Shown here: piece after piece, positions 1-64,000 of the stretch
Layout: each line of letters begins with the position of its first letter
How positions within the stretch are numbered: position 1 is the stretch's first letter
Source: an uncultured Acidobacteriota bacterium
GTDB taxonomy: Bacteria; Acidobacteriota; Thermoanaerobaculia; UBA5066; Gp7-AA6
Direction: 5' to 3'
Length of the DNA stretch: 64,000 nucleotides
Assembly (NCBI GenBank): GCA_963782585.1
Contig: CAWAKL010000001.1
Span: forward strand, 250,133 to 314,132
Program-made: the position numbers and the translations under genes
Notes under the pieces: model-generated
The model's input: only the letters and a program-made list of their open reading frames with translations
Database searches by the model: none
What the model was told of the DNA's origin: nothing

Positions 1-374
1 ACCACGACACCGAAGCGCCGGCGACCGTGCTCAACTCGCTCATGACGATCACCCGGGCCGCCGGACGGATCGGGATCCCGGGTCTCTACGTCACCGACGA
101 TCCCGGATCGAAGGACGAGGCGGCCCGGCACGGCAATCTCCGCATGCGGTTCGGGCTCGGCTGGGCGAAGTCGCAGGCCTTCTTCACCGGCCAGACGCCG
201 GTCCTGCGCTACAACCGCCAGCTGATGCAGGCCATCCTTCACGACCGGCTGCCCATCGCAAAGATCGTCAACGCCACGGTGATCTCGCTCGACGCGGCGC
301 CGGAGGGCTACCGGAACTTCGATTCCGGCGCGGCGAAGAAGTTCGTGATCGATCCCCACAAGATGGTGGCGTAG
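1..374 (+). CDS. C-terminal fragment of a Zn-dependent alcohol/formaldehyde dehydrogenase (glutathione-independent formaldehyde dehydrogenase-like); the 5' end lies outside the window
   Basis: ORF 27..374 is open back to base 1 in the same frame. The C-terminal motif pattern (GIPGLYVTDDPG...MRFGLGWAKSQAFFTGQTPVLRYNRQLMQAILHDRL...) resembles the FdhA-type MDR family as recalled from memory. Confidence 0.55.
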   Translation, partial: HDTEAPATVLNSLMTITRAAGRIGIPGLYVTDDPGSKDEAARHGNLRMRFGLGWAKSQAFFTGQTPVLRYNRQLMQAILHDRLPIAKIVNATVISLDAAPEGYRNFDSGAAKKFVIDPHKMVA

Positions 375-388
375 CGGACGCGCGCGCG

Positions 389-838
389 ATGCGTTTCGAA
401 GGCAAGGTCTCGATCCAGGCGCCCCGGCAGAAGGTGTGGGAATTCCTCACGGACCCCGAAAAGGTCTCGAAGGCGGCGCCCGGCCTCGAGTCTTTCGAGG
501 TCCTCGAGCCGGGAAAGAAATTCCGCGCGACGACCTCGGTCGGCTTCGGCGCGGTCCGTGTCCGGTTCGTGAACGACGTCGAGTGGGTGGAGATGGATGC
601 TCCGAACGTCGCCCGCATGAAGGCCCACGGAAGCGCGCCCGGCTCGGCCGTGGACGCGACCACGGCGATGACCCTGACCGATCAGCCGGACGGCGGCACC
701 CACCTCGGCTGGTCCGCCGATATCCAGGTCGTGGGCACGGTGGCGAGCATGGCCGCGCGGTTGATGGGCGGCGTCACGAACAAGCTCACCGCCGCGTTCT
801 TCGAACGGGTCCGCGAGGAGATCGAGTCGGCCGCCTAG
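389..838 (+). CDS. coxG: SRPBCC-family CoxG-like protein (carbon monoxide dehydrogenase subunit G family)
   Basis: 149 aa and a compact ORF, 15 nt after the upstream stop. The sequence MRFEGKVSIQAPRQKVWEFLTDPEKV... is typical of CoxG/SRPBCC proteins. Confidence 0.75.
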   Translation: MRFEGKVSIQAPRQKVWEFLTDPEKVSKAAPGLESFEVLEPGKKFRATTSVGFGAVRVRFVNDVEWVEMDAPNVARMKAHGSAPGSAVDATTAMTLTDQPDGGTHLGWSADIQVVGTVASMAARLMGGVTNKLTAAFFERVREEIESAA

Positions 839-864
839 CGCGCCCGCTCGGATTCGGACTGTCC

Positions 865-1956
865 GTGAGAGACGTTCTTCCCGACATCGAGCGCTGGCAG
901 GGCGAAGGCCGGCAGGTCGCGATCGCGACCGTCGTCGAGACGTGGGGCTCGGCCCCGCGGCCGGCGGGCGGCAAGATGGCCCTGACGGAGGACGGCCGCA
1001 TCGCGGGCTCGGTCTCCGGAGGCTGCGTCGAGAATGCCGTCGTCGAGGCCGGGAAGAAGACGCTCGCGAGCGGCACGCCCCAGCTTCTGCACTACGGAAT
1101 CTCGGACGACACAGCCTGGAGCGTGGGCCTCGCCTGCGGCGGATCGCTCGACGTGTTCGTGGACCGGCTCGACCCGGCCCTCTTCCCGGCCGTCGACGCG
1201 GCCCTCCGCGCCGAGAAACCGCTGGCGATCGCGACGGTCATCCGCGGAACCGAGGAGGAGCTCGGCCGAAAGCTCGTTCTCTTCGAGGACGGGTCGGTGC
1301 GGGGCGCCTCGGACGAGGCGCTCCTGGCCGAAGCGCGCGCCGGTCTCGCCTCGGGACAGAGCCGCCGGATCTCCGCCGGCGAACGCGAGATCTTCGTCGA
1401 CGTTCTCCGTCCCGCGCCGCGCCTGGTGATCGTCGGAGGCGTCCACATCGCGATCGCCCTCGTGTCGCTCGCGAAGACGCTCGGGTTCCGGACGATCCTC
1501 GTCGATCCGAGGGAGTCCTTCGGCAACGCCCGGCGCTTCCCCCACGCGGACGAGATCGTGAACGACTGGCCGGACGCCGCCCTTGCCCGCATCGCGCCGG
1601 ACAGCTCCACGGCCGTCGCGATCCTGACGCACGACCCCAAGCTCGACGATCCGGCCCTTCTGGCCGCGCTTCCCGGACGATCGTTCTACGTCGGCGCTCT
1701 CGGCTCGAAGCGCACCCAGGAAAAACGGCGCGCGCGCATGGTCGAAGCGGGGCTCGCTTCGGATGTCCTGGCGCGCCTCCACGGACCGATCGGCCTGCCG
1801 CTCGGCGGCCGCTCGCCCGAGGAGATCGCGGTGGCGATCCTGGCCGAAATTGTCGCGACGCGAAACGGCGCGCCCGGGATCGCCGCGCGAAACGGAGTCG
1901 CGGCTTCGAAAGCCTCAGGCCGAGCCGAGGTCGAGGAGCGCACGGCGAAGGCGTGA
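865..1956 (+). CDS. XdhC/CoxI-family molybdo-enzyme maturation (accessory) protein
   Basis: GTG at 865 lies in the frame of ORF 436..1956, so the first roughly 140 aa of that ORF are wrong-frame extension over coxG. Conserved XdhC-like blocks are present (GSVSGGCVE, LVIVGGVHIA, ILTHDPKLDDPAL, YVGALGSKRT). Confidence 0.75.
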   Translation: MRDVLPDIERWQGEGRQVAIATVVETWGSAPRPAGGKMALTEDGRIAGSVSGGCVENAVVEAGKKTLASGTPQLLHYGISDDTAWSVGLACGGSLDVFVDRLDPALFPAVDAALRAEKPLAIATVIRGTEEELGRKLVLFEDGSVRGASDEALLAEARAGLASGQSRRISAGEREIFVDVLRPAPRLVIVGGVHIAIALVSLAKTLGFRTILVDPRESFGNARRFPHADEIVNDWPDAALARIAPDSSTAVAILTHDPKLDDPALLAALPGRSFYVGALGSKRTQEKRRARMVEAGLASDVLARLHGPIGLPLGGRSPEEIAVAILAEIVATRNGAPGIAARNGVAASKASGRAEVEERTAKA

Positions 1957-3615
1957 GTGCCGGCGCAGAAGGCGGAGATACCGCCGCTCGCCGCCCGCCG
2001 CCTTCGCCCGCACGACGTCGACGGCGGCCGCTCGCTCGGCCGGGCTCCAGCGCGACAGACCGGGCACCAGATCGAGCACCAGCGCGAAGCTCGAGAACGC
2101 AATACGCTCGTTCGCGGACAAAGACCGCGGCGAGAGCCGCAGGGCTCGCGCGACTCGCGTCTCCGCCCTCTCGCGAAACCGGTCCGCGCTCGTTCCATCC
2201 TTCCGCATGCGCCGGTTCACGGCGAGACCCAACCGCCGGACATGGAAGCGGTCCCAGGCCCCCGGCGTCGTCCCCGGCGCGTCGTAGATGAGGTTTCCGA
2301 CGACGAGCCGCTGGAGCGTTCGCCGCGAGGAGCGATAGGCCGGGTCGCGCGCGATGCGCCGCTCCTCGCTCTCGAGCAGCCTGCGGACCGCCGCTTGTGT
2401 CGGGCGGAATCCGAGCTTGCGGTAGAACCAGAAGGCGCCGGAATCGAGCGCCTCGTCGTTTTCGAATCCGAGCTGGTAAGGGTCGATCGAGAACGACGTC
2501 ACGCCCAGCGCGTCCTTGTGCAGCTTGAGGACCTGGGCATAGATCCAGGCCGACTCCCCTTCGCGGAACGTGTAGTACATGTTGAAACCGATCTCGAGCC
2601 GCTCGGCCAGGGCGAGACCCTCGATGTACCCGATGGGAACGCCGTTCTTGACGACGAAGCCGCCGTAGGCCGAACGCAGCGGCAGCCGACGCTCCGGCAG
2701 GACGCCGACGAGAAAGAGCTCCACGCCACGCCCCGGGCGGGCGGCGACGACCGAGGCCGGATCCGCGTAGGTGAACGTGTAGAACTCGCGGTAGCGCGCG
2801 GCCGTGGCCTCGCGCATCCGATCGCAGATGCGTTCGCCTTCCGTGCGCGAGAGCCGGCGGAGGGCCAGGGGCGGCCCCGACAGGATGGCGTCCAGCGAGA
2901 CGTCCCGGCGCGAAAGAAACGGCGCGTCGTGAAAGAACGCCGCCGGACCGGGGATTCGCATCCGCGTCCGCGAGGCCGGGCCGTCGCCCAGCTCCCAGGA
3001 GATCGGGACCTCCAGTGCGTCGAAGCGCTCCGCGCGGTCGTCGCGGGGCAGCGGCATCCGCGCGTAGCGCTCGAGAAGCCAGGCCGGATCGTCGCGACGG
3101 GGTCCCGCACCCGCGTCCAGCCACTCGAAGTACGCGACGTTGGCGTCGGCGAGCGCCTCTTCCTCGAGGAGCGGCAGAAACTGCGGCCAGCTCGCGCGCA
3201 TCCGGTCGGTCGCGACACCGGCGTCCCAGTCGAGGCGAACCCGCCGCGGGAACCGGCCCACCAGGAAGCGCGCGGCATCGAAGGAGTAGTCCGTTCCGAT
3301 CGTGGTTCCCGCGATGCCCGCGACTTCGGGAGCGTCGAAGGGCGAGAGATCCGCGCCGTCGTCTTCGAGGGCCGCCACACGCCGCGCCAGGGTGCGCAGA
3401 AGGCGCTCCGCGCCGTCGCGAACATGCCGATCGTGCGGATACGCGCACAGGAAGAGAAGCGCCTCGTGAAAACGAATCAGCCGCTCCGGGTCCGAAGACG
3501 CGAAGCGGCGCGCGGAAGCGATCGCGCGCCTCGCCTCGCCGGCTCCCGGGCGCACATGACGCGCGCGCTCGAGGCGGCGGAGGATCGCGTCGGCGCGGAT
3601 CGGCACGGCGCGCAT
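1915..3615 (-). CDS. Hypothetical protein, roughly 566 aa, with a C-terminal region that looks GNAT-fold-like (…FWFYRKLGFRP)
   Basis: Long minus-strand ORF (1915..4221) whose upstream part overlaps a convincing plus-strand secreted-protein gene. Start was set at ATG 3615 (MRAVPIRAD…). Non-low-complexity sequence supports a real gene. Function not recognised. Confidence 0.55.
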   Translation of the reverse strand: MRAVPIRADAILRRLERARHVRPGAGEARRAIASARRFASSDPERLIRFHEALLFLCAYPHDRHVRDGAERLLRTLARRVAALEDDGADLSPFDAPEVAGIAGTTIGTDYSFDAARFLVGRFPRRVRLDWDAGVATDRMRASWPQFLPLLEEEALADANVAYFEWLDAGAGPRRDDPAWLLERYARMPLPRDDRAERFDALEVPISWELGDGPASRTRMRIPGPAAFFHDAPFLSRRDVSLDAILSGPPLALRRLSRTEGERICDRMREATAARYREFYTFTYADPASVVAARPGRGVELFLVGVLPERRLPLRSAYGGFVVKNGVPIGYIEGLALAERLEIGFNMYYTFREGESAWIYAQVLKLHKDALGVTSFSIDPYQLGFENDEALDSGAFWFYRKLGFRPTQAAVRRLLESEERRIARDPAYRSSRRTLQRLVVGNLIYDAPGTTPGAWDRFHVRRLGLAVNRRMRKDGTSADRFRERAETRVARALRLSPRSLSANERIAFSSFALVLDLVPGLSRWSPAERAAAVDVVRAKAAGGERRYLRLLRRHSRLRRALLDLGSA

Positions 3616-3652
3616 GCTACCTTCGATGTATGCTCCGGCGCTCGGAGGACGC

Positions 3653-4570
3653 ATGACCCCGTCTCGACCGCGCCTGCTGCTCGCGGCCGCCGCCTCGCTC
3701 GCCCTCGCCATCCCGCTCTGCGCGCAGGCGCCGACGTCGGTGATGAGACCGTCCCCCGCTCCGGCGAAGCCCGTCGCTCCCGCCCCGACCGCCGCCCCGA
3801 CTCCTTCCGCCGCCGCGCTCGCCGAAGGGAAGGTGCTGTTCGCGAAAGTCGTCGAGTGGCTCGGGGGACCGCAGAAGATCGCGTCGGTCAAGGACGTCCG
3901 GACACGCGGGCGTCTGACGGCGAAGACCGGCGATGGCGACACGACCATGGAGGTCCAGTCCGCCATGGCCTTCCCGTACCACCTGCTGCAGGAGGTCGAC
4001 TCGCCGTTCGGGCGCGTCGTCATGGTCGTGACGCCCTCGAGCGCGTTTCTCGCGAGCTCGAACGGCACGCAGGACCTGCCCCCGGCGGCCGCGGCGGAGC
4101 TGCGCAAGCAGATCGTGCGAATCCCTCTGAACCTCACGCGCAACGCCAGCGATCCGAAGCTCGTCGTTTCCGCCGGCGGCAAGGAGACGGTCGCGGGGGT
4201 CGAGACGGCGGCCCTCGACATCGCCTACGGCGCGACGTCGGTGCGGTGGTTCGTGGACCCCGCGACCGGCCGGATTCTTCGCACCGCCCACACCGGCGTG
4301 GGGCCCGACGGCCAGAGCGTCCAGATGGTTTCGGACTACCACGATTACAAGGTCGTCGAAGGGTTCCCCGTCGCGCACCGCCTCGAGATCACGTCCAACG
4401 GCGAGAAGGACCAGACGCTGATCGTCGAGGAGTACAAGTTCAACGTCGGCGTCGACCCCAAGCTCTTCGAGAAGCCGAAGACGGCGGCCGAACCGCGGCA
4501 CCCGCTGCATTCGGCGCCGGCCACCCCGCCCGCCGCCCCGCCCGCGGAGCCGCCGAAACCGAAGCCCTGA
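3653..4570 (+). CDS. Secreted protein with a cleavable signal peptide and a Pro-rich C-terminal tail; possibly LolA-like (DUF4412-like) fold
   Basis: MTPSRPRLLLAAAASLALAIPLCAQAP signal peptide, with ATG at 3653 chosen inside ORF 3614..4570. Ordinary composition. The tail is PATPPAAPPAEPPKPKP. Confidence 0.6.
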   Translation: MTPSRPRLLLAAAASLALAIPLCAQAPTSVMRPSPAPAKPVAPAPTAAPTPSAAALAEGKVLFAKVVEWLGGPQKIASVKDVRTRGRLTAKTGDGDTTMEVQSAMAFPYHLLQEVDSPFGRVVMVVTPSSAFLASSNGTQDLPPAAAAELRKQIVRIPLNLTRNASDPKLVVSAGGKETVAGVETAALDIAYGATSVRWFVDPATGRILRTAHTGVGPDGQSVQMVSDYHDYKVVEGFPVAHRLEITSNGEKDQTLIVEEYKFNVGVDPKLFEKPKTAAEPRHPLHSAPATPPAAPPAEPPKPKP

Positions 4571-4589
4571 GCGCGCGCCGCCGCCGGCC

Positions 4590-5774
4590 TCAGGGCTCCC
4601 GGGGCGGACAGGTCGTGGGCGCCCGTTTTCCGTCGAAGCGGTCGCGCATCCACTGGATGGCGCTCGTGGCACTCGTGCGACCCGCCCGCATGTGGTCGAC
4701 TCCGGCGAACGTCTCGTAGCGGACGCGCTCGCCGGTCCGGCAGAGGCCGGCCACGAAATCCGCCGTCACGGACGGCCGGACGATGGAGTCTTCTTCGCCC
4801 TGCGCGACGTAGATCGGCGCCAGGATCGGACGCCGGCCCGGCCGGTTCTCTTCGAGCAGCGCCTTCCACGGATCGGCCTCGAACGCGCCGGGCTTCAGCA
4901 TGCCGGCGTGGAGGCCGCTCGAGTCGAACCCGGCGCGATAGACCTCGCCCCACGTCTCGACGCAGTCCCGCGCCGAGCGGTCGATGACGGACACGGACTT
5001 CTCCGCGACGACCGGCTCGAGCGGCGCGCCATAGACGCGCGTCCAGGACCAGAGGCTGTAGGCCGCGATCAGCCGGCCGGCGCGCTCGGCGACGTCGTCG
5101 GCGAGCAGCTGCGCGAGCTCCGTCGCCGGGGCGATCGCGGCCACACCGGCGAGCGTGAGCTCCGGCGCGTAAATCGAGGCGATCTCGCCCGCGAAGAGCG
5201 CGGCGTGGCCGCCCTGCGAGTGTCCCCAGACCGCATAGCGGACGCTCGCGCCCGTCTTCTCGAGCTCGCGCGCGGCGCGGACCGAGTCGATCACGGCGCG
5301 GCCCTCGCTCTCGCCGACGAGATACGGGTGCGGCCCGGCCGTGCCGAGGCCCGGATAGTCCGTCGCGGCGACGACGTAGTCGAGGGCGATCAGCGCCTGC
5401 AGGTGCGGGATCGTGTCGAAGACTTCGGCGCGGAGCGAGGGCGCGCAGTTGTCGGCGACGCCCGTCGTCGGATGCGCCCAGGCCACGACGTGCCGGCCCG
5501 CGATCGGCGCGGGCAGCTCCGGCGCCACGACGATGCCCGAGACCTCGACGGGCTTTCCGTCGAGCCCGGTCGAGAAGTACAGGATCCTCCAGGCCTTCGC
5601 GCCGGGCGGCGGCTCCGAGATCTCTTCGGACCGGATCAGCCGGCCCGGGGATCGCGAGGCCACGTCCGCGGGCGCCGTGTAGAACGGCCCCGGCGGCGGC
5701 GGCCCGCCCGCGCAACCGAGGGCGAAGACGACGGCGAGCCACGCGAAGCGGCGGGACGAGCCCAAGCGGGTCAC
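4590..5774 (-). CDS. Secretory lipase family (LIP/CalA-like alpha/beta hydrolase) with signal peptide
   Basis: 394 aa. N-terminal signal (FAWLAVVFALGCAG) and a GHSQGG nucleophile elbow. Overall similarity to the PF03583 secretory lipase family, from memory. Confidence 0.75.
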   Translation of the reverse strand: MTRLGSSRRFAWLAVVFALGCAGGPPPPGPFYTAPADVASRSPGRLIRSEEISEPPPGAKAWRILYFSTGLDGKPVEVSGIVVAPELPAPIAGRHVVAWAHPTTGVADNCAPSLRAEVFDTIPHLQALIALDYVVAATDYPGLGTAGPHPYLVGESEGRAVIDSVRAARELEKTGASVRYAVWGHSQGGHAALFAGEIASIYAPELTLAGVAAIAPATELAQLLADDVAERAGRLIAAYSLWSWTRVYGAPLEPVVAEKSVSVIDRSARDCVETWGEVYRAGFDSSGLHAGMLKPGAFEADPWKALLEENRPGRRPILAPIYVAQGEEDSIVRPSVTADFVAGLCRTGERVRYETFAGVDHMRAGRTSATSAIQWMRDRFDGKRAPTTCPPREP

Positions 5775-5798
5775 AGTGTACCTTCGGGCGGCCGCTCT

Positions 5799-6554
5799 TC
5801 AGCCCAGGAGCGTTTTCAGCCGGGCGTGGCCCTCGCGGCTGACCGGGACGCGCGATCCGTCGGCCAGGATCGCGACATAGCTGCCCTTCGCATATGCCTC
5901 GAGCCGGGCGATCGCGTCCACGCGCACGAGGTGGGAACGGTGCACGCGCACGAAGCGCTTCGGATCGAGCCCGGCCGCGAGGCTCGCGAGCGTCTGCGCC
6001 TTCAGGTACGTCTTGCCTTCGCTCGAGAGCTCGACGTAGTCGTCCTGGGCCCGCGCCCCGAGCAGCTTCTCGACCGGAATGATGTGGACGCGGGCGCCGT
6101 CGCGCACGACCACGCGCTCGAGCCACGTTCCCGCGGGTCGGGCGGCCGCGGACAGGGCCCCGGCGTCCCGAGGCGCGCGGGAAGCCAGGCGTTCGCGAGC
6201 CCGCTCGACGGCCGCCGCGATCCTCGCCGCCTCGAACGGCTTCAGCACGTAGTCGACGGCGTGCACCTCGAAGGCCTTGACCGCCCATTCGTCGTAGGCC
6301 GTGACGAAGACGGCCGCGATCTTCGGGTCGAGCAGCTCGAGGACCTCGAACCCCGAGAGCTTCGGCATCTCGATGTCGAGAAAGACGACGTCGGGCGAGA
6401 GCTCCCCGGCGGCCCGCAGGGCCTCGATCCCGTTCGCGCAGTCGGCGAGCACGCGCACGCCGGGCACCTTCTCGAGGTGCTCGCGGAGGATGCTCCGCGC
6501 GGGCGCTTCGTCGTCGACGACGAGGACGCCGAGCGCGGAGGGCTCTTTGTTCAC
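5799..6554 (-). CDS. LytTR-family two-component response regulator (LytR/AlgR type)
   Basis: REC domain (VLVVDDE…DVVFLDIEMP) plus a C-terminal LytTR DNA-binding domain (…VHRSHLVRVDAI…). Confidence 0.85.
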   Translation of the reverse strand: MNKEPSALGVLVVDDEAPARSILREHLEKVPGVRVLADCANGIEALRAAGELSPDVVFLDIEMPKLSGFEVLELLDPKIAAVFVTAYDEWAVKAFEVHAVDYVLKPFEAARIAAAVERARERLASRAPRDAGALSAAARPAGTWLERVVVRDGARVHIIPVEKLLGARAQDDYVELSSEGKTYLKAQTLASLAAGLDPKRFVRVHRSHLVRVDAIARLEAYAKGSYVAILADGSRVPVSREGHARLKTLLG

Positions 6555-6576
6555 GCCGGAGCCTCCGCTCCGGACG

Positions 6577-7638
6577 TCACGCGCCCGCCTCCGCCGGGAC
6601 CGAGATGACGACGAGGAACCGGTCGGCGAGACGCTTGGCCGCGAAGAGCCCGTCGGGCCCCCACTTGGCCGCGAGGCGCTGGCGGACGTTTGCGATCCCC
6701 ACTCCCGTCCCGGGGCGCGAGGGCGCGTCCGGGTCGAACGGGTTCTCGATCAGGATCCGCAGCCGTCCGGCCGAGCAGGCCACGCTGACGCGCACCTTGC
6801 CGCCTTCGATCCGCGACGCCACGCCGTGCCGCACGGCGTTCTCGACGAGGGGCTGGAGGAGCAGCGGCGGCAGCTGGCACAGGTCGCCCCGTTCGTCGAG
6901 GTCCTCCTCGACCTGCAGCCGGTCGCCGAAACGCAGCGCCTCGACCTGCAGGTAGGCGCGCGAGAGGGCGAGCTCCTCGGCGACGGAGATCGTCTTGCGA
7001 TCGCCGACGGAGAGGCTCTTCCGCAGAAAGTCGCCCAGACGCACGCACATCTCCTGCGCCTTGGGCGGATCGGTCGAGGCCAGGGCCGAGATCGAGTTGA
7101 GACTGTTGAAGAGGAAATGCGGCCGGATCTGGGCGCGCAGGGCCGCGAGCTCGGCCTCGCGGGCCAGGATCTCGAGCTCGGCTTCTCTGCGTTCGGCGTC
7201 GCTCGCCGCCTGGAGCGCGAGGAGCACGTAGTTCAGCGCCCCCGACAGCAGGTAGAGGAGGAAGCCCGCGGCCAGCAGCGTGATCGCCTGGGCGGCAAAG
7301 CGGCCGGGCAGTCCCTGGAACGCCGGAGCCACGCCGTACGCGGCGGCGAGGACGGCCGCGAAACCCACCCAGAGCGCGGCGATGAGCGCGGCGGCCAGCG
7401 CGTGCGCCACGACGAGAGGCACGATCCGCGCCTTCTTCAGGGGAAACTGGCGGCACACGTACCAGGGCGAGAGCCCCATGAACGCGTAGGCCACCGTCAG
7501 GGGAATCGCCAGCGCGACGGCCTCGCCGAGAAACAGGCCTCCGGGCCGGGCGAGGAGCGCCGTCACGATGGCCGCGAGCGGGGCGCACGCCGCGAGATAC
7601 GGAAGCAGGCGGCCGGGTCTTGCGAGTATCGGGTGCAT
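6577..7638 (-). CDS. LytS/YehU-type sensor histidine kinase (His_kinase PF06580 + HATPase), multi-TM N-terminus
   Basis: Motifs LRAQIRPHFLFNSLNSI and ENAVRHG. Lies immediately upstream of the LytTR regulator, with the same strand and a 22-nt gap. Confidence 0.8.
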   Translation of the reverse strand: MHPILARPGRLLPYLAACAPLAAIVTALLARPGGLFLGEAVALAIPLTVAYAFMGLSPWYVCRQFPLKKARIVPLVVAHALAAALIAALWVGFAAVLAAAYGVAPAFQGLPGRFAAQAITLLAAGFLLYLLSGALNYVLLALQAASDAERREAELEILAREAELAALRAQIRPHFLFNSLNSISALASTDPPKAQEMCVRLGDFLRKSLSVGDRKTISVAEELALSRAYLQVEALRFGDRLQVEEDLDERGDLCQLPPLLLQPLVENAVRHGVASRIEGGKVRVSVACSAGRLRILIENPFDPDAPSRPGTGVGIANVRQRLAAKWGPDGLFAAKRLADRFLVVISVPAEAGA

Positions 7639-7669
7639 GACGTCGTGGCTCCGTGCTCAGCGTTGCGGC

Positions 7670-8452
7670 TCAGTGCTTGACGTCGATTCCGCCCATGAAC
7701 ACGAACCCCGAGACCGTGAGGACTTTCGGCGGGCCCTCGGCCGGCGCGCGCCGCGTCCCGGGACGATAGTCCGCGCCCCCCATGAACGGCGTCACGTCCA
7801 GAACGACGGTCCAGCCCTCGGGCACCTTCATGTCGATGCCGCCCATCACGACGAAGACCTCGATCCGGGCCGCGTCGCCTTCCATCAAGGCGTCGCGCAG
7901 GTCGATGTCGAAGCCGCCCATGATCGCCGTGACGCTGCCTCCGCGGAAAGCCGACGAACGGATCATGCGGTCGCCTCCGCCGAACATCGCGAACTCGTTC
8001 AGCCGGTCGACTCCCGTCGGCGTCGGGCCGCGAAGCCCTTCGCCGGGGCCGAGGTTCGAGCTCGTGGCGTCGAACGGCCTTCCACCGCCGGCGCCGCCCG
8101 GCGGGCCGCCTTCTTTCCGGACGTCCATCGTTCTCCAGATCAGATAGATGCCGAGCGCGACCAGGATCACAGGCCAGATGTGACGGAAGGAGACCCAGAT
8201 GATTCCCAGGTTGCGTAGAAGCAGGAGGGTCCCGACGCTGGCGAGCACCGCGCCCCAGAAACGATCGGCGTTCTTCCGCGGCCAGCAGATGTTGACGATG
8301 CCCGGAATGATCAGGACGACCGGCCAGTAATCGCCGAGCGAGCCGGCGTCGATGACGTTGAAGCTGTCCAGCGTGAAGAGGACGCCGAGAGCGATCAGCA
8401 CGAAGCCGGCGACGACTCGGGGAGAGAAGGGTGGTCTCGAAATTTCGTTCAT
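7670..8452 (-). CDS. LiaF-like / DUF2154-type membrane protein (cell-envelope stress module) with repeated MGGID(V/M)K beta-strand repeats
   Basis: Start chosen at ATG 8452 (MNEISRPPF), preceded by GGAGG. TM helices are followed by a Gly-rich region and MGGIDMK/MGGIDVK repeats. Confidence 0.65.
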   Translation of the reverse strand: MNEISRPPFSPRVVAGFVLIALGVLFTLDSFNVIDAGSLGDYWPVVLIIPGIVNICWPRKNADRFWGAVLASVGTLLLLRNLGIIWVSFRHIWPVILVALGIYLIWRTMDVRKEGGPPGGAGGGRPFDATSSNLGPGEGLRGPTPTGVDRLNEFAMFGGGDRMIRSSAFRGGSVTAIMGGFDIDLRDALMEGDAARIEVFVVMGGIDMKVPEGWTVVLDVTPFMGGADYRPGTRRAPAEGPPKVLTVSGFVFMGGIDVKH

Positions 8453-8562
8453 GTCTTTCCTCCACTCCAACGTACGCGAGGACGCCGGGCGCCTCTCACC
8501 CGAATCGGCCAACGGCGGCTCGCTGCCGGCGAACGGATGCTATTCTTCGGTGGAGTGATTCG

Positions 8563-8610
8563 TCGCGGCGACCCGTGAGGTCGCCATCGGGCGGGGCGGG
8601 CCCCGCCCCG
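8563..8610. promoter_or_regulatory. Two GC palindromes in the E2 5' leader: GCGACC-cgtga-GGTCGC (8563-8579) and CGGGGCGGG-c-CCCGCCCCG (8592-8610)
   Basis: Read directly from sequence. Located 25-70 nt upstream of the E2 start (8635), in the divergent region shared with the LiaF-like gene. Confidence 0.25.
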
Positions 8611-8634
8611 AGGTCAGGCGAGGGAGGAGCAATC

Positions 8635-10136
8635 ATGTCGACGCCGGTCATCATGCCCCAGATGGGCGAGTCCATCGCCGAGGGCACCATCACCAAGTGG
8701 CTCAAGAAAGTCGGCGACACGATCAAGCGCGACGAGCCGATCTTCGAGATCTCGACCGACAAGGTCGACGCCGAGATCCCCTCGCCGGTCGCGGGAACGC
8801 TCCTCGAGATCAAGGTCGCCGAGGGTCAGACGGTGGCGATCAACACGGTCGTCGGGACGATCGGCGAAGCGGGCGAACAAGCCGCCTCGGCACCAGCCAC
8901 CGCCTCCGCCGAAGCTACGGAGGTCAAGCCCGCTGCCCAGCCGCCAGCGGCGCCTGCTCCGGCGGCTCAGGCCGACGGCGCTTCGGCCAAGACCACCGCC
9001 TCCGCCGAGGCTACGGCGGTCAAGCCGGCGCCGGCTCCGCCGGCGGCCCCACCCGCTCCCGCGCGGCCCGCGGCCGCTCCGCCCGCCACCGCCGTCCGCC
9101 GAGGCTCCGGCCGTCAGGGCCCCCGCACCGCGTGTCGAGCCTGCCCCGAGCGCCGGCGGCCAGGTCGAGTCGATCGAGGAGCGCATCCGCCGCAAGTCCT
9201 CGCCCCTCGTCCGCAAGATTGCGCAGGAAAACGCGATCGACATCTCCGAGATCGAGGGCACCGGCATCCACAACCGCGTCACGAAGAACGACGTCTTCTC
9301 CTACCTCGAGAACCGCAAGGTCGCGCAGGCGCCCATCCGCGGTTCGGCCGCGCCGGCCGAGGCGCCCGATGGTCGGACGGGCCGAGCCGGCGGAAGCGCC
9401 CGCGCCGCGCCCGGCGATCCCGGTGACCGAGCGGGATGAAGTCGTCGCGATGTCCAAGATCCGGAGGATCACCGCCGAGAACATGATGCTCTCGAAGCGG
9501 ACCTCGGCGCACGTCACCACCGTCTTCTCGGTCGACTACACGAACATCGCGCGGCTGCGGGCGAAGCACAAGGACGACTTCCTGGCGAAGAACGGCGTCA
9601 AGCTCACGTACCTGCCCTTCATCTTCCGGTCCGTGATCCAGTCGATTCCGCAGTTTCCCCAGGTCAACGCGTCGATCGACGGGGAAAACATCGTCTACCA
9701 CAAGGACGTGCACCTCGGGATGGCCGTGGCCCTCGACTGGGGCCTCATCGTTCCGATCATCAAGAACGCCGACGAGAAGTCGATCCTCGGCCTGGCCCGC
9801 GCGTCGCAGGACCTGGCCGAGCGCGCCCGCACCAAGCGCCTGAAGCCGGAGGAGATCCAGGGCGGCACGTTCACCGTGACGAATCCGGGGGTGTTCGGCT
9901 CGCTCTTCGGGACGCCGATCATCCCGCAGCCGCAGGTCGCGATCCTCGGTGTCGGCACGATCGAGAAGCGGCCCGTGGTGGTTAACGACGAGAACGGCCA
10001 GGACGCGCTGGGCATCCGGACGACGGGCTATCTCGCGCTGTCCTTCGATCATCGCCTGATCGACGGCGCCGACGCCGATCAGTTCATGGCGGCCGTCAAG
10101 AAGACCCTCGAGACGGGAGAGTTCGACCTCGGTTAG
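8635..10136 (+). pseudogene. Dihydrolipoamide acyltransferase (E2; lipoyl domain + E3-binding domain + catalytic domain), interrupted by two +1 frameshifts (about 9085-9095 and 9365-9375) inside Ala/Pro-rich linkers
   Basis: ATG 8635 preceded by AGGGAGGAG. The lipoyl domain (frame 1) carries IFEISTDKV around the lipoyl-lysine. The E3-binding domain SPLVRKIAQENAIDISEIEGTGIHNRVTKNDV is readable only in frame 2. The catalytic domain (DHRLIDGA) is in frame 0. Confidence 0.75.
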
Positions 10137-10139
10137 GGA

Positions 10140-11364
10140 TCTCGAGGTCCCCCGGCTCGGCCGGCGAGCCGCCGCCGGGCTCTTCCTGCTCGCACTCGCC
10201 GCGCGAGTCGCCGCGATCGCCTGGTTCGGGATCGCGACCACGCGCTTCGGCGACGCGCAGTCCTACCGGCGGGCCGCGGCGGAGCTCGTCGAAACCGGCC
10301 GATACCCGAAACGCACCGAGCCGTACTACTTCCGGGCGCCCGGCTATCCGTTCTTCCTGGCCGCGGCGACGCTCGGCCATCCCCGGTCGGTCGTGGCCGG
10401 AAAGGCGGTCAACGCGGTCGTCGGCGCCCTCGGCGTCCTCGTTCTCGCCGCGCTGTCGGCCCGGATCTTTCGAAGCCGGAGGATCGCGCTGGCGACCGGG
10501 ATCGCCGGCGCGCTGCACCCGGGCCTCGTCATGCTCTCGACCGACGTCCAGAGCGAGCCGCTGTTCGTCCTGCTCCTGCTGTGCTCGGCGTACCTCCTGC
10601 TCGTCGCCGCTGATCGGCCGTCCTCGAATCTCGCCATCGCGGCCGGGGCGGGACTCGCGCTCGCCGCCCTCACTCGCCCCTCTGCTCTCGCGCTCGCGCC
10701 GCTCGTCGCGGCTCCCCTCTTCGACCGGCGCTGGCCGTGGCGCGTCCGCGGGCAGGTGGCGGCCTCGGCGGTCCTGGGGCTCTTTCTGACCCTGCTGCCC
10801 TGGACGCTCCGCAACGCCCTGGTCTTTCGCGAGCTCGTGCCGGTCAACGACGCCGCCGGCAGCGCCTTCTACCAGGGCAACTCCGACTGGATGGTCCGTT
10901 TCTACGAGGTCGAGTCGCTCCCGGAGTACCGGACCTGGGTGACCGCGGCGTTCTCCGATCTCGAGCGCGAGACGAGGCGGATCGACGAGGCGAGCGGAGG
11001 CTCGCCGGCGGCGTTGTCCCGACACTTCGTCCGGAAGACGTTCGAAGAGCGCCGAGGCGATCCCGGCGGCTGGGCCCGCCTGCTCGGGCGCAAGGCCTGG
11101 GACTGGCTCCGGCCGTATCCGAGCCCGCTGTTCTGGCCCCCGTGGGTCCTGTGGGTCGTCGGGTCAGTCAACGTCCTCGTCGCGGTGTTCGCGGTTCGCG
11201 GCTTCGCGAGAGCGCCGGGAGGCGTGCGCGCCTTCGCGCTGACCTATCTCGCCGTGACCATGCTCGCGCACGTTCTCTTCATCGTCGTGTGGCGCTACCG
11301 GATCGCCTCCTGGGATCCCGTGCTGCTCCTCTTCGCGGCGCCGGGCGCTCTGGGACGCCGATGA
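10140..11364 (+). CDS. PMT_2/ArnT-like (GT39/GT83-type) GT-C membrane glycosyltransferase; 5' end uncertain (no canonical start codon upstream of first ATG at 10393)
   Basis: The frame is open from just after the E2 stop and encodes the N-terminal TM helix plus the FGDAQSYRRAAAELVETGRY motif (DxxxY-like region). Only the ATG at 10393 is a canonical start. Confidence 0.6.
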
Positions 11365-12152
11365 TCGGCGACGCGCTGCGATCGGTCCGCACGCTCGGGT
11401 TGCGGCTCGCGAGTCCGCTCGACCGCGCCTGGCGGAAAGCCACCGGGCGCCGCGAGCTTCCGCCGCTCTGGCTGCGCCGCCATACCGGCTCCGTCACGGC
11501 GTTCGAGAGCGCGGCGCGAGAGACCGGAGCGTTCCTGGATCGCCTCGATCTCGCGCGCGACGCGCGTCTGGTCCTCGACGTCGGATGCGGCGCCGGCGCG
11601 ATGGTCGAAGAGCTCCTGCGCCGCCTGCCGGCGGAGGGACGCTACGTCGGGTTCGATGTGCACGCGGCCTCCATCGCCTGGTGCCGGCGGCGCTGGGCGG
11701 ACGAGCCGAGAGCCGCTTTCGAGCTCGCGCCGGTGGCCTCGCCCTACGGGTCCCAATCCGGGCCCCCGGCGGCGGGCTACCGCTTTCCGATCGCGAGCGG
11801 CGAAGCGGACCTCGTCCTCGCCAAGTCCGTATTCACGCACCTGCTCGAGGCCGACGCGCGGCGCTATCTCGCCGAGACGCGGCGCGTGCTCCGCCCGGGA
11901 AAGCCCGCGGTCGTCACGGCGTTCCTCTACGAGGCGGGCGCCTCCGGAGTGGAAACGGCCTTCCCGCTCCCGGTGGCGGACGGCTTGCGCGTCCGATGGC
12001 GCGCGCGGCCGACGGCGGCCGTGGCATGGGAGAAGACGCGGTTCCTCGCGATGCTCGAGGAGGCCGGCCTGCGCCTGCAGTGGCACTCCGAGGGCTATTA
12101 CCCCGGACGCGATCGCCTGACGGCTCAGGACATCCTCCTTCTCGGACATTAG
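11361..12152 (+). CDS. Class I SAM-dependent methyltransferase
   Basis: ATG 11361 overlaps the upstream stop (ATGA). Has the VLDVGCGAGAM motif. Confidence 0.75.
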   Translation: MIGDALRSVRTLGLRLASPLDRAWRKATGRRELPPLWLRRHTGSVTAFESAARETGAFLDRLDLARDARLVLDVGCGAGAMVEELLRRLPAEGRYVGFDVHAASIAWCRRRWADEPRAAFELAPVASPYGSQSGPPAAGYRFPIASGEADLVLAKSVFTHLLEADARRYLAETRRVLRPGKPAVVTAFLYEAGASGVETAFPLPVADGLRVRWRARPTAAVAWEKTRFLAMLEEAGLRLQWHSEGYYPGRDRLTAQDILLLGH

Positions 12153-12161
12153 ACTGTCCGC

Positions 12162-12842
12162 ATGGAGGCGATCGTGGCGCCCGCGACCCGCACGCTCCGC
12201 GCCCACTGGCTCGGGCGCGTGTCGTACGACGACGCCCTCGCCGCGCAGGGCGAGGCGGCGAAGCGGGCGGCCTCCGGGGATGAGTCCCTTTTCCTTCTGG
12301 AGCACGAGCCGGTCTTCACGCTCGGTCGCAACGCCACGGCGGAGGACATCCTGTTCACGCCCGAACGCTGCCGCGAGCTCGGCGTCGTCGTCCGCGAGTG
12401 CGACCGCGGAGGCAAGGTCACGTACCACGGCCCCGGCCAGCTCGTGGGCTATCCGATCCTCAACCTCGCGCCGGACCGCAAGGACGTGAAGCGCTACGTC
12501 CGGGACCTCGAGGAGGTCCTCATCCGCACGCTCGGCGGTTTCGGCATCCGCGCCGAACGCTCGCCCATCCGGGAGCGGGTCACATCCGTCTGGGTCGGCA
12601 ACGACAAGATCGCAGCCATCGGCATCCACATCGCGCGCTGGGTCACGACCCACGGGTTCGCCCTCAACGTGACGAACGAGCCGCTGCCGTTTTTCGGCGG
12701 GATCGTTCCCTGCGGGATCACGGACGGCGGCGTCACCACGATGGAACGCCTCGTGGGCCGCCCGGTCGTGCTCTCGGAGTTGCTCGAGCCCATCCGCTCG
12801 CATTTTTCGGACGTCTTCGGACGGGAGATAATCCCGGCGTGA
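12162..12842 (+). CDS. lipB: Octanoyltransferase LipB
   Basis: 226 aa. LipB motifs present ([29 protein letters not shown]). Confidence 0.9.
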
Positions 12843-13774
12843 ACGGCCCTTTGGAGCTGCCCGTCCTCGCGCCTGCCCCGCCCTCGCGCCCCTCCCGGCT
12901 CGAGCGGCCGGAGTGGCTCAAGGTCCGCCTCAACACGACCGGCGAATACGAGGAGGTGCGCGCCATGATGCGCCGCCTCTCGCTCGTGACGGTGTGCGAG
13001 GAGGCCCGCTGCCCCAACATCCACGAGTGCTGGGCGCGGGAGCGGACGGCGACCTTCATGCTGATGGGCGACATCTGCACGCGCCATTGCGGCTTCTGCG
13101 CCGTCGGCAAGGGCCGGCCCGGAAGCCTCGACCCCGGCGAGCCGGGGCGCGTGGCCGAGGCGGCCCGGGAGCTCGGCCTGTCGCACGCGGTCGTCACCTC
13201 GGTCAACCGCGACGACCTCCCCGACGGCGGCGCGGCCCACTTCGCCGAGACGATCCGGTCCATCCGGGAACGCAACCCCGGGTGCACGGTGGAAGTTCTG
13301 ATCCCCGACTTCCAGGGGAACTGGTCGGCCCTCGAAACGGTGCTCGACGCGAAGCCCGAGATCCTGAACCACAACGTCGAGACGGTGCCCCGACTCTATC
13401 GGCGGGTGCGCCCCGACGCGAAGTACGCGCAGTCGCTCGAGCTGCTCTCCCGCGCGCGGACCTGGCGCGACGAACGGGCGCTGCCCTTGCGCACCAAATC
13501 CGGCCTGATGGTCGGGCTGGGGGAATCCCTGGACGAGCTGCTGGCGACGCTCTCGGAGCTTCATGCCTCGGGCTGCGACATCGCGACGGTCGGGCAGTAT
13601 CTCCAGCCCTACGAGCGCCGGCTGCCGGTCGAGCGCTACTACACGCCGGACGAGTTCGCGGCCATCCGCGAGCGCGCCGAGGCCATGGGCTTTTTTCGAG
13701 TGGAGTCCGGCCCGCTCGTCCGTTCTTCGTACCACGCGCGCCGCGCGCTCGCTCCGGCGAGCCCGGCGGCCTGA
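12839..13774 (+). CDS. lipA: Lipoyl synthase LipA (radical SAM)
   Basis: GTG 12839 overlaps the lipB stop (GTGA). Has [12 protein letters not shown] and CTRHCGFC cysteine clusters. Confidence 0.9.
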
Positions 13775-13783
13775 GGAGACAGC

Positions 13784-14539
13784 ATGTCCCATCGGAGCCT
13801 CCGGATCCTCTCCATCCTCGCCTGCGCGCTTCTCGCCGCCGCCGCCGCGTTTGCCCAGAACCGGGGGGCCACGCGCACCAAGTTCATTTCCGCGATCTAC
13901 CCGGAGGACCCCGACAAGAAGGACATCCAGGGCAACGTCCTGCTGATCGGCCGGATCGACAAGGAGGGCAACGTCTCGGACCTCCACGTCGTCGCCGCGA
14001 CGGGCAAGGAGTTCATCGCACCGGCGATGGACTCGGTGCGCCTGTGGAAGTTCTCCCCGGCCATGCGCGATGGGAAGCCCATCGAGAGCCCGCTCAACGC
14101 GGGCGTGCGCTTCCGCATGACGGGCGGAGGCCGCGGGCGGATTCCGCGACCGATTCTGGGCGACCTCGCCGTCTTCCCCGCCGACGCTTCGGGGGCGAAG
14201 ACCGGCCCGGACGGCTTCCCGCTCTGGAAGGGGAAGGACGCCGCATTCCGCGCCGAGGTCCTGCTCGACGTCCCCCCCTCCGAGCAGCCGCGCACGATGA
14301 CTGTGAAGGTCGAGGCGGTCTCGCCCTCCGGCCGGAAGGTACCGCTCTTTCAGCCGCCGGTCGCGATCCCTGCTCTCGCGACCGAGGTGACCTTCCCCGC
14401 CGTCGCGCAGATCGGAACGGACTGGGAGGACGGAGTCTGGATCCTGCGTTTCTCCGTCGACGGAAGCAACGCCGGAGGCGGCCAGTTCTGGCTCGCGAAG
14501 GACCCGCTGACCTTTCCCTTCGCGCTTCCCGTGCTGTGA
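13784..14539 (+). CDS. Secreted TonB C-terminal-domain-like protein
   Basis: Signal peptide (ILSILACALLAAAAAFAQN). A TonB_C-like block follows (AIYPEDPDKKDIQGNVLLIGRIDKEGNVSDLHVV). Confidence 0.65.
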   Translation: MSHRSLRILSILACALLAAAAAFAQNRGATRTKFISAIYPEDPDKKDIQGNVLLIGRIDKEGNVSDLHVVAATGKEFIAPAMDSVRLWKFSPAMRDGKPIESPLNAGVRFRMTGGGRGRIPRPILGDLAVFPADASGAKTGPDGFPLWKGKDAAFRAEVLLDVPPSEQPRTMTVKVEAVSPSGRKVPLFQPPVAIPALATEVTFPAVAQIGTDWEDGVWILRFSVDGSNAGGGQFWLAKDPLTFPFALPVL

Positions 14540-15276
14540 CGTTCGCTCCGCGACTGGCGGCCGCGCTCGGCGCGGTTCTCCTCGGCGCCCTGGCCGCGAG
14601 CGCGACGGCGCAATCAGCCCCCGCAGCCTGCGAGGGGATCACGCCGCCGCGCCGTCTGACGACGGCGTTCGTCACGCTGCCTGCGTCCTACACCGCGACG
14701 CGGCTCGGGGGGATCGTCGTCGACGAGGCCGTCATCGGAATCGACGGCCGGGTCTCGGGCGTGCGTGTCGTTCGTGCGCGCGTGGAAGGCCTCGCCCCCT
14801 TCGGCCAGAAGTCGATCGAGGAGTCGATCTTCGACCCCGCGCTGATGGAAGGCAATCCCGTGGCGACGCGGGTCCAGATCGCGACGACGCTCGGGACCGT
14901 CTCCAAAGCCCGCATCGAGCCCGAGTACGACATCCTGTGGGCGCACGTCTCGGGCGGCCAGTCGCGCGAGGCGCGGTGGCAGCTCGCCCAGAGCGTCGAG
15001 AGCCTGACCGTCACCGCGCACCTGGGCACGCTTACCGGTAAGGGGGGCGACGTCGTCGCCGTCGCGCCCGACGGCAAAGAGTTGATCCTCGCCCGTGTGC
15101 CGCCTTCCGAAAAGCCGGTCGACCTGACGGAGACGGTGTCGACGGAACGGTTCCTGTGGGCGGCGGGGGACTACCGGCTGGAGCTTCGATCCGACGGCCG
15201 GACTCTCGCCTGGACGACCCTGACGATCGCCGACGATTACACGCGCGCGATCGTCAACGCCTGTCGGCCGCTCTGA
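14536..15276 (+). CDS. Second secreted TonB-C-like / hypothetical protein
   Basis: GTG 14536 overlaps the upstream stop (GTGA). Has a signal peptide (LAAALGAVLLGALAASATAQ). Confidence 0.55.
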   Translation: MTFAPRLAAALGAVLLGALAASATAQSAPAACEGITPPRRLTTAFVTLPASYTATRLGGIVVDEAVIGIDGRVSGVRVVRARVEGLAPFGQKSIEESIFDPALMEGNPVATRVQIATTLGTVSKARIEPEYDILWAHVSGGQSREARWQLAQSVESLTVTAHLGTLTGKGGDVVAVAPDGKELILARVPPSEKPVDLTETVSTERFLWAAGDYRLELRSDGRTLAWTTLTIADDYTRAIVNACRPL

Positions 15277-15286
15277 GAGCCGATGC

Positions 15287-15314
15287 AAAAAGGCCGGGGC
15301 ACCCGGCCCCGGCC
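15287..15314 (-). terminator. Intrinsic-terminator-like hairpin (9-bp GC stem GGCCGGGGC/GCCCCGGCC, 5-nt loop) followed on the minus strand by TTTTT
   Basis: Read from sequence. Lies in the 180-nt convergent gap between the TonB-like gene (+) and the radical SAM gene (-). Also sits 16 nt after the plus-strand stop. Confidence 0.5.
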
Positions 15315-15455
15315 CGCACGCGATCCCCTCGACTCCCCGTTCCCTGCGTCTAGTTTCGCACGCGGACTCCCTCCGTGTCGACCGGTTCGGGGACGTGGGT
15401 GTGATCGGAGTGCGTTGCGCGGAAACCGGACACTGTCCGGCCGGTCAAATTCCGA

Positions 15456-16535
15456 TCAGCTGAGCTGTCGGCTGTCGCTGTCAGCTCTCGATGCGAAATC
15501 GCGAATGTCCCTGAAGGGCTTCTCTCTGTCTGAGAAGTCGGGACGGTAGTACTTCGCCGACGTCTCGAGCTCCTGCTCGAAGCCATGCGAGAAACCGTTC
15601 GCCTCGAGCGCGTCGAGCGCCTCGCGCCACTCGGCCGCGGTGATCGAGCGGTCGAGCGCGCGGTACTTCTCGTTCGAGGCGGCCCGGTGGATCGGGTAGT
15701 ACTGGGCCATGAGCGAGATCGCGACGGAGGGCGAGAGCGTTTCGGCGATCCAGGCCAGCGACTCCGAGACACCCGCGACGCCGTTGGGAAGAACGAGCAG
15801 GCGCACGAGCAGCCCGCTCTTCAAGAGGCCATCCTCGCCCATCTCGAGGCGGCCCCCCTTCTGCCGGTACATCTCGATGAGGGCCGCGCGCGCATGCCGC
15901 GCATAGTCGGGCACCTTGGAGTAGAGCGCGCCCGCCTCCGAGTCCGCGTACTTGAAGTCCGGGAGGTAGACGTCGACGATGCCTTCGAGCAGCCGCAGGA
16001 CCTCGACCGAGTCGTAGGCGTTGGTGTTGTAGACGATCGGGAGAGAGAGGCCCTCGCGTGCGGCGAGCAGCACCGCCTTCGCCATCTGGGGAGCGAAGTG
16101 CGTCGGCGAGACGAAGCCGATGTTGTGACAGCCGCGGGCCTGGAGCTCCAGGGCCATCTCCGCCAGCCGTTCGACGGAGACCTCGTTGGTCTTCTGGACC
16201 GTGTAGTCCTGGCTGATTTGAAAGTTCTGGCAGTACACGCAGCGCAGGTTGCAGTTGCCGAAGAAGATATTGCCGGCCCCCTTCGTCCCCGACAGGCAGG
16301 GCTCCTCGCCGAAGTGCGGCGTATGGGACGAGACGATCGGCCGCTCAGCCGAGGCGCAGGAAGCGAGAACACCCGCCAGGCGGTCGTTGCCGCAGTCGCG
16401 CGGACAGACCGTGCAGGCCCTGAGAAGCGCGTAGAGCCGCTCCACCCGCTCCTCGAGCTCTCCCGAGGCGAGCAGCCGCGCATATCCGGGCTCGTAGGCG
16501 TCCATGGGCATGATCCGAGCGCGAAAGTTTAGCAT
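15456..16535 (-). CDS. Radical SAM protein (PflX/pyruvate-formate-lyase-activase-like family)
   Basis: CNLRCVYCQN motif and the overall pattern. Start is ambiguous among ATGs at 16535, 16511 and 16505. Confidence 0.75.
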   Translation of the reverse strand: MLNFRARIMPMDAYEPGYARLLASGELEERVERLYALLRACTVCPRDCGNDRLAGVLASCASAERPIVSSHTPHFGEEPCLSGTKGAGNIFFGNCNLRCVYCQNFQISQDYTVQKTNEVSVERLAEMALELQARGCHNIGFVSPTHFAPQMAKAVLLAAREGLSLPIVYNTNAYDSVEVLRLLEGIVDVYLPDFKYADSEAGALYSKVPDYARHARAALIEMYRQKGGRLEMGEDGLLKSGLLVRLLVLPNGVAGVSESLAWIAETLSPSVAISLMAQYYPIHRAASNEKYRALDRSITAAEWREALDALEANGFSHGFEQELETSAKYYRPDFSDREKPFRDIRDFASRADSDSRQLS

Positions 16536-16540
16536 TCGGC

Positions 16541-17017
16541 ATGCCCGAGTCCTGGCGCACGCGGATCACGAGGTGGGGCTTCAACCTCTTTCCGGCCTGG
16601 CGCGGAACGGGCGCCCGCGTCACCTACATCGCGGACGACTGGCGCGAGGTGCGGGTTCGCCTCCCCCTCTCCTGGCGCACGCGCAACTACGTCGGGACCA
16701 TCTTCGGGGGGAGCCTCTACGCCGCGGCCGACCCGATGTACATGATCATGCTCATCCGGAACCTTGGTCCGGCCTACACCGTCTGGGACAAGGCCGCGAC
16801 GATCCGGTTCCAGAAGCCCGGCCGTTCGACCCTATATGCGCGGTTCGTCCTCGACGAGGGCGAGCTCCTGGAGATCCGGAGGCTTCTCCAAACGGCTCCG
16901 TCGATCGACCGTGTCTACGTCGTGGAGCTCGCCGATGCGGACGGCGCCGTGCACGCGACCGTGGAGAAGACGATCTACATCCGGACGGACTCGGGGCGCA
17001 GCCGCGGAAGCGCCTGA
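16541..17017 (+). CDS. DUF4442/YiiD-C-terminal-like hot-dog fold (putative thioesterase) protein
   Basis: 158-aa compact ORF, divergent from the radical SAM gene. Confidence 0.6.
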   Translation: MPESWRTRITRWGFNLFPAWRGTGARVTYIADDWREVRVRLPLSWRTRNYVGTIFGGSLYAAADPMYMIMLIRNLGPAYTVWDKAATIRFQKPGRSTLYARFVLDEGELLEIRRLLQTAPSIDRVYVVELADADGAVHATVEKTIYIRTDSGRSRGSA

Positions 17018-17865
17018 CGCCCCCGCCAGAACCCTTCCCACGGATCGCCCTGTTTGAGGCGGCGCTCGAAGTTGCCGAGGTGGAACTTCGCGGGATCGAG
17101 CGACGAACGCACCTCCGACCAGTCGAGGGGTGTCGAGACGAGAGCGTGCGGCCGCGCACGCACCGAGTACGGCGTGACGACCGTCTGGGCGAAGCCGTTG
17201 CGCGCCGCGTCGAGATAGAGACGGCCGCGCCGGCTCGCGATGCGGGTCTCGTCGGTCAGCTCCTTCGGATACGCCTGCGCGAGAAGGCCGCCGAGCGCTC
17301 GCGCAAACCCGTGGACCTCGTCGGCGTCGGGCCCCCTCCGGATCGGGACGAACACGTGGAGCCCCTTTCCGCCGGACGTCTTGACCCAGGAGGTCAGGCG
17401 GAGCGCCTCGAGCGCCTCGCGGACCCGGAGCGCCGCGGCGATCGCCGCCGGAAATCCGCCCTTTCCCGGATCGAGGTCGAAACAGACCCAGTCGGGCTTC
17501 CGCGGCGCGTCCGCGCGGCTCCCCCAGACGTGCACGGCAATGCAACCGAAGTTCGCGAGGGCGAGCTGCGTCTCGCGCCGCCCGCCGACGACGTAGTTGG
17601 TGACCCCCTTCTCGTGCTGGATGGCTTTCGTGGGCGTCTTCGGCGGAAGCCCGCGGGGAGCCTCCTTCTGGTAGAAGCACTCTCCGCGAATGCCTTGCGG
17701 GCAGCGCTCGAGCGAGAGCAGGCGCCCGTTGACCCACGGCCGGAGCTTCGGAAAGACGCGGTCGTAGAAGACCGCGAGGTCCATTTTCGTGTAGCCGTCG
17801 CCGGGGAACAGGACGCGCTCCGGGTGCGTGATCGTGACGGGGAGGCTCTTGGGCCGGGCGCTCAT
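16975..17865 (-). CDS. LigD-type polymerase/primase (LigD_pol) domain protein, stand-alone
   Basis: ATG 17865 (MSARPKSLPVTITHPERVLFP…) overlaps the stop of the ligase gene (ATGA). Matches the LigD polymerase domain of the second LigD copy in this window. Confidence 0.75.
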   Translation of the reverse strand: MSARPKSLPVTITHPERVLFPGDGYTKMDLAVFYDRVFPKLRPWVNGRLLSLERCPQGIRGECFYQKEAPRGLPPKTPTKAIQHEKGVTNYVVGGRRETQLALANFGCIAVHVWGSRADAPRKPDWVCFDLDPGKGGFPAAIAAALRVREALEALRLTSWVKTSGGKGLHVFVPIRRGPDADEVHGFARALGGLLAQAYPKELTDETRIASRRGRLYLDAARNGFAQTVVTPYSVRARPHALVSTPLDWSEVRSSLDPAKFHLGNFERRLKQGDPWEGFWRGRQALPRLRPESVRM

Positions 17866-18803
17866 GGGAGCCTGGGAAGCCTCGCCTCGCGCGGGCTCTT
17901 GTCGTCGCGCAACCCGAGGAAGACGGGCTGGCGCAGCTTCGCATCGGCCGTCCATTCCTGGAAGGCGATCTGGGCCACGAGCTTCGGCAAAAGCCACGTC
18001 GCGTCCTTCTCGCGGGGCGGATCGACGAACGGCGGGCGGGCACGGATCAAGGGACGGAGCTTTTTGGAAAGCGACTCGAGCGTCGCTCCCGAAAACCCCG
18101 TTCCGACCTTCCCGACGAAGTGGAGGTCCCGACCCCGGTAGGCTCCGAGAAGCAGCGCCCCGAGGTGCTCGCGCGCTCCGCGCGGCGCGGTGAAGCCGCC
18201 CACGACGAGCTCCTCTTCCTGATGCACCTTGACCTTGAGCCACTTGAACCCCCGGCGTTCTTCGTAGGGCGACGACGCGTCCTTGGCAACGATGCCCTCG
18301 AAGCCACGGCGCCGTGCGATCCGGTAGGCCGAGAGCCCGTTGGCCGCGAGGCGGCGGGACAGGAGGATGCCGGCCTCAGCGCCTCCGACGGCCTTCTCGA
18401 GCTCCGCGCGGCGCACGTCGAGCGGCTCCTGCCGCAGGTCGCGGCCGTTTCTGTAAAGACAATCGAACACGGCGAAGACGTGCCGGGCCGAGCCGCGCTG
18501 AATCAGTTGGAACCGCGAGACCCGATGCTTGTCGAACGCCACCGCCTCTCCGTCGAGAAGCAGCGTCCGGTCGCGCAGCCGGCCGATCGCCTTCGCGATC
18601 TCCGCAAATGTCGCAGTCCGATCGATGTCGTTTCGCGAGAACAGGCGCGTCGCGCCGCCTTCCTTGTACGCAAGGATCCGGTAGCCGTCGTACTTCTCCT
18701 CGTAGACCCAGCCCGGCCGGTGGAACGGCTCGTCGACGAGCGTCGCGAGCATCGGCCGGATGTGGAAGGGAATCCGGGTCGCCGGGCGCCTCTCCGCGGT
18801 CAC
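17862..18803 (-). CDS. ATP-dependent DNA ligase (LigD ligase-domain type)
   Basis: Active-site lysine motif (EEKYDGYR). 313 aa. Confidence 0.85.
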   Translation of the reverse strand: MTAERRPATRIPFHIRPMLATLVDEPFHRPGWVYEEKYDGYRILAYKEGGATRLFSRNDIDRTATFAEIAKAIGRLRDRTLLLDGEAVAFDKHRVSRFQLIQRGSARHVFAVFDCLYRNGRDLRQEPLDVRRAELEKAVGGAEAGILLSRRLAANGLSAYRIARRRGFEGIVAKDASSPYEERRGFKWLKVKVHQEEELVVGGFTAPRGAREHLGALLLGAYRGRDLHFVGKVGTGFSGATLESLSKKLRPLIRARPPFVDPPREKDATWLLPKLVAQIAFQEWTADAKLRQPVFLGLRDDKSPREARLPRLP

Positions 18804-18906
18804 GCACGGCCGCCGTTCGAGCTCGCGGGGCGTATGTTTGCAGTCACGCCATCTCCGCCGTGCAAGCGGCGCGCCCGCGCGGCTCGTCTACAATGCTTCT
18901 CACGGC

Positions 18907-21063
18907 ATGCGGGACATTCTGGCCTGGGCCCTGACGACGGAGATTCTGGGCCTCGCCGTCCTCCCGATGCTGCGCGCGTACTTCGGCAACCGCCGGGACG
19001 CCGCCCTGCTCTCGCGACCCCTGGGCCTCGCGATCGTCGCGTATCTGGGCTGGGTGGTCTCGCTCCTGCTGAATCCTCCGGGCTTCCGCCGGGTCACACT
19101 CCTCGCGGTCGTCCTGGCCGTGGCCGCCGTCGGGTGGCTCGCCCGCCGCCGCAGCGCCGATGAGACGGCGATCCGCGAGCCGATCTGGGGAGACGAGGAG
19201 AAGCTCGCGGCGATCCTCTTCTGGGCCTCGGCCGGCGTCTTCATCGTCCTTCGGGCCGTCGGACCGGCCATCGTCGGCGCCGAAAAGTTCATGGACCTTG
19301 CGTTCGTGAACTCCCTGGCCCGCTACTCCGCCATGCCGCCCGCGGACACCTGGCTTTCGGGTTCGACGATCAACTACTACTACTGGGGGTACCTGCTCGC
19401 CGCGGCGCAGGCCAAGCTCTCGGGAGTCGCGCCGCTGACCGCGTACAACCTCGCGCTCGCGTCGTTCGCCGGCTTTTCGTTCGTGTCGGCGGCCTGCCTC
19501 GGGCTGCGGCTCTCGCGCGGCAATCTCCGCGTCGGGCTGGGCGCCGGCGGCCTGACCGTCTTCGCCGGCAATCTCGCGGGCGCCTTCCATGCCTGGGCGA
19601 AACCCATCTCGACCGCTTTCGATTACTGGCCCGCGTCGCGCGTCATCGGCCCGGAGCAGCACAAGACGATCAACGAATTTCCTTTCTTCACCTTCTTTCA
19701 TGCGGACCTGCACCCGCACCTCATCGCCTTTCCCTACTTCATCGCGGCCTTCGTGGTCGCGCACCGCTGGGTCGAGGCTGGACGGCCGCAGGCACGCCGC
19801 GCCTGGCTGTGGGTGCTGCTCGTGGCTCTCGTCTGCGGCACGGCGCGCGCGGCGAACTTCTGGAACCTGCCGGTGATGGGCGTCCTGCTCGTCGTGTCGG
19901 GCGCCCTCTGGTTCACCCGGGGCGAACGACTTCCCCGATTCCCGCAGGCCGTCTCCGGAGTCCTCCTCGGCGCGGGCGTATTCGTGCTTTCGCTCGCCCT
20001 CTTCTACCTCTACACGGCGTCCTTCCAGCTCGAGAACCGGGGCCTCGGCCTTGCCACGATGTTCTCCGGGGCGATCGAGCACCTCGGCGTCTGGGGCATC
20101 CTCTTCGCGCTGTGCGGCGCCGCCCTCTGGCCGCGGGCCTCGGCCGCGGGGCCCGAAGACACGGAAGCCGCCCGACGGCGGCGCCACCTGATCCTGACGG
20201 TGGCCGCCAGCGTGTCGCTCGCCACGGGCTTCCTCCTGAAGAGGCCGGCGATGCCGATCCTGCTCTTCCTGCTCTTCCTCGCGGCCCGCTCCACCTGGCG
20301 GAGCCTGCGCGCCGAGACGGCCGATCCCGACGGCGTCTTCGCCGGGCTCCTCGTTCTGCTCGGCCTCGCGGTGATCGCGGGCTGCGAGGTCGTGTATCAC
20401 CGGGACACGTACGGCGTGGAGCTGCAGCGGATGAACACGATCTTCAAGTACTACCACCAGGCCTGGCCGCTGCTCGCGATCGGCGGCGCCGTGTTCGCGG
20501 GCCGCGCGTGGGACGCGGCTCCCGCGCGCCAGCGCGGCCTCTGGCGGCTCGGGCTCTCCGCCCTGGGCGTCCTCGCGCTCGCCTGGCCGTTGAACGTCAC
20601 GATCTCCCGAATCCGGCAGAAGGACGGCCCGCTCTCGCTCGATGCCCGGGGACCGCTCGCGAAGCGCAGCGCCGGCGATGCCGCGGCGGTCGACTGGTTC
20701 CTGAAGAACGCCCCCGTCGGCTCGACGATTCTCGAGGCGTCCGGCGATCCCTACACCGAGTACGCGCGCATCTCCTCGCACAGCGGCGTGCCGACCGTGC
20801 TCGGTTGGGCCAATCACGAGCTGCTCTGGCGCAACAACGACACGGAGGTGCAGGAGCGGCTCAACCGGATCCGCCACTTCTACACGGCGGGGGACCCGCG
20901 CGTCGCCTGGGACACGCTCGGCAAGTACCGCGTCACGCACGTCGTCGTGGGCGACATGGAGCGCCGGACGTATCCGAACGCCGACGTCGTGGGGACGTTT
21001 CCCTTCCTCACCCCCGTCCTGACGGGTGACACGACGATCTACGCCGTCACGCGCCCCGAATGA
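18907..21063 (+). CDS. DUF2298 ('Chlor_Arch_YYY'-type) large polytopic GT-C-like membrane protein
   Basis: ATG 18907 (MRDILAWALTTEILG…). Has the INYYYWGY motif and the conserved INEFPFFTFFHADLHPH block. Confidence 0.75.
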   Translation: MRDILAWALTTEILGLAVLPMLRAYFGNRRDAALLSRPLGLAIVAYLGWVVSLLLNPPGFRRVTLLAVVLAVAAVGWLARRRSADETAIREPIWGDEEKLAAILFWASAGVFIVLRAVGPAIVGAEKFMDLAFVNSLARYSAMPPADTWLSGSTINYYYWGYLLAAAQAKLSGVAPLTAYNLALASFAGFSFVSAACLGLRLSRGNLRVGLGAGGLTVFAGNLAGAFHAWAKPISTAFDYWPASRVIGPEQHKTINEFPFFTFFHADLHPHLIAFPYFIAAFVVAHRWVEAGRPQARRAWLWVLLVALVCGTARAANFWNLPVMGVLLVVSGALWFTRGERLPRFPQAVSGVLLGAGVFVLSLALFYLYTASFQLENRGLGLATMFSGAIEHLGVWGILFALCGAALWPRASAAGPEDTEAARRRRHLILTVAASVSLATGFLLKRPAMPILLFLLFLAARSTWRSLRAETADPDGVFAGLLVLLGLAVIAGCEVVYHRDTYGVELQRMNTIFKYYHQAWPLLAIGGAVFAGRAWDAAPARQRGLWRLGLSALGVLALAWPLNVTISRIRQKDGPLSLDARGPLAKRSAGDAAAVDWFLKNAPVGSTILEASGDPYTEYARISSHSGVPTVLGWANHELLWRNNDTEVQERLNRIRHFYTAGDPRVAWDTLGKYRVTHVVVGDMERRTYPNADVVGTFPFLTPVLTGDTTIYAVTRPE

Positions 21064-22208
21064 GGATCCTGATGGCGATCGACTACTACCGGCCGAACGT
21101 GTCGGGGCTGACGATCTACGTCGAGCATCTCTCCGAAGCGTTGGCGCGGCGGGGCCACACCGTCAGCGTCCTCACCAACCGTCACCTCCCCGAGCTCCCC
21201 CTCGAGAGCCGGGAGAATGGCGTCCGGATCGTGCGTGCCCCGGTGCTCGCGCAGGTCGGAAAGGCTCTCGTGGCCCCGGCGATCCTGGCCCGCGCTCTGG
21301 CGGAGCTTCCGCGTTCCGACGTCCTCCACCTCCACTCGCCCGCCGCCAACGCGATCCCGCTCTCGCTTCTGGCCGCTTCGCTTCGCGTGCCGATCGTGAT
21401 CACCTATCACTGCGACCTGCAGCTCCCGGCCTCCGGCGGGCCGGCGCTCGTGCGGATGCTCGCGCAGGCCTCCCAGAACTTCGCGCTCGACCGCGCCGAC
21501 CGCGTGATCACGTACACCGAGGACTACGCGCGGCACACGGCCCCGCTCGCCGACCGCCTCGAGAAGGTGGGCTGGATCCTGCCGCCGGTGACGGATCCGC
21601 CGAGGACGGGACGCGGCGCAGCCGAGGCCCGGAAGCGCTACGGCATCCGCGGGAAGCCCGTCATCCTCTTTCTCGGCCGCTTCGCCGAGGAGAAGGGGCT
21701 GCCGCATCTGCTGACGGCTTTCGCGGAGGTCCGGCGGCGGTTTCCGGAAGCGATCCTCCTGCTCGCGGGTGCGAAGCAGGTCGCCGGGGAGACGGTCTGG
21801 GAGCGCGTCGCTCCCCTGGCGGCCGATCCGGCGTCGGGCGTCCTCGCGCCAGGCATCGTTCCGCCGGCGGAGATCGCGGACCTCTTCGCTGTCTCCGACG
21901 TGCTCGCGTTGCCGTCGATCAATGCCACCGAGTCCTTCGGCCTCGTCCAGGTGGAGGCGATGCTCTCGGGCGTGCCGGTCGTCGCCTCCGACCTTCCCGG
22001 CGTGCGTCAGCCGGCCCGGCTCACGGGGATGGGCGAGATCGCCCGCATCGGCGACGCCACCGATCTCGCGCGGCAGCTCATCCGCGTCCTCGAGGCGCCC
22101 GAGCGGTACCGCAAAGACGCGGCCGAGATACGCGCGATCTTTCCGCCCGAGAAGACGCTCGACTTCTACGAGGCCACCTATCGCTCGCTCGCGGGAGGCT
22201 CCCGATGA
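21060..22208 (+). CDS. Glycosyltransferase family 4 (GT-B fold)
   Basis: ATGA overlap with the upstream gene. Shows a GT4-like C-terminal pattern (…SINATESFGLVQVEAMLSGVPVVASD…). Confidence 0.85.
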   Translation: MRILMAIDYYRPNVSGLTIYVEHLSEALARRGHTVSVLTNRHLPELPLESRENGVRIVRAPVLAQVGKALVAPAILARALAELPRSDVLHLHSPAANAIPLSLLAASLRVPIVITYHCDLQLPASGGPALVRMLAQASQNFALDRADRVITYTEDYARHTAPLADRLEKVGWILPPVTDPPRTGRGAAEARKRYGIRGKPVILFLGRFAEEKGLPHLLTAFAEVRRRFPEAILLLAGAKQVAGETVWERVAPLAADPASGVLAPGIVPPAEIADLFAVSDVLALPSINATESFGLVQVEAMLSGVPVVASDLPGVRQPARLTGMGEIARIGDATDLARQLIRVLEAPERYRKDAAEIRAIFPPEKTLDFYEATYRSLAGGSR

Positions 22209-23020
22209 CCGAGGCCGACCGCGCCGAAAGCATGCTCCGCGCCCACCTGCGCGAGATGCCGCTCCACCGCGTCATCATGCGCACGCTCGAAGCGCGGATC
22301 CTCGCGGAAGTCCCCTTTCCCCGCCCGATTCTCGACATCGGCTGCGGCGACGGCCACTTCGGGTCCGTCATCTTTCCGGACGGCGCCGACGTCGGCCTGG
22401 ATCCGGGGCTCGGGGACCTCTCCGAAGCCGGGCCCCGCGGCGTGTATCGGCTGCTCGTCTCCGCCGACTCGGGCGCGATGCCCTTCCCGCGGTCGTACTT
22501 CGGGTCGGTCGTCTCCAACTGCGTGTTCGAGCACATCCCCGACATCGACAGGACGGTCGCCGAGATTGCCCGCGTGCTCCGGCCGGGAGGCACGTTCGCG
22601 TGCACGGTCGTGGGCGAGAACTTCAGCGAGTTTCTGACGAGCGCCCGCGCATGGAGCCGTCTGGGCCTGGCGCGAGCGCACCGCGCGTACCTCGACTGGT
22701 TCAATCGGAAGTCGGTTCACTACCGTTTCGATTCGCCGCCGGTCTGGAAAGAGCGGTTCGAGCGGGTCGGACTCGAGGTCCGGCGGTGGCGCTACTACCT
22801 CTCCCCGGCGGCGGCGCGCGCCTTCCACCGAAGCCACTACGTCAGCCTGCCCCACCTCGCCGCGCGCAAGCTGACCGGCCGCTGGGTCCCGGTTCCCGCG
22901 CTCATGGACAACGCGTTCTGGGTGCGACGCCTCTCACGCTATACGGGCGAGCCCGAGCCCGGAGCGGGCTCATGCATCGCGTTCGTCTGCGCGCGGCGCC
23001 CCGATCCTCCTGTAAAATGA
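22205..23020 (+). CDS. Class I SAM-dependent methyltransferase
   Basis: ATGA overlap with the upstream gene. Has the ILDIGCGDGHFG motif. Confidence 0.8.
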   Translation: MTEADRAESMLRAHLREMPLHRVIMRTLEARILAEVPFPRPILDIGCGDGHFGSVIFPDGADVGLDPGLGDLSEAGPRGVYRLLVSADSGAMPFPRSYFGSVVSNCVFEHIPDIDRTVAEIARVLRPGGTFACTVVGENFSEFLTSARAWSRLGLARAHRAYLDWFNRKSVHYRFDSPPVWKERFERVGLEVRRWRYYLSPAAARAFHRSHYVSLPHLAARKLTGRWVPVPALMDNAFWVRRLSRYTGEPEPGAGSCIAFVCARRPDPPVK

Positions 23021-23045
23021 AGGGCTTAGGGTAACCACAGCCGAC

Positions 23046-24107
23046 ATGCGATTCCTGATTACCGGCGGAGCCGGCTTCATCGGCTCGAACGCGGCGGCGC
23101 GGCTGCGCGAGCTCGGCCACGACGTGGTCGTCTTCGACAGCTTCGTCCGCGCAGCTTCGCGGTTCAACCGCGCATGGCTCGAGAGCCTGCATCCCGCCGT
23201 CCGCTTCATCGAGGGTGACGTCCGCGACGCCGGTGCCCTGCGGGACGCTCTCGCTCCGGATTTCGACGTGGTCCTTCATCTCGCCGGACAGGTCGCCGTG
23301 ACGACCTCGATCGTCGACCCGGTGACCGACTATGAGATCAACGCGCTCGGCACGTTCCGGCTCCTCGAGGAGCTTCGCCGCCGGCACGCCGGCGCCCCCG
23401 AACGGGCGCCGCTTCTGATCTACGCCTCGACCAACAAGGTCTACGGGCACCTGAGCATGGGAGAGACCGTCCGCGACGGCCGCTGGGACTTCCAGAACCT
23501 CCCGACCGGAGTCTCGGAGACGGAGCCCCTGTCGTTCGAATCGCCTTACGGCTGCTCCAAGGGCGCGGCCGATCAGTACGTGATCGACTACCACCGCAGC
23601 TTCGGCCTTCCCACCGTGGCCATGCGGCAGTCCTGCATCTACGGTCCGCGGCAGTTCGGCGAGGAGGACCAGGGCTGGGTGGCGTGGTTCGCGCTCGCGG
23701 CGGTGTTCGGCCTGCCGATCACGTTTTACGGCGACGGGCTGCAGGTCCGCGACCTCCTCTGGGTCGACGACCTCGTGGCGCTCTATCTCGCTGCGGCGCA
23801 GAAGCGGGACACGGTCTCCGGACGGGCCTACAACGTCGGAGGCGGCCCGGGGTACCGGCTGTCGCTCAAGGAGCTCATGGGCATGCTCGAGACGCGCCTG
23901 AAGCGGCCGATCCCGGTCGCCAAGGCGCCCACGCGTCTGGGCGACCAGCCCGTCTTCTACTGCAACGTGGACCGCGCCATGCGCGAGCTCGACTGGAAGC
24001 CCCGCGTTTCGCCGGAGCAGGGCGTGGACCGCCTGCTCGCCTGGATCCAGGGGAACCGTGAAGAGATCGCGCGCTTCCTCACCAAGAAGGGCCTGCAGAT
24101 CGCGTGA
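23046..24107 (+). CDS. NAD-dependent epimerase/dehydratase (extended SDR; CDP-/UDP-sugar epimerase-like)
   Basis: GGAGFIGS Rossmann motif. YxxxK as YGCSK. Confidence 0.85.
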   Translation: MRFLITGGAGFIGSNAAARLRELGHDVVVFDSFVRAASRFNRAWLESLHPAVRFIEGDVRDAGALRDALAPDFDVVLHLAGQVAVTTSIVDPVTDYEINALGTFRLLEELRRRHAGAPERAPLLIYASTNKVYGHLSMGETVRDGRWDFQNLPTGVSETEPLSFESPYGCSKGAADQYVIDYHRSFGLPTVAMRQSCIYGPRQFGEEDQGWVAWFALAAVFGLPITFYGDGLQVRDLLWVDDLVALYLAAAQKRDTVSGRAYNVGGGPGYRLSLKELMGMLETRLKRPIPVAKAPTRLGDQPVFYCNVDRAMRELDWKPRVSPEQGVDRLLAWIQGNREEIARFLTKKGLQIA

Positions 24108-27100
24108 CCCGGCTTCCCCGACGGCGCGCGCGCGCGATCCTTCTCGGAATCCTCCTGCTCGGAGGCCTCTTCCGGTTTCAGGGCCTGAACTGGGACGAAG
24201 GCCATCACCTCCATCCCGACGAGCGCTTCATCTCGATGGTCGAGGAGAAGCTGGCCTTCCCGAAGGAGCCCGGCGCCTACTTCGATTCCAAACGCTCGAC
24301 GCTCAACCCCTACAACCGCGGCGAGGGCTCCTTCGTCTACGGGACGCTGCCCATGGTCATGGCCAAGGCGGTGGCGCCGCTGTTCGGGAAGAAGGGCTAC
24401 GGCGAGACGCACCTGGTCGGCCGCGCGCTCTCGGGCTTCTTCGACCTCGTCACCGTGTGGCTCGTCTACCGGATCACCCGCCGCTTCACGCACCGCCGCG
24501 CCGCGCTCTTCGCCGCGGGGCTCTCGGCCTTCTGCGCGCTGGGCATCCAGCTCTCCCACTTCTGGGCCGTCGATGCCGTCCTGACGGCCTTCACCGCCGC
24601 GGCGCTCCTCGGGGCGGTCCGGATTGCCCAGGACCGTTCGGGCCTCGCCGGCGATGCCCTGACGGGAGCGGCGATCGGCCTGGCCGCGGCGTGCAAGATC
24701 ACGGCTCTCGCGCTCTTCGCGCCGGTCGGCATCGCCCTGCTCGTTCGGGCGCTCGCACGCGGGCGGGCCCGCGGCTGGATGGTCGGGCAGATCTTCGCCG
24801 CGATTCCCCGCGGCCTTCTCCTGCTCGCCTCGGCCGCGGTGACCGTCCGGATCTTCTTGCCGCACGTCTTCCTCGGGCCGAGCCCCCTCTCCTTCCGCCT
24901 CGACCCGCGCTGGATCGACGACCTGAGGAAGCTCAAGCTCTTGTCGAGCTCGGTCGCCGGGTTCCCGCCGGCCCTCCAGTGGGCGGGCCGCACGCTCTTT
25001 TTCCCCGTCGAGAACTTCGTCCTCTGGGGAGCGGGCGTGGCATTCGGCCTCGCGGCGATCGCCGCCCTCCTCTGGTCGTTCGGCGCCATCCTCCGCCGCC
25101 GGCAGTTCGTCCTCGCTCCGCTGAGCCTCTACGTCCTCTTTCTCTTCGGATACCACGGCCTGACGCTCGTGAAGTCGATCCGGTACTTCTACCCGGCGTA
25201 CCCCGCCCTGGCCGTGCTGACCGGCGTCGCATTCTCCTCGTGGCTGTCGCGCTCGCGGACTCCCGGCCGCGCGCGCTTCGCCCGAATCTGCGCGCTCGTC
25301 GTTCTCGCCGCGACGTTCCTCTGGGCGGTGGCCTTCACGTCGATCTACCGCCGCCCGAACACGCGCGTGGAGGCGACCCGGTGGATCTACTCGCATGTGC
25401 CGCCGCCGAAAGCCTTCGCCAACGAGAGCTGGGACGACGGCCTGCCGATGCCGATGCCCAACTACGACCCGGCGCGTTATGCCGGGCCTTCGCTGCCCCT
25501 CTTCGACCCGGATTCCCCCGAGAAGGTGGAGGCCGTCGTCACAGCCCTGACGCAGGCCGATTGGGTGGCCGTGACCTCCGGCCGCGTCTACATGAACGTC
25601 ACGCGCGTGCCGGTCGTCTTTCCGATGTCGATCGCCTACTACCGGGCTCTGTTCGACGGTGAGCTCGGCTTCCGGCGGGCGGCCGACTTCACGTCCTACC
25701 CGTCCCTCGGCCCGCTGCGTTTTCCCGACGACCGTGCCGAGGAGCAGTTCACCGTCTACGACCATCCGCGCGTCCTGCTCTTCCAGAAGACCCCGGAGTT
25801 TTCGCCCGCGAAGGCCCGCGCTCTGCTCTCGGCCGCCATTCCCCAGACCCCGCCGACCATGCACGACTGGGAGCGCTGGCCGCGGGCCCTGCGCCGCGTC
25901 AGCGCGCCGGTGCGTCCCGATCGGAGCGCGCGGCCCGAAACTCCGGCGCCTTCGTACGCCGAGCCGGGCGAGCCCGTGGGCCGCTCCTTCGGCGCCGCGG
26001 CCGTCTGGTATCTCGGCCTCGCCCTCGTCGGGCTGCTCGGCGCGCCGCTCTGCTTCGCGGCCTTCCCGCGGTTCGCCGACCGCGGCTTCGGATTCGCCCG
26101 GATCTTCGGGCTCGTGATCGTCACGTATCTGCTGACCCTCGCAGTGACGTTCCGCGTCCTGGCCAACGGACGTCGGGCGGCCCTCGTCTGCCTCCTGCTT
26201 CTCGCGGCCGCATCCGCCTGGACCTTCCTGCGGAACCGCCACGACCTCCTCCGCTTCGTGCGCGAGAACCGCCGCGCGCTCCTCCAGAGCGAGCTCGTGT
26301 TTGCCGCGGGCTTCGTCCTCTTTCTCGGCATCCGCGCCCTCAACCCCGAGATCTTCTGGGGCGAGAAGCCGATGGACTTCTCGATCCTGAACATCCTCGC
26401 GCGCACGCGCTCCCTGCCGCCGTCCGATCCGTGGCTGGCGGGAGCTCCGCTCGGCTACTACACGTTCGGCCAGGAGATGGTCGTCTTCCTGACGTTTCTG
26501 ACGAACCTCTCCACGCGCTTCACGTTCAACCTGGCCTTCGGCATGCTGGGCGGCACGATCCTGCAGGGAGCGTTCTCGCTGGCGCGCAACTGGGGCGGCC
26601 GCCTTCGCGCGGGCATCGCCGGGGCCGTGCTCACGCTGCTCCTCGGCAATCTCTCGGGCCTGCGCGAATGGCTGGAGCGCAAGCGCCCCCTCGACTGGGA
26701 CTACTTCTGGGCGACCTCGCGGGTCATCCGCGACACGATCAACGAATACCCGTTCTGGAGTCTCGTCTTCGCGGACCTCCACGCCCACGTTCTCGCGATT
26801 CCAGTCTTTCTCTTCTTCGCCGCGGCCGCTCTCCACTACGTCCGGCTCCACGCCCTCCCGGCGGGGTCCTGGGGCCGGCGGCTCTCGGGCGCGGTGCTGC
26901 TGGGTTTCGTCGCGGCGTGCCAGGCCCTCACGAACGCGTGGGACGTGCCCGTTCTCACCGGGATGCTCGTCCTCGTCATCCCCGCCGCGGCCGCCCTGAT
27001 GCCGGGAGTGACGCTCGCGGGTCTCGGCCGGGCGGGCGCGGGGCTTCTCGTAGGCGCCGGGTCGGCCTATCTCTTCGCCCTGCCCCTCTGGTTCCGCGCG

Positions 27101-29059
27101 GGAGGCCGGCCGGGAATCGGAAAGAACCTCGAGCCTTCCTCGCTGGGCGTCGATCAGCTCACCGTCTTCGGCCTCTTCGTCTTCCTGGCGCTCGGATGGT
27201 GGATTTCTTCCGCCGGCAGCCGACTCGCGGGACGGGGCCTCGGCCGGCCGGCGCGGTGGGTCGCCGGGCTGCTCCTGGTCGCCGCGCTCGTGTTCCTCGC
27301 CCTGCGCTTCCCGGACGCGTTCCTTCTGGTCTGCGTGCTGCTCTTTCTCGCGGCCTTCTTCTTCTTCGCCGAAGAGAAAGAAGACCGCCTGACGCTCGCG
27401 TTTCTCGCGGCGGCGTTCTTCCTCGTCCTCTTCACCCAGCGTTTCTACATCGTCGACCGGATGAACACGTTCTTCAAGCTCTACCTGGAAGCCTGGATCC
27501 TCTTCGCGATCGGCACCGCCGTTCTCGTGTTCCGCGGCCGGAATCGCCGGGGCGTGATCGACGCGTGGCCGTGGCCCGCGAAGGCCGCCACCGCGCTCCT
27601 CGTTCTGGCCGCCCTCTTCACGAGTGTGACGGGGGGACGCGCCGCCGTGAGCCGCCATTTCGCGCCGTACTCGGGGCCGTCCCTCGACGGGCTCCGATAC
27701 CTGCAGGAGCAGCGGCCGGGCGAGTACCGCGCCGTCGAGTGGCTGCGACGCAACGTGGCGGGCACTCCCGTCGTGCTCGAGGCCCAGGGGCCCTCGTACC
27801 AGGACTTCGGCCGGATCTCGATGCTCACGGGTCTTCCGACGCTGCTCGGCTGGGACTATCACGTCAAACAGCGGGGCAATCCGGAAAGCGAAATCGAAAC
27901 GCGCAAGAACGTGGTCCGGACGATCTACTCGCACACCGAGGCCGGAAGAGCGATCGCGTACCTCAAACGCTACGGTGTCGGCTACATCTACGTCGGCCCG
28001 GTCGAGCGCAAGACGTATCCGCCGGCGGGCTTGCTGAAGTTCCGTACGAACCCGCAGCAGTTTCCGCTCGTGTACGAGAACCCCGAGGTGCAGATCTACC
28101 GCGTGGCAGGAGGTCCGGCGCAGGACGTGCTGGTTCCCGTCCAGGAGACCCTGCCGCAGACCACCGCCTCCGGGCCTCCCGCCGACGAGCCGGAAGAGAA
28201 ACCCGCGGTGGCGGCTGAGGCCTCGGGCGAGGCCCCCTGGGCGAAGCTCCGCGAGCCGCGCGGCATCGCGGTCGACGGACGAGGACGCGTCTGGGTCGCG
28301 GATTTCGGCAATTCGCGCCTGCGCGTCTTCGATCGCGACGGGGGCTCGCTCGGCGGATGGGGAGGCCGCGGTTCCGGCGAGTTCGGCTTCCGCGAGCTCT
28401 GCGGTCTCGCGATCGCGGGAGACGCGCTCTACGTCGCCGACACCTGGAACGGCCGGGTCCGCGCGTACACCGTCGAGGGCCTCCTGCGCGGCTCGGCCGC
28501 CGAGCTCTACGGCCCGCGCGGCGTCGCCGTCGCTCCGAACGGGCGGGTCTGGGTTGCGGACACGGGCAATCACCGGATCGTCAACTACGGCCCGCTCCTC
28601 GACGATCCGCGCATCGTCGGGAAAAAGGGCGGACGCCCCGGCGAGTTTGCGAGCCCCATCGGCATCGCGGCCTCCCCCGGCGGCGAGATCTACGTCGGCG
28701 ACACGGGCAACCGCCGGATCCAGGTCCTGCATCCGGACGGCTCCCTCGCCCGCGTGCTCGCGTTCCCGGGCTGGGGCGAGAACGTGGAGCCCGGCCTCGC
28801 CGTCGACGCCGACGGAACGATCTGGGCCACCGATCCCGCTACGGCCTCCGTCCTGGCGCTCGATCCGAGCGGCGAAGTGAAGACGCGGATCTCTGCGGAC
28901 GAGAACGGGCGCAAGTTCGAGAACCCGACGGGGCTCGCAATCGACGCGAAAGACCGTATCCTCTACGTCGTCAACTCGGGCTCGAGCACGGTCTCGAAGA
29001 TTCGACTGGCGGCCGCGGCGACTCCCGCCGCTCCGCGGGGCAAGGGGGCGACGCGTTGA
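24104..29059 (+). CDS. 1651-aa fusion protein: N-terminal PMT/ArnT-like GT-C domain + DUF2298 ('YYY') membrane domain + C-terminal NHL-repeat beta-propeller
   Basis: GTG 24104 overlaps the epimerase stop (GTGA). N-terminus resembles GT39 (…HPDERF…). The middle domain parallels gene 18907..21063 (INEYPFWSLVFADLHAH). The C-terminus has six NHL-like repeats (VADTGNHRIV, VGDTGNRRIQ, …). Confidence 0.8.
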   Translation: MTRLPRRRARAILLGILLLGGLFRFQGLNWDEGHHLHPDERFISMVEEKLAFPKEPGAYFDSKRSTLNPYNRGEGSFVYGTLPMVMAKAVAPLFGKKGYGETHLVGRALSGFFDLVTVWLVYRITRRFTHRRAALFAAGLSAFCALGIQLSHFWAVDAVLTAFTAAALLGAVRIAQDRSGLAGDALTGAAIGLAAACKITALALFAPVGIALLVRALARGRARGWMVGQIFAAIPRGLLLLASAAVTVRIFLPHVFLGPSPLSFRLDPRWIDDLRKLKLLSSSVAGFPPALQWAGRTLFFPVENFVLWGAGVAFGLAAIAALLWSFGAILRRRQFVLAPLSLYVLFLFGYHGLTLVKSIRYFYPAYPALAVLTGVAFSSWLSRSRTPGRARFARICALVVLAATFLWAVAFTSIYRRPNTRVEATRWIYSHVPPPKAFANESWDDGLPMPMPNYDPARYAGPSLPLFDPDSPEKVEAVVTALTQADWVAVTSGRVYMNVTRVPVVFPMSIAYYRALFDGELGFRRAADFTSYPSLGPLRFPDDRAEEQFTVYDHPRVLLFQKTPEFSPAKARALLSAAIPQTPPTMHDWERWPRALRRVSAPVRPDRSARPETPAPSYAEPGEPVGRSFGAAAVWYLGLALVGLLGAPLCFAAFPRFADRGFGFARIFGLVIVTYLLTLAVTFRVLANGRRAALVCLLLLAAASAWTFLRNRHDLLRFVRENRRALLQSELVFAAGFVLFLGIRALNPEIFWGEKPMDFSILNILARTRSLPPSDPWLAGAPLGYYTFGQEMVVFLTFLTNLSTRFTFNLAFGMLGGTILQGAFSLARNWGGRLRAGIAGAVLTLLLGNLSGLREWLERKRPLDWDYFWATSRVIRDTINEYPFWSLVFADLHAHVLAIPVFLFFAAAALHYVRLHALPAGSWGRRLSGAVLLGFVAACQALTNAWDVPVLTGMLVLVIPAAAALMPGVTLAGLGRAGAGLLVGAGSAYLFALPLWFRAGGRPGIGKNLEPSSLGVDQLTVFGLFVFLALGWWISSAGSRLAGRGLGRPARWVAGLLLVAALVFLALRFPDAFLLVCVLLFLAAFFFFAEEKEDRLTLAFLAAAFFLVLFTQRFYIVDRMNTFFKLYLEAWILFAIGTAVLVFRGRNRRGVIDAWPWPAKAATALLVLAALFTSVTGGRAAVSRHFAPYSGPSLDGLRYLQEQRPGEYRAVEWLRRNVAGTPVVLEAQGPSYQDFGRISMLTGLPTLLGWDYHVKQRGNPESEIETRKNVVRTIYSHTEAGRAIAYLKRYGVGYIYVGPVERKTYPPAGLLKFRTNPQQFPLVYENPEVQIYRVAGGPAQDVLVPVQETLPQTTASGPPADEPEEKPAVAAEASGEAPWAKLREPRGIAVDGRGRVWVADFGNSRLRVFDRDGGSLGGWGGRGSGEFGFRELCGLAIAGDALYVADTWNGRVRAYTVEGLLRGSAAELYGPRGVAVAPNGRVWVADTGNHRIVNYGPLLDDPRIVGKKGGRPGEFASPIGIAASPGGEIYVGDTGNRRIQVLHPDGSLARVLAFPGWGENVEPGLAVDADGTIWATDPATASVLALDPSGEVKTRISADENGRKFENPTGLAIDAKDRILYVVNSGSSTVSKIRLAAAATPAAPRGKGATR

Positions 29060-31760
29060 ACGAAACCGCAGCAGCGGAGCTCGCGGGCGGCCGGCGGAGA
29101 ATCTCCGGCCGGCTCGCCGCGGCCCTGCTCCTCTTCGCGGCGCTCGCCGTCGCTTCCCGCTTCTGGGCGCTCGGCGACCGGCCCCTCCACCACGACGAGT
29201 CGATCCACGCCTATCAATCGTGGACGCTCTCGCGGGGAGGCGACTGGCGCTATGACCCCGCGTACCACGGCCCGTTCCTCTACTACCTGAACGCCCTCGT
29301 CTACAAGATCTTCGGCGCCACCGACGCGACGGCGCGCCTCGCGCCGGCGTTCTTCGGAGTGATCCTCATCGCGTTTGCCTTCCCGCTCGCCCGCTGGCTC
29401 GGCCGCAAGGCCGCCGTGGCCTACGCGATCTTCGTCCTGCTGACCGCGCACTATCTCTATTTCTCCCGGTTCATCCGCGAGGATCTCTATTCGCTGGTCT
29501 TCACGCTCGGCACGATCGTCGCCTTCCAGCGGTTCCTGGAGACGGACCGGGCGCGATGGCTGCTCGGCTCGGCGGCCTGCTTCGCCTTCGCCGGGGTCAC
29601 GAAGGAGAACGCCTACATGACCGGCGTCCTCTTCGTCGCGTACGGGCTCTGGTGCCTCATCCGCACCGCGCCCTCGCCGGCGGGCCCCAAACCCGGTGCC
29701 GCCGTGGCGGCCGGCTGGCGCTGGACGATCGCGCGCATCGCGCCGGTCGTCTCGGCCGGCCTGCTCTTCCTCGTCATCTGGGCGGCGATGTACACGGCCT
29801 TCGGCAAGTACCCCGGCGACTGGCTCGCGATCCCCAAGGCCGTCAAGTACTGGATGGGCCAGCACGCCATCGCCCGCATCCCGGGGCCCTGGTGGTACTA
29901 CTTCCCGCAGCTCGCCGCCTACGACACCGCGATCGTCGTCGCCGCGCTCTTCGCGTTTCGCCGGCGCGACTGGCGTACCGATCCCTTGCTCCGGACGGTC
30001 CTCGTGGCGCTTCCCCTCTTCGCCGCCTATGTCGCTCTGCATGAGTGGAAGCCCGCCTTCGGCGGGCCCGCGCTGCTCGTGGCGCTCGGCCTGTCCGTCG
30101 TGGCGTTCGTGGTCGCCGGATGGGTCTGGAAACCGCCACCGGTCTCGGAGCTCTCTCCCTTCCTCCAGTTCGTCGCCTTCTGGGCCGTCGGCTCGCTCGC
30201 CATCTACGCATGGGCCCGCGAGAAGGTGCCCTGGCTCACGGTCCATCCCCTTCTGCCTCTGACGGTGCTCGCCGCCATCGGCGTCGCGCGGCTCTGGGAG
30301 GAGCGGCCGAAGCCCTATGCGCGCGCCGGTCTCGTCGCCATCGCCGCGCTTCTCGCGGTCAACGCCTGGGGCGCGTACCTCGCGGCCTTCCGCTACGGAG
30401 CGCACGACGTCGAAAAAGTGCCCGGGCACGCCGAGATGCTCGCGTACGTGCAGACCTCGGAGGATCTCGTCCGCTCCCTTCGCGCCGTTCAGCAGGCGAA
30501 GGGGCGGGTGCCCGACGGCCAGAACCTCGTCACCGTCGCGGGTGAAGCCGCCTGGCCCCTGACCTGGTACCTGCGCGACATCCCGACGACGTGGGCCTCG
30601 CGGATCGAGCAGGCCTCGACACCGGTCATCATCGCGGACTGGGACGCCGAGGGGGCGCTCGAGAAGCAGCTCAGCGACAAGTACGACGCGAAGCGCGTGC
30701 CGATTCGCGCCTGGTGGTTCCCGGAGATTCGCAAGGAAGCGGGGAAACCCACCCGCCCGAGCTTCCGCGACATGCTCCGCCTCTGGCTCTTCCACGAGAT
30801 CTGGAGCCCGATCGGGTCGCAGGACGCGACCGTCTACGTCCGCAAGGACCTCGGCGGCAGCGGCATGCTCGAGCCGCTCTCGGTCGAGGTGCAGGACACG
30901 TCCGCGCGGGACTACCCCAACGAAGCCGTGGAGCTTCCCGCGGGACGCGAGTTCGGCGGACCCGGCGCGGGCCCCGGCCAGCTCTCCGAGCCGCGAGGAG
31001 TCGCCGCGGACGCGAAGGGCAACCTCTACGTCGCGGATTCGAAGAACAGCCGGATCGCGATCTTCGACGGCAACGGTGCGTTCCTGCGGACGGTCGGTTC
31101 TCGGGGCGACGGCGACGGCCAGCTCAACGAGCCGAGCGGCGTCGCCGTCGGGCCGGACGGCGAGATCTACGTCGCCGACACCTGGAACCACCGCGTCGCG
31201 CGCTTCGGGCCGAACGGGGAGTGGCGCGGGCAGTGGAAGGATTCGGACCGTGCTTTCTTCGGTCCGCGCGCGGCCGTCCTCTCGGGCGGATCCTTTACGT
31301 CGCCGACACGGGAAACAAGCGGATCGTCCGCTTCGACGCCGAGGGCAACGTCGCGGGCTCCTGGGGGGGCGCCGGAAACGGACCTGGCCAGTTCGTCGAG
31401 CCCGTCGGGCTCGCCGCGGACGCGGGAGGGCGGATCTACGTCGCGGACACCGGCAACCACCGTGTCCAGGTCTTCGAGGCCGACGGCCGGTTCGTCCGGC
31501 AGTTCCCCGTCTACGGCTGGAAGGATTTCTACACCGAGCCCTACCTCGCCGTGGGCCCGTCCGACGGCGTCTTCGTCACGGATTCCTGGAAGGGCCGGAT
31601 CGCGCACTACGACGCGGCGGGCAATCTCCAGAAGTCGTACTCGGCGAAGGGGCTGAAGAGTCCGACGGGGATCGCGCTCGATGCGTTCGGGAGGGTGTTC
31701 GTTTCGGACCGCGGACAGAACCGGATCGTCTCGTGGGGGCTCGCCGACTTGATGAGGTAG
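29056..31760 (+). CDS. PMT-like GT-C membrane glycosyltransferase (TIGR03663-like) fused to a C-terminal NHL-repeat propeller; apparent single-base frameshift near 31265-31275
   Basis: TTG 29056 overlaps the upstream stop (TTGA). The N-terminal membrane domain is in frame 1 up to …FFGPR. The NHL repeats (YVADTGNKRIV, YVADTGNHRVQ) continue in frame 0 to stop at 31760. Confidence 0.7.
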
Positions 31761-31763
31761 TCG

Positions 31764-33806
31764 CTACCTCAGCCGCACCTCGCGGAGATGCACATGCTGG
31801 GGCTCTCCGGCGTTCACGTCCCGCACCGAGATTCTCACCGTCGCCACCGGGCCGCCGATCGGCGGTAGCGGCACCGTCACCGTGGGGTCGGCAGGCAAGT
31901 CCCGGTAGAGCTGCGAGAAAGACCCCTCTCCCGATGGCCCGGAGACGTCGACCGTGATCTCGCAGTGCATGCTGCCGAGCGTCAGAGCCAGCTCCCGAAG
32001 CGGCCGCGGCGGGTCGAAGTGGACGGCCACGACCGCGGGATTCGCGCCCCCGGTTCGGACGACCGAAGCATCCTCGCCGTCGAAGAGGTGGAACGCTCCG
32101 CCGACGTCGAAGACGGAATGTTCGACTTCGGCTTTCGCGCCGCCGATAACGACCTCTTCCCTCACGAGCCTTCGCCATTCCTGCTGCTCGGCCGCGAGAA
32201 CCTTCTCGAATTCCGGCGCGTAGCGCAGCCAGACGGCGCGGAACCCGGGCCGGCCGTCGGGGTACAGAATCGTCTTCTCGAGGCGCAGCGGCTCGAAGCG
32301 CGGGTCGGCCTTCGCCTGCTGATATTCGGGCTCCGTCAGGACGGCGAGGGTCTCCGCGGGGATGTCCTGCTTCTGATAGCGGAACCAGTCGATGTTGGCG
32401 ACCAGCATGCGCTCCTGCCCGGGAACGAAAAACTCCAGAAGGTCGTCCATGCCGTTGGCCCAGTCCGGTGAGACCACGATGAGGGCGTCGGGGTGACGCT
32501 TTCTCAGCCGCGCGACCTCGCCAAGGACCTCGCGCCCCCCCCACTGCATTCCGTAAAGGCCGTAGTCGCGATACCACGTCGGTCCGTGGACGAGGGCGTC
32601 GGCGAGCATCGCCCCCTGCGACACGGCGAGGCCCGCCCAGACGAGCGCGCCGACGACGATCGGGCGCACCCATCGCGTGAGAAACCGCAGAAGAGGATCC
32701 GCGGCGACTCCGACGAGCATCCCGAACACGACGACCAGGATCATCGCCCGCGTGATGCCGGAGTGGACGATGGCCGCTCCGGCCGGCGCGCAGAGGAAGG
32801 CCACGAGCAGGGTGCGCTCGCCGGGTGAGCGGATCCGCCAGGCGCAGAGGACCGCGCCGGCCACGATGAAGGGCAGGGCCAGCAACGGAACGTGCGTGTA
32901 ACCCTTCATCGTGTGGCGGGCGATGTCGTCCGGCGGATTCGGGCGGAACCAGTACCGCGGGTTGTAGGCGTTGGCGTACTCGCGGCCATAGAGGCCGAGC
33001 TTCTCCGGCAGACTGCGCCGGGAGTCCGTCCAGTAGGAGTCGAGGCTCCGCAGGCGCTCCCCGACTTCGCGCGAGTGCGCCCGGACGAATCTCACGTACG
33101 GGAGCGCGAGAAGAACGGCCAGGGCCGCGGCGGCGAGTACCGTCCGGCGGTTCTTCCAGTGGAATCGGGCGTCGACGACTCCGAGCAGCAGCGCCGTCGC
33201 GACGATGACCGGCTGGAACGTGTTGTACCCGTAAAACGTGAGGGCGCCGAAGACGGCGGCGGCGTAGAGCGAGCGGGTTCGCCCGCCCCGGTAGCGCAGG
33301 TAGAAGTAGAGGAACCAGACGTAGGCCGCGGTCGCGAGCATGAGCTCGAAGGCGATGCGCGTGTGCAGGAACCATCCCGGGAAGCCGGAGAGCGCGAGGA
33401 TGCCGACCCAGTAGAAACGGAGCTTCAGGAAGTCGCGGAGGATCAGGCCGGCCGCCAGCATGGCCGAGAAGAGGACAGCGACCGGCACAGCGCGCGCGAC
33501 GAAGACCGACCGGGGCAGGAGCTTCTCCGGAAGAACCTGGAGGTAGACGCCGACGCTCAGGTTGAAGAACTCGGTGTTGCGGAAGTAGGCCGGAAAGAGC
33601 TCGCCCTTCTCGCCGCGAAACCCGTTGGCCGAGAGGCGCGCGGCCTGGACGGTCTGCACGGCCTCATCGCAGAAGAAGAAGATCGGGAACCTCTCGAGGC
33701 CCCAGAGCCGGGTCCCGAGAAAGACGGCGAGCGTCAGCGCGAAGAAGACGAGGTTTTGCCGGGGCGTGGGGCCGTCGCGGCCTTCGCCCATCGCCCTCGC
33801 GTCCAT
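31764..33806 (-). CDS. PMT/ArnT-like GT-C membrane glycosyltransferase with a C-terminal beta-sandwich (galactose-binding-like) domain
   Basis: 680 aa. FFCDEAVQ (DE motif) precedes multiple TM segments. Convergent with gene 29056..31760. Confidence 0.75.
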   Translation of the reverse strand: MDARAMGEGRDGPTPRQNLVFFALTLAVFLGTRLWGLERFPIFFFCDEAVQTVQAARLSANGFRGEKGELFPAYFRNTEFFNLSVGVYLQVLPEKLLPRSVFVARAVPVAVLFSAMLAAGLILRDFLKLRFYWVGILALSGFPGWFLHTRIAFELMLATAAYVWFLYFYLRYRGGRTRSLYAAAVFGALTFYGYNTFQPVIVATALLLGVVDARFHWKNRRTVLAAAALAVLLALPYVRFVRAHSREVGERLRSLDSYWTDSRRSLPEKLGLYGREYANAYNPRYWFRPNPPDDIARHTMKGYTHVPLLALPFIVAGAVLCAWRIRSPGERTLLVAFLCAPAGAAIVHSGITRAMILVVVFGMLVGVAADPLLRFLTRWVRPIVVGALVWAGLAVSQGAMLADALVHGPTWYRDYGLYGMQWGGREVLGEVARLRKRHPDALIVVSPDWANGMDDLLEFFVPGQERMLVANIDWFRYQKQDIPAETLAVLTEPEYQQAKADPRFEPLRLEKTILYPDGRPGFRAVWLRYAPEFEKVLAAEQQEWRRLVREEVVIGGAKAEVEHSVFDVGGAFHLFDGEDASVVRTGGANPAVVAVHFDPPRPLRELALTLGSMHCEITVDVSGPSGEGSFSQLYRDLPADPTVTVPLPPIGGPVATVRISVRDVNAGEPQHVHLREVRLR

Positions 33807-33819
33807 GCTCCGCCGGCGC

Positions 33820-34383
33820 TCAGCGAAGCTTGAGCGTACGAATGTGGATGTGGCCGTCGTCGCTGTCGAGGTCGAGAATCTCGAGGCGGAGGGACTCGAT
33901 CGGGGTGCCGCCCGTGTCGAAGTCCAGCTCGAGCTCCGGGTCCGCTCCCGCGCCGCGGAAGTCCTTCGTGTAGGTCTTCGGCGCGCCGCCTCCGGCGGGC
34001 TGTACGATCGCGGTCACCCGGAATTCCGCGCCCCCCATCTTGAGAGAGACGCCGCCGAGCGGACGGGCCTCCGGAAGCTTCAGCTCGAGGATCGCCGGGT
34101 TCGCTTTCTCGGTGCGCGCCATCGAGGCGGGATTCGTGTCGAACATGTCCGAGGTCTGTCCGCCGTCCCACTTGCTGTGCGTGACGAGGACGAGATGCCC
34201 GTCGAGGAGCGCCTTGTCCGAGACGAGGGCCGGGGCGGCAGCGGCCGCCGCTTCTCCGGAGGCCGCCGGGCCCCCGCCGGCGGCGGGAGGAGCCGCGGCG
34301 CCACCCGCCGCTTCCTTCCGGGAGCACGCCGGGGAAAACAACGCAAGACTCAGAACGAGAGCCGTCAGGCCGCGTTTCGACAC
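33820..34383 (-). CDS. Lipoprotein (signal peptide + Cys, …LALFSPAC) carrying a stand-alone copy of the beta-sandwich domain found at the C-terminus of the downstream GT-C gene
   Basis: GTG 34383 preceded by GGAGG. The tail (HIHIRTLKLR) parallels …HVHLREVRLR of gene 31764..33806. Confidence 0.7.
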   Translation of the reverse strand: MSKRGLTALVLSLALFSPACSRKEAAGGAAAPPAAGGGPAASGEAAAAAAPALVSDKALLDGHLVLVTHSKWDGGQTSDMFDTNPASMARTEKANPAILELKLPEARPLGGVSLKMGGAEFRVTAIVQPAGGGAPKTYTKDFRGAGADPELELDFDTGGTPIESLRLEILDLDSDDGHIHIRTLKLR

Positions 34384-34460
34384 GCTTCCTCCCTTGTTTC
34401 GGATGCTTCTGTACGCGCGATTTTACCGCACCGCCGCGCCGGGTTATCATCGAAGCACAC

Positions 34461-36482
34461 TTGATTCACACGTCGGACTTCGCCCCCGCGCGCGACGAGG
34501 CGGGTTCGTCGTTCGCGGATCCGGCGGCGCGCGCTTCCAGCGGTCTGCTCGCCCTCGGGATCGCCGGCGTCCTGCTTCTGACGGCCGCCTGCTGGCCGAT
34601 GCAGCGGCACGCGCTCCCGGCCTGGGCGGCCGCGACCCTCGCGGCTGGCCTCCTCTCGTGGCTCGCCGTCGCCTGGAAATCGGCCGGCGCGGCGGAGGCG
34701 TTGCCCGGGATCGCGCCGGCGCCGGCCAACGTCAACTGGCTGGCCCCCGCGCTCCTCGCCGCCCTCGCGCTCGCAGCTCTCTCCTGGACGCGCACGGCGT
34801 CCGGCCGGTTCGAGATGGTTGGCGTCGCCTCCTGGCTCGGCGCGGTCGTGATCTGGCTCTGGGGGTGGTCGCAGAGCTTCCACGAGACGCCTCGCGACGC
34901 GCGGCCCGCGCCACCGGCGCCAGCGTCTCCCCGCGCTCGACTGTCCGTGGGGCTCGCCCTCCTCGCCATTCTCGCCGTCGGCGCGTTCTTCCGGTTCCAC
35001 GACCTCGCCGGAATTCCTCCGCATCCCGGAAGCGATCATGCCGAGGACCTCCTGAACGTCGAGCAGCTCTCGCGAGGGGAGCGGCCCGTCTTCTTCCCGA
35101 CGAACACGGGGCAGGCGCCGCTCCCCTTCTACTTCGAGTACCTGCTGGTGAAACTCGGCCTGCCGATCAACTACCTCATGCTCAAGATCTCGACCGCCCT
35201 CGTGGGGATGCTCGCGATCCCGGCGATGTACGTTGTCGGCCGCGAGCTCGGCGGCGCGCCCCTCGGGCTCGTGGCCGCCGCGCTGTGCGCCTGGAGCAAG
35301 TGGCCGACGCTGGGCGCACGCCGGGGCCTCACGTTCGCGTGGGCGGTCTTCCCGGCGGCCCTCTTCCTGGCGGCGATCCTCCGGTACATGCGGCGAGGCG
35401 ATCGTCCGAGCGCGCTCTCCGCGGGCTTCTGGCTGGGCCTCGGCCAGTACGGATACAACGCTTTCAAGATCGTCCCGGCGATGGTGCCCCTCGCCTTCGG
35501 GCTCTGCCTCTTCGATCGGCGCTGGAGGCGCCATCGCGGGCGGCTCGTCTTCGACGGCGTCCTCGTCGCGGCCACGGCCCTGCTCGTGTTCCTGCCGCTG
35601 CTCCAGTACATGTTGCAGCGTCCCCAGGACTTCTGGTACCGCGCGATGACGCGCGCGGGCAGCCAGGAGAGGCCGCTCCCCGGCTCGCCCGCCGCCCTCT
35701 TCGCCGGAAACCTCGGCCGCATGGCCCTGGCTTTCCACTACCGCGGGGATCAGGCCTGGATCAACACCGTGGCGGAGGAGCCGTTTCTCGATCCCGTCAC
35801 GGGCGCGTTGCTGCTCGCTGGCCTCGTCGTCGCGGCCGTTCTGATCGTTCGAGGCTCGACCCGCTGGGCCCTCGTGGTCCTCTCCCTGTTCGTGCTGACG
35901 CTCGCCTCGACGCTCGCGCTCGCCTTCCCGGTCGAGAACCCCGGGATCAACCGCGCCTCTGTGGCCATCCCCTCCGTTCTCGTGCTCGCGGGGTTGCCGG
36001 TCGTCTGGCTGCTGCGCCGGGCGCGGGAACGCGGACGCGGATGGCTGTTGGTCGCCGGCGGCGTTCTCGCGGCGCTGGGCGCGCTGTCCCTCCAGCAGAA
36101 CTACGAGAGTTACTTCGTGCGCTTTCGCCACGAGCAGGTGACGATCCTCGAGCCAACCATGGACGTCGTGCGGGTCATGCGCGAGTACCGCGACAACGAG
36201 GGCGTCCCGTTCGACAACGCCTATCTCCTCAACACGACGAACTGGATCGACGGCCGCTGCATCGACTTCGAGATCGGGGACCGCCTCTGGTCCGGGCCCC
36301 ACGACGTCCCGCCCGCACAGCCGGTGCCCCTCATCCGGGACCGGCCGCTCGTGTTCTTCGTCCACCAGAGCGACCGCCCGCGCCGGGAGCAGCTCAAGAC
36401 CGACTACCCGAACGCCGAGGAACACTTCGTCGCGCAGCCGTTCCGGGACCGGAGCTACTTCACGTATTTCGTTCCGCGCTGA
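34461..36482 (+). CDS. Glycosyltransferase family 39 (ArnT/PMT-like) GT-C membrane protein
   Basis: 673 aa. TTG 34461; an alternative ATG is at 34599. Has PGSDHAED (DE-type motif) and many TM helices. Confidence 0.7.
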   Translation: MIHTSDFAPARDEAGSSFADPAARASSGLLALGIAGVLLLTAACWPMQRHALPAWAAATLAAGLLSWLAVAWKSAGAAEALPGIAPAPANVNWLAPALLAALALAALSWTRTASGRFEMVGVASWLGAVVIWLWGWSQSFHETPRDARPAPPAPASPRARLSVGLALLAILAVGAFFRFHDLAGIPPHPGSDHAEDLLNVEQLSRGERPVFFPTNTGQAPLPFYFEYLLVKLGLPINYLMLKISTALVGMLAIPAMYVVGRELGGAPLGLVAAALCAWSKWPTLGARRGLTFAWAVFPAALFLAAILRYMRRGDRPSALSAGFWLGLGQYGYNAFKIVPAMVPLAFGLCLFDRRWRRHRGRLVFDGVLVAATALLVFLPLLQYMLQRPQDFWYRAMTRAGSQERPLPGSPAALFAGNLGRMALAFHYRGDQAWINTVAEEPFLDPVTGALLLAGLVVAAVLIVRGSTRWALVVLSLFVLTLASTLALAFPVENPGINRASVAIPSVLVLAGLPVVWLLRRARERGRGWLLVAGGVLAALGALSLQQNYESYFVRFRHEQVTILEPTMDVVRVMREYRDNEGVPFDNAYLLNTTNWIDGRCIDFEIGDRLWSGPHDVPPAQPVPLIRDRPLVFFVHQSDRPRREQLKTDYPNAEEHFVAQPFRDRSYFTYFVPR

Positions 36483-36490
36483 GGCGCCGC

Positions 36491-36521
36491 CAAAGAAAAC
36501 GGCCGGCCCGAAGGCCGGCCG
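36491..36521 (-). terminator. Intrinsic terminator for the SLH-protein gene: perfect 9-bp GC stem (CGGCCGGCC / GGCCGGCCG), 4-nt loop, then TTTTCTTT on the minus strand
   Basis: Read from sequence. Lies 22 nt downstream of the minus-strand stop (36543) and 18 nt downstream of the plus-strand stop (36482). Confidence 0.6.
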
Positions 36522-36542
36522 TCGCACAAACGGAACTCGGGG

Positions 36543-37361
36543 TTATTCCCAGCCGAGGCCGAGGGCCTTCGCGAGGAACGTCGCCATCTGCCCGCGGGTC
36601 ACCGGGCTGTCGGGGCAGAACAGCGGCGGCGCCTGCTGACACCCGCCGGTCACACCCGACGCCGCGAGGGCCTCGATGAACTGGAAGAAGATGTGGCCCG
36701 TCGGCACGTCGTTAAACGTCGCAACGGCCGGCGCGGGAGACGGTTCGAGGACGTAACCCAGAACGACGCCCGAAAAGCTGTTGGTCCCGTCGCTCGCTCC
36801 GAATTTGACGTCCAGCAGCGTCTGGCCGAGGAAGTTGTTCACGCGGTGGCTGATCGCGCTGTCCGTGACGATGTGGCACGGGTCGGGAACATCGCTCACC
36901 GTCGTGAGGCTCGTCAGGGGCGTGTCGTCGCAGAAACCTTCGAAGTCGCAATTCCAGACTGTGAGGTTCAGGTGCAAGTCTGTCGTGCTGGCGTCGCAAG
37001 CGTCGAGCTCCACATAAACGATGCGGGCACCGCCGGGGATGGTCGGCGACGAAACGAGATGGTTGAAGCCATCGCCGACGAAGTACCGCTGGTAGTCATA
37101 GCCGTCGAAGTCCGGATTCCACGTGCTCGTGTAAGTGTCGGTGCTGACATCGGAGGTGAACTGCATCACCGAGACTCGCTGGTACTGAATGCCGACGCCG
37201 CCGAACTCGGGGGACATCAGCGGCCGCACTTTCGGGGTTCTGGGGCTCGTGTTCCGAAGAGGCTGGGCCCTCTTCTTCGACGCCGAGGCCTCCTGACCCA
37301 TCGCGATACCTGCCGCGAAGACCGAAACGAACGACAAGGCGAGGATTCCCCTGATTTTCAT
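36543..37361 (-). CDS. Secreted protein with a C-terminal S-layer-homology (SLH) domain; visibly lower GC than its neighbours
   Basis: Signal peptide MKIRGILALSFVSVFAAGIAMGQEA. The C-terminus (FNDVPTGHIFFQFIEALAASGVTGG…VTRGQMATFLAKALGL) fits the SLH pattern. RBS is AAGGAGCCGGAG-ATG. Confidence 0.7.
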   Translation of the reverse strand: MKIRGILALSFVSVFAAGIAMGQEASASKKRAQPLRNTSPRTPKVRPLMSPEFGGVGIQYQRVSVMQFTSDVSTDTYTSTWNPDFDGYDYQRYFVGDGFNHLVSSPTIPGGARIVYVELDACDASTTDLHLNLTVWNCDFEGFCDDTPLTSLTTVSDVPDPCHIVTDSAISHRVNNFLGQTLLDVKFGASDGTNSFSGVVLGYVLEPSPAPAVATFNDVPTGHIFFQFIEALAASGVTGGCQQAPPLFCPDSPVTRGQMATFLAKALGLGWE

Positions 37362-37484
37362 CTCCGGCTCCTTCCCAAATGAAATAAAAACTCCGTTCCC
37401 CGTAGAGAGAGAACCGCCCGCGAAGTCCGAGGCAAGGAAGCAGTGCCGGCTATTCTACCAGCGCAGACCCGTGAGGGAGGTCAC
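37362..37484 (-). promoter_or_regulatory. AT-richer upstream/leader region of the SLH gene containing a TAGAAT -10-like hexamer and a long leader
   Basis: Local drop in GC (…ggtagaatagcc… / …gagtttttatttcatttgggaaggagccggagATG on the minus strand). No experimental support. Confidence 0.25.
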
Positions 37485-38843
37485 CTACGAGCGGAAAACC
37501 TTCTCCTCGCTTCCGTCCAGCCAGCGGTCGACGAGCTCGACACCCTGCATCAGCGAGTGGTCCTGGTTTCCGATCTCGTACTTCCAGGAGCCGAAGCGGC
37601 CGCGCGAGAAGATCCCGCGGGGCTCGAGGTAGGCGTGGATCGTCTCCAGGGCCGGGTTCCGATCGGTCGACGGGATCGGATAGGAGTGGCCGGCGTGGAT
37701 CAGGAACACCGTCTCGATGAGCGGCAGGTCGGACGGTTGGAGGATGCCCTCCGCCACCAGCCCGTCCACGACGGCCTTGCCGAAGTCCCCCTTCGGGAGC
37801 GGCTTGAACTTCGAGTAGGACGTCTCGGTCAGGACCGAGAAGTACCGGCTCGTGTCGCCTCCCGGCACGATCTGGGGCGAGTAGTTGGAGAGGTACGTCA
37901 TCCGGTAGAACGGCGTCTCCAGGTTCGGGAAGTAGATCCAGTTCTTGTCCGACGGCGACGGCCGCTTGAGGCCGATGCCGACCGAGAAGAGGCGGTTGAA
38001 GAGCAGCTTCGAGGCCGCGGCGCGCACGCTCTCGGGGGCGCGCGTCAGGCGCGCGACGAGCGCGTCGAGGGGCATCGTCGAGAGCAGCCGGTCGTACGAC
38101 CGCGTGGAGCCGTCGGCGAACGTGACTTCCCGCTTCTCCTCGTCGATCGAGACCACCCGCTTGTGGAGGCGGACGCGATCGCCCAGAAACGGGAGGACAG
38201 CCTTCCAGAGCCCGAGCGTTCCGCCGCGCGCCGGATAACCGAACTTGGCGTTGGGACCCCACTCCGTGGATCTCGGAACGAGCGTCGTCTCGATGGCCTT
38301 CCGCCAGTCCACGACCGAGACCCGCTCGGCGATCCAGTAGTGCCCCATCTTCGCGAGCGGCGTCGCCCAGACCTTGAAGTTGTAGGGGTTCATGAAGTGC
38401 TTGGCGATGCCGGCGCCGAACTTCGCGAGCACCCACTCCTCGAAGTTCGTGAAGGCCTTGTCCTTCGAGATGGTCTGGGACTCGACGAGGCCGATCAGGC
38501 ACTCGAGCATCGCCTGTTCGGGGAGCGAGGAGAGGTGGTTCTGGAACGGGTAGCGGACGTACTTGTCCTCGAACTTGATCCAGCTCTCCCGATCGATCCA
38601 GCGGATCCCGTCCGAGCCGAGGACCTTCGCGAGGAAATCGTTGAAGTACTTGTAGCCGGAAAAGATGATGTGGCCCGAGACGTCCCACGTCCAGCCCTTC
38701 GGGTCGACGAAGCTCGTCGCGAGCCCGCCGACCTGGCCGGCGCGTTCGAAGATCTCGAAGCCCGTCTCGCCCCGTTCGACGAGCCGGTAGGCCGCGCCGA
38801 GCCCGGTCGGGCCGGCGCCCAGGATGACGGTGCCGCCGCTCAC
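37485..38843 (-). CDS. glf: UDP-galactopyranose mutase, eukaryote-type (long-form) family
   Basis: GTG 38843 overlaps the GT2 stop (GTGA). From memory, blocks match fungal/protozoan UGM: ILGAGPTGLGAAYRL, YPFQNH, FMNPYNFKVWA, WGPNAKFGYPARGG, SRGRFGSWKYEIGNQDHSLMQGVELVD. Confidence 0.75.
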   Translation of the reverse strand: MSGGTVILGAGPTGLGAAYRLVERGETGFEIFERAGQVGGLATSFVDPKGWTWDVSGHIIFSGYKYFNDFLAKVLGSDGIRWIDRESWIKFEDKYVRYPFQNHLSSLPEQAMLECLIGLVESQTISKDKAFTNFEEWVLAKFGAGIAKHFMNPYNFKVWATPLAKMGHYWIAERVSVVDWRKAIETTLVPRSTEWGPNAKFGYPARGGTLGLWKAVLPFLGDRVRLHKRVVSIDEEKREVTFADGSTRSYDRLLSTMPLDALVARLTRAPESVRAAASKLLFNRLFSVGIGLKRPSPSDKNWIYFPNLETPFYRMTYLSNYSPQIVPGGDTSRYFSVLTETSYSKFKPLPKGDFGKAVVDGLVAEGILQPSDLPLIETVFLIHAGHSYPIPSTDRNPALETIHAYLEPRGIFSRGRFGSWKYEIGNQDHSLMQGVELVDRWLDGSEEKVFRS

Positions 38844-39625
38844 GCCTTCTTCCTCGTCACGCGCTTCAGGGCGTCGGCCTGCTTCATCTCCCTCCGCAGG
38901 TCGAAGAGGTACCGGATGACCCGCAGGATCGTGCCCAGCATCTTGAACGGACGGTGAATCGACTGGCCGGCCTCCCGCGGGAAGTGGCGGACGATCACCT
39001 CGTCGACCTTCCACCCCGCGATCCGGCAGCGCGCATAGATCTCGTCGCCGACGAAGTTGATCCGGTGCTTGATCTCGATGCGGCGCGCGACGTCCCGCCG
39101 GAACGCGCGGCAGCCCGCGTTGATGTCGTGCAGGGGCGAGCCCAGGATCCAGTGCGAGAGGATCCGCAAGCCGCGCGAGAGGATCAGCCGGCCCACCGGA
39201 TCGTGGCGGACCTTCTTCCAGCAGAAGACGACGTCGGCGCCGCGGTCGATCGCCTCGATAAAGAGCGGGGCGTCGCCCATGGTGTGCTGGCCGTCGCCGT
39301 CCACGACCATCACGACTTCGCCCGGGACGTTTCGCAGCGCGGTCTCCGTCGCCACGGCGTAGCCCTTGTTGCCGTCGTGGTGGACCACCGAGACGCGCGG
39401 GTCCTTTTTGGCCAGCTCCTCGGCGATCTCGCCGGTGCGGTCCCGGCTCCCGTCGTTCACGACCACGACGTGCCAGGTGAGGCCCGGGATCGCCGAGAGC
39501 GAGGTGACCGCCTCCTCGACGGTCTTCGCGATCAGGTCCTGCTCGTTGTAGGCGAGGAAGCCGACGCCGAAGCGGACCTTCCGCTCGGCGGTCTCCGTCG
39601 CGGGGGCCCGGGAATCAGCGGCCAT
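38840..39625 (-). CDS. GT2 polyprenyl-phosphate hexose synthase (DPM1/Ppm1-like, soluble type)
   Basis: 261 aa. VVVVNDGSRDRT and DGDGQH motifs are typical of dolichol/polyprenol-phosphate mannose or glucose synthases. Overlaps the UbiA-gene stop by 11 nt. Confidence 0.8.
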   Translation of the reverse strand: MAADSRAPATETAERKVRFGVGFLAYNEQDLIAKTVEEAVTSLSAIPGLTWHVVVVNDGSRDRTGEIAEELAKKDPRVSVVHHDGNKGYAVATETALRNVPGEVVMVVDGDGQHTMGDAPLFIEAIDRGADVVFCWKKVRHDPVGRLILSRGLRILSHWILGSPLHDINAGCRAFRRDVARRIEIKHRINFVGDEIYARCRIAGWKVDEVIVRHFPREAGQSIHRPFKMLGTILRVIRYLFDLRREMKQADALKRVTRKKA

Positions 39626-40538
39626 AGATGATCCAGCCGGCCGTGGCCACCCAGCCGATGACGACCAGAAGAAGCCAGGGGTCGTCGGTCAGCAGCGCGC
39701 GGGTCGGGTTGCCGCCTCCTCCGCCCTTGTACACCAGCCGGACGTAGCGAGCGATTCCGAGCACGACGAAAGGCACCGTCGGCGCGAGCGAGCGGCCGTA
39801 GTGCGTGACCGTCGCGGGCGAGGTGCTGTAGGCGGCATAGCCGGCGACGGTGGCCAGTCCCGTGACGATGAAGAGATGGTCCAGGCCCTCCTCGCGATAC
39901 GCGGCGAGGGCGGGCCGATGCCCGGGCGCGGCGTTGAGAAACTCCCACTGCCGCTTGCCCGCCACGAGAAAGAGGGCGAGGAGGTACGCGCAGCCCATCA
40001 GAAACAGGGAGGGATGCACGGCGGCGAGGGCCGCGCCGGCGAGCGCCCGCAGCGGCATTCCCGCCGCGACCACGAGCGCTTCGAGAAACGGCACGCGCTT
40101 CCAGAGAAGCGAGTAGGTCAGCATCAGCGCGGCATAGACCGCGCACCAGAAACCGAACGGGCGCGAGAGGAGGAACGCCGCCCCGAGGCCGGCGGCCTCC
40201 AGGATCGCCGCGACGGAGATGGCCGTCGACGGCGTGAGCCGGCCCGAGGCGAGAGGGCGGAATCTCTTGACCGGGTGCGCCCGGTCGCGCTCTCGGTCCG
40301 CGACGTCGTTGACGAGGTAGATGCCGCTCGTGATGACGCAGAAGACCGCGACCCCCGCGGCGGCCAGGGCCCAGCCGGCCGGCTCGCCGAGAGCCACGCC
40401 GAACAGAAACGGCAGCGGCACGACCAGGTTCTTGACCCACTGGGCCGGCCGCATCGCGGCCAGGAGCGCGCTGGCGACTCCGCCGGAAGTAGACAAGGGT
40501 TCCGCGGGCGTCGCGTCTCCCGGCGCTGGCGCAGACAT
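39615..40538 (-). CDS. UbiA-family decaprenyl-phosphate phosphoribosyltransferase-like enzyme (Rv3806c/DPPR synthase family)
   Basis: RPAQWVKN, YLVNDVADRERDRAHPVKRFRPLASG and AGKRQWEF blocks match my recollection of the mycobacterial DPPR synthase. Confidence 0.75.
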   Translation of the reverse strand: MSAPAPGDATPAEPLSTSGGVASALLAAMRPAQWVKNLVVPLPFLFGVALGEPAGWALAAAGVAVFCVITSGIYLVNDVADRERDRAHPVKRFRPLASGRLTPSTAISVAAILEAAGLGAAFLLSRPFGFWCAVYAALMLTYSLLWKRVPFLEALVVAAGMPLRALAGAALAAVHPSLFLMGCAYLLALFLVAGKRQWEFLNAAPGHRPALAAYREEGLDHLFIVTGLATVAGYAAYSTSPATVTHYGRSLAPTVPFVVLGIARYVRLVYKGGGGGNPTRALLTDDPWLLLVVIGWVATAGWIIYGR

Positions 40539-40595
40539 TTACGCCATTTTAAAGGATTGAGCCGCCGAAGTCTCCGATCTTCGCGAGCTCCCGCC
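40539..40595 (-). promoter_or_regulatory. Short AT-rich gap upstream of the UbiA gene with a TAAAAT -10-like element only about 8 nt before the ATG (possible very short or leaderless 5' end); no SD
   Basis: Minus-strand reading …ttcggcggctcaatcctttaaaatggcgtaaATG. Inference only. Confidence 0.25.
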
Positions 40596-41831
40596 TCAAT
40601 GCCCCGCGTGGCCCCCGTGTCCTCCGCCCAGACCGATGTCGAATCGGATCCGCGTGAACACGTGGAACGAGACGGGATTCGTCGAGTAGACGTCGTCGAG
40701 CCGATCCGTGAAGCGGTAGAGCGTCAGGTCCGCGCCGACGCCGGTCGTGGCGTTGGGCAGCAGCGTGAAGTCGCGCACGTACCCAAGCGTCCCGGCGTAG
40801 ACGCGCGTGCGATCCAGCGGGACCTCCTCGGGACGCTGACGCTTGAACCTCAACTCGAAGAGATCGCGGTCCACGGCCTCGAAGCGACCGTAGATCGTGT
40901 TGCAGTCGGCAAACTTCCACGTCCCCTCGAGAAGCGTTCCCCAGAACTTCGTGGCCTCTTCGACCTCCTGGTTCTGTCCGGTGATGAGCGAGACCGCCAG
41001 GAACCCGCGCGGAAACGCCTTCTCCCAGGCGAGCATGGCCGTGAACCGGTTGAGGTTCCCGGGCTCCGCCGCCTCGGGATTCGTGAGGTGGCCGCCCGAG
41101 AACTGGACCGTCCAGCCGGGAAGCGGGACGGCGGTGAGCCGGACGGCGTAGGAGTCGATCGCTCCCGCCTTGATGTCCCAGCGGTTCTCATCGGGCTCCG
41201 CGCCGTGGAAGGCCGAGCCCTCCAGCGTGAAGATGGAGGCCTCGAGGCCCAGCGTCAGCACGTCGTAGGAGATGTGCGTCGAGTCCTGATTGTGATGGGA
41301 CAGCGGCGCGGTCGGGTTCGCCGAAGCGGAGAGGCGATGAACGAAAGCCGGAGGACCGAGCGCCGGCTCTCCCACCGCGGCTGCGTAGAAGCGGAGACTC
41401 AATCCGGGTGCGAACGTTTTCTCCCACGCTCCCGCGAGTTGCATGAAGAAGTCGTGGGGGTGCTGGTAGTCCACGAGGAGCACGCCCTGAAACGTCTCGC
41501 CGACCTGGAAGAGCTCCCGGCTGCCGGGATCGGGGATCGTCGCCGGCTCGAGCGAGAGGGTTCCGTAGAAGGAGAGCTTCCCTCCGAGGAACGAGCGGGT
41601 GGCCATCCCCATGAAATGGTTCTGCGACCCGAACTGGTCGCCTCCCGAAGGGCCGCCCTGGTCGTTGTAGGTCAGGTAGGCCCAGCCGTGGACCATCGTC
41701 ATCCAGTGGTCCATCGCGGGCATCTGCTCCATCGCGACCATCGGGTCGACCGGGGCGACGGGTTCCTGTCCCGACACGAGCGGGGCCGCGAGGCCGAGAG
41801 CAATCGAAAGTAGGCCGACACGAAGAAACAT
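40596..41831 (-). CDS. Secreted / probable outer-membrane beta-barrel protein with a His-rich C-terminal tail (GGGHGGHAGH)
   Basis: ATG 41831 preceded by AGGAGG. Signal peptide MFLRVGLLSIALGLAAPLVSGQEP. Alternating-pattern beta-strand-like sequence ending in aromatic residues. Confidence 0.6.
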   Translation of the reverse strand: MFLRVGLLSIALGLAAPLVSGQEPVAPVDPMVAMEQMPAMDHWMTMVHGWAYLTYNDQGGPSGGDQFGSQNHFMGMATRSFLGGKLSFYGTLSLEPATIPDPGSRELFQVGETFQGVLLVDYQHPHDFFMQLAGAWEKTFAPGLSLRFYAAAVGEPALGPPAFVHRLSASANPTAPLSHHNQDSTHISYDVLTLGLEASIFTLEGSAFHGAEPDENRWDIKAGAIDSYAVRLTAVPLPGWTVQFSGGHLTNPEAAEPGNLNRFTAMLAWEKAFPRGFLAVSLITGQNQEVEEATKFWGTLLEGTWKFADCNTIYGRFEAVDRDLFELRFKRQRPEEVPLDRTRVYAGTLGYVRDFTLLPNATTGVGADLTLYRFTDRLDDVYSTNPVSFHVFTRIRFDIGLGGGHGGHAGH

Positions 41832-41899
41832 CCCATCCTCCTGAGGCCGGGCGGACGCGCCCGGCGAAACGCGCGAAAACAACGGCTCGCGCCGGAGGA

Positions 41900-42259
41900 T
41901 CAGAGGCGCTGGGGGATGTGGGCGATTCGCGCGACGAGAGCGGCGGGCGAAGCCGCAGTTCCGGTCTGCGCATGCGCCGTCGTGCGGAGCTCGACGGCGA
42001 TGACTGCAACGCCGGCCGGCGCTGCAGGAGCGGAGGGTCTCGCGGCGGCCAGGCTGTCCGACGGCGACGGCGGCGCCGGGGCCATGGCCTCGTCGCATCC
42101 GCAGCAACTCGCGTCCGTGATGGAGAGGTCGATCTCGGCGGCCGGCGCGCAGCAGTCAAAGCAGAATGCGGCGGCCGGACCGGCGAGGACGGCCAGGGCG
42201 ATCAGGGCGGCGACGAGGGAACGCAGCATGGACACGGAAGAAAGCATGCGCCCGCCCAT
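41900..42259 (-). CDS. Small secreted Cys-rich protein (CFDCC…CCGCDE), putative metal-binding
   Basis: Signal peptide MLRSLVAALIALAVLAGPAAA. Seven Cys in about 35 residues. Lies between the MerR-type regulator and the His-tailed OMP on the same strand. No homolog recognised. Confidence 0.4.
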   Translation of the reverse strand: MGGRMLSSVSMLRSLVAALIALAVLAGPAAAFCFDCCAPAAEIDLSITDASCCGCDEAMAPAPPSPSDSLAAARPSAPAAPAGVAVIAVELRTTAHAQTGTAASPAALVARIAHIPQRL

Positions 42260-42260
42260 C

Positions 42261-43100
42261 TTATTCCGGCTGCGTCAGCTTCCGGTACGTCCGGAGGTGA
42301 CGCAGGGCCTCGGCCGGCCGGCCGAGCTTCTCGGCGAGCGATGCGGCGTTGAAGTGGGCGTCGGCGTTGTCCGGGTCGATGCGGACGGCTTTCTGGTAGG
42401 CGAGCAGGGCCTCGGGCGTTCGCCCCAGATCCTCGAGGGCTACGCCCAGGTTGAAGGCCGCTATGGCGTCGTCGGGGCGCGCCGCGAGAGCCGCCTCGTA
42501 GTGCGGCTCCGCTGCGGCGGCATCACCGGCCTCGTGGAGGAGCCGGCCGAGGTTCACGTGCGCGTCCGGATGGGCCGGATCGATCGAGAGCGCGCGCCGG
42601 TACGCCGCGATCGCCTCGCCCGGCGAGCCGGGCTCGAGCTCGCAGCCCCACTCGTACCAGTCGTCGGCGGAAAACTCGGTCCCGTTCGCCCGGGCTTCCT
42701 TGAACGCGCGGCGCACGACCGGAGCGGCTTTCTTCGCGAGATCGGCGACGCCGAAGTCGAAGAGGATCTGTCCGGACTCGGGCTGCCAGCGGCGCGACCC
42801 GTCGGCCACGACGATCCGGCTCCCTTCAACGGCGATGCGCACGGCCGCGAGCGGCCGGCCGTCGGGAAGCTGTTCGCGCAGGCGCCGCAGCGCCTTTCGG
42901 ATCCGCCGCGGCGCCACGCGCGCCGAAAGGAGGCCGCGGGCCGTGCGGAGAAAGACGAGGTCCTGGAACGAGAACGTGAGCCGGCCGGCGGAGCCGCGCT
43001 CGGGCGAGAGAAACCCGGCGCGCACGTAGCCGCGGACCTGGGAGGCCGAGAGACCGAGGAGCTTTGCGACTTCGGAGGTCGAGTAGCCCGTCATGGCCAT
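42261..43100 (-). CDS. MerR-family HTH regulator fused to a C-terminal TPR-repeat domain
   Basis: N-terminal MerR-like HTH (YSTSEVAKLLGLSASQVRGYVRAGFL). C-terminal TPR repeats (AIAAYRRALSIDPAHPDAHVNLGRLL…, AIAAFNLGVALEDLGR…, ADAHFNAASL…). Confidence 0.7.
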   Translation of the reverse strand: MAMTGYSTSEVAKLLGLSASQVRGYVRAGFLSPERGSAGRLTFSFQDLVFLRTARGLLSARVAPRRIRKALRRLREQLPDGRPLAAVRIAVEGSRIVVADGSRRWQPESGQILFDFGVADLAKKAAPVVRRAFKEARANGTEFSADDWYEWGCELEPGSPGEAIAAYRRALSIDPAHPDAHVNLGRLLHEAGDAAAAEPHYEAALAARPDDAIAAFNLGVALEDLGRTPEALLAYQKAVRIDPDNADAHFNAASLAEKLGRPAEALRHLRTYRKLTQPE

Positions 43101-43169
43101 CAGCTGTCAGCTCTCAGCTTTCAGCCCCGCTCGCGTCCGGCTGATCGCTGATGGCTGATCGCTGACAGC

Positions 43170-44065
43170 TTACCCCTTGGCCGTCCGCATCTGGGCGACG
43201 CGTCCCGGCGCGCGCTTGGCCGGCTTCCGCGCAGGCGCTTGTTCGCCGGACGCAGCCTTCTTCGTATCCGCCGTAGCCTTGGCGGAGGCGGAGGGCTTCT
43301 TTGCGAGGCTCGCCTTCAGGGCTTCCATCAGGTCGATGATCTGGCCGCCGCCCGTGGCCTCGGGAACGATCGAGATGTCCTGGCCCTCGACCTTCTTCTG
43401 GATGAGGCCGAGCACGCGCTTTTTCACGTCGTCCTCGTAGGTCTCGGGCTTGAAGGCGTTCGCGGCGCGCTGCTCCACGAGGAGCTTCGCGAGATCGAGC
43501 TCCTTCGAGCTGACCTCGGCCGGCTCGAGCGGCACTTCCGAGAAGGACCGGACCTCGTCGGCGTAGAGGAGCTGCTGCATCACGATCCCGTTCTCGAAGG
43601 GTCGGAGCATGACGAGGTACATCTTTCCGCGAGCGGCGTACCGGGCGAGGGCGACCCGCCCGGTCTCCTTCATGACCTCGGAGAGGAGGGCGTACGCTTT
43701 GGCGCCGCCCTTGTCGGGGCCGACGTAGTAGGTCCGCTCGAAATAGACCGGGTCGACTTTCGTGATCGGCACGAACTCGACGACCTCGACCGACTGGGTC
43801 GACTGCTCTTCGAGGGCCTTGAGCTCCTCGGGCGTGAAGGTGACGTAGCGGTCCTTCGAGAACTCGAAGCCCTTGACCATCTGGTCGCGGGGCACGATCT
43901 CGCCGTCCTTCGTGCAGATGTACTGCTGCTTGAGGCGCGCGCGTCCTTCGCGTGCAGCATGTTGAAGGAGACTCCCGCCGAGGCATCCGAGGCGGCGTAG
44001 AGCTTGATCGGGATCGAGACGAGCCCGAAGGAGATGGTCCCTGACGCTATCGGCCTTGCGCTCAT
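43170..44065 (-). CDS. ku: Ku protein (NHEJ) with an apparent single-base frameshift near 43940-43950 in a GCGCGCGC run
   Basis: N-terminus MSARPIASGTISFGLVSIPIKLY…FNMLHAKD in one frame. Continuation …RLKQQYICTKDGEIVPRDQMVKGFEF… through to the Lys-rich tail in the adjacent frame. Confidence 0.8.
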
Positions 44066-44111
44066 AGGTTTAGGGACCGACAAATGTAACATGCCCGCGG
44101 AGTCATAGTTC

Positions 44112-46636
44112 TTGCCCCTCGAGAAATACAGGCAAAAACGGTCGGCGGATTCCACCCCCGAGCCCTTCGGCCGGGGGGGTGAAAATCGCCCGCATCTCTT
44201 CGTCGTTCAGAAACATGCGGCCACCCGGCTCCACTGGGATTTCCGCCTCGAGTGGGCCGGCGTCCTGAAGTCCTGGGCCGTGCCGCAGGGCCCCTCCGCC
44301 GACCCGGCCGACAAGCGCCTGGCCGTCGAGGTCGAGGACCACCCGGTCGAGTACGCTGATTTCGAAGGCGTCATCCCCGACGGCAACTACGGCGCCGGCG
44401 AGGTCATCGTTTGGGACCAGGGCCGCTGGACTCCGCTCGCCGACCTCGACGAGGGGTTGAAGAAGGGCAAGCTCCTCTTCGAGCTGCACGGCTACAAGCT
44501 CCGCGGCACCTGGACCCTCGTCCGGATGAAGACGAAGGGCAAGACGACCGGCAAGGAGTGGCTCCTCATCAAGGAGCGCGACGGGTGGGCGAAGAAGGGG
44601 CCCGAGGCCGCGTACCCGCAGGAATCGATCTTCTCGGGCCTCACGATCGAGGATCTCAAATCCGGCAAGAGCCGGGCGGACGAGATCCGCGCCGAGCTCG
44701 AGAGACTCGGGGCGCCGCGCAGGAGAGTCCGGGCCGCGGACGTCAAGCTGATGCTGGCCGAGACGCGCGACTCCGCGTTCACGCGGCCCGGCTGGATCTG
44801 GGAGCTCAAGTACGACGGCTATCGCCTCCTGGCGGGGCGCGAGAGCGGAAAGACGATCCTGCGCTACCGGCACGGCATGGACTCGACGGCGACGTTTCCG
44901 GAGATCGCCCGCGCCGTGTCCGCTCTCCCCTGCGACGCCTTCGTCCTCGACGGCGAGGTCGTCGTGCTCGACCCGAGCGCGCGGCCGCGGTTCGGACTTC
45001 TGCAGAAGCGCGGCCTCCTCCAGCGCCGCACCGACATCGAGCGCGCCGCGGTCGAGCTTCCGGCGACGTACTTTGCCTTCGATCTTCTCGGCTTCGAGGA
45101 CTACGACCTGCGAGGCCTGCCGCTCTCGACCCGCAAGGCGCTCCTGCAGCGCTTCGTGCCGAAGGCCGGGCCCCTCCGCTTCGCCGACCACATCGAGGAG
45201 AAGGGCGACGACCTGCTCGCGGCCGCGGGCGAGCTCGGCCTCGAAGGCGTCGTCGGGAAGAAGGCGGACTCGACGTATCGCGGGGCGCGCTCCGCGGACT
45301 GGCTCAAGGTGAGGCTCGATCGCGCGGGCGATTTCGCCGTGGTCGGTTACACGAAGCCCGACGGCGGACGCTCGGGATTCGGCGCGCTGCATCTGGCCTA
45401 CTGGCAGGAGGGCGGACTGCGTCTACGGCGGCCGCGTCGGCACGGGGTTCTCGGACAAGCAGCTGCGCGAGATCCACGCCCGACTCGAGAAGAGCGTTCG
45501 GGAGAATCCCGCGTTCGGCGGCGCCGTCCCGACCGGACGCGACCACGTCTGGGTCGAGCCGGAGATGGTGGTGGAGGTGCGCTTCAAGGAGTGGACGGGC
45601 GACGGGCTCCTGCGGCATCCCGCGTTTCTGCGCCTGCGCGAGGACAAGCCGATCGAGGAGTGCGTGCGCGAGGCCGACCCGGGCAGCCATGAGCCGCCGG
45701 CCCGAACCGCCGTAGCCTCGGCGAAGGCGGTCGAGAAGGACGAGAAGACCGTCCCGTTCTCGAACCTCACGAAGGTCTTCTGGCCGGACGAGGGCTACAC
45801 CAAGGGCGACCTCATCGAGTACTACCGGGCGATCTCGCCGTGGCTCCTCCCCTATCTCGCCGACCGTCCGCTCGTCATGACCCGCTACCCCGACGGCATC
45901 GACGGCAAGTCGTTCTTCCAGAAGGACGCCCCCAACTTCGCGCCGGACTGGATCCGACTCGAGCGCATCTGGAGCGAGCACGCCGAGCGCGAGATCGACT
46001 ACTTCGTCTGCGACGACCTCGAGACGCTGCTCTACGTCGCGAACCTCGGCTCGATTCCCCTCCACGTGTGGGCCAGCCGCGTCGCCGCGCCGGAGCGGCC
46101 GGACTGGTGCATCCTGGATCTCGATCCGAAGGGCGCCCCGTTCTCGCACGTCGTCACGATCGCCCGGGCGATCCGCGAGCTCTGCGAGGAGATCGAGCTG
46201 CCGAGCTTCATCAAGACGAGCGGAGCGACGGGCCTCCACGTCCTCATCCCGCTCGGCGGCCAGTGCACGCACTCGGAGTCGCGCGTCTTCGGCGAGATCC
46301 TCGCCCGCGTCATCGAGCAACGCCACGGCAAGATCGCCACGACGGCCCGGGCCATCGGAGCCCGCGACGGAAAGGTCTACGTCGACTATCTCCAGAATGG
46401 CCACGGCAAGACGATCGCCGGGCCCGTTCTCGGCGCGGCCCGTCCCCGGCGCCACCTGCTCGGCGCCCCTGAAGTGGAGCGAGGTGGACGGGAAGCTCGA
46501 CCCGAAGAAGTACACGCTGAAGACGCTTCCGGCGCGGATGAAGAAGCTGAAGGACGATCCGCTCGCGCCGGTCCTGACGCTCAAGCCGGATCTGCAGAGC
46601 GCCCTGACGAAGCTGACCGGACGGCTCAAGCCGTGA
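44112..46636 (+). CDS. ligD: Multidomain LigD (phosphoesterase + ligase + polymerase) with two apparent +1 frameshifts (about 45405-45420 and about 46430-46445)
   Basis: TTG 44112. PE domain (FVVQKHAATRLHWDFRLE…), ligase (ELKYDGYR), polymerase (…FIKTSGATGLHVLIPL…). The three parts are in frames 0, 1 and 2 successively. Divergent from ku. Confidence 0.8.
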
Positions 46637-47235
46637 GACAGCGCCGCGCGACTCCGATCACGTCGCCGATGAGCCAGGTCGCGGCGGCCGCGACGCGAGG
46701 ATAGACGACCCGGCCGTCGACGGCGAGGCCGCGCCGCTCGAGCGCCGAGAGGAGCGTATCGGGCTCCGGCACGCGCATCCTCTCGAAGGAGTGCGTCGCC
46801 AGAGGATAGAACCCCCTCAGGAAGCGGCCGGTGACCCACTCGAAGTAGTAACGCCCGCCGGGCTTGAGGACGCGCCGGACTTCGTCGAGCGCCTGCTCCC
46901 AGGGCGCAATGAAATGAATCGCTCCGAAGTCGAAGACCGCGTCGAACGTCGCGTCCCGGAAGGGAGTGCCGGTCGCGTCGGCGAGAAGCACTCGAGCGCT
47001 CCGCGGGCGCGCGGGCGAGCATCCGAGGATCGAGATCGATCCCGACGATCTCGGCGAGTCCGAAGCGCTCGCGCAGCATCGCGAGCGCGGCGCCCCGACC
47101 GCAGCCGACTTCGAGACCCCGCCCGCCGGGAACATGACCGCCGAGGCGCTCGAGCCACGGGGCCATGAAACGCCGCTGCAGAAAGGCCCGCAACGGGTTG
47201 TTCATCGAGGCCCGGCCGAGCGCGTTGAGCCTCAT
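46626..47235 (-). CDS. SAM-dependent methyltransferase with an apparent frameshift near 47000-47012
   Basis: ATG 47235 overlaps the DUF72 stop (ATGA). GLEVGCGRGAA motif, then the frame switches to …FDFGAIHFIAPWEQALDEVRRVLKPGG…. Confidence 0.6.
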
Positions 47236-47934
47236 GGCGTCGCGAAGCGGCGCAGGAACTCGGCGGCCAGCTTCGGCCCCGAGCCCGCGTCCTCGTGCTT
47301 GAAGAAAACGTACGCGTCGCTCCACGCTCTGCCCCCGGACCTTCTCCGCCCAGGCGGCCACGGCCGCGTCGTCGTAGTCCTGACGGCGGAGACGCAGGTA
47401 CCCCCATCCGGCGGTGGCGACGAGAGGCGTCGCGAGCTCCTCGTCTTCGGCGACGCAGAGGGCCGCGCCGCGCGCACGGAGCGCGGCAAAGACGTCCTCC
47501 TCGAACCACGAGGCGTGGCGGAACTCGAATGCCGCCCGCGCACCCTCGGGCAGCACGCCGAGGAACGCCTCGAGGCGCGGCAGGTCCTTCTTCAGGTTGG
47601 GCGGAAGCTGGAAGAGCGCGGGCCCGAGCCGATCGCCCAGCGTCGACGCGGTCTGGAAGAAGTACTCGACCTCCGCTCCCGCCTCCTTGAGCCGCTTGAA
47701 GTGCGTGATCCTCTGCGAGGCCTTCAGGACGAAGCGGAACTCGGCCGGAACCTGCGCGGCCCACCCTTCGAGCAGCGCGGGCTTGGGCATCCGGTAGAAG
47801 GTGTTGTTGATCTCGACCGCGGGAAGCTTCGCGGCGTAGTACGCGAGCATCTCTTCCGCGGGGAGATCTTCCGGATAGAAGCTCCCCTTCCACTCTTTGT
47901 ACGAGAAACCGCTCGTCCCGGCGAGGACGCGCAT
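47232..47934 (-). CDS. DUF72-family protein with an apparent frameshift near 47340-47370
   Basis: N-terminus MRVLAGTSGFSYKEWKGSFYP. The characteristic C-terminus …YVFFKHEDAGSGPKLAAEFLRRF is in a different frame. Confidence 0.65.
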
Positions 47935-47964
47935 GGCGAAACTCTATACTCTCGGCTCCTCCGC

Positions 47965-49482
47965 ATGACCGTCCCCCGCTTCGACCCGAAACGCCGGCGA
48001 GCCGTCACGATCGCCCTCCTGCTCGTCACGGCGCTCGCGTCCTTCGAGGCGACCGTCGTCTCGACCGCGATGCCGACGATCATCGGCGATCTCGGCGGCC
48101 TCGCCCTCTACTCCTGGGTCTTCGCGATCTACCTGATGACGGCGACGGTCATGATGCCGATCTACGGCCGCCTCGCCGACATCTACGGGCGCCGCCGCAT
48201 CCTCCTCACCGCCGTGTCCGTCTTTCTGGCGGGCGCGATCGCCTGCGGCTTCGCCCACTCCATGCCCCAGCTCATCGCGGCGCGCGCCCTGCAGGGCCTG
48301 GGCGCCGCCGGCCTCGTGCCGATCGCCCTCACGGTCTCGGCCGACCTCTACTCGCTGGAGGAACGCGCCAAGGTCCAGGGCCTGTTCTCCGGAGTGTGGG
48401 GCGTCGCGAGCCTGATCGGTCCGCTCCTCGGCGCGTGGATGACGATCTCCTTCGGCTGGCGCTCGATCTTCACGATCAACATTCCCCTGGGCCTCATCGC
48501 GCTGATCCTCGTGGCGACGCAGATGCAGGAGTCCCGCGCGGCCCTGCCCGACCCGCTGGATTTCGCCGGCGCGGCGACGCTCGTGGCCGGAATCGCGGGC
48601 CTTCTGTTCGCGGTCCTCCACCGGCCCGCCGAAGCGGCGATGCCCTTGCTCTGGCGCGCGGCGATCTTCGCGGCCGCCGCTCGGATCGCTCGCCCTCTTC
48701 GTGCATCTCCAGAATCGGCGGACGCATCCTCTGGTGCCGCCGGTGCTCTTCCGCCGGATGGCGACGGCGGCGCCCGTTCATCGCGGGCGTGCTCCTCGGC
48801 ACGACCATCTTCGGCGTCGACACGTTCGTGCCTCTCTTCGTGCAGGGCGCGCGCGGCGGAACGGCGGGCGCCGCCGGCGCGGTCGTCACGCCGCTCGTTC
48901 TCCTCTGGGCCGTCTCCGCCACGCTGGCGGCGAAGCTCATCGTCCGTTTCGGCTTTCGGCGAACCGCCCGCTGGGGCGCGCTGCTCTCGCTCGCGGGTCT
49001 CGTCGCCCTCATGGCCGCCGCCTGGTGGAATGCCTCCGTCCCCTGGATCTCGGCCGCGTGCGCGCTCGTCGGCGCCGGCCTCGGACCGTCGTCGATGTCG
49101 CAGGTGCTGGCGGTGCAGGCGTCGGTGCCCGAGCGTCAGCGCGGCGTCGCGACGGCGCTCGTTCCGTTCTTCCGCACGCTCGGGGGCGCCGTCGGAGTCG
49201 GGGCGCTCGGAGGCCTCCTCGCGATGGGCCTCCTTCAGCGGCTGGGGCCTGCGGCGGAGAGCGCGGGACGGCTCCTGGCGGCGGGGCATGGCGACGTCGG
49301 TGACCGCGACCTCGGTCGATCCCGCGGCGTTCCGCCTCGCGATCGAGCGCTCGCTTCTGCCGGTCTTCGGCATCCTCATCGGCCTCGCCGTCGTCAACGT
49401 CCTCGTGACCGGGCGCTTCCCGGAGCGCGCCGTCGCCGAGGTGGATTCGCCGGCGGAGAAGGTGATGCTTTCCGTCGATTGA
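47965..49482 (+). CDS. MFS transporter (DHA2/EmrB-like), apparently interrupted by three +1 frameshifts (about 48690, about 48775, about 49290)
   Basis: ATG 47965. TM-rich MFS signature (GRLADIYGRRR). Successive segments read in frames 1, 2, 0 and 1. Confidence 0.65.
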   Translation: MTVPRFDPKRRRAVTIALLLVTALASFEATVVSTAMPTIIGDLGGLALYSWVFAIYLMTATVMMPIYGRLADIYGRRRILLTAVSVFLAGAIACGFAHSMPQLIAARALQGLGAAGLVPIALTVSADLYSLEERAKVQGLFSGVWGVASLIGPLLGAWMTISFGWRSIFTINIPLGLIALILVATQMQESRAALPDPLDFAGAATLVAGIAGLLFAVLHRPAEAAMPLLWRAAIFAAAARIARPLRASPESADASSGAAGALPPDGDGGARSSRACSSARPSSASTRSCLSSCRARAAERRAPPARSSRRSFSSGPSPPRWRRSSSSVSAFGEPPAGARCSRSRVSSPSWPPPGGMPPSPGSRPRARSSAPASDRRRCRRCWRCRRRCPSVSAASRRRSFRSSARSGAPSESGRSEASSRWASFSGWGLRRRARDGSWRRGMATSVTATSVDPAAFRLAIERSLLPVFGILIGLAVVNVLVTGRFPERAVAEVDSPAEKVMLSVD

Positions 49483-50383
49483 GCTCGGCGTAGCCGTAGA
49501 CGAGCGCGAGGCCCCGGTGCGGCGCCCAGCGCTCGGCGAAGCGGCGCATGTCCTCTTCCTTGGCCTTCGAGGTCGTCGCGTGGCCGAGCAGTCCCTGCGC
49601 GAGGTACTTCACGACGCCGAGATCGCCCGCGGGAAAGATGTCCGTCCGGCCGAGGCCCCTCAGGAGCCCGATCTCCGCCGTCCAGCGACCCACGCCGCGA
49701 AACGAGGTCAGCCGCCCGATCGCATCCTCGTCGGAGAGCGGCGTCAGGCTCTCCTCCGAGACATCGCCGGAGGCGAAGGCCCTCCCGATCTCCCGGATGG
49801 CGACGGCTTTCGAGCGCGAGAGGCGAAAGCGCCGCAGGCGAGGAAGCGTCTCGGCGGCGAGCGGCTCGGGCCCGGGAAAAGAGATGTAGGTCTCGCCCGA
49901 GAAGCGGGCGCGGCGCCCGTAGGCGAGACAGAGCTCGCGGCGGATGTCGTAGGCGAACTTGAGGTTGACCTGCTGCGCCAGGACCGCTGTCACGAGCGCC
50001 TCCCACAGCGACGGGACGCCCGCGATGCGGAGCCCTCGGAACGCCCGGATGGGCGCGCAGAGAACCGGGTCGGCGCCATGCGACCGGTAGAAGCCCGCCA
50101 CGGCCGTCGAGGCGCCGAGCGAACGATCGACGACCTGGCGGGCCGCCTGTTCCGCGGCAGGAGAATCTGCCGTTCTCCCCTCGAGCCGCACGTCGAGCAC
50201 GGCCCGCGAAGCCGGCCCGAGCTGCTCGACCGAAAGGAGCACCCCGCGCGTTCCGACCGGGAGGAGCCGCCGGTAGACGCGTCCGTCGAAGCGATCCACC
50301 ACCTCGGGAAACCGGGTGTAGCGCTCGGCCGTCAGGGCGAGCGAGTAGGGACGCGGCGGCACCACCGTGAAGCGAACTGGCAC
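49394..50383 (-). CDS. DNA-3-methyladenine glycosylase II (AlkA) family
   Basis: HhH-GPD-like region (…FRGVGRWTAEIGLLRGLGRTDIFPAGDLGV…). The C-terminal roughly 25 aa (PSPPANPPRRRRAPG…) overlap the MFS 3' end and may be a frame artefact. Confidence 0.7.
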   Translation of the reverse strand: MPVRFTVVPPRPYSLALTAERYTRFPEVVDRFDGRVYRRLLPVGTRGVLLSVEQLGPASRAVLDVRLEGRTADSPAAEQAARQVVDRSLGASTAVAGFYRSHGADPVLCAPIRAFRGLRIAGVPSLWEALVTAVLAQQVNLKFAYDIRRELCLAYGRRARFSGETYISFPGPEPLAAETLPRLRRFRLSRSKAVAIREIGRAFASGDVSEESLTPLSDEDAIGRLTSFRGVGRWTAEIGLLRGLGRTDIFPAGDLGVVKYLAQGLLGHATTSKAKEEDMRRFAERWAPHRGLALVYGYAELNRRKASPSPPANPPRRRRAPGSARSRGR

Positions 50384-50456
50384 TCGACCTCCTCAACACC
50401 GAATGATGTCACCGGGTTGCGACTATGATTCGCGCGACAGAAGTAAGGAGGACGGA

Positions 50457-50816
50457 ATGCGGTTTCTTCTCCGGCTCCTGATCAACGCCGTGGCGCTGTG
50501 GGTCGCCGTCAAGATCGTCCCCGGGATCTCCTACACCGGTGACTGGCTTCCCTTCCTCGGCGTCGCCCTGATCTTCGGCATCGTCAACGCGTTCATTCGC
50601 CCGATCGTCAAGCTGTTCACGCTGCCGATCATCTTCCTCACGCTCGGCCTGTTCGCCCTCGTCGTCAACGGCCTGATGCTCTGGCTGACGAGTTGGCTCT
50701 CGACGGGGTTCGGCGTGAACTTCCACGTCGAGGGCTGCCTCGCGGCGATCCTCGGCGCGCTCGTCGTGAGCGTGGTCAGCGCGCTGCTGTCGATGTTCCT
50801 GCCGGACGGGGACTAG
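50457..50816 (+). CDS. Phage_holin_4_2-family small membrane protein (4 TMS)
   Basis: ATG 50457 preceded by AAGGAGG. 119 aa, very hydrophobic. Confidence 0.65.
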   Translation: MRFLLRLLINAVALWVAVKIVPGISYTGDWLPFLGVALIFGIVNAFIRPIVKLFTLPIIFLTLGLFALVVNGLMLWLTSWLSTGFGVNFHVEGCLAAILGALVVSVVSALLSMFLPDGD

Positions 50817-51004
50817 CCGTCGCTAGGCGCGGCGCTCCGGGTCTGCGCCGTGGCGCACCGGCCTGCGGCTCGCCCAAAGGGGCTCGACCGCAGGCCTGAC
50901 CCTGCGCTTCGCGCTTCGCTCCCGCGGCGCGAACCTCCTCCCTACCTTCGGTCGGGAGACTATTCGCGCCGCGAGCAAAGAGACCAGCGCGGCGAGTGGA
51001 GGTA

Positions 51005-52520
51005 TCAGGTCGCGGAGAGACGCCCCGCGAGAAGAGCCATCCGGCGAAGCCGCTCGGCCTCCTCCGGCCGGAACGCCCAGTCCGGCGCGCGCCAGGTCCA
51101 GTTGCCGGCGGGCTCGGCGGGCGTGTTCATGCGGGCCTCGCCGCCGAGGCCGAGCACGTCCTGCACAGGAACGAGCGCCACGCCGGGCGACGGAGCCGTA
51201 GGCCGCGCGGATGAGCGCCCAGTGGACCTCGCTGCCGTCCGAGCCGAGGTAGTCGTACACCCGTTCTCGCTCCTCGGGCTTGAGCGCCGCGTACCAGCCC
51301 TTCGCCGTGTCGTTGTCGTGGGTGCCCGTGTAGACGAGCGCGTTCTCGGTGTGACGATGCGGCAGGTATTCGCTGTCCGCTCCGTAGAACGCGAACTGCA
51401 GGACCTTCATCCCCGGAAAGCCGAGCTCGGCGAGAAGGGCCTTCACGTCCGCGTCGATGTCGCCGAGATCCTCCGCGACGATGGGAAGCGGGTCTCCCCC
51501 GAGCGCGACGCGAGCGGCTTCGAAGAGTTTCGCGCCGGGACCCGGGACCCACTTTCCGTTCAGAGCGGTTGTTTCGCCGGCGGGCACGGCCCAGTACGCC
51601 GAGAACGCGCGGAAGTGGTCCATGCGAAGGAGGTCGCAGAGGCGCAGGTTCGCGCGCAGCCGCTCGATCCACCACTCGTAACCCGTCGTCTCCGCCTGTT
51701 CCCAGTCGTAGAGTGGGTTGCCCCAGAGCTGGCCGGTCTCCGAAAAGTAATCCGGCGGCACGCCGGAAACGGCCATCGGCTGCCCCATCTCGTCGATCTG
51801 AAAGAGGTCGGGGTGTGCCCATACGTCCGCCGAGTCGAGCGAGACGTAGATCGGCACGTCGCCCATGATCTCCACGCCGCGCTCCTTCGCCGCGGCGCGC
51901 ACGCGGTCCCACTGGCGGAAGAAGAGGTACTGGAGGTAGGCCTGAAAGGACACTTCCGCCTCCAGCTCTCCGGTGGCTCGCTCCAGCGCGTCCGGCTCGC
52001 GCTGCCGCAGGTCCTTGTCCCACGACGTCCAGGGCCGACCCGAGAAACGCGCCTTGAGGGCCGCGAAGAGCGTCCAGTCGGCGAGCCACGCCGCACGTTC
52101 CGGCGATTTCCGAAACTTCTCGAGCTCGTCCCGCGCCGGATCGCCGGCGTGGGCCAGGAAGTGGTCCCAGGACTGGTGGAGGATGCGCTCCTTCCAGCGG
52201 ATCACCGACGGGAAGTCCACGCGCTCCTTCGAAAACGTCGGCAGATCCTCGAAGGCCGAGACGGGAAGGAATCCGTCCTTCAGCAGAAGCTCCGGCGAGA
52301 TCAGCAGCGGATTCCCGGCGAAGGCCGAGGCACCGCCGTAGGGCGCGCCGCCGCCGCCGATCGTCGTCAGCGGCAGCACCTGCCACAGTGTCTGGCCGGC
52401 CGACTTCGCCCAGTCGAGGAAGCGATCCACCCACGGACCGAAGTCGCCGATACCGAACGGGCCCGGAAGCGACGTGGGGTGAAGGAGAATTCCGGCGGAC
52501 CGGGGCGCCGAAGACGTCAC
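51005..52520 (-). CDS. malQ: 4-alpha-glucanotransferase MalQ (GH77) with an apparent frameshift near 51170-51180
   Basis: GTG 52520 overlaps the glgP stop (GTGA). The C-terminus …ALVPVQDVLGLGGEARMNTPAEPAGNWTWRAP… is in the neighbouring frame. Confidence 0.8.
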
Positions 52521-55128
52521 GAAGCCGGAGTGTAACGCCTCGCACTGCGGCTCTCTTCTCCCCACCAGAGAACGAGCCCGGTGTCGTTCGGGTGCGCGAG
52601 GTCGCGATGCGTCGGGCGGACGCGGACCGTGTAGCCGAGGTTCTCGTCCTGGGGCTTGCGGTGGGTCAGGCGGAAGATGCCGGTCTCGCCTTCGCGCGCC
52701 GCGGGCTCGAGCCGGGTGACGGCGCCGGACTCGAGGCGCCCGTCCTCCTCGATCGGCCCCTCGAAGAGCTCGACCGAGACTTCCGACGCGTCGAGGGGGC
52801 CGAGGCGGACCCGCGCCAGCGACGTCGAAGGGCGCGGCCGGAGGAAGCGTGGCCGGATCGGGAACGACCTCGACGCTTTCGAACGCGACGCCGGGCCACG
52901 CGCCGCGCACCCGTTCCTTCCAGGCCACGAGGCGCTTGAGCGGCTCGCGCCCGCCGTCCTTCATCGCCCGCCGGTAGAACGCGCCCGGCAGATAGCAGTA
53001 CTTGAGGTACTCCGCGACCATGCGGTCGGACGAAAACTCCTGGGCCACGCGCGAGGCTGCGACGATCATGCGGTCGAGCCAGCGCTGGGGCGTGCCGGTG
53101 GCGTCGCGGTCGAAGAACATCGGGCAGGACGCGCTTCTCGAGCGTGTCGTAGAGAGCGCGGACGATCTCCTCCTCCGGCATGTGGTCGACGGCCTCCCCG
53201 ACGGCGAACCCGGCCTCGTCGTGCGGGGCTTCGTCCCACCATCCGTCGAGGACCGAAAGGTTGAGAGCGCCGTTCATCGCGGCCTTCATGCCCGAGGTTC
53301 CGGACGCCTCGCGCGGCCGCTCGGGCGTATTCAGCCAGACGTCGCAGCCGGCGACGAGCTGCCGGGCGAGAGCCATGTCGTAGTCCGACAGAAGGACGAT
53401 GCGGCCGCGGAACTCCGGGCGCGCGGCGGCGACCGAGACCGCACGCAGGTACTCCTTGCCGGCCTCGTCCCGCGGATGCGCCTTGCCGGCGAAGAGAATC
53501 TGGACCGGGCGCCCGATCTGGTGCAGCAGGTACTCGAGGCGCTTGGGCTCGCGGAAAAGGAGCGTCGCGCGCTTGTAGGTCGCGAAGCGCCGGGCGAAAC
53601 CGATCGTCAGGGCTTTCGGGTCGAGGGCCCGTCCGGCCTCGGCGATCTCCTCCTCGCGCGCGCCCTGCCGACGCTTCTCCTCGACGAGCTTCTCGCGACA
53701 GGCCGCGACGAGCTTCGCGCGCAGGGCCTCGTGCGCCTGCCAGAGCTCCGTGCGATCGACGGCCTCGGGAGCCTCCACGACTCCCGTCTGTGCGATCTCG
53801 GGCGCGGTCCAGGTCGCCGCGTGCACGCCGTTGGTGATCGGCAGGATCGGGATCTCGGAAAGCGGCAGATCGGGCGCGACGTTGCGCCAGAGCTTGCGCG
53901 ACACCTCGCCGTGCAGCTTCGAGACGGCGTTCTGGTGCGTCGAGAGCCGCATCGCGAGGACCGCCATCGAAAAGAGCTCCCGGCGGTCTTCTCCCACCTC
54001 GCGTCCCAGGTCGAAGAATTCGTCGAAAGAAATGCCGAGCTCGTCGACGTAGGAAGCAAAGTACTTCCAGAGAAGCTCCGGCGTGAAGACGTCGATCCCC
54101 GCCGGCACGGGCGTGTGCGTCGTGAACACGTTGCCGCTCGTGGCCGCTTCGCGAGCCTCGGCGAAGGTCAGATGCTCTTCCTGCACGAAGCGGCGGATCC
54201 TCTCGAGCGAGACGAAGGCGGCGTGGCCCTCGTTGATGTGGCGGATGGTCGGCCACTGCTGGACCCTCTCGAGCGCGCGCAAGCCGCCGATACCGAGAAC
54301 GATTTCCTGCTGGAGCCGCATCTCGTGGCCGCCGCCGTAGAGCCGGGCCGTGACTTCGCGGTCGGGCGGCTCGTTCTCCGGCAGGTTCGAGTCGAGAAGC
54401 AGGACCGGGACGCGGCCGACCCGGGCCAGCCGGATGAGGAGATTCACGTTGCGTCCGGCGAGATTCACCGAGACGACCGGCGGCGACCCGTCCGGCGGCT
54501 CGGCGACCGACAACGGCAGCTCGTCGGGCTCGAGGACCGGGTAGGACTCCGTCTGGCGGCCTTCGCCGTCCACGACCTGGCGGAAGTAGCCCTCGCGGTA
54601 GAACAGACCCACTCCGGTCATGGGGACGCCGAGATCGCTGGCGGACTTCAAGAGGTCGCCGGCCAGGACGCCGAGGCCGCCGGCGTAGATCGGGAGCACC
54701 TCGGTCAGGCCGAACTCCGCCGAGAAGTATGCGATCCGCTCTCCCCGCGCGACGAGCTCGCGGGCGGCGGCGTCGCGAGGCTCGGCCCGGTCTTCCTCGG
54801 CGAGCTGCGCGACCATGGCGAGGACTCGCGCCTGGAACTCCGGATCCTCCGCGGCCCGCCAGAGTTTCTCCGCCGACGCCTCCCGGAACAGCCGCATGGG
54901 GTTGCCGCGGACTTTCCGCCAGGCCTCCGGGTCGATCCCTTCGAAAAGCGCGCGCAGGTCGGCGCGCCACGTCCATCGGAGGTCGTGCGCGAGGGCGAAG
55001 AGTGGGAGGAGCTTTTCGGGAACGCCGGAGACCCGAAGCGCCTTTTCGAGGACGGGTGTCAATCCAACAGGGAGTGTAACAGAGCGACCGGCGACACTAG
55101 CGGCTGTGGGATGGTGTCTCCGGGTCAT
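52517..55128 (-). CDS. glgP: Alpha-glucan (glycogen/maltodextrin) phosphorylase, GlgP 'more_P_ylases' type, with two apparent frameshifts (about 53115 and about 52830)
   Basis: N-terminus …LAHDLRWTW…, with conserved core blocks. The C-terminal domain (…LARVRLGPLDASEVSVELFEGP…VLWW…) is readable only in a third frame. Confidence 0.8.
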
Positions 55129-57566
55129 CCGCGTCGTCGCCCACGCGCACAGCGAGCTTGTCGCCGAGGGCGCGGAAACGCTCCACCCACTGCGTCGCGG
55201 TGGACGAGCCTCCCTCGGCGGACCGGCGCATCACCGGCAGGACCGTCCGCGACAGCTCGTAGTACGCGTTCTGGGCCTTGCCGAAGTCGACCTCGAAGGG
55301 CAACGACTTCGCGAGCGCGACGACTCCCTCGAAGGTCTCGATCAGCTCGGCGTCGTCGGGCTTGCCCGCGAGCCGGCCCGAGAGACGCGCGACCGTCTGC
55401 TCGAGAGCGAGGCCCAGGCCGTCCTCGTGGAGCGTGATCCCCGCGTGGCCGGCTTCCTCGAGGAGCGCGCGCATCCGTCCGAGGTCGGGCCGCGGGGCCT
55501 CGAGGGCCTGCTTGAAACCGGTGGCGAGCGCGCGCTCGGCCGCCACTGCGAATCCGCGCGGCAGGCGCACGCCGTGGCCGGAGAGGAACCGCATGAGCGG
55601 CGCGTGCTCTTCGTAGAGCCGGCGGTAGACGTCGTCGGCATGCTCGAGGGCCGAGGCCAGGATGATGCGGACGACCTGCCTCTGCTCGTCCTTGAACAGG
55701 AGACGGAGCGTGTAGACGTCGGAGCCGAAGCGCCGGTCGACCAGCCGCAGGGTCTCCGTCAGGTCCGCGGCGGCGAAGGGCGCGGAGATCTCCCGGACGA
55801 GCTCCTCGTACTCCTTCTCGTCGGTGAAACGCGTCACCCCGCCGGAGAGGTTGTGGTCCCCCAGATGGAGGACGCCGAAGACGACACGCTCCGACTCCTC
55901 GGTGATCACCGAGGTGACCCGGACCCGGCCGAGCGCGAGTCGGGCGCGGCCGCTCGGCAGCTTCCGGTAGTCCTCCCGCTCCACGCGGTAGCAGTAGACG
56001 GGCGCCGTGTCCGCATACTCGGTGAAGAGGGAGTGCACGGCGTAGTGCGCGGCGACGCGCTCGAGGGTGACGCGCGCCGGGCGGACGGAGTGCTCGTAGA
56101 TGCGGCGGCCGTCCCCCGCCTCCGGGTCGTTGCTCTTCGCCAGCGCGAGCGTCTCGAGAAACGGCGCCTCCAGATCCGTGCCCGGGAAGACGTCCCGGCA
56201 GAGCTCCAGGGCCCGCCCGGCGTACTGGAGGATCTGCCGGGCCTCGATGCCGCCGATGTCGTCGAAGAACCAGCCGCAGCTCGTGTACATGAGCTGCGCG
56301 TGCCGCTCCATCTCCAGAAGCTTCAGGGCCCGGATGCGCTCGGCGCCCTCCAGCGCGCGCTGGCCGTGCCGGCCCAGAAAGCGCGCGACGCTCTCGCGTG
56401 CGCGGTCGAGGATGACGTCGACGTAGTCGTCGCGCGCCGCCCAGGGGTCGCGGAAGATCTTTCCCGCGGCCTCTGTATAGAGGGGCGCCAGTCCGTCGCG
56501 CAATCCATCCAGCGCCTCGCGCAGGGGCGCGCGCCAGTCCTGGCGCCACGCCGGGTGAGCCTCCGTGCGGCAGCCGCAGTGGCTCCGCCAGCGCTCGATG
56601 CCGTGCGCGCAGCTCCACGACGTGGCCTCCAGGATCCGGACCTCCTCGGTCGGAGGGTGGGCCTCGAGAAACTCGGCGTAGTTCGTCAGACGCGCCCGCC
56701 CGGCCGTCTCGATCGTGCGGAGCGCGTAGGCGAGCGCCATGTCGCCGTGGCGATGGTGGTGGCCGTAGGTCTCGCCGTCCGAGGCGATGTGGACGAGCTC
56801 GGGACGCTGGCGCGCCTCGTCGAAGGCCCCCATGAGGCGCTCCGCCAGATGGTCCCCGCGGGACAGCAGCACCGGATCGAAGGCCACCGCGCGCGAAACC
56901 GGGCCGTCGAAGAAGAAGACCGCGATCGAGCCGCCGGACGGCAGGGCCACGCGGTACGGCCGCGTCGGATCGATCCCCTCGGCGGGAACCGCGGACCCAC
57001 TCCCCGTCCCCCGAGCGGACGTGGCTGGCCTGCTGCGGCGCGAGGATCGTGAACCGGATCCCGGCGGCCGCGAGGACTTCGAGCGAGGCCAGGTCCACCG
57101 CCGTCTCGGGCAGCCACATCCCCTCGGGACGCCGCCCGAAGCGGCGTTCGAAGTCGCGAATGCCCCAGGTCACCTGCGTCGTCTTGTCGCGGGCGTCCGC
57201 GAGCGGCAGGATCATGTGGTTGTACGGCTGGGCAATGGCCGAGCCGTGCCCGGAGAAGCGCTCGACGCTCAGGCGGTCGGCCTCGAGAACCGCGGCGTAG
57301 ACGTCGGGCCGCTTCCCTTCGAGCCAGGAGAGGAGCGTCGGCCCGAAGTTGAAGCTCATCGATGCGTAGTTGTTGACGATCGCGACGATGCGGTTCTCCC
57401 CGTCGAGAATCCGGGCGCGCGCATTCGCCGCATAGCACTCCGACGTGATCCGCTCGTTCCAGTCGTGGTACGGGTACGCGGAGTCCTGCGCCTCGATCGC
57501 CTCGAGCCAGGGATTCTCGCGGGGCGGCTGGTAGAAGTGGCCGTGGATGCAGACGAAGCGGTCCAT
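55097..57566 (-). CDS. Glycoside hydrolase family 57 protein with DUF3536-like C-terminal region; one or more frameshifts near 56950-57000
   Basis: ATG 57566 (MDRFVCIHGHFYQPPRENPW, GH57 N-terminal signature). The catalytic region (…SIAVFFFDGPVSRAVAFD…HIASDGETYGHHH…) is in another frame. Confidence 0.75.
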
Positions 57567-57577
57567 GGCTACGCAGG

Positions 57578-59650
57578 CTACGCCGGGGCCAGAACCAGCT
57601 CGACCTCGTCCTCCGGCGTCTCGGCCGCGGCGGTTTCCTGCGCCTTCGCCGGCTCGGGCGCCGGTATCGGCTTGAGAAAGAGCGCCCCGAGAGGAGGCAG
57701 CGAGAGCGCGAGGCTGTGGGAGCGGCCGTGCACGGGAACTCCGAGCGCGACGGCCCGCCCCATGTTGCCGACGCCACTTCCCCCGTAGACCGTCGCGTCG
57801 CTGTTGGCGAGCTCCACCCAGTCCTCTCCTCCGTCGACGCCGACGAGATAGCCGTGGCGCGGCACCGGCGTGAAGTTGAAGACGCCGACGACCCGCTCGC
57901 CGCGTGTCTGGCCGTGGCGCTCGAGAGAGACGATGCTGTGGTCCGCGTCGTTGCAGTCGATCCACTCGAACCCCCGGGGATCGAAGTCGAGCTCGTGGAG
58001 GGCGGGCTCCGCCCGGAGCAGCCGGTTCAGGTCGCGGACCCAGAGCCGCAGTCCGGCGTGCCGCGGATCGTCGAGAAGATGCCAGTCCAGGCTGGTGTCG
58101 TGGTTCCACTCCTTCCACTGGCCGAACTCGCCGCCCATGAAGAGGAGCTTCTTGCCCGGCAGCGCCCACATGTAGGCCAGCAGCAGGCGCAGGCTCGCCG
58201 CCATCTTCCAGGCGTCGCTCCCGGGCATCTTGGAGATCAGCGACTTCTTCAGGTGCACGACCTCGTCGTGCGAGAGCGGCAGCACGAAGTTCTCCGAGTA
58301 CGCGTACATCCGGCGGAACGTGAGCTTGCCGTGGTGGAACTTGCGGTGGATGGGGTCGAGCTCCATGTAATCGAGCGTGTCGTTCATCCAGCCCATGTCC
58401 CACTTCATCGAGAACCCGAGGCCGCCGATGTAGGTCGGACGCGAGACCATCGGCCAGGAGGTGGACTCCTCGGCGATCGTCACGGCGTCGGGGAAGCTCC
58501 GCCCGATTTCCTCGTTGAGCTTCCGGAGGAACACGATCGCGTCGATGTTCTCCCGACCGCCGAACTGGTTGGGCACCCACTCGCCGGCCTTGCGCGAGAA
58601 GTCGAGGTAGATCATCGACGCGACCGCGTCGACCCGCAGCCCGTCGATGTGGAAGCGGTCGAGCCAGTACAGCCCCGAAGACAGCAGAAAGGACCGCACC
58701 TCGTGCCGTCCATAGTTGAAGACGCAGCTTCCCCAGTCGGGCTGGTAGCCCTTGCGCCAGTCAGCGTGCTCGTAGAGGTGGGTGCCGTCGAAGTAGACGA
58801 GGCCGTGCTCATCCGAGGGAAAGTGCGACGGCACCCAGTCGAGCAGAACGCCGATGCCGGCCTGGTGCAGCGTGTCGACGAGATACATGAAGTCCTGGGG
58901 CGTGCCGAAGCGGGAGGTCGGCGCGAAGAAGCCGGTTGCCTGGTAGCCCCACGAGCCGGTGAAGGGATGCTCGTTGACCGGCAGTAGCTCGACGTGCGTG
59001 AAGCCCATCGCGCGCGCGTACTCGGCGAGAAGGGGCGCGGTCTCGCGGTACGTCAGCGAGCGGTTCGCCTCGTCCGGCACGCGGCGCCAGGAGCCGAGGT
59101 GGACCTCGTAGATGGACATTGGCGAGGTCGTGAACGGCCGCTCGCCGCGCCGGCGCATCCACTCGCCGTCGCCCCACGTGTAGTCCAGATCCCAGACGAC
59201 CGAGCCCGTCCGCGGAGGCGGCTCGTGGCGCACGCCGTAGGGGTCCGCCTTGTCGACCGTGTACCCCTGAATGCGCGACAGGATGCGGTACTTGTAGATT
59301 GCGCCCCGGGAAACTCCCGGGATGAAGGCGTCCCAGATGCCGGAGACGCCGACCGCCTGCATTGGGTGCTTCTCGGCGTTCCAGCCGTTGAAGTCTCCGA
59401 CGACCGAGACGGCGGCCGCGTTCGGCGCCCAGACCGAAAACTGCGTCCCCGCGACGCCCGCGACCGTCCTGGGATGGGCGCCGAGCTTTTCGTAAAGCCG
59501 CGCGTGGTTGCCTTCGTTGAAGAGATAGAGGTCGTCGGCCGACAGGAGCTCTTCCCCGTAGCGCGGCGGACCAACCAGCGCTTCGGATCGCCGCCGCGTC
59601 TTTCTCGGCTCCTGCTTCTCCGCCAGTCGAGCCTCCCGTTGGGGAGGCAG
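57578..59650 (-). CDS. glgB: 1,4-alpha-glucan branching enzyme GlgB (GH13); N-terminal region present in-frame up to about 59746 but no canonical start codon found (5' end unresolved)
   Basis: Has …VWAPNAAAVSVVGDFNGWN…, LLDWVPSHF, GLRVDAV and FMGGEFG. The first in-frame ATG is at 59362, about 100 codons into the recognisable protein. Upper coordinate approximate. Confidence 0.75.
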   Translation of the reverse strand: MPPQREARLAEKQEPRKTRRRSEALVGPPRYGEELLSADDLYLFNEGNHARLYEKLGAHPRTVAGVAGTQFSVWAPNAAAVSVVGDFNGWNAEKHPMQAVGVSGIWDAFIPGVSRGAIYKYRILSRIQGYTVDKADPYGVRHEPPPRTGSVVWDLDYTWGDGEWMRRRGERPFTTSPMSIYEVHLGSWRRVPDEANRSLTYRETAPLLAEYARAMGFTHVELLPVNEHPFTGSWGYQATGFFAPTSRFGTPQDFMYLVDTLHQAGIGVLLDWVPSHFPSDEHGLVYFDGTHLYEHADWRKGYQPDWGSCVFNYGRHEVRSFLLSSGLYWLDRFHIDGLRVDAVASMIYLDFSRKAGEWVPNQFGGRENIDAIVFLRKLNEEIGRSFPDAVTIAEESTSWPMVSRPTYIGGLGFSMKWDMGWMNDTLDYMELDPIHRKFHHGKLTFRRMYAYSENFVLPLSHDEVVHLKKSLISKMPGSDAWKMAASLRLLLAYMWALPGKKLLFMGGEFGQWKEWNHDTSLDWHLLDDPRHAGLRLWVRDLNRLLRAEPALHELDFDPRGFEWIDCNDADHSIVSLERHGQTRGERVVGVFNFTPVPRHGYLVGVDGGEDWVELANSDATVYGGSGVGNMGRAVALGVPVHGRSHSLALSLPPLGALFLKPIPAPEPAKAQETAAAETPEDEVELVLAPA

Positions 59651-59770
59651 TCTACCCTCTCGCGCGTGAAGCTGACGGTCGCGCCGTCGTGGTGGAAGGA
59701 AAGCTGTCGCGCGGCGAGAAGTCTTGTGGCGGCAGGCTCCCGCAGCTTACGCGCGATCCCCGGGGACGGC

Positions 59771-62452
59771 TCACTCGCCGCGCAGCGCGATCATCGGGTC
59801 GACGCGCACCGCGCGGCGGGCGGGGATGAGCGCGGCCACGAGGCCGACCGCCGCGAGCACGGCCGCCGCGGCGACGAGCGTGCCCAGATCGCGCGGTCCG
59901 ACGCCGTAGAGGAGCTTCTGCAGGAGACGCGTCATCAGGAGCGAGCCGGCGAGCCCCGTCAGAAGCCCCGCGCCCACGAGCCCGACGGTCTGCCGCAGGA
60001 CGAGCCAGGCGATGTCCCGCGGGCGGCCGCCGAGGGCGACGCGGACGCCGATCTCGGTGGAGCGCTGCGCGACGGTGTACGCGAGGATGCCGTAGATCCC
60101 GATCCCGGCCAGAAGCAGCGCGAGACCAGCCAGGGAGGCGGCGATCACCGTCGTGAAGCGCGCCGCGGCGCGGGCCTGCCGCACGTAGTCCTCGAGCAGG
60201 CGAACCTTGGAGACGGCGAGGTCCCGATCGAGCCGCGCGACTTCGCGGCGGGCGGGGGCGGCGAGGCTCCGGGCGTCGGCGCCGGGAGCTCCGCGCAGCG
60301 TGAACGCGAGCTCGGGGCGGACGCTCTGGAAGAACGGGACGTAGACCTGCCCCCGGCCGTCGGCGCCGAGGTCCCGATACCGGATGTGGCGGACCACGCC
60401 CACGACTTCCGCGACCGTCGAGTCGAACGAGCCCTCGTGAATGAAGGAGACGCTGAGCCGCTTTCCGAGCGCGCTCTCGCCCGGCCACGTCTTCTTCGCG
60501 AGCGTCTCGTCCACCACGATGACGTTCGGATGCGCGGCGTCGTCCGCGTCGGCGAAGGTCCGGCCCTCCGTGACCGCGACGCCGAGGCTCTCGAAGAACC
60601 CGGGGAGCACGGCGCGGTGGTCCGCCATCGCACTGTTCTTCTCGGACTCGGCCGCGCCCTCGCGCCAGTAGTACTCGTACCAGTTCGGGTAATCGTCGAA
60701 AGGCAGATGCGACGTGGCGCCGACGGCCTCGACGCCCGGCAGCGCCGCGAAATTCGCCGAAAGCGTCTTCGCGAGACGCCGCCGGGACTCGTCGTCCGGA
60801 TATCGGCCGCCCTGGGCCGAGACCTGCAACGTCAGCGTTCCCTGGGGACGGAACCCGGGATCGGCGCCCGAGAGCGCGACGAAGGTCCGCACGAGAAGCC
60901 CCGCGCCGACGAGAAGCAGAAAGCCCAGGGCGACCTCGGCGAAGACGAGGACTTTCTGGGGCCGGGTGCGGCCTCCGCCGGAGCCCGACCCGCGGCCGCC
61001 CTCCTGGAGCGCCCGCGAAAGATCCCGCCGGGACGCGGTGACAGCCGGTGCGAGCCCGCAGACCAGGCCCGTCGCCCCGGCGAGAAGCAGCGTGAAGCCG
61101 AGCACGGTCCAGGAGAGACCCGTCGGAGCGAGCCGGGAGAGGCTTGCGGGGCGCAGCGCGAGGAGGGCCGCGAGGCCGAGGCGCCCGACGAGGAGCCCGA
61201 GCAGCGCGCCAAGCCCCGAGAGCACCAGGCTCTCGGTCAGAAGCTGCCTCGCGATGCGGCTGCGACTCGCGCCCAGGGCCGCGCGCAGCCCGATCTCCTT
61301 CTCGCGGCGGGTCGCTCGCGCGAGGAGGAGGTTCGCGACGTTCGCGCAGGCGATCAGGACGACGAGACCGACGCCGGCAAAGAGCGCGAGCAGGGCCGGC
61401 CGCACGTCCCGCACGGCGTCGGCGTGCAGCGGAACGATCTGGAGCTCGAGGCCGGGGGTCTTGTACTCGGCGAACTCCGCGCGCAGCCGTTCGGCGATCG
61501 CGGAAAGCTCCGCCTGCGCGCTGGCCGGCGTCGCCCGGGGCGCGAGGCGGGCGACCATGCGGATCCACCCCATGTCGCGGGGCATTTCCGCGAGGTCCTG
61601 GCCGAACGTCGTGAAGATCTCGATCCTCGGAGGAACGCTCGAGTCGCCCGCGAAGACGACGTCGAAGCCCTCGGGCATGACGCCCACGACCGTCGCGAGC
61701 CCGCCGTCGATGCGCACGGCTTTTCCGATCACTGCCGGGTCGCCGCCGAAGCGGCGCCGCCAGAATCCATCGGAGAGCACGACGGCCCGCGAGTCTCCAC
61801 TCGTCTCGTCGGCGGGAAGAAGCGTGCGGCCGAGCGCCGGAGGGACCCCGAAGATGGGAAGGAAGTTCGAGGTCGTCAGGGCGACGCGGACTCTTTCGGG
61901 CTCGCCCTCCCCCGTGATCGAGCCGGCGCCCACCCAGATCCCCGCCACGTCCGACAGCTGCCGGCTGCGACGGCGGATCTCGAGAACTTCGTGCCCGGAG
62001 GCCGGTACGCGCGGCTGCCGCGCCTCGCGGTAGCCCGTCCACAGCATCACGAGACGCGACGGCTCGGCGTACGGAAGCGGTGCGATCAGAGTCGCGTCGA
62101 GCACGGTGAAGATCGCCGTGTTGGCGCCGATGCCGAGGGCGAGCGTCGCGACGGCGACGGCGGAGAAACCCGGGCTCCGGCCGAGCATCCGGATGGCGTA
62201 GCGCACGTCCTGCCAGAAGGTCTCGAGGCCCGCACCGGCGCGGCTCTCGCGCACGGCCTCCTGGACCTGCGCGACGCCGCCCAGCGAGATCCGGGCCTGG
62301 CGGCGGGCCTCCTCGGGAGTCATCCCGGCCGCGACGTTCTCCTCGGCCAGCATCTCCACCGACGACGCCAGCTCCTCCGCGAGATCCCGCTCGACGCGCT
62401 CACGCCGGAAGAGGTTGCGCAGGAGAGACCGAAGTCGGGCTCCGACGGCCAT
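59771..62452 (-). CDS. ADOP-family duplicated FtsX/MacB-type ABC permease (893 aa)
   Basis: N-terminal MAVGARLRSLLRNLFRRERVERDLAEELASSVEMLAEENVAAGMTPEEARRQA… matches the ADOP family signature from memory. Two FtsX-like 4-TM modules are separated by large periplasmic domains. Confidence 0.85.
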   Translation of the reverse strand: MAVGARLRSLLRNLFRRERVERDLAEELASSVEMLAEENVAAGMTPEEARRQARISLGGVAQVQEAVRESRAGAGLETFWQDVRYAIRMLGRSPGFSAVAVATLALGIGANTAIFTVLDATLIAPLPYAEPSRLVMLWTGYREARQPRVPASGHEVLEIRRRSRQLSDVAGIWVGAGSITGEGEPERVRVALTTSNFLPIFGVPPALGRTLLPADETSGDSRAVVLSDGFWRRRFGGDPAVIGKAVRIDGGLATVVGVMPEGFDVVFAGDSSVPPRIEIFTTFGQDLAEMPRDMGWIRMVARLAPRATPASAQAELSAIAERLRAEFAEYKTPGLELQIVPLHADAVRDVRPALLALFAGVGLVVLIACANVANLLLARATRREKEIGLRAALGASRSRIARQLLTESLVLSGLGALLGLLVGRLGLAALLALRPASLSRLAPTGLSWTVLGFTLLLAGATGLVCGLAPAVTASRRDLSRALQEGGRGSGSGGGRTRPQKVLVFAEVALGFLLLVGAGLLVRTFVALSGADPGFRPQGTLTLQVSAQGGRYPDDESRRRLAKTLSANFAALPGVEAVGATSHLPFDDYPNWYEYYWREGAAESEKNSAMADHRAVLPGFFESLGVAVTEGRTFADADDAAHPNVIVVDETLAKKTWPGESALGKRLSVSFIHEGSFDSTVAEVVGVVRHIRYRDLGADGRGQVYVPFFQSVRPELAFTLRGAPGADARSLAAPARREVARLDRDLAVSKVRLLEDYVRQARAAARFTTVIAASLAGLALLLAGIGIYGILAYTVAQRSTEIGVRVALGGRPRDIAWLVLRQTVGLVGAGLLTGLAGSLLMTRLLQKLLYGVGPRDLGTLVAAAAVLAAVGLVAALIPARRAVRVDPMIALRGE

Positions 62453-62455
62453 GGC

Positions 62456-62788
62456 TTACGTCGACTCCAGCGCGAGACCGATCGCCGCCGACACGCGGGC
62501 CCACTCGCGCGCCTCCGCCGCGAGCTGCTTCTGGCCGGCCTTCGTGAGCGTGTAGAAGCGGGCGCGCCGGTTGTTCTCGGACCGCCCCCAGGAGGCCGCG
62601 ACCCAGCCGTTTTCCTCGAGGCGATTGAGCGCCGGAAAGAGCGAGCCGGGTTTGACGTCGAAGGCGCCGCGCGTCACGAGGCCGATTCGCCGCGACACGC
62701 CGAGACCGTGGAGGGGACCTCCGGCGAGAGCCTTGAGGACCAGGAGGTCGAGGGTGCCCTGCAGGAGCTCCGAGGTTTCGGCCGTCAT
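62456..62788 (-). CDS. PadR-family transcriptional regulator
   Basis: 110 aa. LLQGTLDLLVLKAL…SLFPALNRLEENGWV pattern. Confidence 0.85.
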   Translation of the reverse strand: MTAETSELLQGTLDLLVLKALAGGPLHGLGVSRRIGLVTRGAFDVKPGSLFPALNRLEENGWVAASWGRSENNRRARFYTLTKAGQKQLAAEAREWARVSAAIGLALEST

Positions 62789-62862
62789 CGTCTTCCTACA
62801 GACAGTCTATACGAACGCCGCGCCCCGGGGTTTTGAAGGTTTCATCGCATAATGCGCCGGCC

Positions 62863-63939
62863 ATGGATGGGACCGCGCTCGTCGTCTGCGACGGCTTCTT
62901 CGACACCGCGAACGGAAAGACCGCCCACGGCCTCGTCCGCGGGACGGAGCGGTACCGCGTCCTCGGCGTCGTCGACGCTCCGACAGCCGGCCGGGACGCC
63001 GGCGAGGTGCTCGACGGCCGGGCGCGCGGCATCCCGATTTTCGCGACTCTTCCGGAGGCGCTTCGCGCCCTGGCCGCCACTCCGGATTTCTGCGTCGTCG
63101 GCGTCGCGACCTCCGGCGGCCGCGTGACGCCCGGCCTGCGCGGCCTGCTCGCCGAGGCCATCTCCCTCGGAATGTCGGTCGTCAACGGGCTCCACGAGTT
63201 CGTCTCCGACGACGTCGAGCTCGCGGCCGCCGCCGCCACGAAGGGCGTCGCGATCACGGACGTACGCAAGACCGCGAAGCGGACGGAGCTTCACTTCTGG
63301 AGCGGGGAGATCGGGGAGGTGGCCGCGCCCCGCATCGCGGTCCTCGGCACCGACTGCGCCCTGGGCAAGCGGACAACGGCGCGCTTCCTGCTCGAGGCCT
63401 GCCGCCGGGCGGGCCTGAAGACCGAGCTGATCTTCACGGGCCAGACCGGCTGGATGCAGGGCGCTCCGTTCGGGTTCATCTTCGACTCCATCCCCAACGA
63501 CTTCGTATCGGGCGAGCTCGAGCACGCCGTCGTCTCCTGCTGGAGGGCCGCCCGTCCCGACCTCATCCTCTTCGAGGGGCAGTCCGCGCTGCGGAATCCG
63601 TCCGGCCCGTGCGGCTCCGAATTCCTCCTTTCGGGCGGTGCCAGGGGCGTCATCCTCCAGCATGCCCCGGCGCGTACCTTCTACGAAGGCCTCGAAGACC
63701 TCGGGTATCGGATCCCGCCGCTGGCCGACGAGATCGCGCTCATCGAGCGCTACGGCGCGAAGACGCTCGCCGTGACGCTGAACGGCGAGCATCGAACGCC
63801 CGACCAGCTCCGAGCCGACCAGGATCGCTACCGCGCCGAGCTCGGAATCCCGGTCGTGCGGCCGCTCGAGGAGGGCGTCGAGGAGCTGGTCCCGTTGATC
63901 CGCGACTTCGTAGCCCGAGAGGCGGCGGTGACGCGGTGA
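62863..63939 (+). CDS. DUF1611-family protein (P-loop/acetyltransferase-like; commonly paired with dipeptide epimerases)
   Basis: ATG 62863 chosen (MDGTALVVCDGFF…) inside ORF 62833..63939. Confidence 0.7.
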   Translation: MDGTALVVCDGFFDTANGKTAHGLVRGTERYRVLGVVDAPTAGRDAGEVLDGRARGIPIFATLPEALRALAATPDFCVVGVATSGGRVTPGLRGLLAEAISLGMSVVNGLHEFVSDDVELAAAAATKGVAITDVRKTAKRTELHFWSGEIGEVAAPRIAVLGTDCALGKRTTARFLLEACRRAGLKTELIFTGQTGWMQGAPFGFIFDSIPNDFVSGELEHAVVSCWRAARPDLILFEGQSALRNPSGPCGSEFLLSGGARGVILQHAPARTFYEGLEDLGYRIPPLADEIALIERYGAKTLAVTLNGEHRTPDQLRADQDRYRAELGIPVVRPLEEGVEELVPLIRDFVAREAAVTR

Positions 63940-64000
63940 GGATCCGCTCGATCCAGGTCGCCCGCGAGCTGTTCGCGCTGACCCGCCCGTACGCGATCGC
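63936..64000 (+). CDS. Start of a probable dipeptide (L-Ala-D/L-Glu) epimerase, enolase superfamily; truncated by window end
   Basis: GTG 63936 overlaps the upstream stop (GTGA). VRIRSIQVARELFALTRPYAIA resembles the N-terminus of dipeptide epimerases. Confidence 0.4.
   Translation, partial: MRIRSIQVARELFALTRPYAI

Follow-up and report, generated by a model that had tools for sequence, protein, structure and literature searches.

Clustered single-base frame breaks in a 64-kb acidobacterial stretch are very probably residual assembly errors

The 64-kb stretch of DNA analysed here in its entirety (the window) contains 15 single-base frame breaks in ten conserved genes, and these are very probably residual errors that a noisy long-read assembly left in its consensus, the real genes being intact. 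The breaks lack accompanying nonsense codons, leave dN/dS unchanged, are private to the window and are biased towards insertion, a bias that is common to the assemblies of related bacteria. Most of them are concentrated in a single 13-kb block.

Results

Codon-model segmentation of the window, which has a G+C content of 70 %, located 15 single-base frame switches, none of them at a stop codon (Table 1). For 12 of the 15, confirmation came from tblastn searches using orthologues that are unbroken on related contigs, and the remaining three were confirmed via full-length E2 homologues and the NHL domain of a paralogue; frame hops were seen by tblastn at 15/15 sites. An earlier note on this DNA had listed frameshifted genes and their positions, and every one of the breaks was recovered by segmentation, tblastn and homologues, with the segmentation sites lying at most 10-30 nt from the coordinates given there. 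The same note counted at least a dozen affected genes, a figure that is reached only if two genes described as missing their starts are included; segmentation gives ten. Its statement that the shifts are predominantly +1 agrees with the present data: 13 of the 15 breaks add one base, while two, in ku and in the NHL gene, remove one (sign test p=0.007). When the breaks are repaired, Pfam domains run continuously over the junctions. A Viterbi flag at 22922/23038 was rejected as a frameshift: one gene ends there with a stop at 23018-23020 and the next begins with the ATG at 23046, as at any gene boundary. Rfam and tRNA scans of the 64-kb window returned no matches.

Table 1. Coordinates of the affected genes, their frame breaks and associated features in the window
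Feature	Position	Strand	Break and sequence context	Homologue or domain evidence
E2 dihydrolipoamide acyltransferase	8635..10136	+	three frames: lipoyl +0, E3-binding +1, catalytic +2; 21-nt tandem low-complexity repeat at 9034-9092	full-length homologue (P0133) aligns to frames 1/2/3; three Pfam domains on repaired E2
E2 break 1	about 8931-9098	+	in Ala/Pro linker; placed to this range only	
E2 break 2	9364-9368	+	GCG CCC[G] ATG	
GT-C (PMT_2) gene	10137..11364	+		conserved N-terminal transmembrane segment from about 10150
GT-C (PMT_2) + NHL beta-propeller protein	29055..31760	+	one base missing, about 31283-31287 (TCGGGCGGATCC); frame +0 to +2, between NHL repeats	C-terminus of paralogue (24104-29056) aligns to frame 1 until 31284 and to frame 3 from 31230
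Hot stretch	43900..57000		13 kb; ~1 break per 1.1 kb (rest of the window, ~1 per 17 kb)	
ku	43170..44065	-	G missing at 43941/43942 (GAC-GCGCGCGCC; relative, GACGGCGCC)	Ku domain 1-190/190 across junction
ligD (phosphoesterase, ligase and primase-polymerase domains)	44112..46636	+	two extra bases	DNA_ligase_A_C and LigD_Prim-Pol (1-252/254) matches cross the junctions
ligD break 1	45419/45420	+	extra base, CT[G/C]GTC, no repeat	
ligD break 2	within 46419-46426	+	extra base, GCCGGGCCCG	
SAM methyltransferase	46626..47205	-	one extra base, about 47000-47015; region poorly conserved, position approximate	Methyltransf_11 1-95/95 across junction
DUF72	47232..47934	-	extra base at 47328/47329 (CA[G/A]GCG); G5 run 2-6 nt away, where repair scores only slightly worse	DUF72 domain 1-216/217 across junction
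MFS transporter	47965..49482	+	extra bases at about 48681-48685, 48772-48776 (GCGCCCG) and about 49291-49306	MFS_1 1-346/347 over residues 18-409
malQ (GH77 4-alpha-glucanotransferase)	51008..52550	-	extra base at 51178-51181 (CGGC[G/T]GGCG)	GH77 1-460/465 across junction
glgP, alpha-glucan phosphorylase (DUF3417 + Phosphorylase)	52517..55062	-	two extra bases	846-aa orthologue of relative L014 maps to three window frames
glgP break	53121-53125	-	extra base, CTGCCCGATG	
glgP break	52819-52821	-	extra base, GACGTCGCTGG, no repeat	
GH57 + DUF3536 glycoside hydrolase	55097..57566	-	extra base, about 56974-56977 (GAGGGGATCG); region poorly conserved	Glyco_hydro_57 match, residues 105-309, across junction
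glgB	57578..59626	-	no frame break	

The breaks are unevenly distributed, a point absent from the earlier note: 12/15 fall within 43.9-57.0 kb (binomial p=1.3e-6; scan-statistic permutation p about 5e-5). At 0-8.6, 10-43 and 57-64 kb, apart from the break in the GT-C/NHL gene, the genes each occupy one frame and have matches to full-length homologues or Pfam models.

Sequence context sets the break sites only slightly apart from their surroundings. For about ten sites the position is fixed to a few nucleotides, and at four of these there is a CCC run (CCCG in every case), whereas four others (ligD 45419, DUF72, glgP 52819 and malQ) lie in non-repetitive sequence. The ku deletion is in a GG beside (GC)4, the one dinucleotide repeat encountered, and the NHL deletion is in GGCGG. 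None of the best-scoring repair positions is in a homopolymer of at least 4, although the DUF72 and GH57 sites have G runs beside them. The placement of nearly all breaks in short G/C-rich simple tracts, as previously proposed, was therefore not upheld when homopolymer and dinucleotide-repeat context was checked as had been suggested. Across the window 13 % of bases are in runs of at least 3 and 43 % in runs of at least 2, and for this reason the contexts can barely be distinguished from the 70 % G+C background; the enrichment of homopolymers (4/10 sites versus 13-20 % background) is weak.

It was also considered that the extra bases might represent both alleles kept at third codon positions that are polymorphic between strains, as in glgP (CT[G][C]CCG, against CTG in relative L013 and CTC in L014) and malQ (C[G][T]G, against CGG and CTG in relatives). 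This idea was not adopted, because ~2/3 of random insertions would look alike and the observed proportion (about 7/11) agrees with that expectation.

The affected genes carry no other mark of inactivation: once repaired, all ten are free of in-frame stops and larger lesions, and no larger deletions or IS elements were found in them. Values of dN/dS are 0.10-0.26 downstream of the breaks, 0.04-0.22 upstream and 0.11-0.23 in intact neighbours. At every break site in the window at least one relative is intact (for the 12 sites in 43.9-57 kb, the intact comparator is at least one of L013 and L014), the breaks of the relatives are located where the window is intact, and no break is common to the window and the relatives.

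These relatives, L013-L016, are Mb-scale ENA metagenome contigs with 'contig_N' names (ERZ25039485/533/558/591), features that mark them as long-read in type, and it is from this style that we infer a technology common with the window; the Nanopore soil project PRJEB58634 is their putative origin. They contain 9, 8, 22 and 7 breaks, respectively, per about 20 kb (46 in total in 84 kb), of which 39/46 are of the one-extra-base type, and in a one-base repair test about 25/31 gave a much higher alignment score, which confirms them. E2 lacking its lipoyl domain is found in 11/12 relatives on ENA contigs >40 kb versus 0/4 on JGI contigs of at least 30 kb (Fisher p=0.003, by our own arithmetic). The best homologues of malQ and E2 share 85 % and 94-95 % identity, with no conspecific sequence among them, and an exact-protein look-up of the MacB-like gene returned no record.

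Two further genes lack canonical starts. In the GT-C gene at 10137, ATG, GTG and TTG are absent in every frame before 10393, and the same is true of its closest relative, L015. In glgB there is no in-frame ATG, GTG or TTG from 59746 down to 59362; an in-frame CTG at 59626-59624 lies 5 nt past a GGGAGG motif, and both elements are kept in L013. The absence of canonical in-frame starts noted previously thus stands, but the suggestion that they were lost through error probably does not, since the absence is common to relatives. From this conservation, the start-less 5' ends are probably genuine features with non-canonical starts.

Discussion

The proposal that the breaks result from systematic insertion and deletion errors in the assembly is strengthened by the lesion spectrum, the unchanged dN/dS and the comparison with relatives. 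Natural indel mutation in bacteria is biased towards deletion. The relatives show the opposite tendency, and the insertion-biased breaks of the window and the four relatives are a common technical signature. The contig would most likely be the product of long-read (Nanopore-type) metagenome assembly, its source being an uncultured Thermoanaerobaculia-like Acidobacteriota, and its consensus would have gained 13 spurious bases and lost 2; a gene caller would read each error as a frameshift and so split or truncate the ten genes. In Nanopore-only soil metagenomes assembled with Flye and one Medaka round indels persist, and a near-finished consensus requires about 40x depth (PMC12313526; PMC9262707; PMC13087279). 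Two observations count against an error model: clustering in 13 kb differs from a uniform error process, and most sites are outside homopolymers, the classical Nanopore failure mode, such that a homopolymer subtype of assembly artefact does not describe these data. The hot stretch may reflect locally poor read support or polishing, for example low depth, strain mixture or an unpolished chunk.

The most serious competitor, albeit an improbable one, is that the frameshifts exist in the organism itself and arose only very recently: a mutator, or a lineage or dominant strain in decay, would have just lost the function of a block of genes for NHEJ, glycogen metabolism and transport. Such an event would explain why the breaks are concentrated in one block of adjacent genes and why several genes are hit 2-3 times, as expected after gene death, and it would leave dN/dS unchanged. 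It does not sit well with a spectrum of insertions opposite to the natural bias, with the lack of nonsense codons, larger deletions and IS elements or with the breakage of essential-type genes such as E2, and it would require independent and equally recent decay in four related assemblies, elsewhere in the same genes. Extending real, recent insertion-biased +1 lesions in core genes (NHEJ, glycogen metabolism, E2) to a whole soil Thermoanaerobaculia-like clade, which would either tolerate them by some kind of +1 decoding or be undergoing parallel hypermutation of a syntenic block, is considered very unlikely.

Less credible again are the two explanations in which the breaks are functional. Programmed +1 ribosomal frameshifting or transcriptional slippage could read through them and would account for the strong +1 direction bias, but it is effectively refuted by the finding that none of the sites is conserved in orthologues. 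Furthermore, the sites have no common slippery motif, two are of the -1 type, no best-scoring site is in a homopolymer of at least 4, and neither a 0-frame stop nor a rare codon is present where the frame shifts, each upstream frame remaining open for a further 100-2000 nt. The chance that the genes are phase-variable contingency loci, switched on and off by slipped-strand indels in simple-sequence tracts, is equally slight: the (GC)4 beside the ku site and the four CCCG sites point in that direction, but the tracts are no longer than 3 nt (with one 8-nt GC repeat), which is far below slipping lengths, the tract content matches background with four sites free of any repeat, and the sites are scattered along the bodies of genes for housekeeping enzymes.

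If the breaks are consensus errors, as we believe to be very probable, then gene and pseudogene counts from the window cannot be trusted. Their value is in quality control only, as artefact and not real biological feature. About 10 of the ~58 genes in the window (17 %) would be mis-called as split or as pseudogenes, and pathway inference would wrongly score NHEJ repair, glycogen cycling and the 2-oxoacid dehydrogenase complex as lost. The related public metagenome contigs call for the same caution, and parts of them are more heavily affected, with as many as 22 breaks in 20 kb. Such genomes need frameshift-aware gene calling or read-based polishing, and error density should not be assumed to be uniform along a contig or limited to homopolymers.

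Several known systems offer partial parallels. Contingency loci are familiar from poly-G/C phase variation in Neisseria, Haemophilus and Campylobacter, which resembles the window in that indels occur in a G/C-rich context; however, those tracts usually comprise at least 7 units and occur in surface or restriction-modification genes close to the 5' end, whereas in the window no homopolymer run at a site exceeds 3 nt and the sites lie within genes of metabolism and repair. Programmed +1 frameshifting is known from prfB and from many +1 sites in Euplotes, and poly(A) transcriptional slippage from endosymbionts. These share with the window a mostly +1 change of frame, but they are conserved in position and depend on motifs, while the window sites are unique and motif-less. 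Pseudogenes accumulate in decaying genomes, e.g. those of Mycobacterium leprae and recent host-restricted symbionts, and decay of the M. leprae type is similar in that many housekeeping genes are frameshifted, some with multiple hits; true decay brings deletional bias, nonsense, larger deletions, IS activity and relaxed dN/dS, none of which is seen here. The indel artefacts of long-read assemblies (Nanopore, PacBio CLR), as exposed by the IDEEL test, are classically homopolymer deletions, whereas the breaks described here are mostly insertions (13/15), mostly outside runs of at least 3 and clustered in 13 kb. Nevertheless, the likeness is that single-base indels split conserved genes, at a density set by the assembly and not by the gene, with orthologues free of the breaks and contigs of the same style affected alike (PMC9262707; PMC13087279; 10.1101/2021.08.23.457338).

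Results

Single-base breaks in conserved genes

A codon-usage model trained on the long unambiguous ORFs of the window was used for a seven-state Viterbi segmentation, with one state for each of the six frames and one for non-coding sequence and no in-frame stop allowed, and same-strand frame switches were scored as breaks where the segment did not terminate at a stop codon of its own frame. G+C is 65-73 % across the 64-kb window and ~0.9 at third codon positions, so the true reading frame is easily followed. Fifteen breaks were detected in ten genes, matching item for item the frameshifted genes listed in the earlier note; a sixteenth flag, at 22922/23038, is an ordinary gene boundary and not a frameshift.

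Frame breaks and other features of the window (coarse, site placed no better than ~10-170 nt)
Feature	Extent	Viterbi switch	Resolved site and lesion, or content
E2 (dihydrolipoamide acyltransferase)		frame +0 to +1 to +2 (two switches)	linker 1, coarse; 9364-68, CC to CCC before G
GT-C/NHL	29055-31760 (+)	~31287	deletion within GGCGG
ku		~43939	deletion, GG to G, adjoining (GC)4
ligD (fused, three domains)	44112-46636	~45418	45419/20, insertion, no repeat
ligD		~46466	46419-26, CC to CCC before G
Methyltransferase (MT)		~46990	coarse
DUF72		~47318	47328/9, insertion, no repeat
MFS 1		~48677	coarse
MFS 2		48770	48772-76, CC to CCC before G
MFS 3		49282	coarse
malQ		~51184	51178-81, insertion, no repeat
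glgP		~52866	52819-21, insertion, no repeat
glgP		53123	53121-25, CC to CCC before G
GH57		~56991	coarse
Start-less GT-C stretch	10137-10392		conserved N-terminal transmembrane segment
Second NHEJ-type set	16975-18890 (-)		LigD-type primase-polymerase 16994-17881; ATP-dependent ligase 17882-18844
Glycosylation cluster	18760-31760		737-aa DUF2298 membrane protein, GT4, methyltransferase, epimerase, 1651-aa PMT_2 + DUF2298 + NHL-propeller fusion and, after it, a second ~900-aa PMT_2 + NHL protein
ORFs without Pfam match	31764-36482 and 40599-42158		685 aa (-), 189 aa (-), 673 aa (+), 519 aa (-)
glgB upstream element	59624-59648 (-)		GGTAGACTGCCTCCC...GGGAGG

By annotation, the homologues of the window's proteins come from Acidobacteriota or Thermoanaerobaculia MAGs. 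The proteins of the window itself are absent from the searched collections: an exact look-up gave no record, and the best identities are 85 % (malQ) and 94-95 % (E2 catalytic domain). Two syntenic metagenome contigs, L013 (411 kb) and L014 (4.1 Mb), were reached via malQ homologues and share with the window the gene order MerR/TPR, ku, ligD, (MT), DUF72, MFS, HhH-GPD, holin, malQ, glgP, GH57, glgB. When their intact proteins were aligned to the window by tblastn, each orthologue changed frame exactly at the predicted sites: LigD (817 aa) matches 44112-45410 in frame 3, 45418-46446 in frame 1 and 46421-46534 in frame 2, and three segments of the phosphorylase (846 aa), each in a different frame, match 55062-53122, 53126-52815 and 52831-52520. 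For E2, full-length homologues put the lipoyl domain in frame 1, the E3-binding domain in frame 2 and the catalytic domain in frame 3, and the NHL break is borne out by the C-terminus of the adjacent 1651-aa protein, which is paralogous. Furthermore, in a Pfam search of the conceptually repaired proteins, models cross the repaired junctions (Ku 1-190/190, LigD_Prim-Pol 1-252/254, DUF72 1-216/217, MFS_1 1-346/347, GH77 1-460/465).

Lesion type and context

Nucleotide alignments, and scoring of all one-base repairs against the orthologue, show that the lesions are single-base events, 13 of them extra bases and two (ku and NHL) missing ones (sign test p=0.007). Segmentation, homology and the one-base repair scan confirm the core observation of the earlier note in count, position and direction. 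Its further statement that nearly all shifts lie inside short G/C-rich simple tracts is weakly supported: among the placeable sites a 3-nt CCC run is found at four and (GC)4 beside ku, but four others have no repeat, although at DUF72 a repair in a G5 run 2-6 nt away scores just slightly worse. As 13 % of bases in the window lie in runs of at least 3 and 43 % in runs of at least 2, the description fits the background as much as the sites. Placement of five sites is coarse because the surrounding sequence is poorly conserved or of low complexity. The E2 inter-domain linker (8930-9100) is unusually long, holds a duplicated ASAEAT(E/A)VKPA...PAAP segment as well as a low-complexity repeat with a period of 21 nt (9034-9092), and is where E2 is broken in most long-contig relatives too.

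Clustering of the breaks

The region 43.9-57.0 kb makes up 20 % of the window but contains 12 of the 15 breaks (binomial p=1.3e-6; scan-statistic permutation p=5e-5), and only three lie in the ~50 kb flanking this 13-kb block. Single-frame alignments to the related contigs L015 and L016 were obtained for the genes at 0-8.6 kb and 10-18 kb, those at 18-42 kb have full-length Pfam matches and MacB (59.8-62.5 kb) is intact against L014, so the clustering is not detection bias. All breaks detected in L013 are also confined to one 11-kb block (3968-14907 of the locus).

Start codons of the GT-C gene and glgB

Missing starts of these two genes had also been listed as signs of error. For the GT-C (PMT_2) gene, directly 3' of E2, no ATG, GTG or TTG occurs in any frame from the E2 stop (10134-10136) to 10393; the closest relative, L015, has a start-less stretch too (~9716-9845), conserved at the protein level. 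glgB has an in-frame CTG at 59626-59624, 5 nt 3' of GGGAGG on the minus strand, and L013 keeps the GGAGG-N5-CTG arrangement. The element upstream of glgB is conserved in L013 (~2790-2830), and its GCCTCCC and GGGAGGC are able to pair as a hairpin; no Rfam match to it was found. Since the window and the independently assembled relatives have these missing starts in common, random error would not account for them and they are not to be counted as evidence of error. Judged from sequence conservation, both starts are probably genuine and non-canonical or otherwise unusual, and glgB may use a CTG start with a structured leader.

Other genes

The second NHEJ-type set consists of separate genes and is additional to the fused ligD; in L016 its PrimPol ORF is artificially joined to a radical-SAM gene through that contig's own frame error. 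Giant GT-C/beta-propeller fusions such as those of the glycosylation cluster are, to our knowledge, little characterised. No Pfam match was found for the four long, strongly coding ORFs in the table.

Discussion

The breaks are very probably residual consensus (assembly indel) errors and not a biological feature, as the earlier note had proposed. No stop codons or larger lesions were found in the ten repaired genes, and dN/dS (Nei-Gojobori, window pieces against the orthologue) is 0.10-0.26 downstream of the breaks, 0.04-0.22 in upstream pieces and 0.11-0.23 in intact neighbours, the sole outlier (0.6) being a poorly conserved MFS tail of 57 codons. No break was found in common between the window and its relatives, whose own fall where the window is intact (L013: glgB, GH57 x3, glgP x2, HhH-GPD, DUF72 x2; L014: glgB x2, HhH-GPD x2, ligD, ku). 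The same detector found 9, 8, 22 and 7 breaks per ~20 kb on the four related contigs, 39 of 46 (85 %) of the one-extra-base type; ~25 of the 31 with a window homologue were confirmed by a large alignment-score gain after one-base repair, mostly outside homopolymers, as in the window. The lipoyl domain is absent from 11 of 12 long-contig E2 relatives from ENA and 0 of 4 from JGI (Fisher p=0.003), thus breakage tracks data source. Meanwhile, natural bacterial indel spectra are deletion-biased, the opposite of the insertion bias of the window. Taken together, these lines of evidence make consensus error by far the best explanation.

That breaks occur in blocks in both the window and L013 suggests uneven read support or uneven polishing, and the 13-kb hot stretch may stem from low local depth, heterogeneous strains assembled together or a part left unpolished. 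Tandem retention of both alleles at polymorphic sites was also considered, but gained no specific support, as about two thirds of random insertions give the same pattern. The breaks matter chiefly as a warning for annotation. Deposited gene calls on the four related contigs include split, truncated and antisense ORFs; in L014, for instance, a 344-aa ORF was called on the strand opposite the broken glgB.

All four related contigs belong to ENA metagenome assemblies (L013, ERZ25039485; L014, ERZ25039533; L015, ERZ25039591; L016, ERZ25039558), and their Flye-style 'contig_N' names and lengths of up to 4.1 Mb indicate long-read metagenomics; the sequencing platform of the window and relatives is one that we infer. 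Near-finished Nanopore consensus needs ~40x depth (PMC9262707), and frameshift truncation is commoner in soil ONT assemblies than in HiFi ones (PMC13087279). The 15 coding-detectable indels in 64 kb, ~23 per 100 kb, fit modest read depth and exceed several-fold the ~4 per 100 kb reported for a well-covered mock community (PMC13087279).

Follow-up and report, generated by a model that had tools for sequence, protein, structure and literature searches.

A block of 13 genes spanning ~22 kb in the genome of an uncultured Thermoanaerobaculia bacterium (Acidobacteriota) most likely serves to assemble or modify, outside the cytoplasm, a glycan of the cell envelope, with lipid-linked sugars as building material. 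It occupies positions 18907-40538 of the window, the 64-kb stretch of DNA that was analysed, and is a genuine gene cluster that is conserved and inherited in its lineage. We give about even odds (roughly 0.5) to the more specific reading that this is a vertically inherited envelope-glycan locus in which GT-C enzymes glycosylate outside the cytoplasm with polyprenyl-monophosphate sugars, including furanose donors. The cluster joins a mechanism described in 2024 with the uncharacterised DUF2298 family and an unusual galactofuranose module.

Gene content of the block

The ORF layout indicated four transcription units on both strands, with the following predicted genes.

G1: 18907..21063, + strand, stand-alone DUF2298/YYY membrane protein, 718 aa (TIGR03662 full length, 483.9 bits, cut-off 300)
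G2: 21060..22208, + strand, cytoplasmic GT4 (GT-B) glycosyltransferase (Glycos_transf_1, Glyco_trans_4_4)
G3: 22205..23020, + strand, class I SAM methyltransferase (Methyltransf_11/23/25)
G4: 23046..24107, + strand, extended SDR, CDP-tyvelose 2-epimerase-like (PDB 9rl0 6e-85, 1orr 5e-76; Pfam Epimerase 1.9e-51)
G5: 24104..29059, + strand, triple fusion, 1651 aa (PF13231; PF10060 4e-84; TIGR03662 462.3 bits; NHL 4e-36)
G6: 29056..31760, + strand, TIGR03663 (Agl23-type) PMT_2-like membrane protein with NHL propeller (TIGR03663 315.6 bits, cut-off 126)
G7: 31764..33806, - strand, PMT_2-like GT-C with CBM32/discoidin-like beta-sandwich (homologues, hhalign, structure model)
G8: 33820..34383, - strand, small secreted or lipoprotein-like protein (BLASTP against G7 aa 547-680: 1e-17, 30% identity, 137 aa)
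G9: 34461..36482, + strand, PMT_2-like GT-C, 673 aa, with an additional TM segment at the N-terminus (hhalign; PF13231 in a Chloroflexota orthologue)
G10: 36543..37361, - strand, secreted protein rich in Ser/Thr (17%), with a single SLH-like domain at its C-terminus, nt 36582-36719 (SLH 20.1 bits)
G11: 37485..38843, - strand, eukaryote-type UDP-galactopyranose mutase, UGM (4dsg 2.2e-99, residues 5-444)
G12: 38840..39625, - strand, GT2 of the polyprenyl-phosphate glycosyltransferase type (DPM1/ArnC/GtrB/PgfS/PpgS-like), 261 aa (PF00535 1.9e-29)
G13: 39615..40538, - strand, UbiA-family polyprenyl-phosphate 5-phosphoribosyltransferase-like protein (PF01040; NF008977 181.6 bits, cut-off 234)

An earlier sequence-only reading of the block had counted six GT-C enzymes and three DUF2298/YYY domains. 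Six GT-C-type modules were indeed found, but in only five proteins (G1, G5 with two, G6, G7 and G9); two of the modules are DUF2298/YYY (G1 and the middle of G5) and four PMT_2-like. G9 was rejected as a YYY protein, since hhalign placed it with PMT_2-like families (probabilities of 97% for the N-terminal family of G5 and 95% for the family of G7). Pfam searches with G7 and G9 themselves gave no match, and both were called GT-C because of their homologues, hhalign and the G7 model. G1 is predicted to be a GT-C and to end in an AglB-like globular domain. In G5 a PMT_2-like GT-C (~aa 1-620) is followed by a DUF2298/YYY GT-C (aa 629-1334) and an NHL beta-propeller (~aa 1375-1640); the PMT_2+YYY fusion is also present in Chloroflexota (L057). 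Profile searches located the two anticipated NHL fusions, the repeats forming the C-terminal part of both G5 and G6. G6 has the DE and HGP motifs and its reading frame shifts from 0 to 2 near 31292/31293, with NHL matches on both sides of the break and 1 nt fewer than in L010, L007, L016 and L008; the orthologue in L004 is intact (901 aa), and the 1-nt deletion is probably a sequencing error.

The expected beta-sandwich fusion was recovered in G7, for which the structure model predicts a GT-C fold with a glycan-binding-type module, a C-terminal CBM32-like beta-sandwich at aa ~545-680 (nt 31767-32174). Residues D47-E48, after TM1 of G7, are invariant. G8, which precedes G7 on the minus strand, is a free-standing paralogue of this CBM32-like domain. 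The GT4 (G2) and the SDR sugar epimerase (G4) were likewise as described earlier; G4 matched GalE/RmlB structures more weakly (~1e-36) than 9rl0 and 1orr, and is a candidate sugar C2 epimerase. Domain annotation upheld the main families and corrected the YYY count and the number of methyltransferases, which is one (G3) instead of two. The SLH surface protein stood in part: G10 scores just under the Pfam gathering score (20.1 against 20.8), and this weak call is supported because its L001 orthologue carries PF00395. G10 is fast evolving and lower in GC, and L008 contains three tandem copies of it.

The donor operon and the proposed route of galactofuranose

On the minus strand, the UbiA-type polyprenyl-phosphate phosphoribosyltransferase (G13), the GT2 (G12) and the eukaryote-type UGM (G11) follow each other in overlapping frames. 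The proposed translational coupling was borne out by 4-nt start/stop overlaps at five junctions of the block (G1/G2, where the shared letters are ATGA, G2/G3, G4/G5, G5/G6 and G12/G11) and by an 11-nt overlap of the G13 and G12 reading frames. G13 aligned end to end with the mycobacterial decaprenyl-phosphate phosphoribosyltransferase Rv3806c (8j8j, 8e-28), in line with the earlier reading of its type; it contains NDVxDxExDRxHPxKRFRP, conserves the NDxxDxxxD and GKR motifs and scores below NCBIfam equivalog cut-offs. G11 aligned over its full length with 4dsg, the UGM of T. cruzi, including YPFQN, NFKVWA and RFGxWxYExGNQDHS, and is 73-94% identical in relatives, in agreement with its earlier assignment as a eukaryote-type UGM. 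At the level of family, fold and motif, G13 is a DPPRS/PPPRS-type enzyme and G11 a UGM.

The DPM1-like assignment of G12 also held, the closest solved relatives being DPMS (5mlz, 2e-15), ArnC (4e-15) and GtrB. Its best NCBIfam matches are all polyprenyl-P sugar synthases (hexose, HexNAc, Ara4FN), each below cut-off; the top model, a haloarchaeal dolichyl-phosphate hexose transferase, gave 70 bits against an equivalog cut-off of 375. No TM helix was found in G12, which at family level is a soluble or peripheral member of the polyprenyl-phosphate sugar-synthase branch of GT2, with a sugar specificity that the sequence does not set.

A possible though less probable alternative is that a cytoplasmic Leloir enzyme consumes the UDP-Galf made by G11. 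This enzyme could be G2, or else G12 working on a lipid-linked primer in the manner of a small GlfT1-like Galf transferase; G12 would otherwise be an ordinary polyprenyl-P-Man/-Glc/-HexNAc synthase, and only the pentofuranose would be lipid-delivered. To our knowledge, every characterised Galf transferase uses UDP-Galf directly, and none of the characterised polyprenyl-P donors known to us carries Galf. The below-cut-off NCBIfam matches of G12 count in favour of this alternative, as does the lactococcal PSP, to which Galf is added from UDP-Galf on the cytoplasmic side, ahead of transfer by a GT-C (PMC10821137). However, G12 and G11 share a 4-nt overlap both here and in L002 and are adjacent in every Acidobacteriota locus that has both, G12 matches DPMS, ArnC and GtrB at ~1e-15 with no GlfT2 structure among its PDB matches at E<=0.001, and G2 lies in another operon, one that Chloroflexota have without UGM. 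A lipid-linked Galf donor is possibly new.

Conservation of the block and its core

Synteny was examined in Acidobacteriota and Chloroflexota, where the block or its core recurs. It was kept in 10 of 11 related Acidobacteriota loci; six MAGs (L004, L005, L007, L008, L010 and L016; G7 identity 65-78%) retain the full block order. In the distant Thermoanaerobaculia-type relatives L009, L011, L012 and L015 (G7 44-50%), UbiA, GT2, UGM and G7 form an uninterrupted run on one strand; G9 follows G7 directly in L009, L011 and L012 and lies ~3 kb further in L015, and G5 and G6 are near this run in L009, L012 and L015, the L011 locus being truncated. The proposed adjacency of GT-C enzymes and polyprenyl-phosphate furanose-donor genes holds, its logic strengthened because distant relatives keep UbiA-GT2-UGM-G7-G9 co-directional, and the gene combination is more than chance. 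Identity to relatives was higher for the donor enzymes (67-94%) than for the GT-Cs (40-87%); for G10 it was 29-50%. The term island was rejected and the block is not horizontally acquired: its composition is that of its flanks, it is inherited in the lineage and its core is common to Chloroflexota.

Chloroflexota and a single Actinomycetota MAG also carry the SDR-GT4-MT-G9-G7-PMT_2/YYY core, with no UbiA, GT2 or UGM within 10 kb (L030, L038, L057, L075); this core is therefore independent of these donors, which counts against the preferred reading. The donor-less core, the division of the block into four units over both strands and the unrelated contexts of most Chloroflexota G7 homologues would all fit a composite of adjacent separate systems with different targets, an old YYY/PMT_2/GT4/MT/SDR module beside a three-component furanose unit (G13-G12-G11 plus one GT-C). 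We consider this unlikely: G7 and G9 are common to both arrangements (they adjoin SDR-GT4-MT in Chloroflexota, whereas in distant Acidobacteriota they come immediately after UbiA-GT2-UGM), and G5 and G6 lie within ~10 kb in all Acidobacteriota loci with enough flank.

Proposed pathway and comparison with known systems

In the preferred reading of extracytoplasmic glycosylation with lipid-linked furanoses, G13 would convert PRPP to polyprenyl-P-ribofuranose-5-P, a phosphatase encoded elsewhere would strip the 5-phosphate, and the sugar might then be epimerised. G11 would form UDP-Galf, and the translationally coupled G12 would load a hexose, most plausibly Galf, on polyprenyl phosphate. The donors would be flipped, the only flippase candidate in the block being the Agl23-type G6, and G7 and G9, the PMT_2-type proteins with the tightest linkage to the donor operon, would pass the furanoses to an acceptor glycan that the CBM32-like modules keep in place. 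The older core (G1, G2, G3, G4, G5) may supply or elongate this acceptor, and the end product would be a cell-wall- or outer-membrane-associated polymer. Against this reading, the annotated ORFs, which make up most though not the whole of the 64-kb window, included no phosphatase for 5-phosphoribose (HAD/PRP or PAP2), no MATE/SMR/GtrA/Wzx flippase and no DprE1/DprE2; G13 stays under the equivalog cut-offs and G6 is frameshifted. The block itself has no initiating phosphoglycosyltransferase, polymerase or exporter, and no pathway for making the acceptor was seen.

The block is best read as an extension of the three-component systems for pentofuranose addition reported by Kelly et al. (PNAS 2024, PMC11127046), in which PPPRS, a flippase and a GT-C with a CBM add pentofuranoses in the periplasm and a single SDR epimerises undP-Ribf. 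Like the example of Citrobacter youngae O1/O2 (ORF15-ORF14-ORF12, GT136; PMC11127046), it has a UbiA-type phosphoribosyltransferase gene beside GT-C genes, a GT-C with a C-terminal carbohydrate-binding module and possibly an SDR epimerase. It differs in that PRP or PAP2 phosphatases and MATE or SMR flippases are absent from the annotated ORFs of the window, the GT-Cs are of the PMT_2-like and DUF2298 kinds, UGM and GT2 are added, there are six GT-C modules instead of one, and the context is not an O-antigen locus. The earlier statement that no characterised system matches was thus overstated, also in view of the Haloarcula Agl22/Agl23 pair, a Dol-P-hexose synthase with a TIGR03663 protein (PMC11182771); that paper, with its ref. 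33, ascribes lipid-linked-glycan flipping activity to the Agl23-type protein. G6 passes TIGR03663 and the best NCBIfam match of G12 is haloarchaeal, but G6 is bacterial and NHL-fused, the G12 match is far below cut-off, and the AglB-based N-glycosylation context is missing.

In Gtr-type, Gac/Csd and Pgf three-/four-component systems a GT2 Und-P-sugar synthase acts with a flippase and a GT-C, and GT-C enzymes also transfer glycans assembled on C55-P (PMC10821137). The block shares the GT2 polyprenyl-P sugar synthase and polytopic GT-Cs acting on envelope glycans or proteins outside the membrane and, with Pgf, an epimerase alongside; unlike them it lacks GtrA or Wzx, probably has a furanose donor and has many GT-Cs, some NHL- or CBM-fused. 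The suggested graft of arabinogalactan precursor genes (in mycobacteria glf-glfT2-Rv3807c-ubiA-aftB; DprE1/DprE2; Emb/Aft) was not upheld: the UGM is eukaryotic-type rather than mycobacterial, the GT2 is DPM1/ArnC-like and not a GlfT polymerase, no GlfT-like polymerase, PAP2 phosphatase, DprE1/E2 or Arabinose_trans-type Emb/Aft is present among the annotated ORFs, and the host is an acidobacterium.

Protein O-glycosylation of the PMT or Pgf type is also improbable; here the PMT_2-like GT-Cs would modify Ser/Thr of secreted envelope proteins, with substrates bound by the NHL propellers and G10 as one main target. The CBM32-like modules speak for a glycan as acceptor, rather than for the SLH protein as ligand or cargo. 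Least probable is that DUF2298/YYY proteins are oligosaccharyltransferase- or polymerase-like and transfer a preassembled lipid-linked oligosaccharide en bloc, the other GT-Cs just decorating.

A literature search found no functional paper on DUF2298, for which the preferred reading, glycosylation from lipid-linked furanoses, would possibly provide a new role. TIGR03662 (Chlor_Arch_YYY) and TIGR03663 are reported in the TIGRFAMs descriptions to co-occur in Chloroflexi and Archaea. In the block, both G1 and G5 score above the TIGR03662 cut-off and the TIGR03663 protein G6 directly adjoins G5; unlike that pairing, this one is in Acidobacteriota, NHL-fused and located among donor-synthesis genes, and these neighbours suggest a substrate class.

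Gene organization and GT-C modules of the block

As the window has a GC content of ∼70% throughout, genes were called by third-position GC and frame plots, and the called genes were subsequently tested with HMMs. The block at 18907-40538 contained 13 genes (G1 to G13, numbered in map order) in four transcription units:

Genes of the block by transcription unit
Unit G1-G6, + strand
G1, 18907-21063, full-length DUF2298/TIGR03662 'YYY' protein
G2, GT4
G3, class I SAM methyltransferase
G4, extended SDR with CDP-tyvelose 2-epimerases as nearest solved structures
G5, 1651 aa, PMT_2-like module, full YYY module (aa 629-1334) and NHL propeller
G6, PMT_2-like protein (TIGR03663, Agl23-type) with a fused NHL propeller
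Unit G8-G7, - strand
G8, small secreted protein
G7, predicted GT-C
Unit G9, + strand
G9, PMT_2-like protein
Unit G13-G12-G11-G10, - strand
G13, UbiA family protein
G12, GT2
G11, UDP-galactopyranose mutase (UGM)
G10, secreted protein, 36543-37361

The sequence-only reading had described overlapping neighbours, and start and stop codons indeed overlapped by 4 nt at five junctions (G1/G2, G2/G3, G4/G5, G5/G6 and G12/G11) and by 11 nt at G13/G12. The six GT-C enzymes of that reading were recovered as six GT-C-type modules, which are housed in five proteins. Two SAM methyltransferases had been proposed and the block has one (G3); no second gene of this type was found and the intergenic gaps were too small. 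Among solved structures, G4 matched CDP-tyvelose 2-epimerases at 6e-85 and 5e-76, compared with about 1e-36 for GalE/RmlB.

For the YYY modules, a curated TIGR03662 (Chlor_Arch_YYY) cut-off of 300.25 bits was applied and the YYYxG motif was also required. G1 (483.9 bits) and G5 (462.3 bits) both exceeded the cut-off, and the motif was present as INYYYWGY in G1 and, partially, as GYYTFG in G5. The expected third DUF2298 module was rejected, as tblastn of the window with both YYY modules matched G1 and the central part of G5 and nothing else, and G9 is PMT_2-like. From 22 sequences, AlphaFold2 produced a model of G1 (pLDDT 84, pTM 0.90) that showed a polytopic membrane core with a GT-C fold, and this predicted structure is the first direct support in the present analysis for DUF2298 as a GT-C family. 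Residues E126, K127, M129 and D130 were invariant in the 22 sequences and were located in the loop/helix after a TM helix of the model. A sequence-level link between YYY and PMT_2-like families was not recovered: the hhalign probability was ≤3% (with thin alignments), the YYY family profile had no match to PDB sequences at E≤10, and the fold search alone succeeded. The literature searched yielded no functional study of DUF2298, TIGR03662 or PF10060. This large family is now placed in a concrete biochemical setting, with a predicted GT-C fold beside enzymes that make lipid-linked sugar donors.

Neither G7 nor G9 had a Pfam match at E≤0.01, so the gathering score of PF13231 (PMT_2, GT39/GT83-like GT-C) was not reached; PF13231 is on record for many G7 homologues. 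The G9 family resembled the G5 N-terminal family (hhalign, 97%) and the G7 family (95%), and its Chloroflexota orthologue in L057, one of the relatives' loci, matched PF13231 at 31.8 bits. Both proteins combined profile or fold kinship to PMT_2/ArnT-type enzymes with a DE motif after TM1, and in G7 this motif (D47-E48) was invariant. The fold evidence leads us to read G7 as a predicted GT-C with a carbohydrate-binding-type module. G8, a paralogue of the final 137 residues of G7 (1e-17), is a free copy of this module. A further short PMT_2/PMT-type GT-C gene (10060-11364, + strand; PF13231, 35.2 bits) was observed outside the block, its neighbours being a 2-oxoacid dehydrogenase E2 gene on one side and lipoate genes (LipB-like, 12153-12842; LipA-like, 12851-13774) on the other.

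G6 scored 315.6 bits on TIGR03663 (cut-off 126.25) over model positions 5-430 of 435, and carried the N-terminal motifs that this family requires, HHDES (DE) and YHGPF (HGP). Compared with four orthologues, one base is missing from G6 near 31292/31293 (within 31284-31300), which breaks the frame inside the NHL domain; downstream of the break, the full coding signal and the NHL repeats were retained. A programmed frameshift or a pseudogene was rejected, since the extra base was present in all four aligned orthologues and the orthologue in L004 was an intact ORF of 901 aa. Split genes were numerous in related long-read MAG loci. In the flank of the block, a second LigD gene (44109-46704; phosphoesterase, ligase and primase-polymerase) appeared split between two frames near 45407-45415, which errors in the long-read sequencing of the MAG could explain. 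Because of this flanking frameshift and the split genes in related loci, the break in G6 is probably also a sequencing error, which is the simplest reading; a very recent inactivating mutation is possible.

Donor-synthesis genes and the SLH-like protein

The identification of G11 as a eukaryote-type UGM was borne out: it aligned end to end (query residues 5-444) with the Trypanosoma cruzi UGM (4dsg; 2.2e-99) and over its full length with the Aspergillus fumigatus UGMs (about 1e-95), and it shared the conserved UGM blocks including the C-terminal RFGxWxYExGNQDHS. No solved bacterial-type (Glf) UGM matched G11 at E≤0.001, and Pfam returned Amino_oxidase and NAD_binding_8 only. Among the homologue matches listed, relatives shared at least 73% identity with G11. 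Public records name the homologues 'protoporphyrinogen oxidase' or 'FAD-dependent oxidoreductase', probably a systematic misannotation. The protein is now identified as a UGM of the eukaryote type, and its conservation in Thermoanaerobaculia is strong.

G12 is a GT2 of 261 aa in which no TM helix was found (PF00535, 1.9e-29). Its top PDB matches were DPMS (5mlz, 2e-15) and ArnC (4e-15), and its best relatives were polyprenyl-phosphate sugar synthases (DPMS, ArnC, GtrB, PgfS and PpgS). The top NCBIfam models (Dol-P-hexose transferase, PgfS, ArnC, AglJ, PpgS and one PgaC/IcaA) all scored below their equivalog cut-offs. G12 falls within the polyprenyl-phosphate glycosyltransferase branch of GT2 (DPM1/ArnC/GtrB), in line with the DPM1-like synthase proposed before. 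G13 aligned end to end with Mycobacterium tuberculosis Rv3806c (8j8j; 8.4e-28, residues 21-303 with 13-298) and kept the catalytic NDxxDxxxD loop, YLVNDVADRERDRAHPVKRFRPLASG being aligned with YLVNDVRDVEADREHPTKRFRPIAAG; an essential role of the loop residues has been reported (PMC11127046). The scores of G13 were below the equivalog cut-offs of NF008977 (181.6 bits; cut-off 234) and NF008978 (173.2 bits; cut-off 207), so that of the proposed mycobacterial-type phosphoribosyltransferase the homology and the catalytic loop stood and the equivalog assignment did not. Directly upstream of the UbiA gene, on the same strand, a secreted protein of ∼410 aa was encoded (40596-41834, - strand), which matched no family and had a C-terminus rich in His and Gly. 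Its position was kept in L008, a relative's locus (76%), and it may be part of the donor operon.

G10 is secreted and contains 17% Ser+Thr. Its C-terminal SLH domain was considered borderline, because it scored just under the PF00395 gathering score (20.1 bits; gathering score 20.8) and the orthologue in L001 has PF00395 on record. The SLH-domain surface protein of the sequence-only reading is hence supported by the orthologue and weak in the window copy.

Proposed pathway and competing readings

Periplasmic 'three-component' systems add α-pentofuranose side chains. Their polyprenyl phosphoribose synthase is of the UbiA type and is accompanied by a phosphatase, and a flippase and a CBM-bearing GT-C complete the set (Kelly et al., 2024; PMC11127046). 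In these systems lipid-linked Ribf is converted to Araf by DprE1/E2, or to Xylf by a single GalE-like SDR, and more elaborate variants with several GT-Cs were noted by the authors. The window is similar in having a PPPRS-like enzyme (G13) and GT-Cs (G7 with a CBM, and G9), and by analogy these three proteins fit the three-component pentofuranose logic. It differs in that the 5-phosphoribose phosphatase and a MATE/SMR flippase were missing among its annotated ORFs, and the full set of components was not recovered. Specifically, none of the annotated ORFs of the window was assigned to HAD/PRP, PAP2, MATE, SMR, GtrA or Wzx, or was an initiating phosphoglycosyltransferase, a polymerase or an exporter. 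The mycobacterial arabinan pathway includes the DprE1/DprE2 pair and Emb/Aft arabinosyltransferases, and neither was found in the window ORFs scanned, which had no FAD_binding_4/ALO, DprE2-type SDR or Arabinose_trans match.

From family membership, fold and synteny, which are shown here, we infer a pathway with putative substrates throughout, a putative flipping step and a putative acceptor. The G12-G11 pair would constitute a second donor branch: the UGM would produce UDP-Galf, and the coupled GT2 would most plausibly load the Galf derived from it, or another hexose, on polyprenyl-P. The literature searched contained no description of a polyprenyl-P-Galf donor. A rival reading has UDP-Galf used in the cytoplasm by a Leloir enzyme, with an ordinary polyprenyl-P-hexose as the product of G12. 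The tight coupling of the UGM to a polyprenyl-phosphate GT2 makes the lipid-linked Galf donor a directly testable hypothesis. Judged by its sequence, G6 is the sole flippase candidate in the block. It belongs to the same family, TIGR03663, as Haloarcula Agl23, the partner of the Dol-P-hexose synthase Agl22. In vitro, Agl23 flips lipid-linked glycans; within TIGR03663, this activity was demonstrated only for H. hispanica Agl23 (PMC11182771). The core encoded by G1-G5 would supply or lengthen the acceptor. The lactococcal PSP is a precedent, in which oligosaccharides are assembled on C55-P, after which several GT-Cs act (PMC10821137). The locus could also be a PMT/Pgf-like protein O-glycosylation system with G10 as its target; the CBM32-like modules favour a glycan rather than a protein acceptor. 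For the YYY modules, OST- or polymerase-like en-bloc transfer is an additional rival reading.

The boldest reading, to which we assign a probability of only about 0.2, is that Thermoanaerobaculia produce polyprenyl-P-Galf, a lipid-linked hexofuranose donor, with a eukaryote-type UGM and a DPM1-like GT2, beside polyprenyl-P-pentofuranose, and that these donors feed PMT_2-type and DUF2298 GT-Cs. The product would be a furanose-rich extracytoplasmic envelope polymer, a non-actinobacterial analogue of arabinogalactan. If true, this would be the first function for the DUF2298/YYY family, and the TyvE-like SDR G4 might be a one-enzyme C2 epimerase that converts polyprenyl-P-Ribf to polyprenyl-P-Araf. 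With its several GT-Cs, the locus carries the recently defined pentofuranose three-component paradigm into Acidobacteriota in a far more elaborate version. Each type of enzyme present is already known, and so is the lipid-P-sugar/GT-C logic. The assembly of six GT-C modules, DUF2298 within a defined donor context, the NHL and CBM32 fusions to these GT-Cs and the coupling of a eukaryote-type UGM to a polyprenyl-P GT2 appear to be undescribed in the literature searched, as does a locus in which the canonical phosphatase, flippase and epimerases are missing from the annotated ORFs of the window. To our knowledge, the envelope glycans of Thermoanaerobaculia, which are abundant in soil, have hardly been described.

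Conservation and origin of the block

The closest relatives of the block were located in uncultured Acidobacteriota MAGs, and the homologues were labelled Thermoanaerobaculia. To survey synteny, every protein of the block was compared by tblastn with 80 loci, each having a G7 homologue at its centre. The order from G2 to G13 was kept entire in six MAGs (G7 identity 65-78%). In four more distant relatives (G7 identity 44-50%) the UbiA, GT2, UGM and G7 genes were contiguous and co-directional and were followed by G9 (in L015 after ∼3 kb), with G6 and G5 nearby. The 4-nt GT2/UGM overlap recurred in L002. Most or all of the core (SDR, GT4, methyltransferase, G9, G7 and PMT_2+YYY) was present in three Chloroflexota loci and one Actinomycetota locus, and in these four loci no UbiA, GT2 or UGM gene was found within 10 kb of the core. 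A rival reading takes the block as separate systems that are adjacent by position alone. In L057 (Chloroflexota), other accessory genes flanked the shared YYY/PMT_2 core (1-4118 and 12056-15235), namely extra GT-Cs (GT87/ALG3-like and another PMT_2), LPG_synthase_TM (MprF-like, flippase-type), PA14, TPR and a GFO/IDH/MocA oxidoreductase.

Across relatives, identity was highest in the block for the donor enzymes (67-94%) and lowest for G10 (29-50%). G10 had a GC content of 0.63 in the window, and its orthologue occurred in L008 as three tandem divergent copies (5289-7706); it resembles a protein that is exposed at the surface and evolves fast. GC content was 0.68-0.71 in the block and flanks alike, except for the 2-kb bin 36001-38000 (0.645), and the flank with the MerR-TPR and 503-aa proteins was common to the window and L008. 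The block had been called an island, and horizontal acquisition was rejected, since the composition matched that of the flanks and the same gene order was found in six related MAGs. Because of this conserved order and the presence of the core in Chloroflexota and Actinomycetota, the block elaborates, in a lineage-specific way, an old GT-C-rich cluster shared across phyla and is not a recent acquisition.

NHEJ genes were observed on both flanks of the block. The left set (16975-18803) has separate LigD polymerase and ligase genes and the right set (43170-46704) has Ku and the three-domain LigD, and the block, together with the 503-aa protein and the MerR-TPR regulator, is situated between the two. 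Ku and MerR-TPR adjoin the cluster in L002 and L009 as well. Elsewhere in the window, an alpha-glucan/glycogen metabolism cluster unrelated to the block (50823-59746, - strand) encodes a GH77 4-alpha-glucanotransferase, a DUF3417 phosphorylase, a GH57/DUF3536 protein and a GlgB-type branching enzyme.

Follow-up and report, generated by a model that had tools for sequence, protein, structure and literature searches.

The window, a 64,000-nucleotide stretch of DNA from an uncultured Acidobacteriota bacterium, carries an operon with a conserved gene order (YYY, GT4, methyltransferase, SDR, fusion gene, Agl23-like+NHL).

18907..21063, + strand: standalone YYY/DUF2298 paralogue that opens the operon (31% identity to module 2 of the fusion, E 3e-53)
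21060..22208, + strand: GT4 glycosyltransferase (ATGA overlap at the 21060 junction)
22205..23020, + strand: SAM methyltransferase (ATGA overlap at the 22205 junction)
23046..24107, + strand: NAD-dependent sugar epimerase/dehydratase (SDR)
24104..29059, + strand: complete three-part fusion ORF, 1651 aa, GTG start
29056..31759, + strand: downstream partner, a TIGR03663 (Agl23-family, PMT-like) membrane module with its own NHL propeller

This operon has 4-nt overlaps between genes, and its synteny (GT4, methyltransferase, and SDR genes) recurs in ~40 loci; TIGR03663 and TIGR03662 genes are adjacent here and in ~45 related loci. The downstream gene matches TIGR03663 with 315.6 bits (cutoff, 126); in this assembly it contains a one-base frameshift near 31291. 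The original prediction had both membrane domains of the fusion occurring separately elsewhere in the island. This holds for the YYY domain, which the first gene of the operon encodes on its own, and not for the N-terminal module (N-module), for which the gene at 34461..36482 had been named. The product of that gene has no detectable similarity to the N-module (BLASTP, E 0.22), and searches of Pfam, NCBIfam, and PDB sequences returned nothing usable for it.

A second group of genes converges on the operon.

37485..40538, − strand: convergent conserved cluster of the three genes below
37485..39014, − strand: FAD oxidoreductase
38840..39625, − strand: GT2 of the polyprenyl-phosphate-hexose synthase type
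39615..40538, − strand: UbiA-family enzyme, closest to decaprenyl-phosphate phosphoribosyltransferase

This cluster is found in all 27 of the 27 related loci whose flank is long enough. The best matches of the UbiA-family protein are NCBIfam decaprenyl-phosphate phosphoribosyltransferase models, at scores below the cutoffs (181.6 versus 234 bits and 173.2 versus 207 bits), and those of the GT2 protein are dolichyl-phosphate hexose transferase, ArnC, and AglJ, also below curated cutoffs. We considered a carotenoid-pathway reading of the cluster, but these matches favor polyprenyl-phosphate sugar synthesis. The three genes are candidate makers of lipid-linked sugar donors, although they could serve another pathway. 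The fusion gene thus sits in a putative sugar-lipid glycosylation gene cluster. The one hint of an S-layer link is a sub-threshold SLH match in a neighboring gene.

The fusion gene is a single intact ORF, as had been claimed, with zero internal stops. At the 5' end, its GTG start and the stop of the SDR gene share GTGA; at the 3' end, its TGA stop and the TTG start of the next gene share TTGA. Its GC3 of 0.90 is uniform over its whole length and is a usual value for genuine genes of the window (70% GC). The high GC content also creates a shadow ORF of 1591 aa on the other strand (23957..28732). Indel errors do exist in the assembly (the next gene is frameshifted, and LigD appears to be split), and an artefactual joining of separate genes could in principle arise in the same way. 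We give that explanation practically no credence, given the uniform GC3 and a fusion of equal length (1.6 kaa) in >115 independent protein clusters and 52 species-level loci from many projects, a recurrence that refutes it. Moreover, the best 120 database matches, down to 56% identity, are nearly all 1615 to 1685 aa long and retain the identical three Pfam families, and the fusion is therefore not an artefact. The loci with the full fusion belong mostly to Thermoanaerobaculia, and the nearest relatives come from MFD Acidobacteriota MAGs (83 to 84% identity). The architecture had been called unusual; it is uncharacterized, but it is not rare, being the standard form of the gene in this class of Acidobacteriota.

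The protein is divided as follows.

24104..25351, + strand: membrane domain of module 1 (aa 1-416), PMT_2-like, with a GT-C fold and 11 predicted TM helices
24218..24223, + strand: D39-E40, inside W30-D31-x2-H-H-L-H-P-D-E-R-F directly after TM1; candidate catalytic acidic pair in the first periplasmic loop
25352..25903, + strand: periplasmic alpha/beta domain of module 1 (aa 417-600), in which E441, W443-D444-D445, K474, and Y552-D-H554-P555 are conserved
25904..25987, + strand: Pro/Arg-rich inter-module linker (aa 601-628), low pLDDT
25988..27652, + strand: module 2 membrane domain (DUF2298/TIGR03662 YYY; aa 629-1183), ~16 TM helices
26360..26377, + strand: G-E-K-P-M-D (aa 753-758), candidate acidic motif of module 2
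26456..26470, + strand: Y-Y-T-F-G (aa 785-789), degenerate 'YYYxG' family signature
26774..26788, + strand: D-L-H-A-H (aa 891-895), where a TM helix meets the periplasm
27653..28108, + strand: module 2 periplasmic alpha/beta domain (aa 1184-1335), probably homologous to that of module 1
28109..28195, + strand: flexible Pro/Glu/Ala-rich linker (aa 1336-1364), judged from its sequence and from low pLDDT at model residues 752-759
28196..29005, + strand: six-bladed NHL beta-propeller (aa 1365-1634), an N-terminal strand closing blade 6

The three-part architecture of the original prediction is borne out by HMM matches to PMT_2, DUF2298/TIGR03662, and NHL. In module 1, Pfam PMT_2 (PF13231) matches aa 101-216 with 46.6 bits, above the gathering threshold of 26.1, and Pfam reports neither PF02366 (PMT) nor MIR in the fusion protein at E 0.01. 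A weak PF02366 match occurs in some orthologues. The AlphaFold model of aa 1-639 (pLDDT 85.6, pTM 0.90) has a GT-C membrane fold that is superposable on solved members, the best of which are catalytic GT-C transferases. Across 41 orthologues, D31 and D39-E40 do not vary, and D39 and E40 remain at least 97% conserved among 144 representatives of 35 to 63% identity. In the TIGR03663 neighbor, the motif aligned to D39-E40 is HHDE. The relationship of module 1 to the family of that neighbor is remote (hhalign probability, 93%): BLASTP finds marginal similarity at most between the N-module and the downstream gene product, and module 1 scores 16.7 to 18.5 bits against TIGR03663, under the curated cutoff of 126.25.

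Module 2 matches Pfam DUF2298 at aa 673-1134 (283.8 bits) and NCBIfam TIGR03662 (Chlor_Arch_YYY) at aa 629-1334 (462.3 bits versus a cutoff of 300.25), covering profile positions 2 to 726 of 727. Its conserved positions are shared between fused and standalone YYY proteins. In GEKPMD, the E, K, and M are invariant and the D is at least 90% conserved; E754 is also at least 90% conserved among 83 diverse representatives. Both tyrosines and the glycine of YYTFG are invariant in the YYY-only alignment of fused and standalone members, the third tyrosine of the signature having been lost in the fused clade. In DLHAH, the D, L, and first H are invariant and the last H is at least 90% conserved, and all four reach at least 90% among the diverse representatives. 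The YYY-only profile has zero matches among PDB sequences at E values up to 10, and a per-member Pfam scan of the same alignment gave only DUF2298, besides stray matches to DUF6541 (2 members) and PMT (1 member). Two fold searches with the AlphaFold model of module 2 and the propeller (aa 601-1651; pLDDT 86.3) were filled by propellers. In the literature searched, mentions of DUF2298 are incidental, and no acceptor, ligand, enzymatic activity, or function is assigned to DUF2298/TIGR03662.

Profile comparison indicates that the N-module and the YYY module are distant paralogues. With alignments of 144 (module 1) and 83 (module 2) diverse representatives, hhalign aligned the two modules with a probability of 80% (E 1.4e−5; score, 54.6) in a single profile match, versus scores of 21.0 for the reversed control and 23 to 30 for ten block shuffles; shallow alignments of close orthologues (Neff ~2) gave no signal between the modules. 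The motifs line up collinearly: GEKPMD, whose preceding TM helix is aligned to TM1 of module 1, is matched to HPDE, and YYTFG is matched to S-F-V-Y-G. The periplasmic domains share an A-x-x-W helix and a strand (VYENPEV in module 2, VYDHPRV in module 1). The TIGR03663 neighbor also aligns with module 2 (hhalign probability, 56%). The indicated paralogy is new. The N-module+YYY core itself is common elsewhere. If the N-module is such a paralogue, the protein would be a covalent tandem of two GT-C-type modules, and we infer a GT-C nature for module 2.

At the C terminus, NHL is matched with 121.6 bits (Pfam cutoff, 20), and the predicted six-bladed propeller is seen in the AlphaFold model as 24 strands forming six 4-stranded blades. 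Its PDB profile matches are TRIM71, TRIM2, Thin, and PknD (1e−24 to 1e−56). The predicted topology comprises 27 TM helices (11 + 16), N-in and C-out. Short cytoplasmic loops contain ~32 K/R residues versus ~12 in short periplasmic loops, conserved polar residues sit at helix ends predicted to be periplasmic, and all conserved polar motifs fall on that side of the membrane. The helix count, this positive-inside bias, the motif positions, and the orientation that a GT-C fold gives the N-module predict that the propeller sits in the periplasm, in agreement with the original prediction.

Several known systems resemble parts of this protein. ArnT and Pmt1/2/4 are GT-C glycosyltransferases that use polyprenyl-phosphate sugars. 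The fusion is only 14% identical to ArnT (GT83) and Pmt1/2/4 (GT39); it differs from them in having no MIR or PF02366 match and in the second membrane module and propeller that follow, and it does not show the combination of PMT HMM and lumenal MIR that marks GT39 protein O-mannosyltransferases. Characterized GT-C enzymes form dimers (Pmt1-Pmt2 and EmbA-EmbB), to which the fusion may be compared as a covalent tandem. TIGR03662 includes a long form with an additional N-terminal region; in the NCBIfam description it has TPRs and two copies of YYY. Module 2 belongs to this family over its full length, but the fusion has one YYY copy, an NHL end instead of TPRs, and YYTFG rather than YYYxG. In the mycobacterial arabinofuranosyltransferases EmbA/B/C and AftA/B/D, with their DPA donor pathway, accessory domains are carbohydrate-binding modules rather than NHL; we identified no orthologue of DprE1 or DprE2 here, and the UbiA match lies below the curated cutoff. 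Pseudomonas TfpW arabinosylates pilin. The extracellular NHL sensor domain of PknD (1rwi) is coupled to a kinase rather than to glycosyltransferase modules.

GT-C enzymes carrying TPR, MIR, PA14, or CBM domains are known; a combination of GT-C and NHL propeller was not found in the literature searched, nor was any work on Thermoanaerobaculia glycosyltransferases. TMTC1-4 and TMEM260 are GT-C enzymes whose lumenal TPR domain confers protein-specific O-mannosylation, as reported for TMEM260 (PMC10214176). The fusion shares with them the design of a GT-C membrane domain joined to an extracytoplasmic protein-interaction repeat domain, but it is bacterial and carries an NHL propeller and two membrane modules. 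By analogy, a role of the propeller in acceptor binding is plausible.

We propose, with slightly more confidence than doubt, that the protein is an inner-membrane enzyme with two GT-C-type modules facing the periplasm. Module 1 (aa 1-600) would be a PMT_2/ArnT-like glycosyltransferase, with 11 TM helices, the Asp-Glu pair, and the periplasmic alpha/beta domain; module 2 (aa 629-1335) would be its highly divergent paralogue, with three extra N-terminal helices and periplasm-facing motifs of its own (GEKPMD, YYxxG, DLHxH, and RMNTxFK). Both would draw sugars from polyprenyl-phosphate carriers made by the conserved neighboring UbiA-type phosphoribosyltransferase and GT2 and, at the periplasmic face of the membrane, attach them to an envelope glycan or protein. 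The propeller, tethered in the periplasm by a flexible linker of ~30 to 40 residues, would most likely capture or hold the acceptor, or dock onto the NHL-bearing Agl23-like partner, beside the active sites.

Alternatively, the membrane modules could be flippase-type handlers of lipid-linked sugars rather than transferases, which would make the fusion a machine for sugar-lipid export or presentation. The adjacent gene is a bona fide member of the TIGR03663/Agl23 family, with which module 1 shares the N-terminal TM1 and H-x-D-E region, and for Agl23, the one studied member, flippase-type rather than transferase activity was reported: the purified Haloarcula hispanica protein translocated M5GN2-PP-Dol in liposomes and rescued a yeast rft1 deletion (PMC11182771). 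Agl23, described as flippase-associated, has no NHL domain. Against this reading, module 1 fails the TIGR03663 cutoff by a wide gap, superposes best on catalytic transferases, and keeps an invariant Asp-Glu pair at the catalytic position of PMT/ArnT-type enzymes. It would also be hard to see why a pure flippase should carry a tethered propeller and periplasmic domains that are large and conserved, and we consider this explanation unlikely. It is quite improbable that one membrane module is a catalytically dead scaffold, with sugar transferred by the other alone. Module 2 does lack a detectable sequence match to solved GT-C enzymes, and its acidic motif departs from the canonical DE, but both modules retain many invariant periplasm-facing polar residues across wide divergence. 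Retention of the standalone YYY gene in the same operon also argues for an activity of the YYY module of its own.

The propeller could itself be an enzyme of the lyase, lactonase, or hydrolase type that modifies a periplasmic glycan or small molecule instead of binding the acceptor. It matches Pfam SGL (1.3e−13) and Vgb_lyase, and its nearest named NCBIfam family is ScyF (scytonemin biosynthesis). Yet Vgb_lyase misses its cutoff (27.1 versus 50) and ScyF misses its own by far (89.7 versus 350), the best sequence and structure matches are the non-enzymatic NHL domains of TRIM2, TRIM71, Thin, and PknD, and no metal-binding constellation was identified in an assessment without a 3D test. We regard an enzymatic propeller as unlikely too.

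Should the model of two periplasm-facing glycosyltransferase modules hold, it would add a branch to the GT-C enzymes and a further type of domain for recognizing acceptors, and it would imply that a lineage widespread in soil and sediment makes an envelope glycan not yet known. A broader possibility, which we hold tentatively and consider rather doubtful, is that DUF2298/'YYY' is an unrecognized GT-C branch and that the Thermoanaerobaculia hetero-tandem and its Agl23-like+NHL partner select their acceptor via NHL, for polyprenyl-phosphate-pentose/hexose-dependent glycosylation of an envelope glycan or protein, similar to mycobacterial arabinan. If true, this would be the first function for DUF2298 and for the TIGR03662/TIGR03663 gene pair, and the first NHL propeller to act as a glycosyltransferase specificity module. 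If the model fails, the gene still is a well-delimited example of an abundant uncharacterized membrane protein family. The locus offers a coherent, testable context: the operon is tightly coupled, a cluster that may make the donor accompanies it, both modules keep conserved motifs predicted to face the periplasm, and the propeller is detachable.

For comparison, there are natural variants that have or lack the YYY module or the NHL domain. DUF2298/TIGR03662 and TIGR03663 are large families in Acidobacteriota, Chloroflexota, and Archaea, and the N-module alone accounts for 4791 representative clusters. Among relatives, N-module+YYY without NHL is the commonest architecture; it accounts for 95 of the best 150 representatives and occurs in Chloroflexota proteins of 1542 to 1602 aa. 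NHL is a lineage-specific add-on, shared by the downstream gene. One locus (L010) encodes N-module+NHL without YYY, other loci have tandem or extra NHL copies, and some relatives have two YYY copies. Variants such as L010, the Chloroflexota proteins, and those with extra NHL copies show that the modules recombine naturally.

The gene at 24104..29059 (+) begins with GTG and encodes a fusion protein of 1651 aa. Because the G+C content of the window is 70%, long chance ORFs are frequent in it. We looked for a hidden frameshift, and the predicted single, intact three-part ORF stands: database relatives share its architecture and length, and its GC3 of 0.90 gives the codon-position pattern of the genuine genes of the window. 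An ORF on the opposite strand (23957..28732 (-), 1591 aa) translates into Arg/Glu/Gly-rich nonsense and was rejected as a real gene, being a shadow ORF typical of 70% G+C DNA. Curated HMMs from Pfam and NCBIfam cover all three parts of the fusion protein: module 1, which is PMT_2-like with a GT-C fold (aa 1-600; Pfam PMT_2, aa 101-216, 46.6 bits), module 2, the DUF2298 or YYY module (aa 629-1335; Pfam DUF2298, aa 673-1134, 283.8 bits; NCBIfam TIGR03662 "Chlor_Arch_YYY," aa 629-1334, 462 bits versus a cutoff of 300), and the NHL repeats, whose assignment is upheld by a Pfam NHL score of 121.6 bits.

In an AlphaFold model of aa 1-639 (pLDDT 85.6, pTM 0.90), 11 transmembrane (TM) helices lead into an alpha/beta domain (aa ~417-600). 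Another model, covering aa 601-1651 (pLDDT 86.3), shows ~16 TM helices, one more alpha/beta domain (aa ~1184-1335), a Pro/Glu/Ala-rich linker modelled with low confidence, and 24 beta-strands. In agreement with the original prediction, these strands form a six-bladed propeller (aa 1365-1634) of four-stranded blades, in which the first strand closes blade 6. Given five Arg in ten residues and the usual orientation of GT-C proteins, we take the N-terminus to be cytoplasmic. With this N-terminus and 11 + 16 helices, both alpha/beta domains and the propeller are predicted to be periplasmic, as had been proposed for the propeller, and the short loops carry ~32 Lys and Arg residues on the predicted cytoplasmic side versus ~12 on the periplasmic side. 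The helix count is weak at one point: the helices at aa 804-831 and 834-846 are only weakly hydrophobic and may not be TM segments. As they form a pair, the orientation is the same under either reading.

To compare the two membrane modules, we used hhalign. Alignments of close orthologues alone gave no signal between them. With diverse alignments (144 N-modules, i.e., homologues of module 1, and 83 YYY modules), the modules matched with a probability of 79.9% (E = 1.4e-5, score 54.6, versus 21.0 for a reversed control and 23.3-30.4 for ten block shuffles). The matching region (aa 347-434 versus aa 1113-1220) runs from the final two TM helices into the beginning of the periplasmic domain, and pairs RVEATRWIYSHV of module 1 with EYRAVEWLRRNV of module 2. 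A relaxed alignment is collinear across ~500 columns, placing TM1 of module 1 opposite the helix at aa 723-746, HPDE opposite GEK, SFVYG opposite YYTFG, and VYDHPRVLLF (aa 551-560) opposite VYENPEVQIY (aa 1323-1332). From these profile comparisons we propose that the DUF2298/YYY module is of GT-C type, though divergent and extended by three N-terminal helices, and that two paralogous modules stand in tandem in the fusion protein; our confidence in both points is moderate. Two fold searches with the aa 601-1651 model returned only propellers, and the YYY-only profile matched no solved structure by sequence.

The architecture had been regarded as unusual, but it is no oddity. A search of 5.8 billion proteins yielded 748 matches, and almost all of the best 120 are 1615-1685 aa long, carry PF13231/PF02366, PF10060, and PF01436, and extend down to 56% identity; the sources give them no names other than "YYY domain-containing" or "DUF2298 domain-containing protein [Acidobacteriota]." Scanning one genome per species gave 52 loci, nearly all in MAGs labelled Acidobacteriota or Thermoanaerobaculia; the two Chloroflexota loci match aa ~20-1334 only. 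When the N-terminal 620 residues were searched against 1.84 billion representatives, 4791 matches were obtained (1510 at <1e-30). We sorted the best 150 of these by architecture with phmmer.

Architectures of the best 150 of 4791 N-module matches (phmmer)
N-module+YYY: 95
N-module alone: 51
N-module+YYY+NHL: 3
N-module+NHL: 1

A few ~2440-aa proteins among these 150 have two YYY copies. By Pfam, a Chloroflexaceae protein of 1602 aa and a Dehalococcoidia protein of 1542 aa have PMT_2 and DUF2298 but no NHL, and one related locus (L010) has PMT_2 and NHL without DUF2298, in a gene (8198-10954) that is an additional one there. The modules thus shuffle naturally among related genomes. Because relatives have the N-module and YYY without NHL, the two-module core is widespread and the propeller is a lineage-specific addition, fixed in Thermoanaerobaculia. 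Two NHL propeller segments lie behind the YYY module in five loci (L018, L022, L035, L038, and L047), and an extra NHL gene lies behind the Agl23-like gene in L004, L008, L014-L016, L027, and L030.

The fusion gene takes fifth place in a six-gene operon whose order is retained in ~40 related loci. Four of the five junctions are 4-nt overlaps (ATGA, ATGA, GTGA, TTGA), and the methyltransferase/SDR junction is a 25-nt gap. The first gene is the predicted standalone YYY paralogue. Convergent with the operon is a second cluster on the minus strand (37485-40538).

Genes of the operon and of the convergent cluster
18907-21063 (+): standalone YYY, 31% identical to module 2 (E = 3e-53)
21060-22208 (+): GT4 glycosyltransferase
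22205-23020 (+): SAM methyltransferase
23046-24107 (+): GalE/RmlB-like SDR
24104-29059 (+): fusion gene (GTG, 1651 aa)
29056-31759 (+): TIGR03663/Agl23-family module (315.6 bits) with its own NHL propeller
37485-39014 (-): PRK07208-type flavoprotein
38840-39625 (-): GT2; best matches are polyprenyl-phosphate sugar synthases (dolichyl-phosphate hexose transferase, PgfS, ArnC, AglJ, PpgS)
39615-40538 (-): UbiA-family gene; best matches are decaprenyl-phosphate phosphoribosyltransferase models (E = 2e-53, below cutoff)

All 27 loci with flanks long enough to cover the flavoprotein/GT2/UbiA trio have it, even where the intervening genes differ. Its best matches suggest that Acidobacteriota have a donor pathway for lipid-linked pentose/hexose, and such a trio is the type of donor supply that GT-C enzymes require; it may instead represent a carotenoid-type pathway, the reading that the matches favour less.

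We hypothesize that the fusion protein would be a periplasm-facing enzyme whose two GT-C modules are both supplied by polyprenyl-phosphate sugars and whose target would be an envelope glycan or envelope protein, while the flexibly tethered propeller would hold the acceptor or pair with the NHL-bearing neighbour. A bolder reading, which we consider less likely than not, is that DUF2298 is a GT-C branch, and that the tandem with its propeller, together with the Agl23-like, NHL-bearing partner, would select an acceptor and either build a polyprenyl-phosphate-sugar-dependent envelope glycan or glycosylate envelope proteins. The TIGR03663 family of the partner matches module 1 (93% probability, E = 3e-7, TM1 and HHDE through ~aa 218) and, in the C-terminal region described above, module 2 (56% probability). 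That the membrane modules play a flippase-type role, as reported for Agl23, appears unlikely to us. Directly behind TM1 of module 1, W30-D31-x-x-H-H-L-H-P-D39-E40-R41 is invariant in 41 orthologues, and among 144 representatives (35-63% identity) D39, E40, and R41, as well as R24, Q149, H152, R249, and R360-Y361, are at least 97% conserved, as are E441, W443-D444-D445, K474, and H554-P555 of its periplasmic domain. The module 2 motifs G-E754-K-P-M-D758, Y785-Y-x-x-G789, D891-L-H-x-H895, and R1119-M-N-T-x-F-K1125 are kept in fused proteins, standalone paralogues, and diverse representatives. All these motifs are predicted to lie on the periplasmic side, in loops or where helices end. That one of the two modules is inactive we regard as improbable.

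Extracytoplasmic recognition domains occur in several GT-C enzymes: TPR in TMTC1-4 and TMEM260, MIR in PMTs, and carbohydrate-binding modules in Emb and AftD. A binding domain appended to a GT-C enzyme is a known design. We doubt that the NHL propeller is itself enzymatic. The protein family is already in databases, under placeholder names. In the literature searched, we found no description of an NHL propeller as a GT-C recognition domain, of a covalent tandem of two GT-C-type modules, or of the GT-C nature of DUF2298 proposed here. A Chloroflexi DUF2298 neighbourhood includes a PMT_2+PA14 protein (PMC8756737).

The original prediction of an N-module paralogue at 34461..36482 (+) did not hold. 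Its product, a polytopic membrane protein of 673 aa, shows no similarity to module 1 that BLASTP could detect (E = 0.22), and searches found no Pfam family and no PDB relative; its sole match is an archaeal STT3 model (E = 0.003). By eye, this product and that of 31764-33806 (-) (680 aa, polytopic) open with a TM helix and then "FRFHDL...DHAED" and "FFFCDEA," respectively, a GT-C-like opening that we treat as a lead, not evidence. Neither gene has a Pfam family, nor does 33820-34383 (-), which encodes a lipoprotein-like 187-aa product; in tblastn, its C-terminal domain and the C-terminal end of the 680-aa protein match each other at 33-37%. The gene at 36543-37361 (-) encodes a secreted protein of 272 aa whose C-terminal segment is S-layer-homology-like (20.1 bits with Pfam SLH, marginally below the cutoff of 20.8); one to three copies occur in related loci.

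Within the propeller of the Agl23-family gene 29056-31759 (+), there is a single-base frameshift near 31291: against an intact orthologue, 29056-31290 aligns in one frame but 31242-31757 in a different one, and "TCC TTT ACG" is present where S-L-Y-V is expected. This is probably a homopolymer error of the long-read assembly and not a pseudogene. The window also carries NHEJ genes (44112-46704 (+), 43170-43895 (-), and 17862-18803 (-)) for LigD, Ku, and a separate ATP-dependent ligase, the last adjoining the operon. LigD is apparently split into two overlapping ORFs, with its ligase C-terminal domain divided around 45565-45692, probably by another indel error. A further PMT_2 protein (10393-11364 (+)) apparently lacks TM helix 1 as well as the DE loop, its profile match beginning at position 27, so that its start may be mis-called or shifted. 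Behind it, within 10737-12152, lies a methyltransferase-like ORF. Upstream of the island, 5799-8512 (-) encodes a LiaF-like membrane protein, a His_kinase-type sensor, and a LytTR response regulator, a module of the cell-envelope-stress type.

Follow-up and report, generated by a model that had tools for sequence, protein, structure and literature searches.

Does a bacterial glycan locus encode the class of UDP-galactopyranose mutase (UGM) that is regarded as eukaryotic and, if it does, what does the enzyme serve and where did its gene come from? In published work, UGMs are divided by domain of life into a 'eukaryotic' and a 'prokaryotic' class (PMC3624792, PMC3322874, PMC5421137), with an identity of 14-18% between the short and long classes (PMC3624792), a distant common fold and two shared essential arginines (PMC3322874). 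We analyzed a 64,000-nucleotide stretch of DNA from an uncultured Acidobacteriota bacterium (the window), in which a preliminary description had recognized a long-form UGM. The gene and its neighbors are located as follows.

18760-21063, + strand: DUF2298/chlor_Arch_YYY membrane protein
21060-22208, + strand: GT4 glycosyltransferase
23046-24107, + strand: extended-SDR NDP-sugar epimerase/dehydratase, scoring under the RmlB (160 bits) as well as the GalE (136 bits) cut-off
24104..29059, + strand: 1651-aa PMT_2 + DUF2298 + NHL protein (DUF2298 4e-84, PMT_2 6e-12, NHL 4e-36)
29056..31656, + strand: GT-C (PMT_2/PMT) glycosyltransferase fused to NHL beta-propeller repeats; it starts at a TTG that overlaps the preceding gene's stop
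31764..33806, - strand: 680-aa polytopic membrane protein, outside all Pfam families, whose soluble C-terminal part is large; candidate GT-C-type, fold guessed
34461..36482, + strand: 673-aa polytopic membrane protein, outside all Pfam families but faintly similar to STT3; candidate GT-C-type, fold guessed
36498-36523: strong terminator hairpin after the gene for the 272-aa secreted protein
36543..37361, - strand: secreted 272-aa protein, weakly SLH-like at its C terminus, possibly a cell-surface protein, downstream of UGM
37395..37414, - strand: weak terminator-like hairpin, 70 nt past the UGM stop
37485..38843, - strand: long-form ('eukaryote-type') UGM homologue, 452 aa, GTG start
38840..39625, - strand: GT2 glycosyltransferase, 261 aa, no predicted TM helix (Pfam Glycos_transf_2); 4-nt overlap of its stop with the UGM start
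39615..40538, - strand: UbiA-family membrane protein, 307 aa (Pfam UbiA); 11-nt overlap of its stop with the GT2 start
40596..41834, - strand: secreted protein with a signal peptide, possibly outer-membrane; likely start after an AGGAGG ribosome-binding site

The letters GTGA hold both the GTG start of the UGM gene and, overlapping it, the TGA stop of the GT2 gene. A longer open reading frame extends to 39014, which amounts to about 170 nt of run into the GT2 gene; because the orthologues are 451-453 aa long and align with a coverage of 99-100%, we placed the start at 38843. All five blocks that the preliminary description had quoted from eukaryotic UGMs are found in the 452-aa protein, far beyond chance: GAGPTGLGAA (residues 9-18, with GAGPTG at 9-14), YPFQN (98-102), NPYNFKVWA (152-160), WGPNAKFGYPARGG (195-208) and SRGRFGSWKYEIGNQDHS (413-430).

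Using phmmer against all PDB sequences, we found that residues 5-444 of 452 match Trypanosoma cruzi UGM (TcUGM, 4dsg) with an E of 2.2e-99, and that 13 distinct Aspergillus fumigatus UGM (AfUGM) sequences, wild-type and mutant (3uka, 3ute and others), match at about 1e-95 to 1e-93, after which the first match drops to 0.0055. No bacterial short-form UGM is present in this search at E<=0.01. Full-length identity is 43% to TcUGM and 41% to AfUGM. In Pfam, the only matches at E<=0.01 are Amino_oxidase (E 4.5e-17) and NAD_binding_8; the short-form GLF domain is not among them, and the earlier remark that the protein has no short bacterial Glf pattern holds in both databases. The AlphaFold (AF2) model (pLDDT 94.3) contains the three-domain UGM fold with the helical inserts of the long class and superposes on TcUGM 4dsg with a TM of 0.95, an rmsd of 1.8 A and 39% identity, and on AfUGM with a TM of about 0.92; the next fold class is PPOX, with a TM of about 0.75 and 14-17% identity. 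The query thus has in common with TcUGM (4dsg/4dsh) and AfUGM the three-domain fold, the GxGxxG motif and the SGH/GGH histidine loop; as in TcUGM, the 340-366 hairpin and the C-terminal tetramerization extension of A. fumigatus are missing. It differs from both in being bacterial and part of an operon. Short-form Glf (E. coli, K. pneumoniae, M. tuberculosis, D. radiodurans) presumably catalyzes the same reaction with the same flavin chemistry, whereas the query has the long-class inserts, carries long-class residues where the short form has T/Y/F/N/M, and gives no sequence match to it at E<0.01.

We compared the active sites using the 21 FAD or UDP-Galp contacts of AfUGM listed in Table 3 of PMC3624792, and 20 of the 21 are identical in the query. 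The flavin contacts T18, L46, H63, R447, G456 and S461 correspond to T13, L41, H58, R416, G425 and S430 (6/6 identical), and the diphosphate-binding set R182, R327, Y317, Y419 and Y453, in which the R327A change leaves AfUGM inactive (PMC3322874), corresponds to R174, R314, Y304, Y388 and Y422. The long-class contacts to galactose and uracil (Af Q107, Y104, F158, N163, W167, N207, W315, N457, Q458) are likewise all identical, N198 and N426 of the query being also among the identical contacts. The diphosphate-, galactose- and uracil-binding residues are thus the same as in TcUGM and AfUGM, including the eukaryote-class markers Q107, N163, P206/N207, W315, Y317 and Q458, and the conserved FAD/UDP-Galp contacts are invariant across 23 labelled bacterial homologues. 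Positions that distinguish eukaryotic from prokaryotic UGMs are mostly of the eukaryotic type, with the exception of two in the redox-sensitive histidine loop, where S56 replaces Af G61 and G63 replaces Af H68. S-G-H together with Gly at the His68 position is found in the query and all 5 Thermoanaerobaculia sequences, and the catalytically relevant His and Phe66 are kept. G61 is present in 7/7 eukaryotic and 23/23 other labelled bacterial sequences, and H68 in 7/7 and 21/23. The double-glycine G-G-H loop has been described as unique to eukaryotic UGMs (PMC3624792); since the 23 other labelled bacterial members have it, it is not eukaryote-specific. Full-length sequence, model and contact residues all agree with the identity first proposed, and the gene very probably encodes a UDP-galactofuranose-making flavoenzyme of a form that has until now been studied in fungi and parasites only. 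The structural class to which it belongs has known members in fungi, kinetoplastids and nematodes.

The preliminary description implied that such enzymes are rare in bacteria, a view that does not survive the at least 600 matches to the long-form family among GTDB species-representative genomes. At E<1e-30 the family counts 1022 clusters, and its labelled members come from about 10 bacterial lineages (Acidobacteriota, Gemmatimonadota, Planctomycetota, Actinomycetota, Chloroflexota, Desulfobacterota, Binatia and others). A name look-up of the unlabelled among 150 cluster representatives returned names for Aspergillus and Leptomonas clusters only; one representative (P0161) has eukaryotic neighbors, and two (P0142 and P0199) have bacterial or mobile-element neighbors. 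The query is 45-50% identical to bacterial homologues of other phyla, versus 41-43% to eukaryotic UGMs. The codon-usage and GC comparison and the phylogeny that had been proposed for this gene were both carried out. In a neighbor-joining tree (Kimura distances, midpoint root, 100 bootstraps), the Thermoanaerobaculia clade is monophyletic in 100/100 replicates, and the query with 28 labelled bacteria is split from 7 eukaryotic UGMs, also in 100/100. An exclusive clade of the 7 eukaryotic sequences forms in only 2/100 replicates, and the tree does not tell donor from recipient. The gene looks native by composition, with a GC3 of 0.95 and a codon-usage distance inside the range of the window genes; its total GC of 0.659 is slightly low, which stems from codon positions 1 and 2 and not 3. 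The UbiA-GT2-UGM triad is present in 21/21 Acidobacteriota/Thermoanaerobaculia loci with enough flank, at 73-95% identity. We regard the gene as native and vertically inherited in Thermoanaerobaculia-type Acidobacteriota, and place the query in a large uncharacterized bacterial branch of the long-form UGM family. The name 'eukaryote-type' is a product of which members were characterized first.

The genomic context of homologues elsewhere points to galactose. A 49%-identical homologue (L085) adjoins a GlfT2-type galactofuranosyltransferase (Pfam Glft2_N) and an ABC transporter, the only such transferase near UGM in 80 genome loci, and an Acidimicrobiales homologue adjoins galactokinase. Others lie in GT4/GT2/WecG/GT9 clusters, with GT4/WecG in L023, and the Geomonas homologue adjoins a Leloir-type GT2. 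Among the 50%-identity cluster representatives, 4 are fused to NAD sugar-epimerase domains and 3 to glycosyltransferase domains.

Other readings of the gene have to be set against this evidence. The source databases call the product 'protoporphyrinogen oxidase' (JGI) or 'FAD-dependent oxidoreductase' (NCBI), and a protoporphyrinogen/coproporphyrinogen oxidase or generic FAD amine oxidase with a redox reaction would suit these names, the Pfam Amino_oxidase match and the rank of PPOX as next-best fold class. However, the NCBIfam PPOX model covers only 38 N-terminal residues (5-42, E 0.0097), the PPOX fold at 15% identity is distant when compared with a TM of 0.95 and 39% identity for UGM, and the complete UGM substrate-binding set is present. 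Fungal UGMs, too, are labelled 'amine oxidase' or 'protoporphyrinogen oxidase' in some sources. Best matches to such oxidases, which the preliminary description had named as the outcome that would speak against a UGM, were not what we obtained, and the oxidase reading is effectively refuted, with a negligible chance of being right. Judged by sequence and model, both database names are under-annotations of a predicted UGM. Two PRK07208 subfamily models in NCBIfam (bacterial 'hypothetical protein') give scores of 194.6 bits (cut-off 380) and 189.8 bits (cut-off 389), so that by score the protein is related to these models and not a member. A pyranose-furanose mutase for another nucleotide sugar (UDP-L-arabinopyranose, UDP-GalNAc or a 6-deoxy-hexose) would fit the neighboring pentofuranose-type UbiA enzyme and the lineage-specific S56 and G63 near the flavin and sugar pocket, and short-form Glf homologues acting on UDP-GalNAc, fucose and heptose nucleotides have been described (PMC12369002, PMC10680097). 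We consider it improbable, given that the AfUGM galactose contacts R182, N207, N457 and W315 are all identical in the query, as is Y317, a diphosphate contact hydrogen-bonded to W315, and that the family context consists of GlfT2, galactokinase and fused 4-epimerase-like domains. As for origin, the preliminary description had raised horizontal transfer, and recent acquisition from a fungus or protist would be in keeping with a class until now characterized only in eukaryotes (PMC3624792, PMC3322874, PMC5421137). It is contradicted by the higher identity to bacteria of other phyla, the bacterial grouping in 100/100 bootstraps, the native codon usage, the membership in an operon with overlapping start and stop codons, and the synteny across 21 related genomes; we regard recent transfer from a eukaryote to this lineage as refuted and its probability as very small.

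What the enzyme serves is suggested by its neighbors. With their overlapping ends, the UbiA-type gene, the GT2 gene and the UGM gene form a translationally coupled operon in which UGM is last. The membership of the secreted-protein gene upstream on the same strand (40596..41834) is uncertain; its product has no Pfam or NCBIfam match, a 72% identical homologue occupies the same position in L005, and the positional counterpart in L001 has a weak Phenol_MetA_deg match. The hairpin past the UGM stop is weak evidence, because the terminator scan returned 5 such sites in the region versus 3.6 expected by chance from shuffled sequence, and the promoter scan of the region returned nothing. The 272-aa secreted protein is kept downstream of UGM in L004, L005, L007 and L018, the 673-aa membrane protein is kept near UGM in L002, L004, L016, L017 and L018, and the 680-aa membrane protein in L002, L004, L016 and L018. 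GT-C genes crowd the window and the orthologous loci, with the PMT_2, PMT and DUF2298 families also present in L001 and L002. Orthologues of the GT-C gene at 29056..31656 adjoin the triad in L001, L002 and many other loci, and the 1651-aa protein has about 20 hydrophobic segments, forming a double GT-C-like membrane part plus propeller. The window has no clear GalE. The SDR at 23046-24107, considered as the possible GalE supplying UDP-Galp, misses the RmlB and GalE cut-offs and shares only 23-29% identity with the epimerase domains that UGM homologues carry as fusions in other genomes. Neither a Galf-transferase nor a flippase of the GtrA, MATE or MprF-TM type was recognized among the scanned window genes.

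The best PDB matches of the GT2 protein are P. furiosus Dol-P-Man synthase (DPMS, 5mlz, 2e-15), ArnC (9bhc/8vxh, 4e-15) and GtrB (5ekp). The matches to DPMS and ArnC span residues 21-245 and include the helices past the catalytic domain, while that to GtrB covers only the N-terminal residues 20-141. Its best NCBIfam models (dolichyl-P-hexose transferase, PgfS, ArnC, AglJ, PpgS) all score far below their cut-offs, and no hydrophobic segment was found in it, resembling mycobacterial PpgS, which also lacks transmembrane helices. The GT2 thus resembles polyprenyl-phosphate glycosyltransferases of the DPMS/ArnC/GtrB type, a likeness from which its nucleotide-sugar donor cannot be read, and none of DPMS, ArnC, GtrB and PpgS has been described as coupled to a UGM. 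TM-less ArnC-like GT2 genes are again paired with a long-form UGM in loci of unrelated lineages (L086, L062 and L056). In L056, the pair is accompanied by an MprF-flippase-type membrane protein (PF03706) and by a DUF2298 match that is weak and falls just short of the threshold. The UbiA protein matches M. tuberculosis DPPR synthase (8j8j, E 8e-28) over its full length and scores 181.6 bits with NCBIfam PRK12324.1-2 (cut-off 234) and, in a second comparison, 173.2 bits (cut-off 207), and it is a homologue of decaprenyl/polyprenyl-phosphate 5-phosphoribosyltransferase (DPPR/PPPR synthase).

Two kinds of known system resemble this arrangement. Pentofuranosylation in Citrobacter youngae O1/O2 uses a polyprenyl phosphoribose synthase, a MATE flippase and the GT-C enzyme GT136 (Kelly et al. 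2024, PMC11127046). As there and in the mycobacterial decaprenyl-phospho-arabinose route, a DPPR/PPPR synthase homologue lies in the operon here with GT-C genes adjoining, in line with the same logic of a lipid-phosphate-linked furanose donor used outside the cytoplasmic membrane. Unlike these systems, the operon adds a UGM and an ArnC-like GT2, implying a hexofuranose (Galf) donor as well. The window shows no MATE flippase, phosphatase or DprE1/E2-type epimerase, and its GT-C proteins are of the PMT_2/DUF2298 type with NHL propellers and, as far as tested, not GT136. M. tuberculosis Rv3806c-Rv3809c (ubiA, Rv3807c, glfT2, glf), which we take to hold a UbiA-type DPPR synthase, a GT2 and a UGM side by side, presumably differs in its short-form UGM and in its GT2, a 637-aa polymerizing GlfT2; the likeness may be convergent.

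By homology with AfUGM and TcUGM, the reduced flavin N5 would attack galactose C1 of UDP-Galp and displace UDP, the galactose ring would open and reclose as a furanose, and UDP would re-attack to give UDP-Galf. It is reasonable to infer that galactofuranose is a building block of the product. The GT2 would then take the mutase-made UDP-Galf and load Galf onto polyprenyl phosphate, and after flipping the neighboring GT-C enzymes (PMT_2/DUF2298, several with NHL propellers) would transfer it to an extracytoplasmic glycan or protein; in parallel, the UbiA homologue would make a lipid-linked pentofuranose donor. Thus, UDP-Galf is probably made here and loaded onto polyprenyl phosphate for extracytoplasmic galactofuranosylation.

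The main competitor also takes the protein for a genuine UGM, with UDP-Galf used directly in the cytoplasm and no polyprenyl-phospho-Galf: the GT2 (or the GT4 at 21060-22208) would be a Leloir galactofuranosyltransferase adding Galf to a lipid-linked oligosaccharide or other acceptor, like GlfT1/GlfT2 or WbbI. To our knowledge, all characterized Galf-transferases (GlfT1/2, WbbI, GfsA) take UDP-Galf itself. UDP-Galf is treated as the donor in PMC6279836 and PMC11538602. The Leloir enzymes beside homologues elsewhere (GlfT2-like in L085, GT4/WecG in L023, GT2 in Geomonas) and the lack of transmembrane helices in the GT2 also favor direct use, to which we give somewhat less than an even chance. 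Against it, no molecule named as a galactofuranosyltransferase is among the PDB matches of the GT2 at E<=0.001, the full-length matches being DPMS and ArnC, and the pairing of an ArnC-like GT2 with UGM in several lineages, one of them with the flippase-type protein and the sub-threshold DUF2298 match, is better suited to a lipid donor. We are confident that the best explanation of the locus as a whole is a functional, native long-form UGM in a coupled operon, with the lipid-donor reading preferred. Its fuller form we put forward tentatively, as a proposal with a good deal less than even prospects: in an undescribed route, UGM would supply an ArnC/DPMS-like GT2 that makes polyprenyl-phospho-galactofuranose, to be flipped and used by GT-C enzymes in the periplasm beside a UbiA-made pentofuranose donor, not only in Thermoanaerobaculia but, independently, in no fewer than three further bacterial lineages, one of them represented by a Thermodesulfobacteriota MAG, with the corollary that the 'eukaryotic' UGM class is an old, broad bacterial family. 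A crude literature search, whose terms also matched 'UDP-Galf', found no report of a polyprenyl-phospho-galactofuranose donor. In most other phyla, ordinary Leloir glycosyltransferases surround the UGM homologue, so a lipid-donor route, should it exist, would be lineage-specific.

Drug-design arguments rest on the split between eukaryotic and prokaryotic UGMs, and the long class is now seen to be common in bacteria. A targeted full-text literature search found no description of bacterial long-class members, although earlier recognition is possible. Since these proteins are annotated as oxidases or oxidoreductases, galactofuranose biosynthesis is probably under-counted in environmental bacteria, and full-length similarity to 4dsg/3uka plus the conserved UGM residue set offers a usable annotation rule. 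Bacterial, probably monomeric and intron-free models of the long-class enzyme also become available. If the long class is an old bacterial family, eukaryotes would hold only one branch of it, and may therefore have acquired it from bacteria. The conserved UbiA-GT2-UGM operon beside GT-C genes is a testable lead to a lipid-linked Galf donor which, if true, would extend the extracytoplasmic pentofuranose systems (PMC11127046) to a hexofuranose.

The UDP-galactopyranose mutase (UGM) gene is the final member of a tightly packed minus-strand run.

Operon of the mutase gene
39615-40538, minus strand: UbiA-family protein, matching the M. tuberculosis decaprenyl-phosphate phosphoribosyltransferase (8j8j, E 8e-28)
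38840-39625, minus strand: family 2 glycosyltransferase (GT2), its start overlapping the UbiA stop by 11 nt
37485-38843, minus strand: long-form UGM, 452 aa, GTG start

The GTG start of UGM overlaps the TGA stop of the GT2 gene by 4 nt, in the sequence GTGA. A longer open reading frame to 39014 was rejected, as it would intrude about 170 nt into the upstream gene. Orthologues are 451-453 aa long with coverage of 99-100%, so the start at 38843 is correct and the coordinates of the preliminary description are right. The five motif blocks quoted there were all found, at residues 9-18, 98-102, 152-160, 195-208 and 413-430.

Using phmmer against all PDB sequences, we found that the only significant matches of the product are eukaryotic UGMs, including the Trypanosoma cruzi enzyme (TcUGM, 4dsg; E 2.2e-99, residues 5-444) and 13 distinct sequences, wild-type and mutant, of the Aspergillus fumigatus enzyme (AfUGM; E about 1e-95 to 1e-93). 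The first match after these has an E-value of 0.0055, and no short-form bacterial UGM appears among the PDB sequences at E 0.01 or better. Pfam returns only the generic Amino_oxidase and NAD_binding_8 families. In NCBIfam, uncharacterised PRK07208 models match below threshold, and equivalog membership was rejected for that reason; the protoporphyrinogen oxidase (PPOX) match is limited to residues 5-42. An AlphaFold2 model built from 36 homologues (mean pLDDT 94.3, pTM 0.92) aligns in Foldseek with TcUGM at a TM score of 0.95 (rmsd 1.8 A) and with AfUGM at about 0.92; PPOX is the next structural class (TM about 0.75, identity 14-17%). The limited NCBIfam match and this lower fold similarity rule out a PPOX, and the short-form reading falls with the lack of any Glf match at E 0.01 or better in Pfam or the PDB, in agreement with the preliminary description, which saw no short bacterial Glf pattern. 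That description had also named generic FAD amine oxidases and PPOX as what the best matches might prove to be; in the PDB the best matches are eukaryotic UGMs. Its long-form identification is thus upheld by PDB matches, fold and active-site residues, and we consider the protein, as judged from its sequence and predicted structure, very probably a UGM of the known long-form class.

AfUGM residues were transferred to the query through the HMMER alignment, with ligand contacts from the Kizjakina/Tanner/Sobrado review (PMC3624792) and eukaryote-versus-prokaryote positions from van Straaten et al. (PMC3322874). The two proteins are identical at 20 of the 21 residues that contact FAD or UDP-Galp.

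Contact residues identical to AfUGM (query numbering)
FAD: T13, L41, H58, R416, G425, S430
Diphosphate: R174, Y304, R314, Y388, Y422
Galactose: R174, N198, N426
Uracil: Y98, F100, Q101, F150
Other substrate residues: N155, W159

Substrate and flavin residues are also invariant in 23 taxon-labelled bacterial members of the family. Class-distinguishing positions are mostly of the long type (N163, P206/N207, W315, Y317, Q458, F66 and Q107 in AfUGM numbering), and the sole long-class feature that the query fails is the G-G-H loop, where it has S-G-H. Two lineage-specific changes, AfUGM G61 to S56 and H68 to G63, lie in this redox-sensitive histidine loop and are common to all five Thermoanaerobaculia sequences examined. 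Since the other taxon-labelled bacterial members carry G-G-H, the loop is not specific to eukaryotes. Neither the hairpin at AfUGM residues 340-366 nor the tetramerisation extension at the AfUGM C-terminus (residues 474-510) is present in the query, and TcUGM lacks them as well, which suggests that a monomer is likelier than a tetramer.

The relatives closest to the query (73-95% identity) belong to metagenome-assembled genomes of Thermoanaerobaculia/Acidobacteriota, where databases name them 'FAD-dependent oxidoreductase' or 'protoporphyrinogen oxidase'. Among 1.84 billion cluster representatives, 6700 clusters match at E<=1e-3 and 1022 at E<=1e-30, and searching GTDB with a single genome for each species gave at least 600 matches, so that the rarity implied by the preliminary description is not borne out. 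Among the matches listed, those at 44-50% identity belong to Gemmatimonadota, Phycisphaerae, Tepidisphaerales, Brocadia, Chloroflexota, Acidimicrobiales and other Actinomycetota, Binatia, Bacillota, Geomonas, Geothermobacter and Geobacteraceae; eukaryotic UGMs, at 41-43%, are slightly less similar to the query than these bacterial sequences of other phyla. In a neighbour-joining tree (155 sequences, 437 columns, 100 bootstraps), the Thermoanaerobaculia sequences form a single clade in 100/100 replicates, and the query with 28 taxon-labelled bacterial sequences is split from seven eukaryotic UGMs, again in 100/100. The eukaryotic set comprises T. cruzi, Leptomonas, A. fumigatus, an Aspergillus cluster, one sequence with eukaryotic gene neighbours and two assigned only by similarity to AfUGM. 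This tree shows no direction for any ancient exchange with eukaryotes. The GC3 of the UGM gene (0.95) and its codon usage fall inside the range of 27 other genes in the window, the comparison that the preliminary description had proposed; this marks UGM as native to its genome, from an old bacterial family, and not as a recent import. Horizontal transfer had been raised there; as a recent event it fits neither this codon usage nor the bacterial grouping.

The long class has been described as eukaryotic (PMC3624792, PMC3322874, PMC5421137), and in the accessible literature, whose coverage is incomplete, we found no description of bacterial members. Besides the invariant residues noted above, gene neighbours and domain fusions of several such members support the view that the bacterial family acts on UDP-galactose. 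A homologue 49% identical to the query (P0123) is flanked, on a metagenome contig (L085, 761-5786), by an ABC transporter and by a galactofuranosyltransferase of the GlfT2 type, 614 aa long (Pfam Glft2_N and GlfT2_domain3). This layout recalls mycobacterial galactan synthesis, except that the mutase is of the long form. The Acidimicrobiales homologue adjoins a galactokinase, and those of Gemmatimonadota, Brocadia, Geomonas, Geothermobacter and Binatia lie within GT4/GT2/WecG/GT9 clusters. Of the best 150 representatives, four carry fused NAD-dependent sugar-epimerase domains and three carry fused glycosyltransferase domains. Fused homologues are P0173, P0151, P0231, P0235, P0212, P0263, P0265 and P0121; the glycosyltransferase partners are one GT90 with DUF3431 and two GT4-like domains, and one 1551-aa fusion joins two UGM-like parts to DUF707. 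Separately, a homologue that the tree places close to the eukaryotic sequences (P0199, on contig L089, 2535-7915) directly follows a PhyH-family gene and precedes a NUDIX hydrolase, with a large serine recombinase upstream. This contig may be a mobile element or virus, and so possibly a means by which UGM could pass between domains of life.

The UbiA-family protein encoded upstream scores 181.6 bits against NCBIfam PRK12324.1-2, below the cut-off of 234. No hydrophobic segment was found in the GT2. Among solved structures it comes closest to P. furiosus dolichol-phosphate mannose synthase, ArnC and GtrB, every one a polyprenyl-phosphate glycosyltransferase, and the alignments to the synthase and ArnC span residues 21-245; its best NCBIfam matches are of this kind too, far below cut-offs. 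All 21 Acidobacteriota/Thermoanaerobaculia loci with sufficient flank have the triad of UbiA homologue, GT2 and UGM, which is absent from the UGM-homologue loci of other phyla.

The glycan locus also holds a GT4 gene, an SDR sugar-nucleotide enzyme and several membrane proteins, and at least four recognisable GT-C-type genes lie in the window.

GT-C-type genes, candidates and other features of the window
10393-11364, plus strand: GT-C of PMT_2/PMT type, a fragment or a short ORF, well away from the glycan locus
18760-21063, plus strand: DUF2298 membrane protein, GT-C-type
24104-29059, plus strand: 1651-aa GT-C-like membrane protein, PMT_2 and DUF2298 with a C-terminal NHL beta-propeller
29056-31656, plus strand: GT-C-like membrane protein of about 866 aa, PMT_2/PMT with a C-terminal NHL beta-propeller
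31764-33806, minus strand: unclassified polytopic protein of about 680 aa, without Pfam/NCBIfam family, candidate GT-C
33820-34383: small lipoprotein-like gene between the two polytopic proteins
34461-36482, plus strand: unclassified polytopic protein of about 680 aa, faint STT3 hint only, candidate GT-C
36498-36523: terminator-like hairpin after the SLH-like gene, 11 bp with 9 GC, the region's strongest
36543-37361, minus strand: secreted Cys-rich protein, 272 aa, weak C-terminal SLH-like match, just downstream of UGM

Orthologous loci (L001, L002) have the same GT-C families, and there the GT-C plus NHL propeller architecture recurs beside the triad; a propeller on a glycosyltransferase could serve as a substrate-recognition module. 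Both polytopic proteins of about 680 aa are kept beside UGM in L002, L004, L016 and L018, the one at 34461-36482 also in L017, and are candidate novel GT-C transferases. The secreted Cys-rich protein could be a cell-surface protein and a glycosylation target.

Other genes of the window lie outside this locus. A MerR-type HTH fused to TPR repeats (42261-43100, minus strand) and Ku (43170-43895) are syntenic with the triad in many related genomes (L001, L002, L003, L010, L012, L014, L015, L018-L020). LigD is seemingly split over overlapping plus-strand frames, the first (44112-45692) holding the phosphoesterase and ligase core and the second (45565-46704) opening with the final 28 residues of the ligase's OB-fold domain before the primase-polymerase domain, the cause being a genuine frameshift or else a fault in the assembly; a separate ATP-dependent ligase lies at 17862-18803. 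A minus-strand alpha-glucan metabolism cluster (50823-59362), unrelated to the UGM finding, contains a GH77 4-alpha-glucanotransferase, a glucan-phosphorylase-like protein with DUF3417, a GH57/DUF3536 protein and an alpha-amylase-family enzyme.

The UbiA homologue in the window matches the enzyme that opens a recently described three-component pathway (Kelly et al. 2024, PMC11127046), in which a lipid-linked pentofuranose donor is synthesised, flipped and then consumed by a GT-C. The GT2-UGM pair would supply a second lipid-linked donor, polyprenyl-phospho-galactofuranose, and such a route for galactofuranose (Galf) seems possible, if somewhat improbable. It is supported by the recurrence, in unrelated lineages, of a transmembrane-less ArnC-like GT2 paired with a long-form UGM: in L086 the two genes overlap by 4 nt (best PDB match of the GT2 ArnC, 1e-15), in L062 the GT2 lies 17 nt after UGM (ArnC, 2e-16), and the third case is a Thermodesulfobacteriota metagenome-assembled genome (L056, 4111-9359). 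There, a weak, just sub-threshold DUF2298 match on the minus strand is followed in turn by an ArnC-like GT2, a PF03706 MprF-flippase-type membrane protein and a long-form UGM with a 4-nt overlap; the set resembles a full three-component glycosylation module that includes a UGM of its own. We recognised no flippase in the window, the literature searched yielded no report of a polyprenyl-phospho-galactofuranose donor, and in most phyla the UGM homologue stands among ordinary Leloir transferases; for these reasons the lipid-donor step is one that we only infer.

The bacterial long-form family is uncharacterised and mislabelled, and its very probable identity as UGM is a useful correction to the annotation. 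The conserved operon context points to a lipid-linked Galf pathway that can be tested and may be new, and with it to unexplored chemistry.
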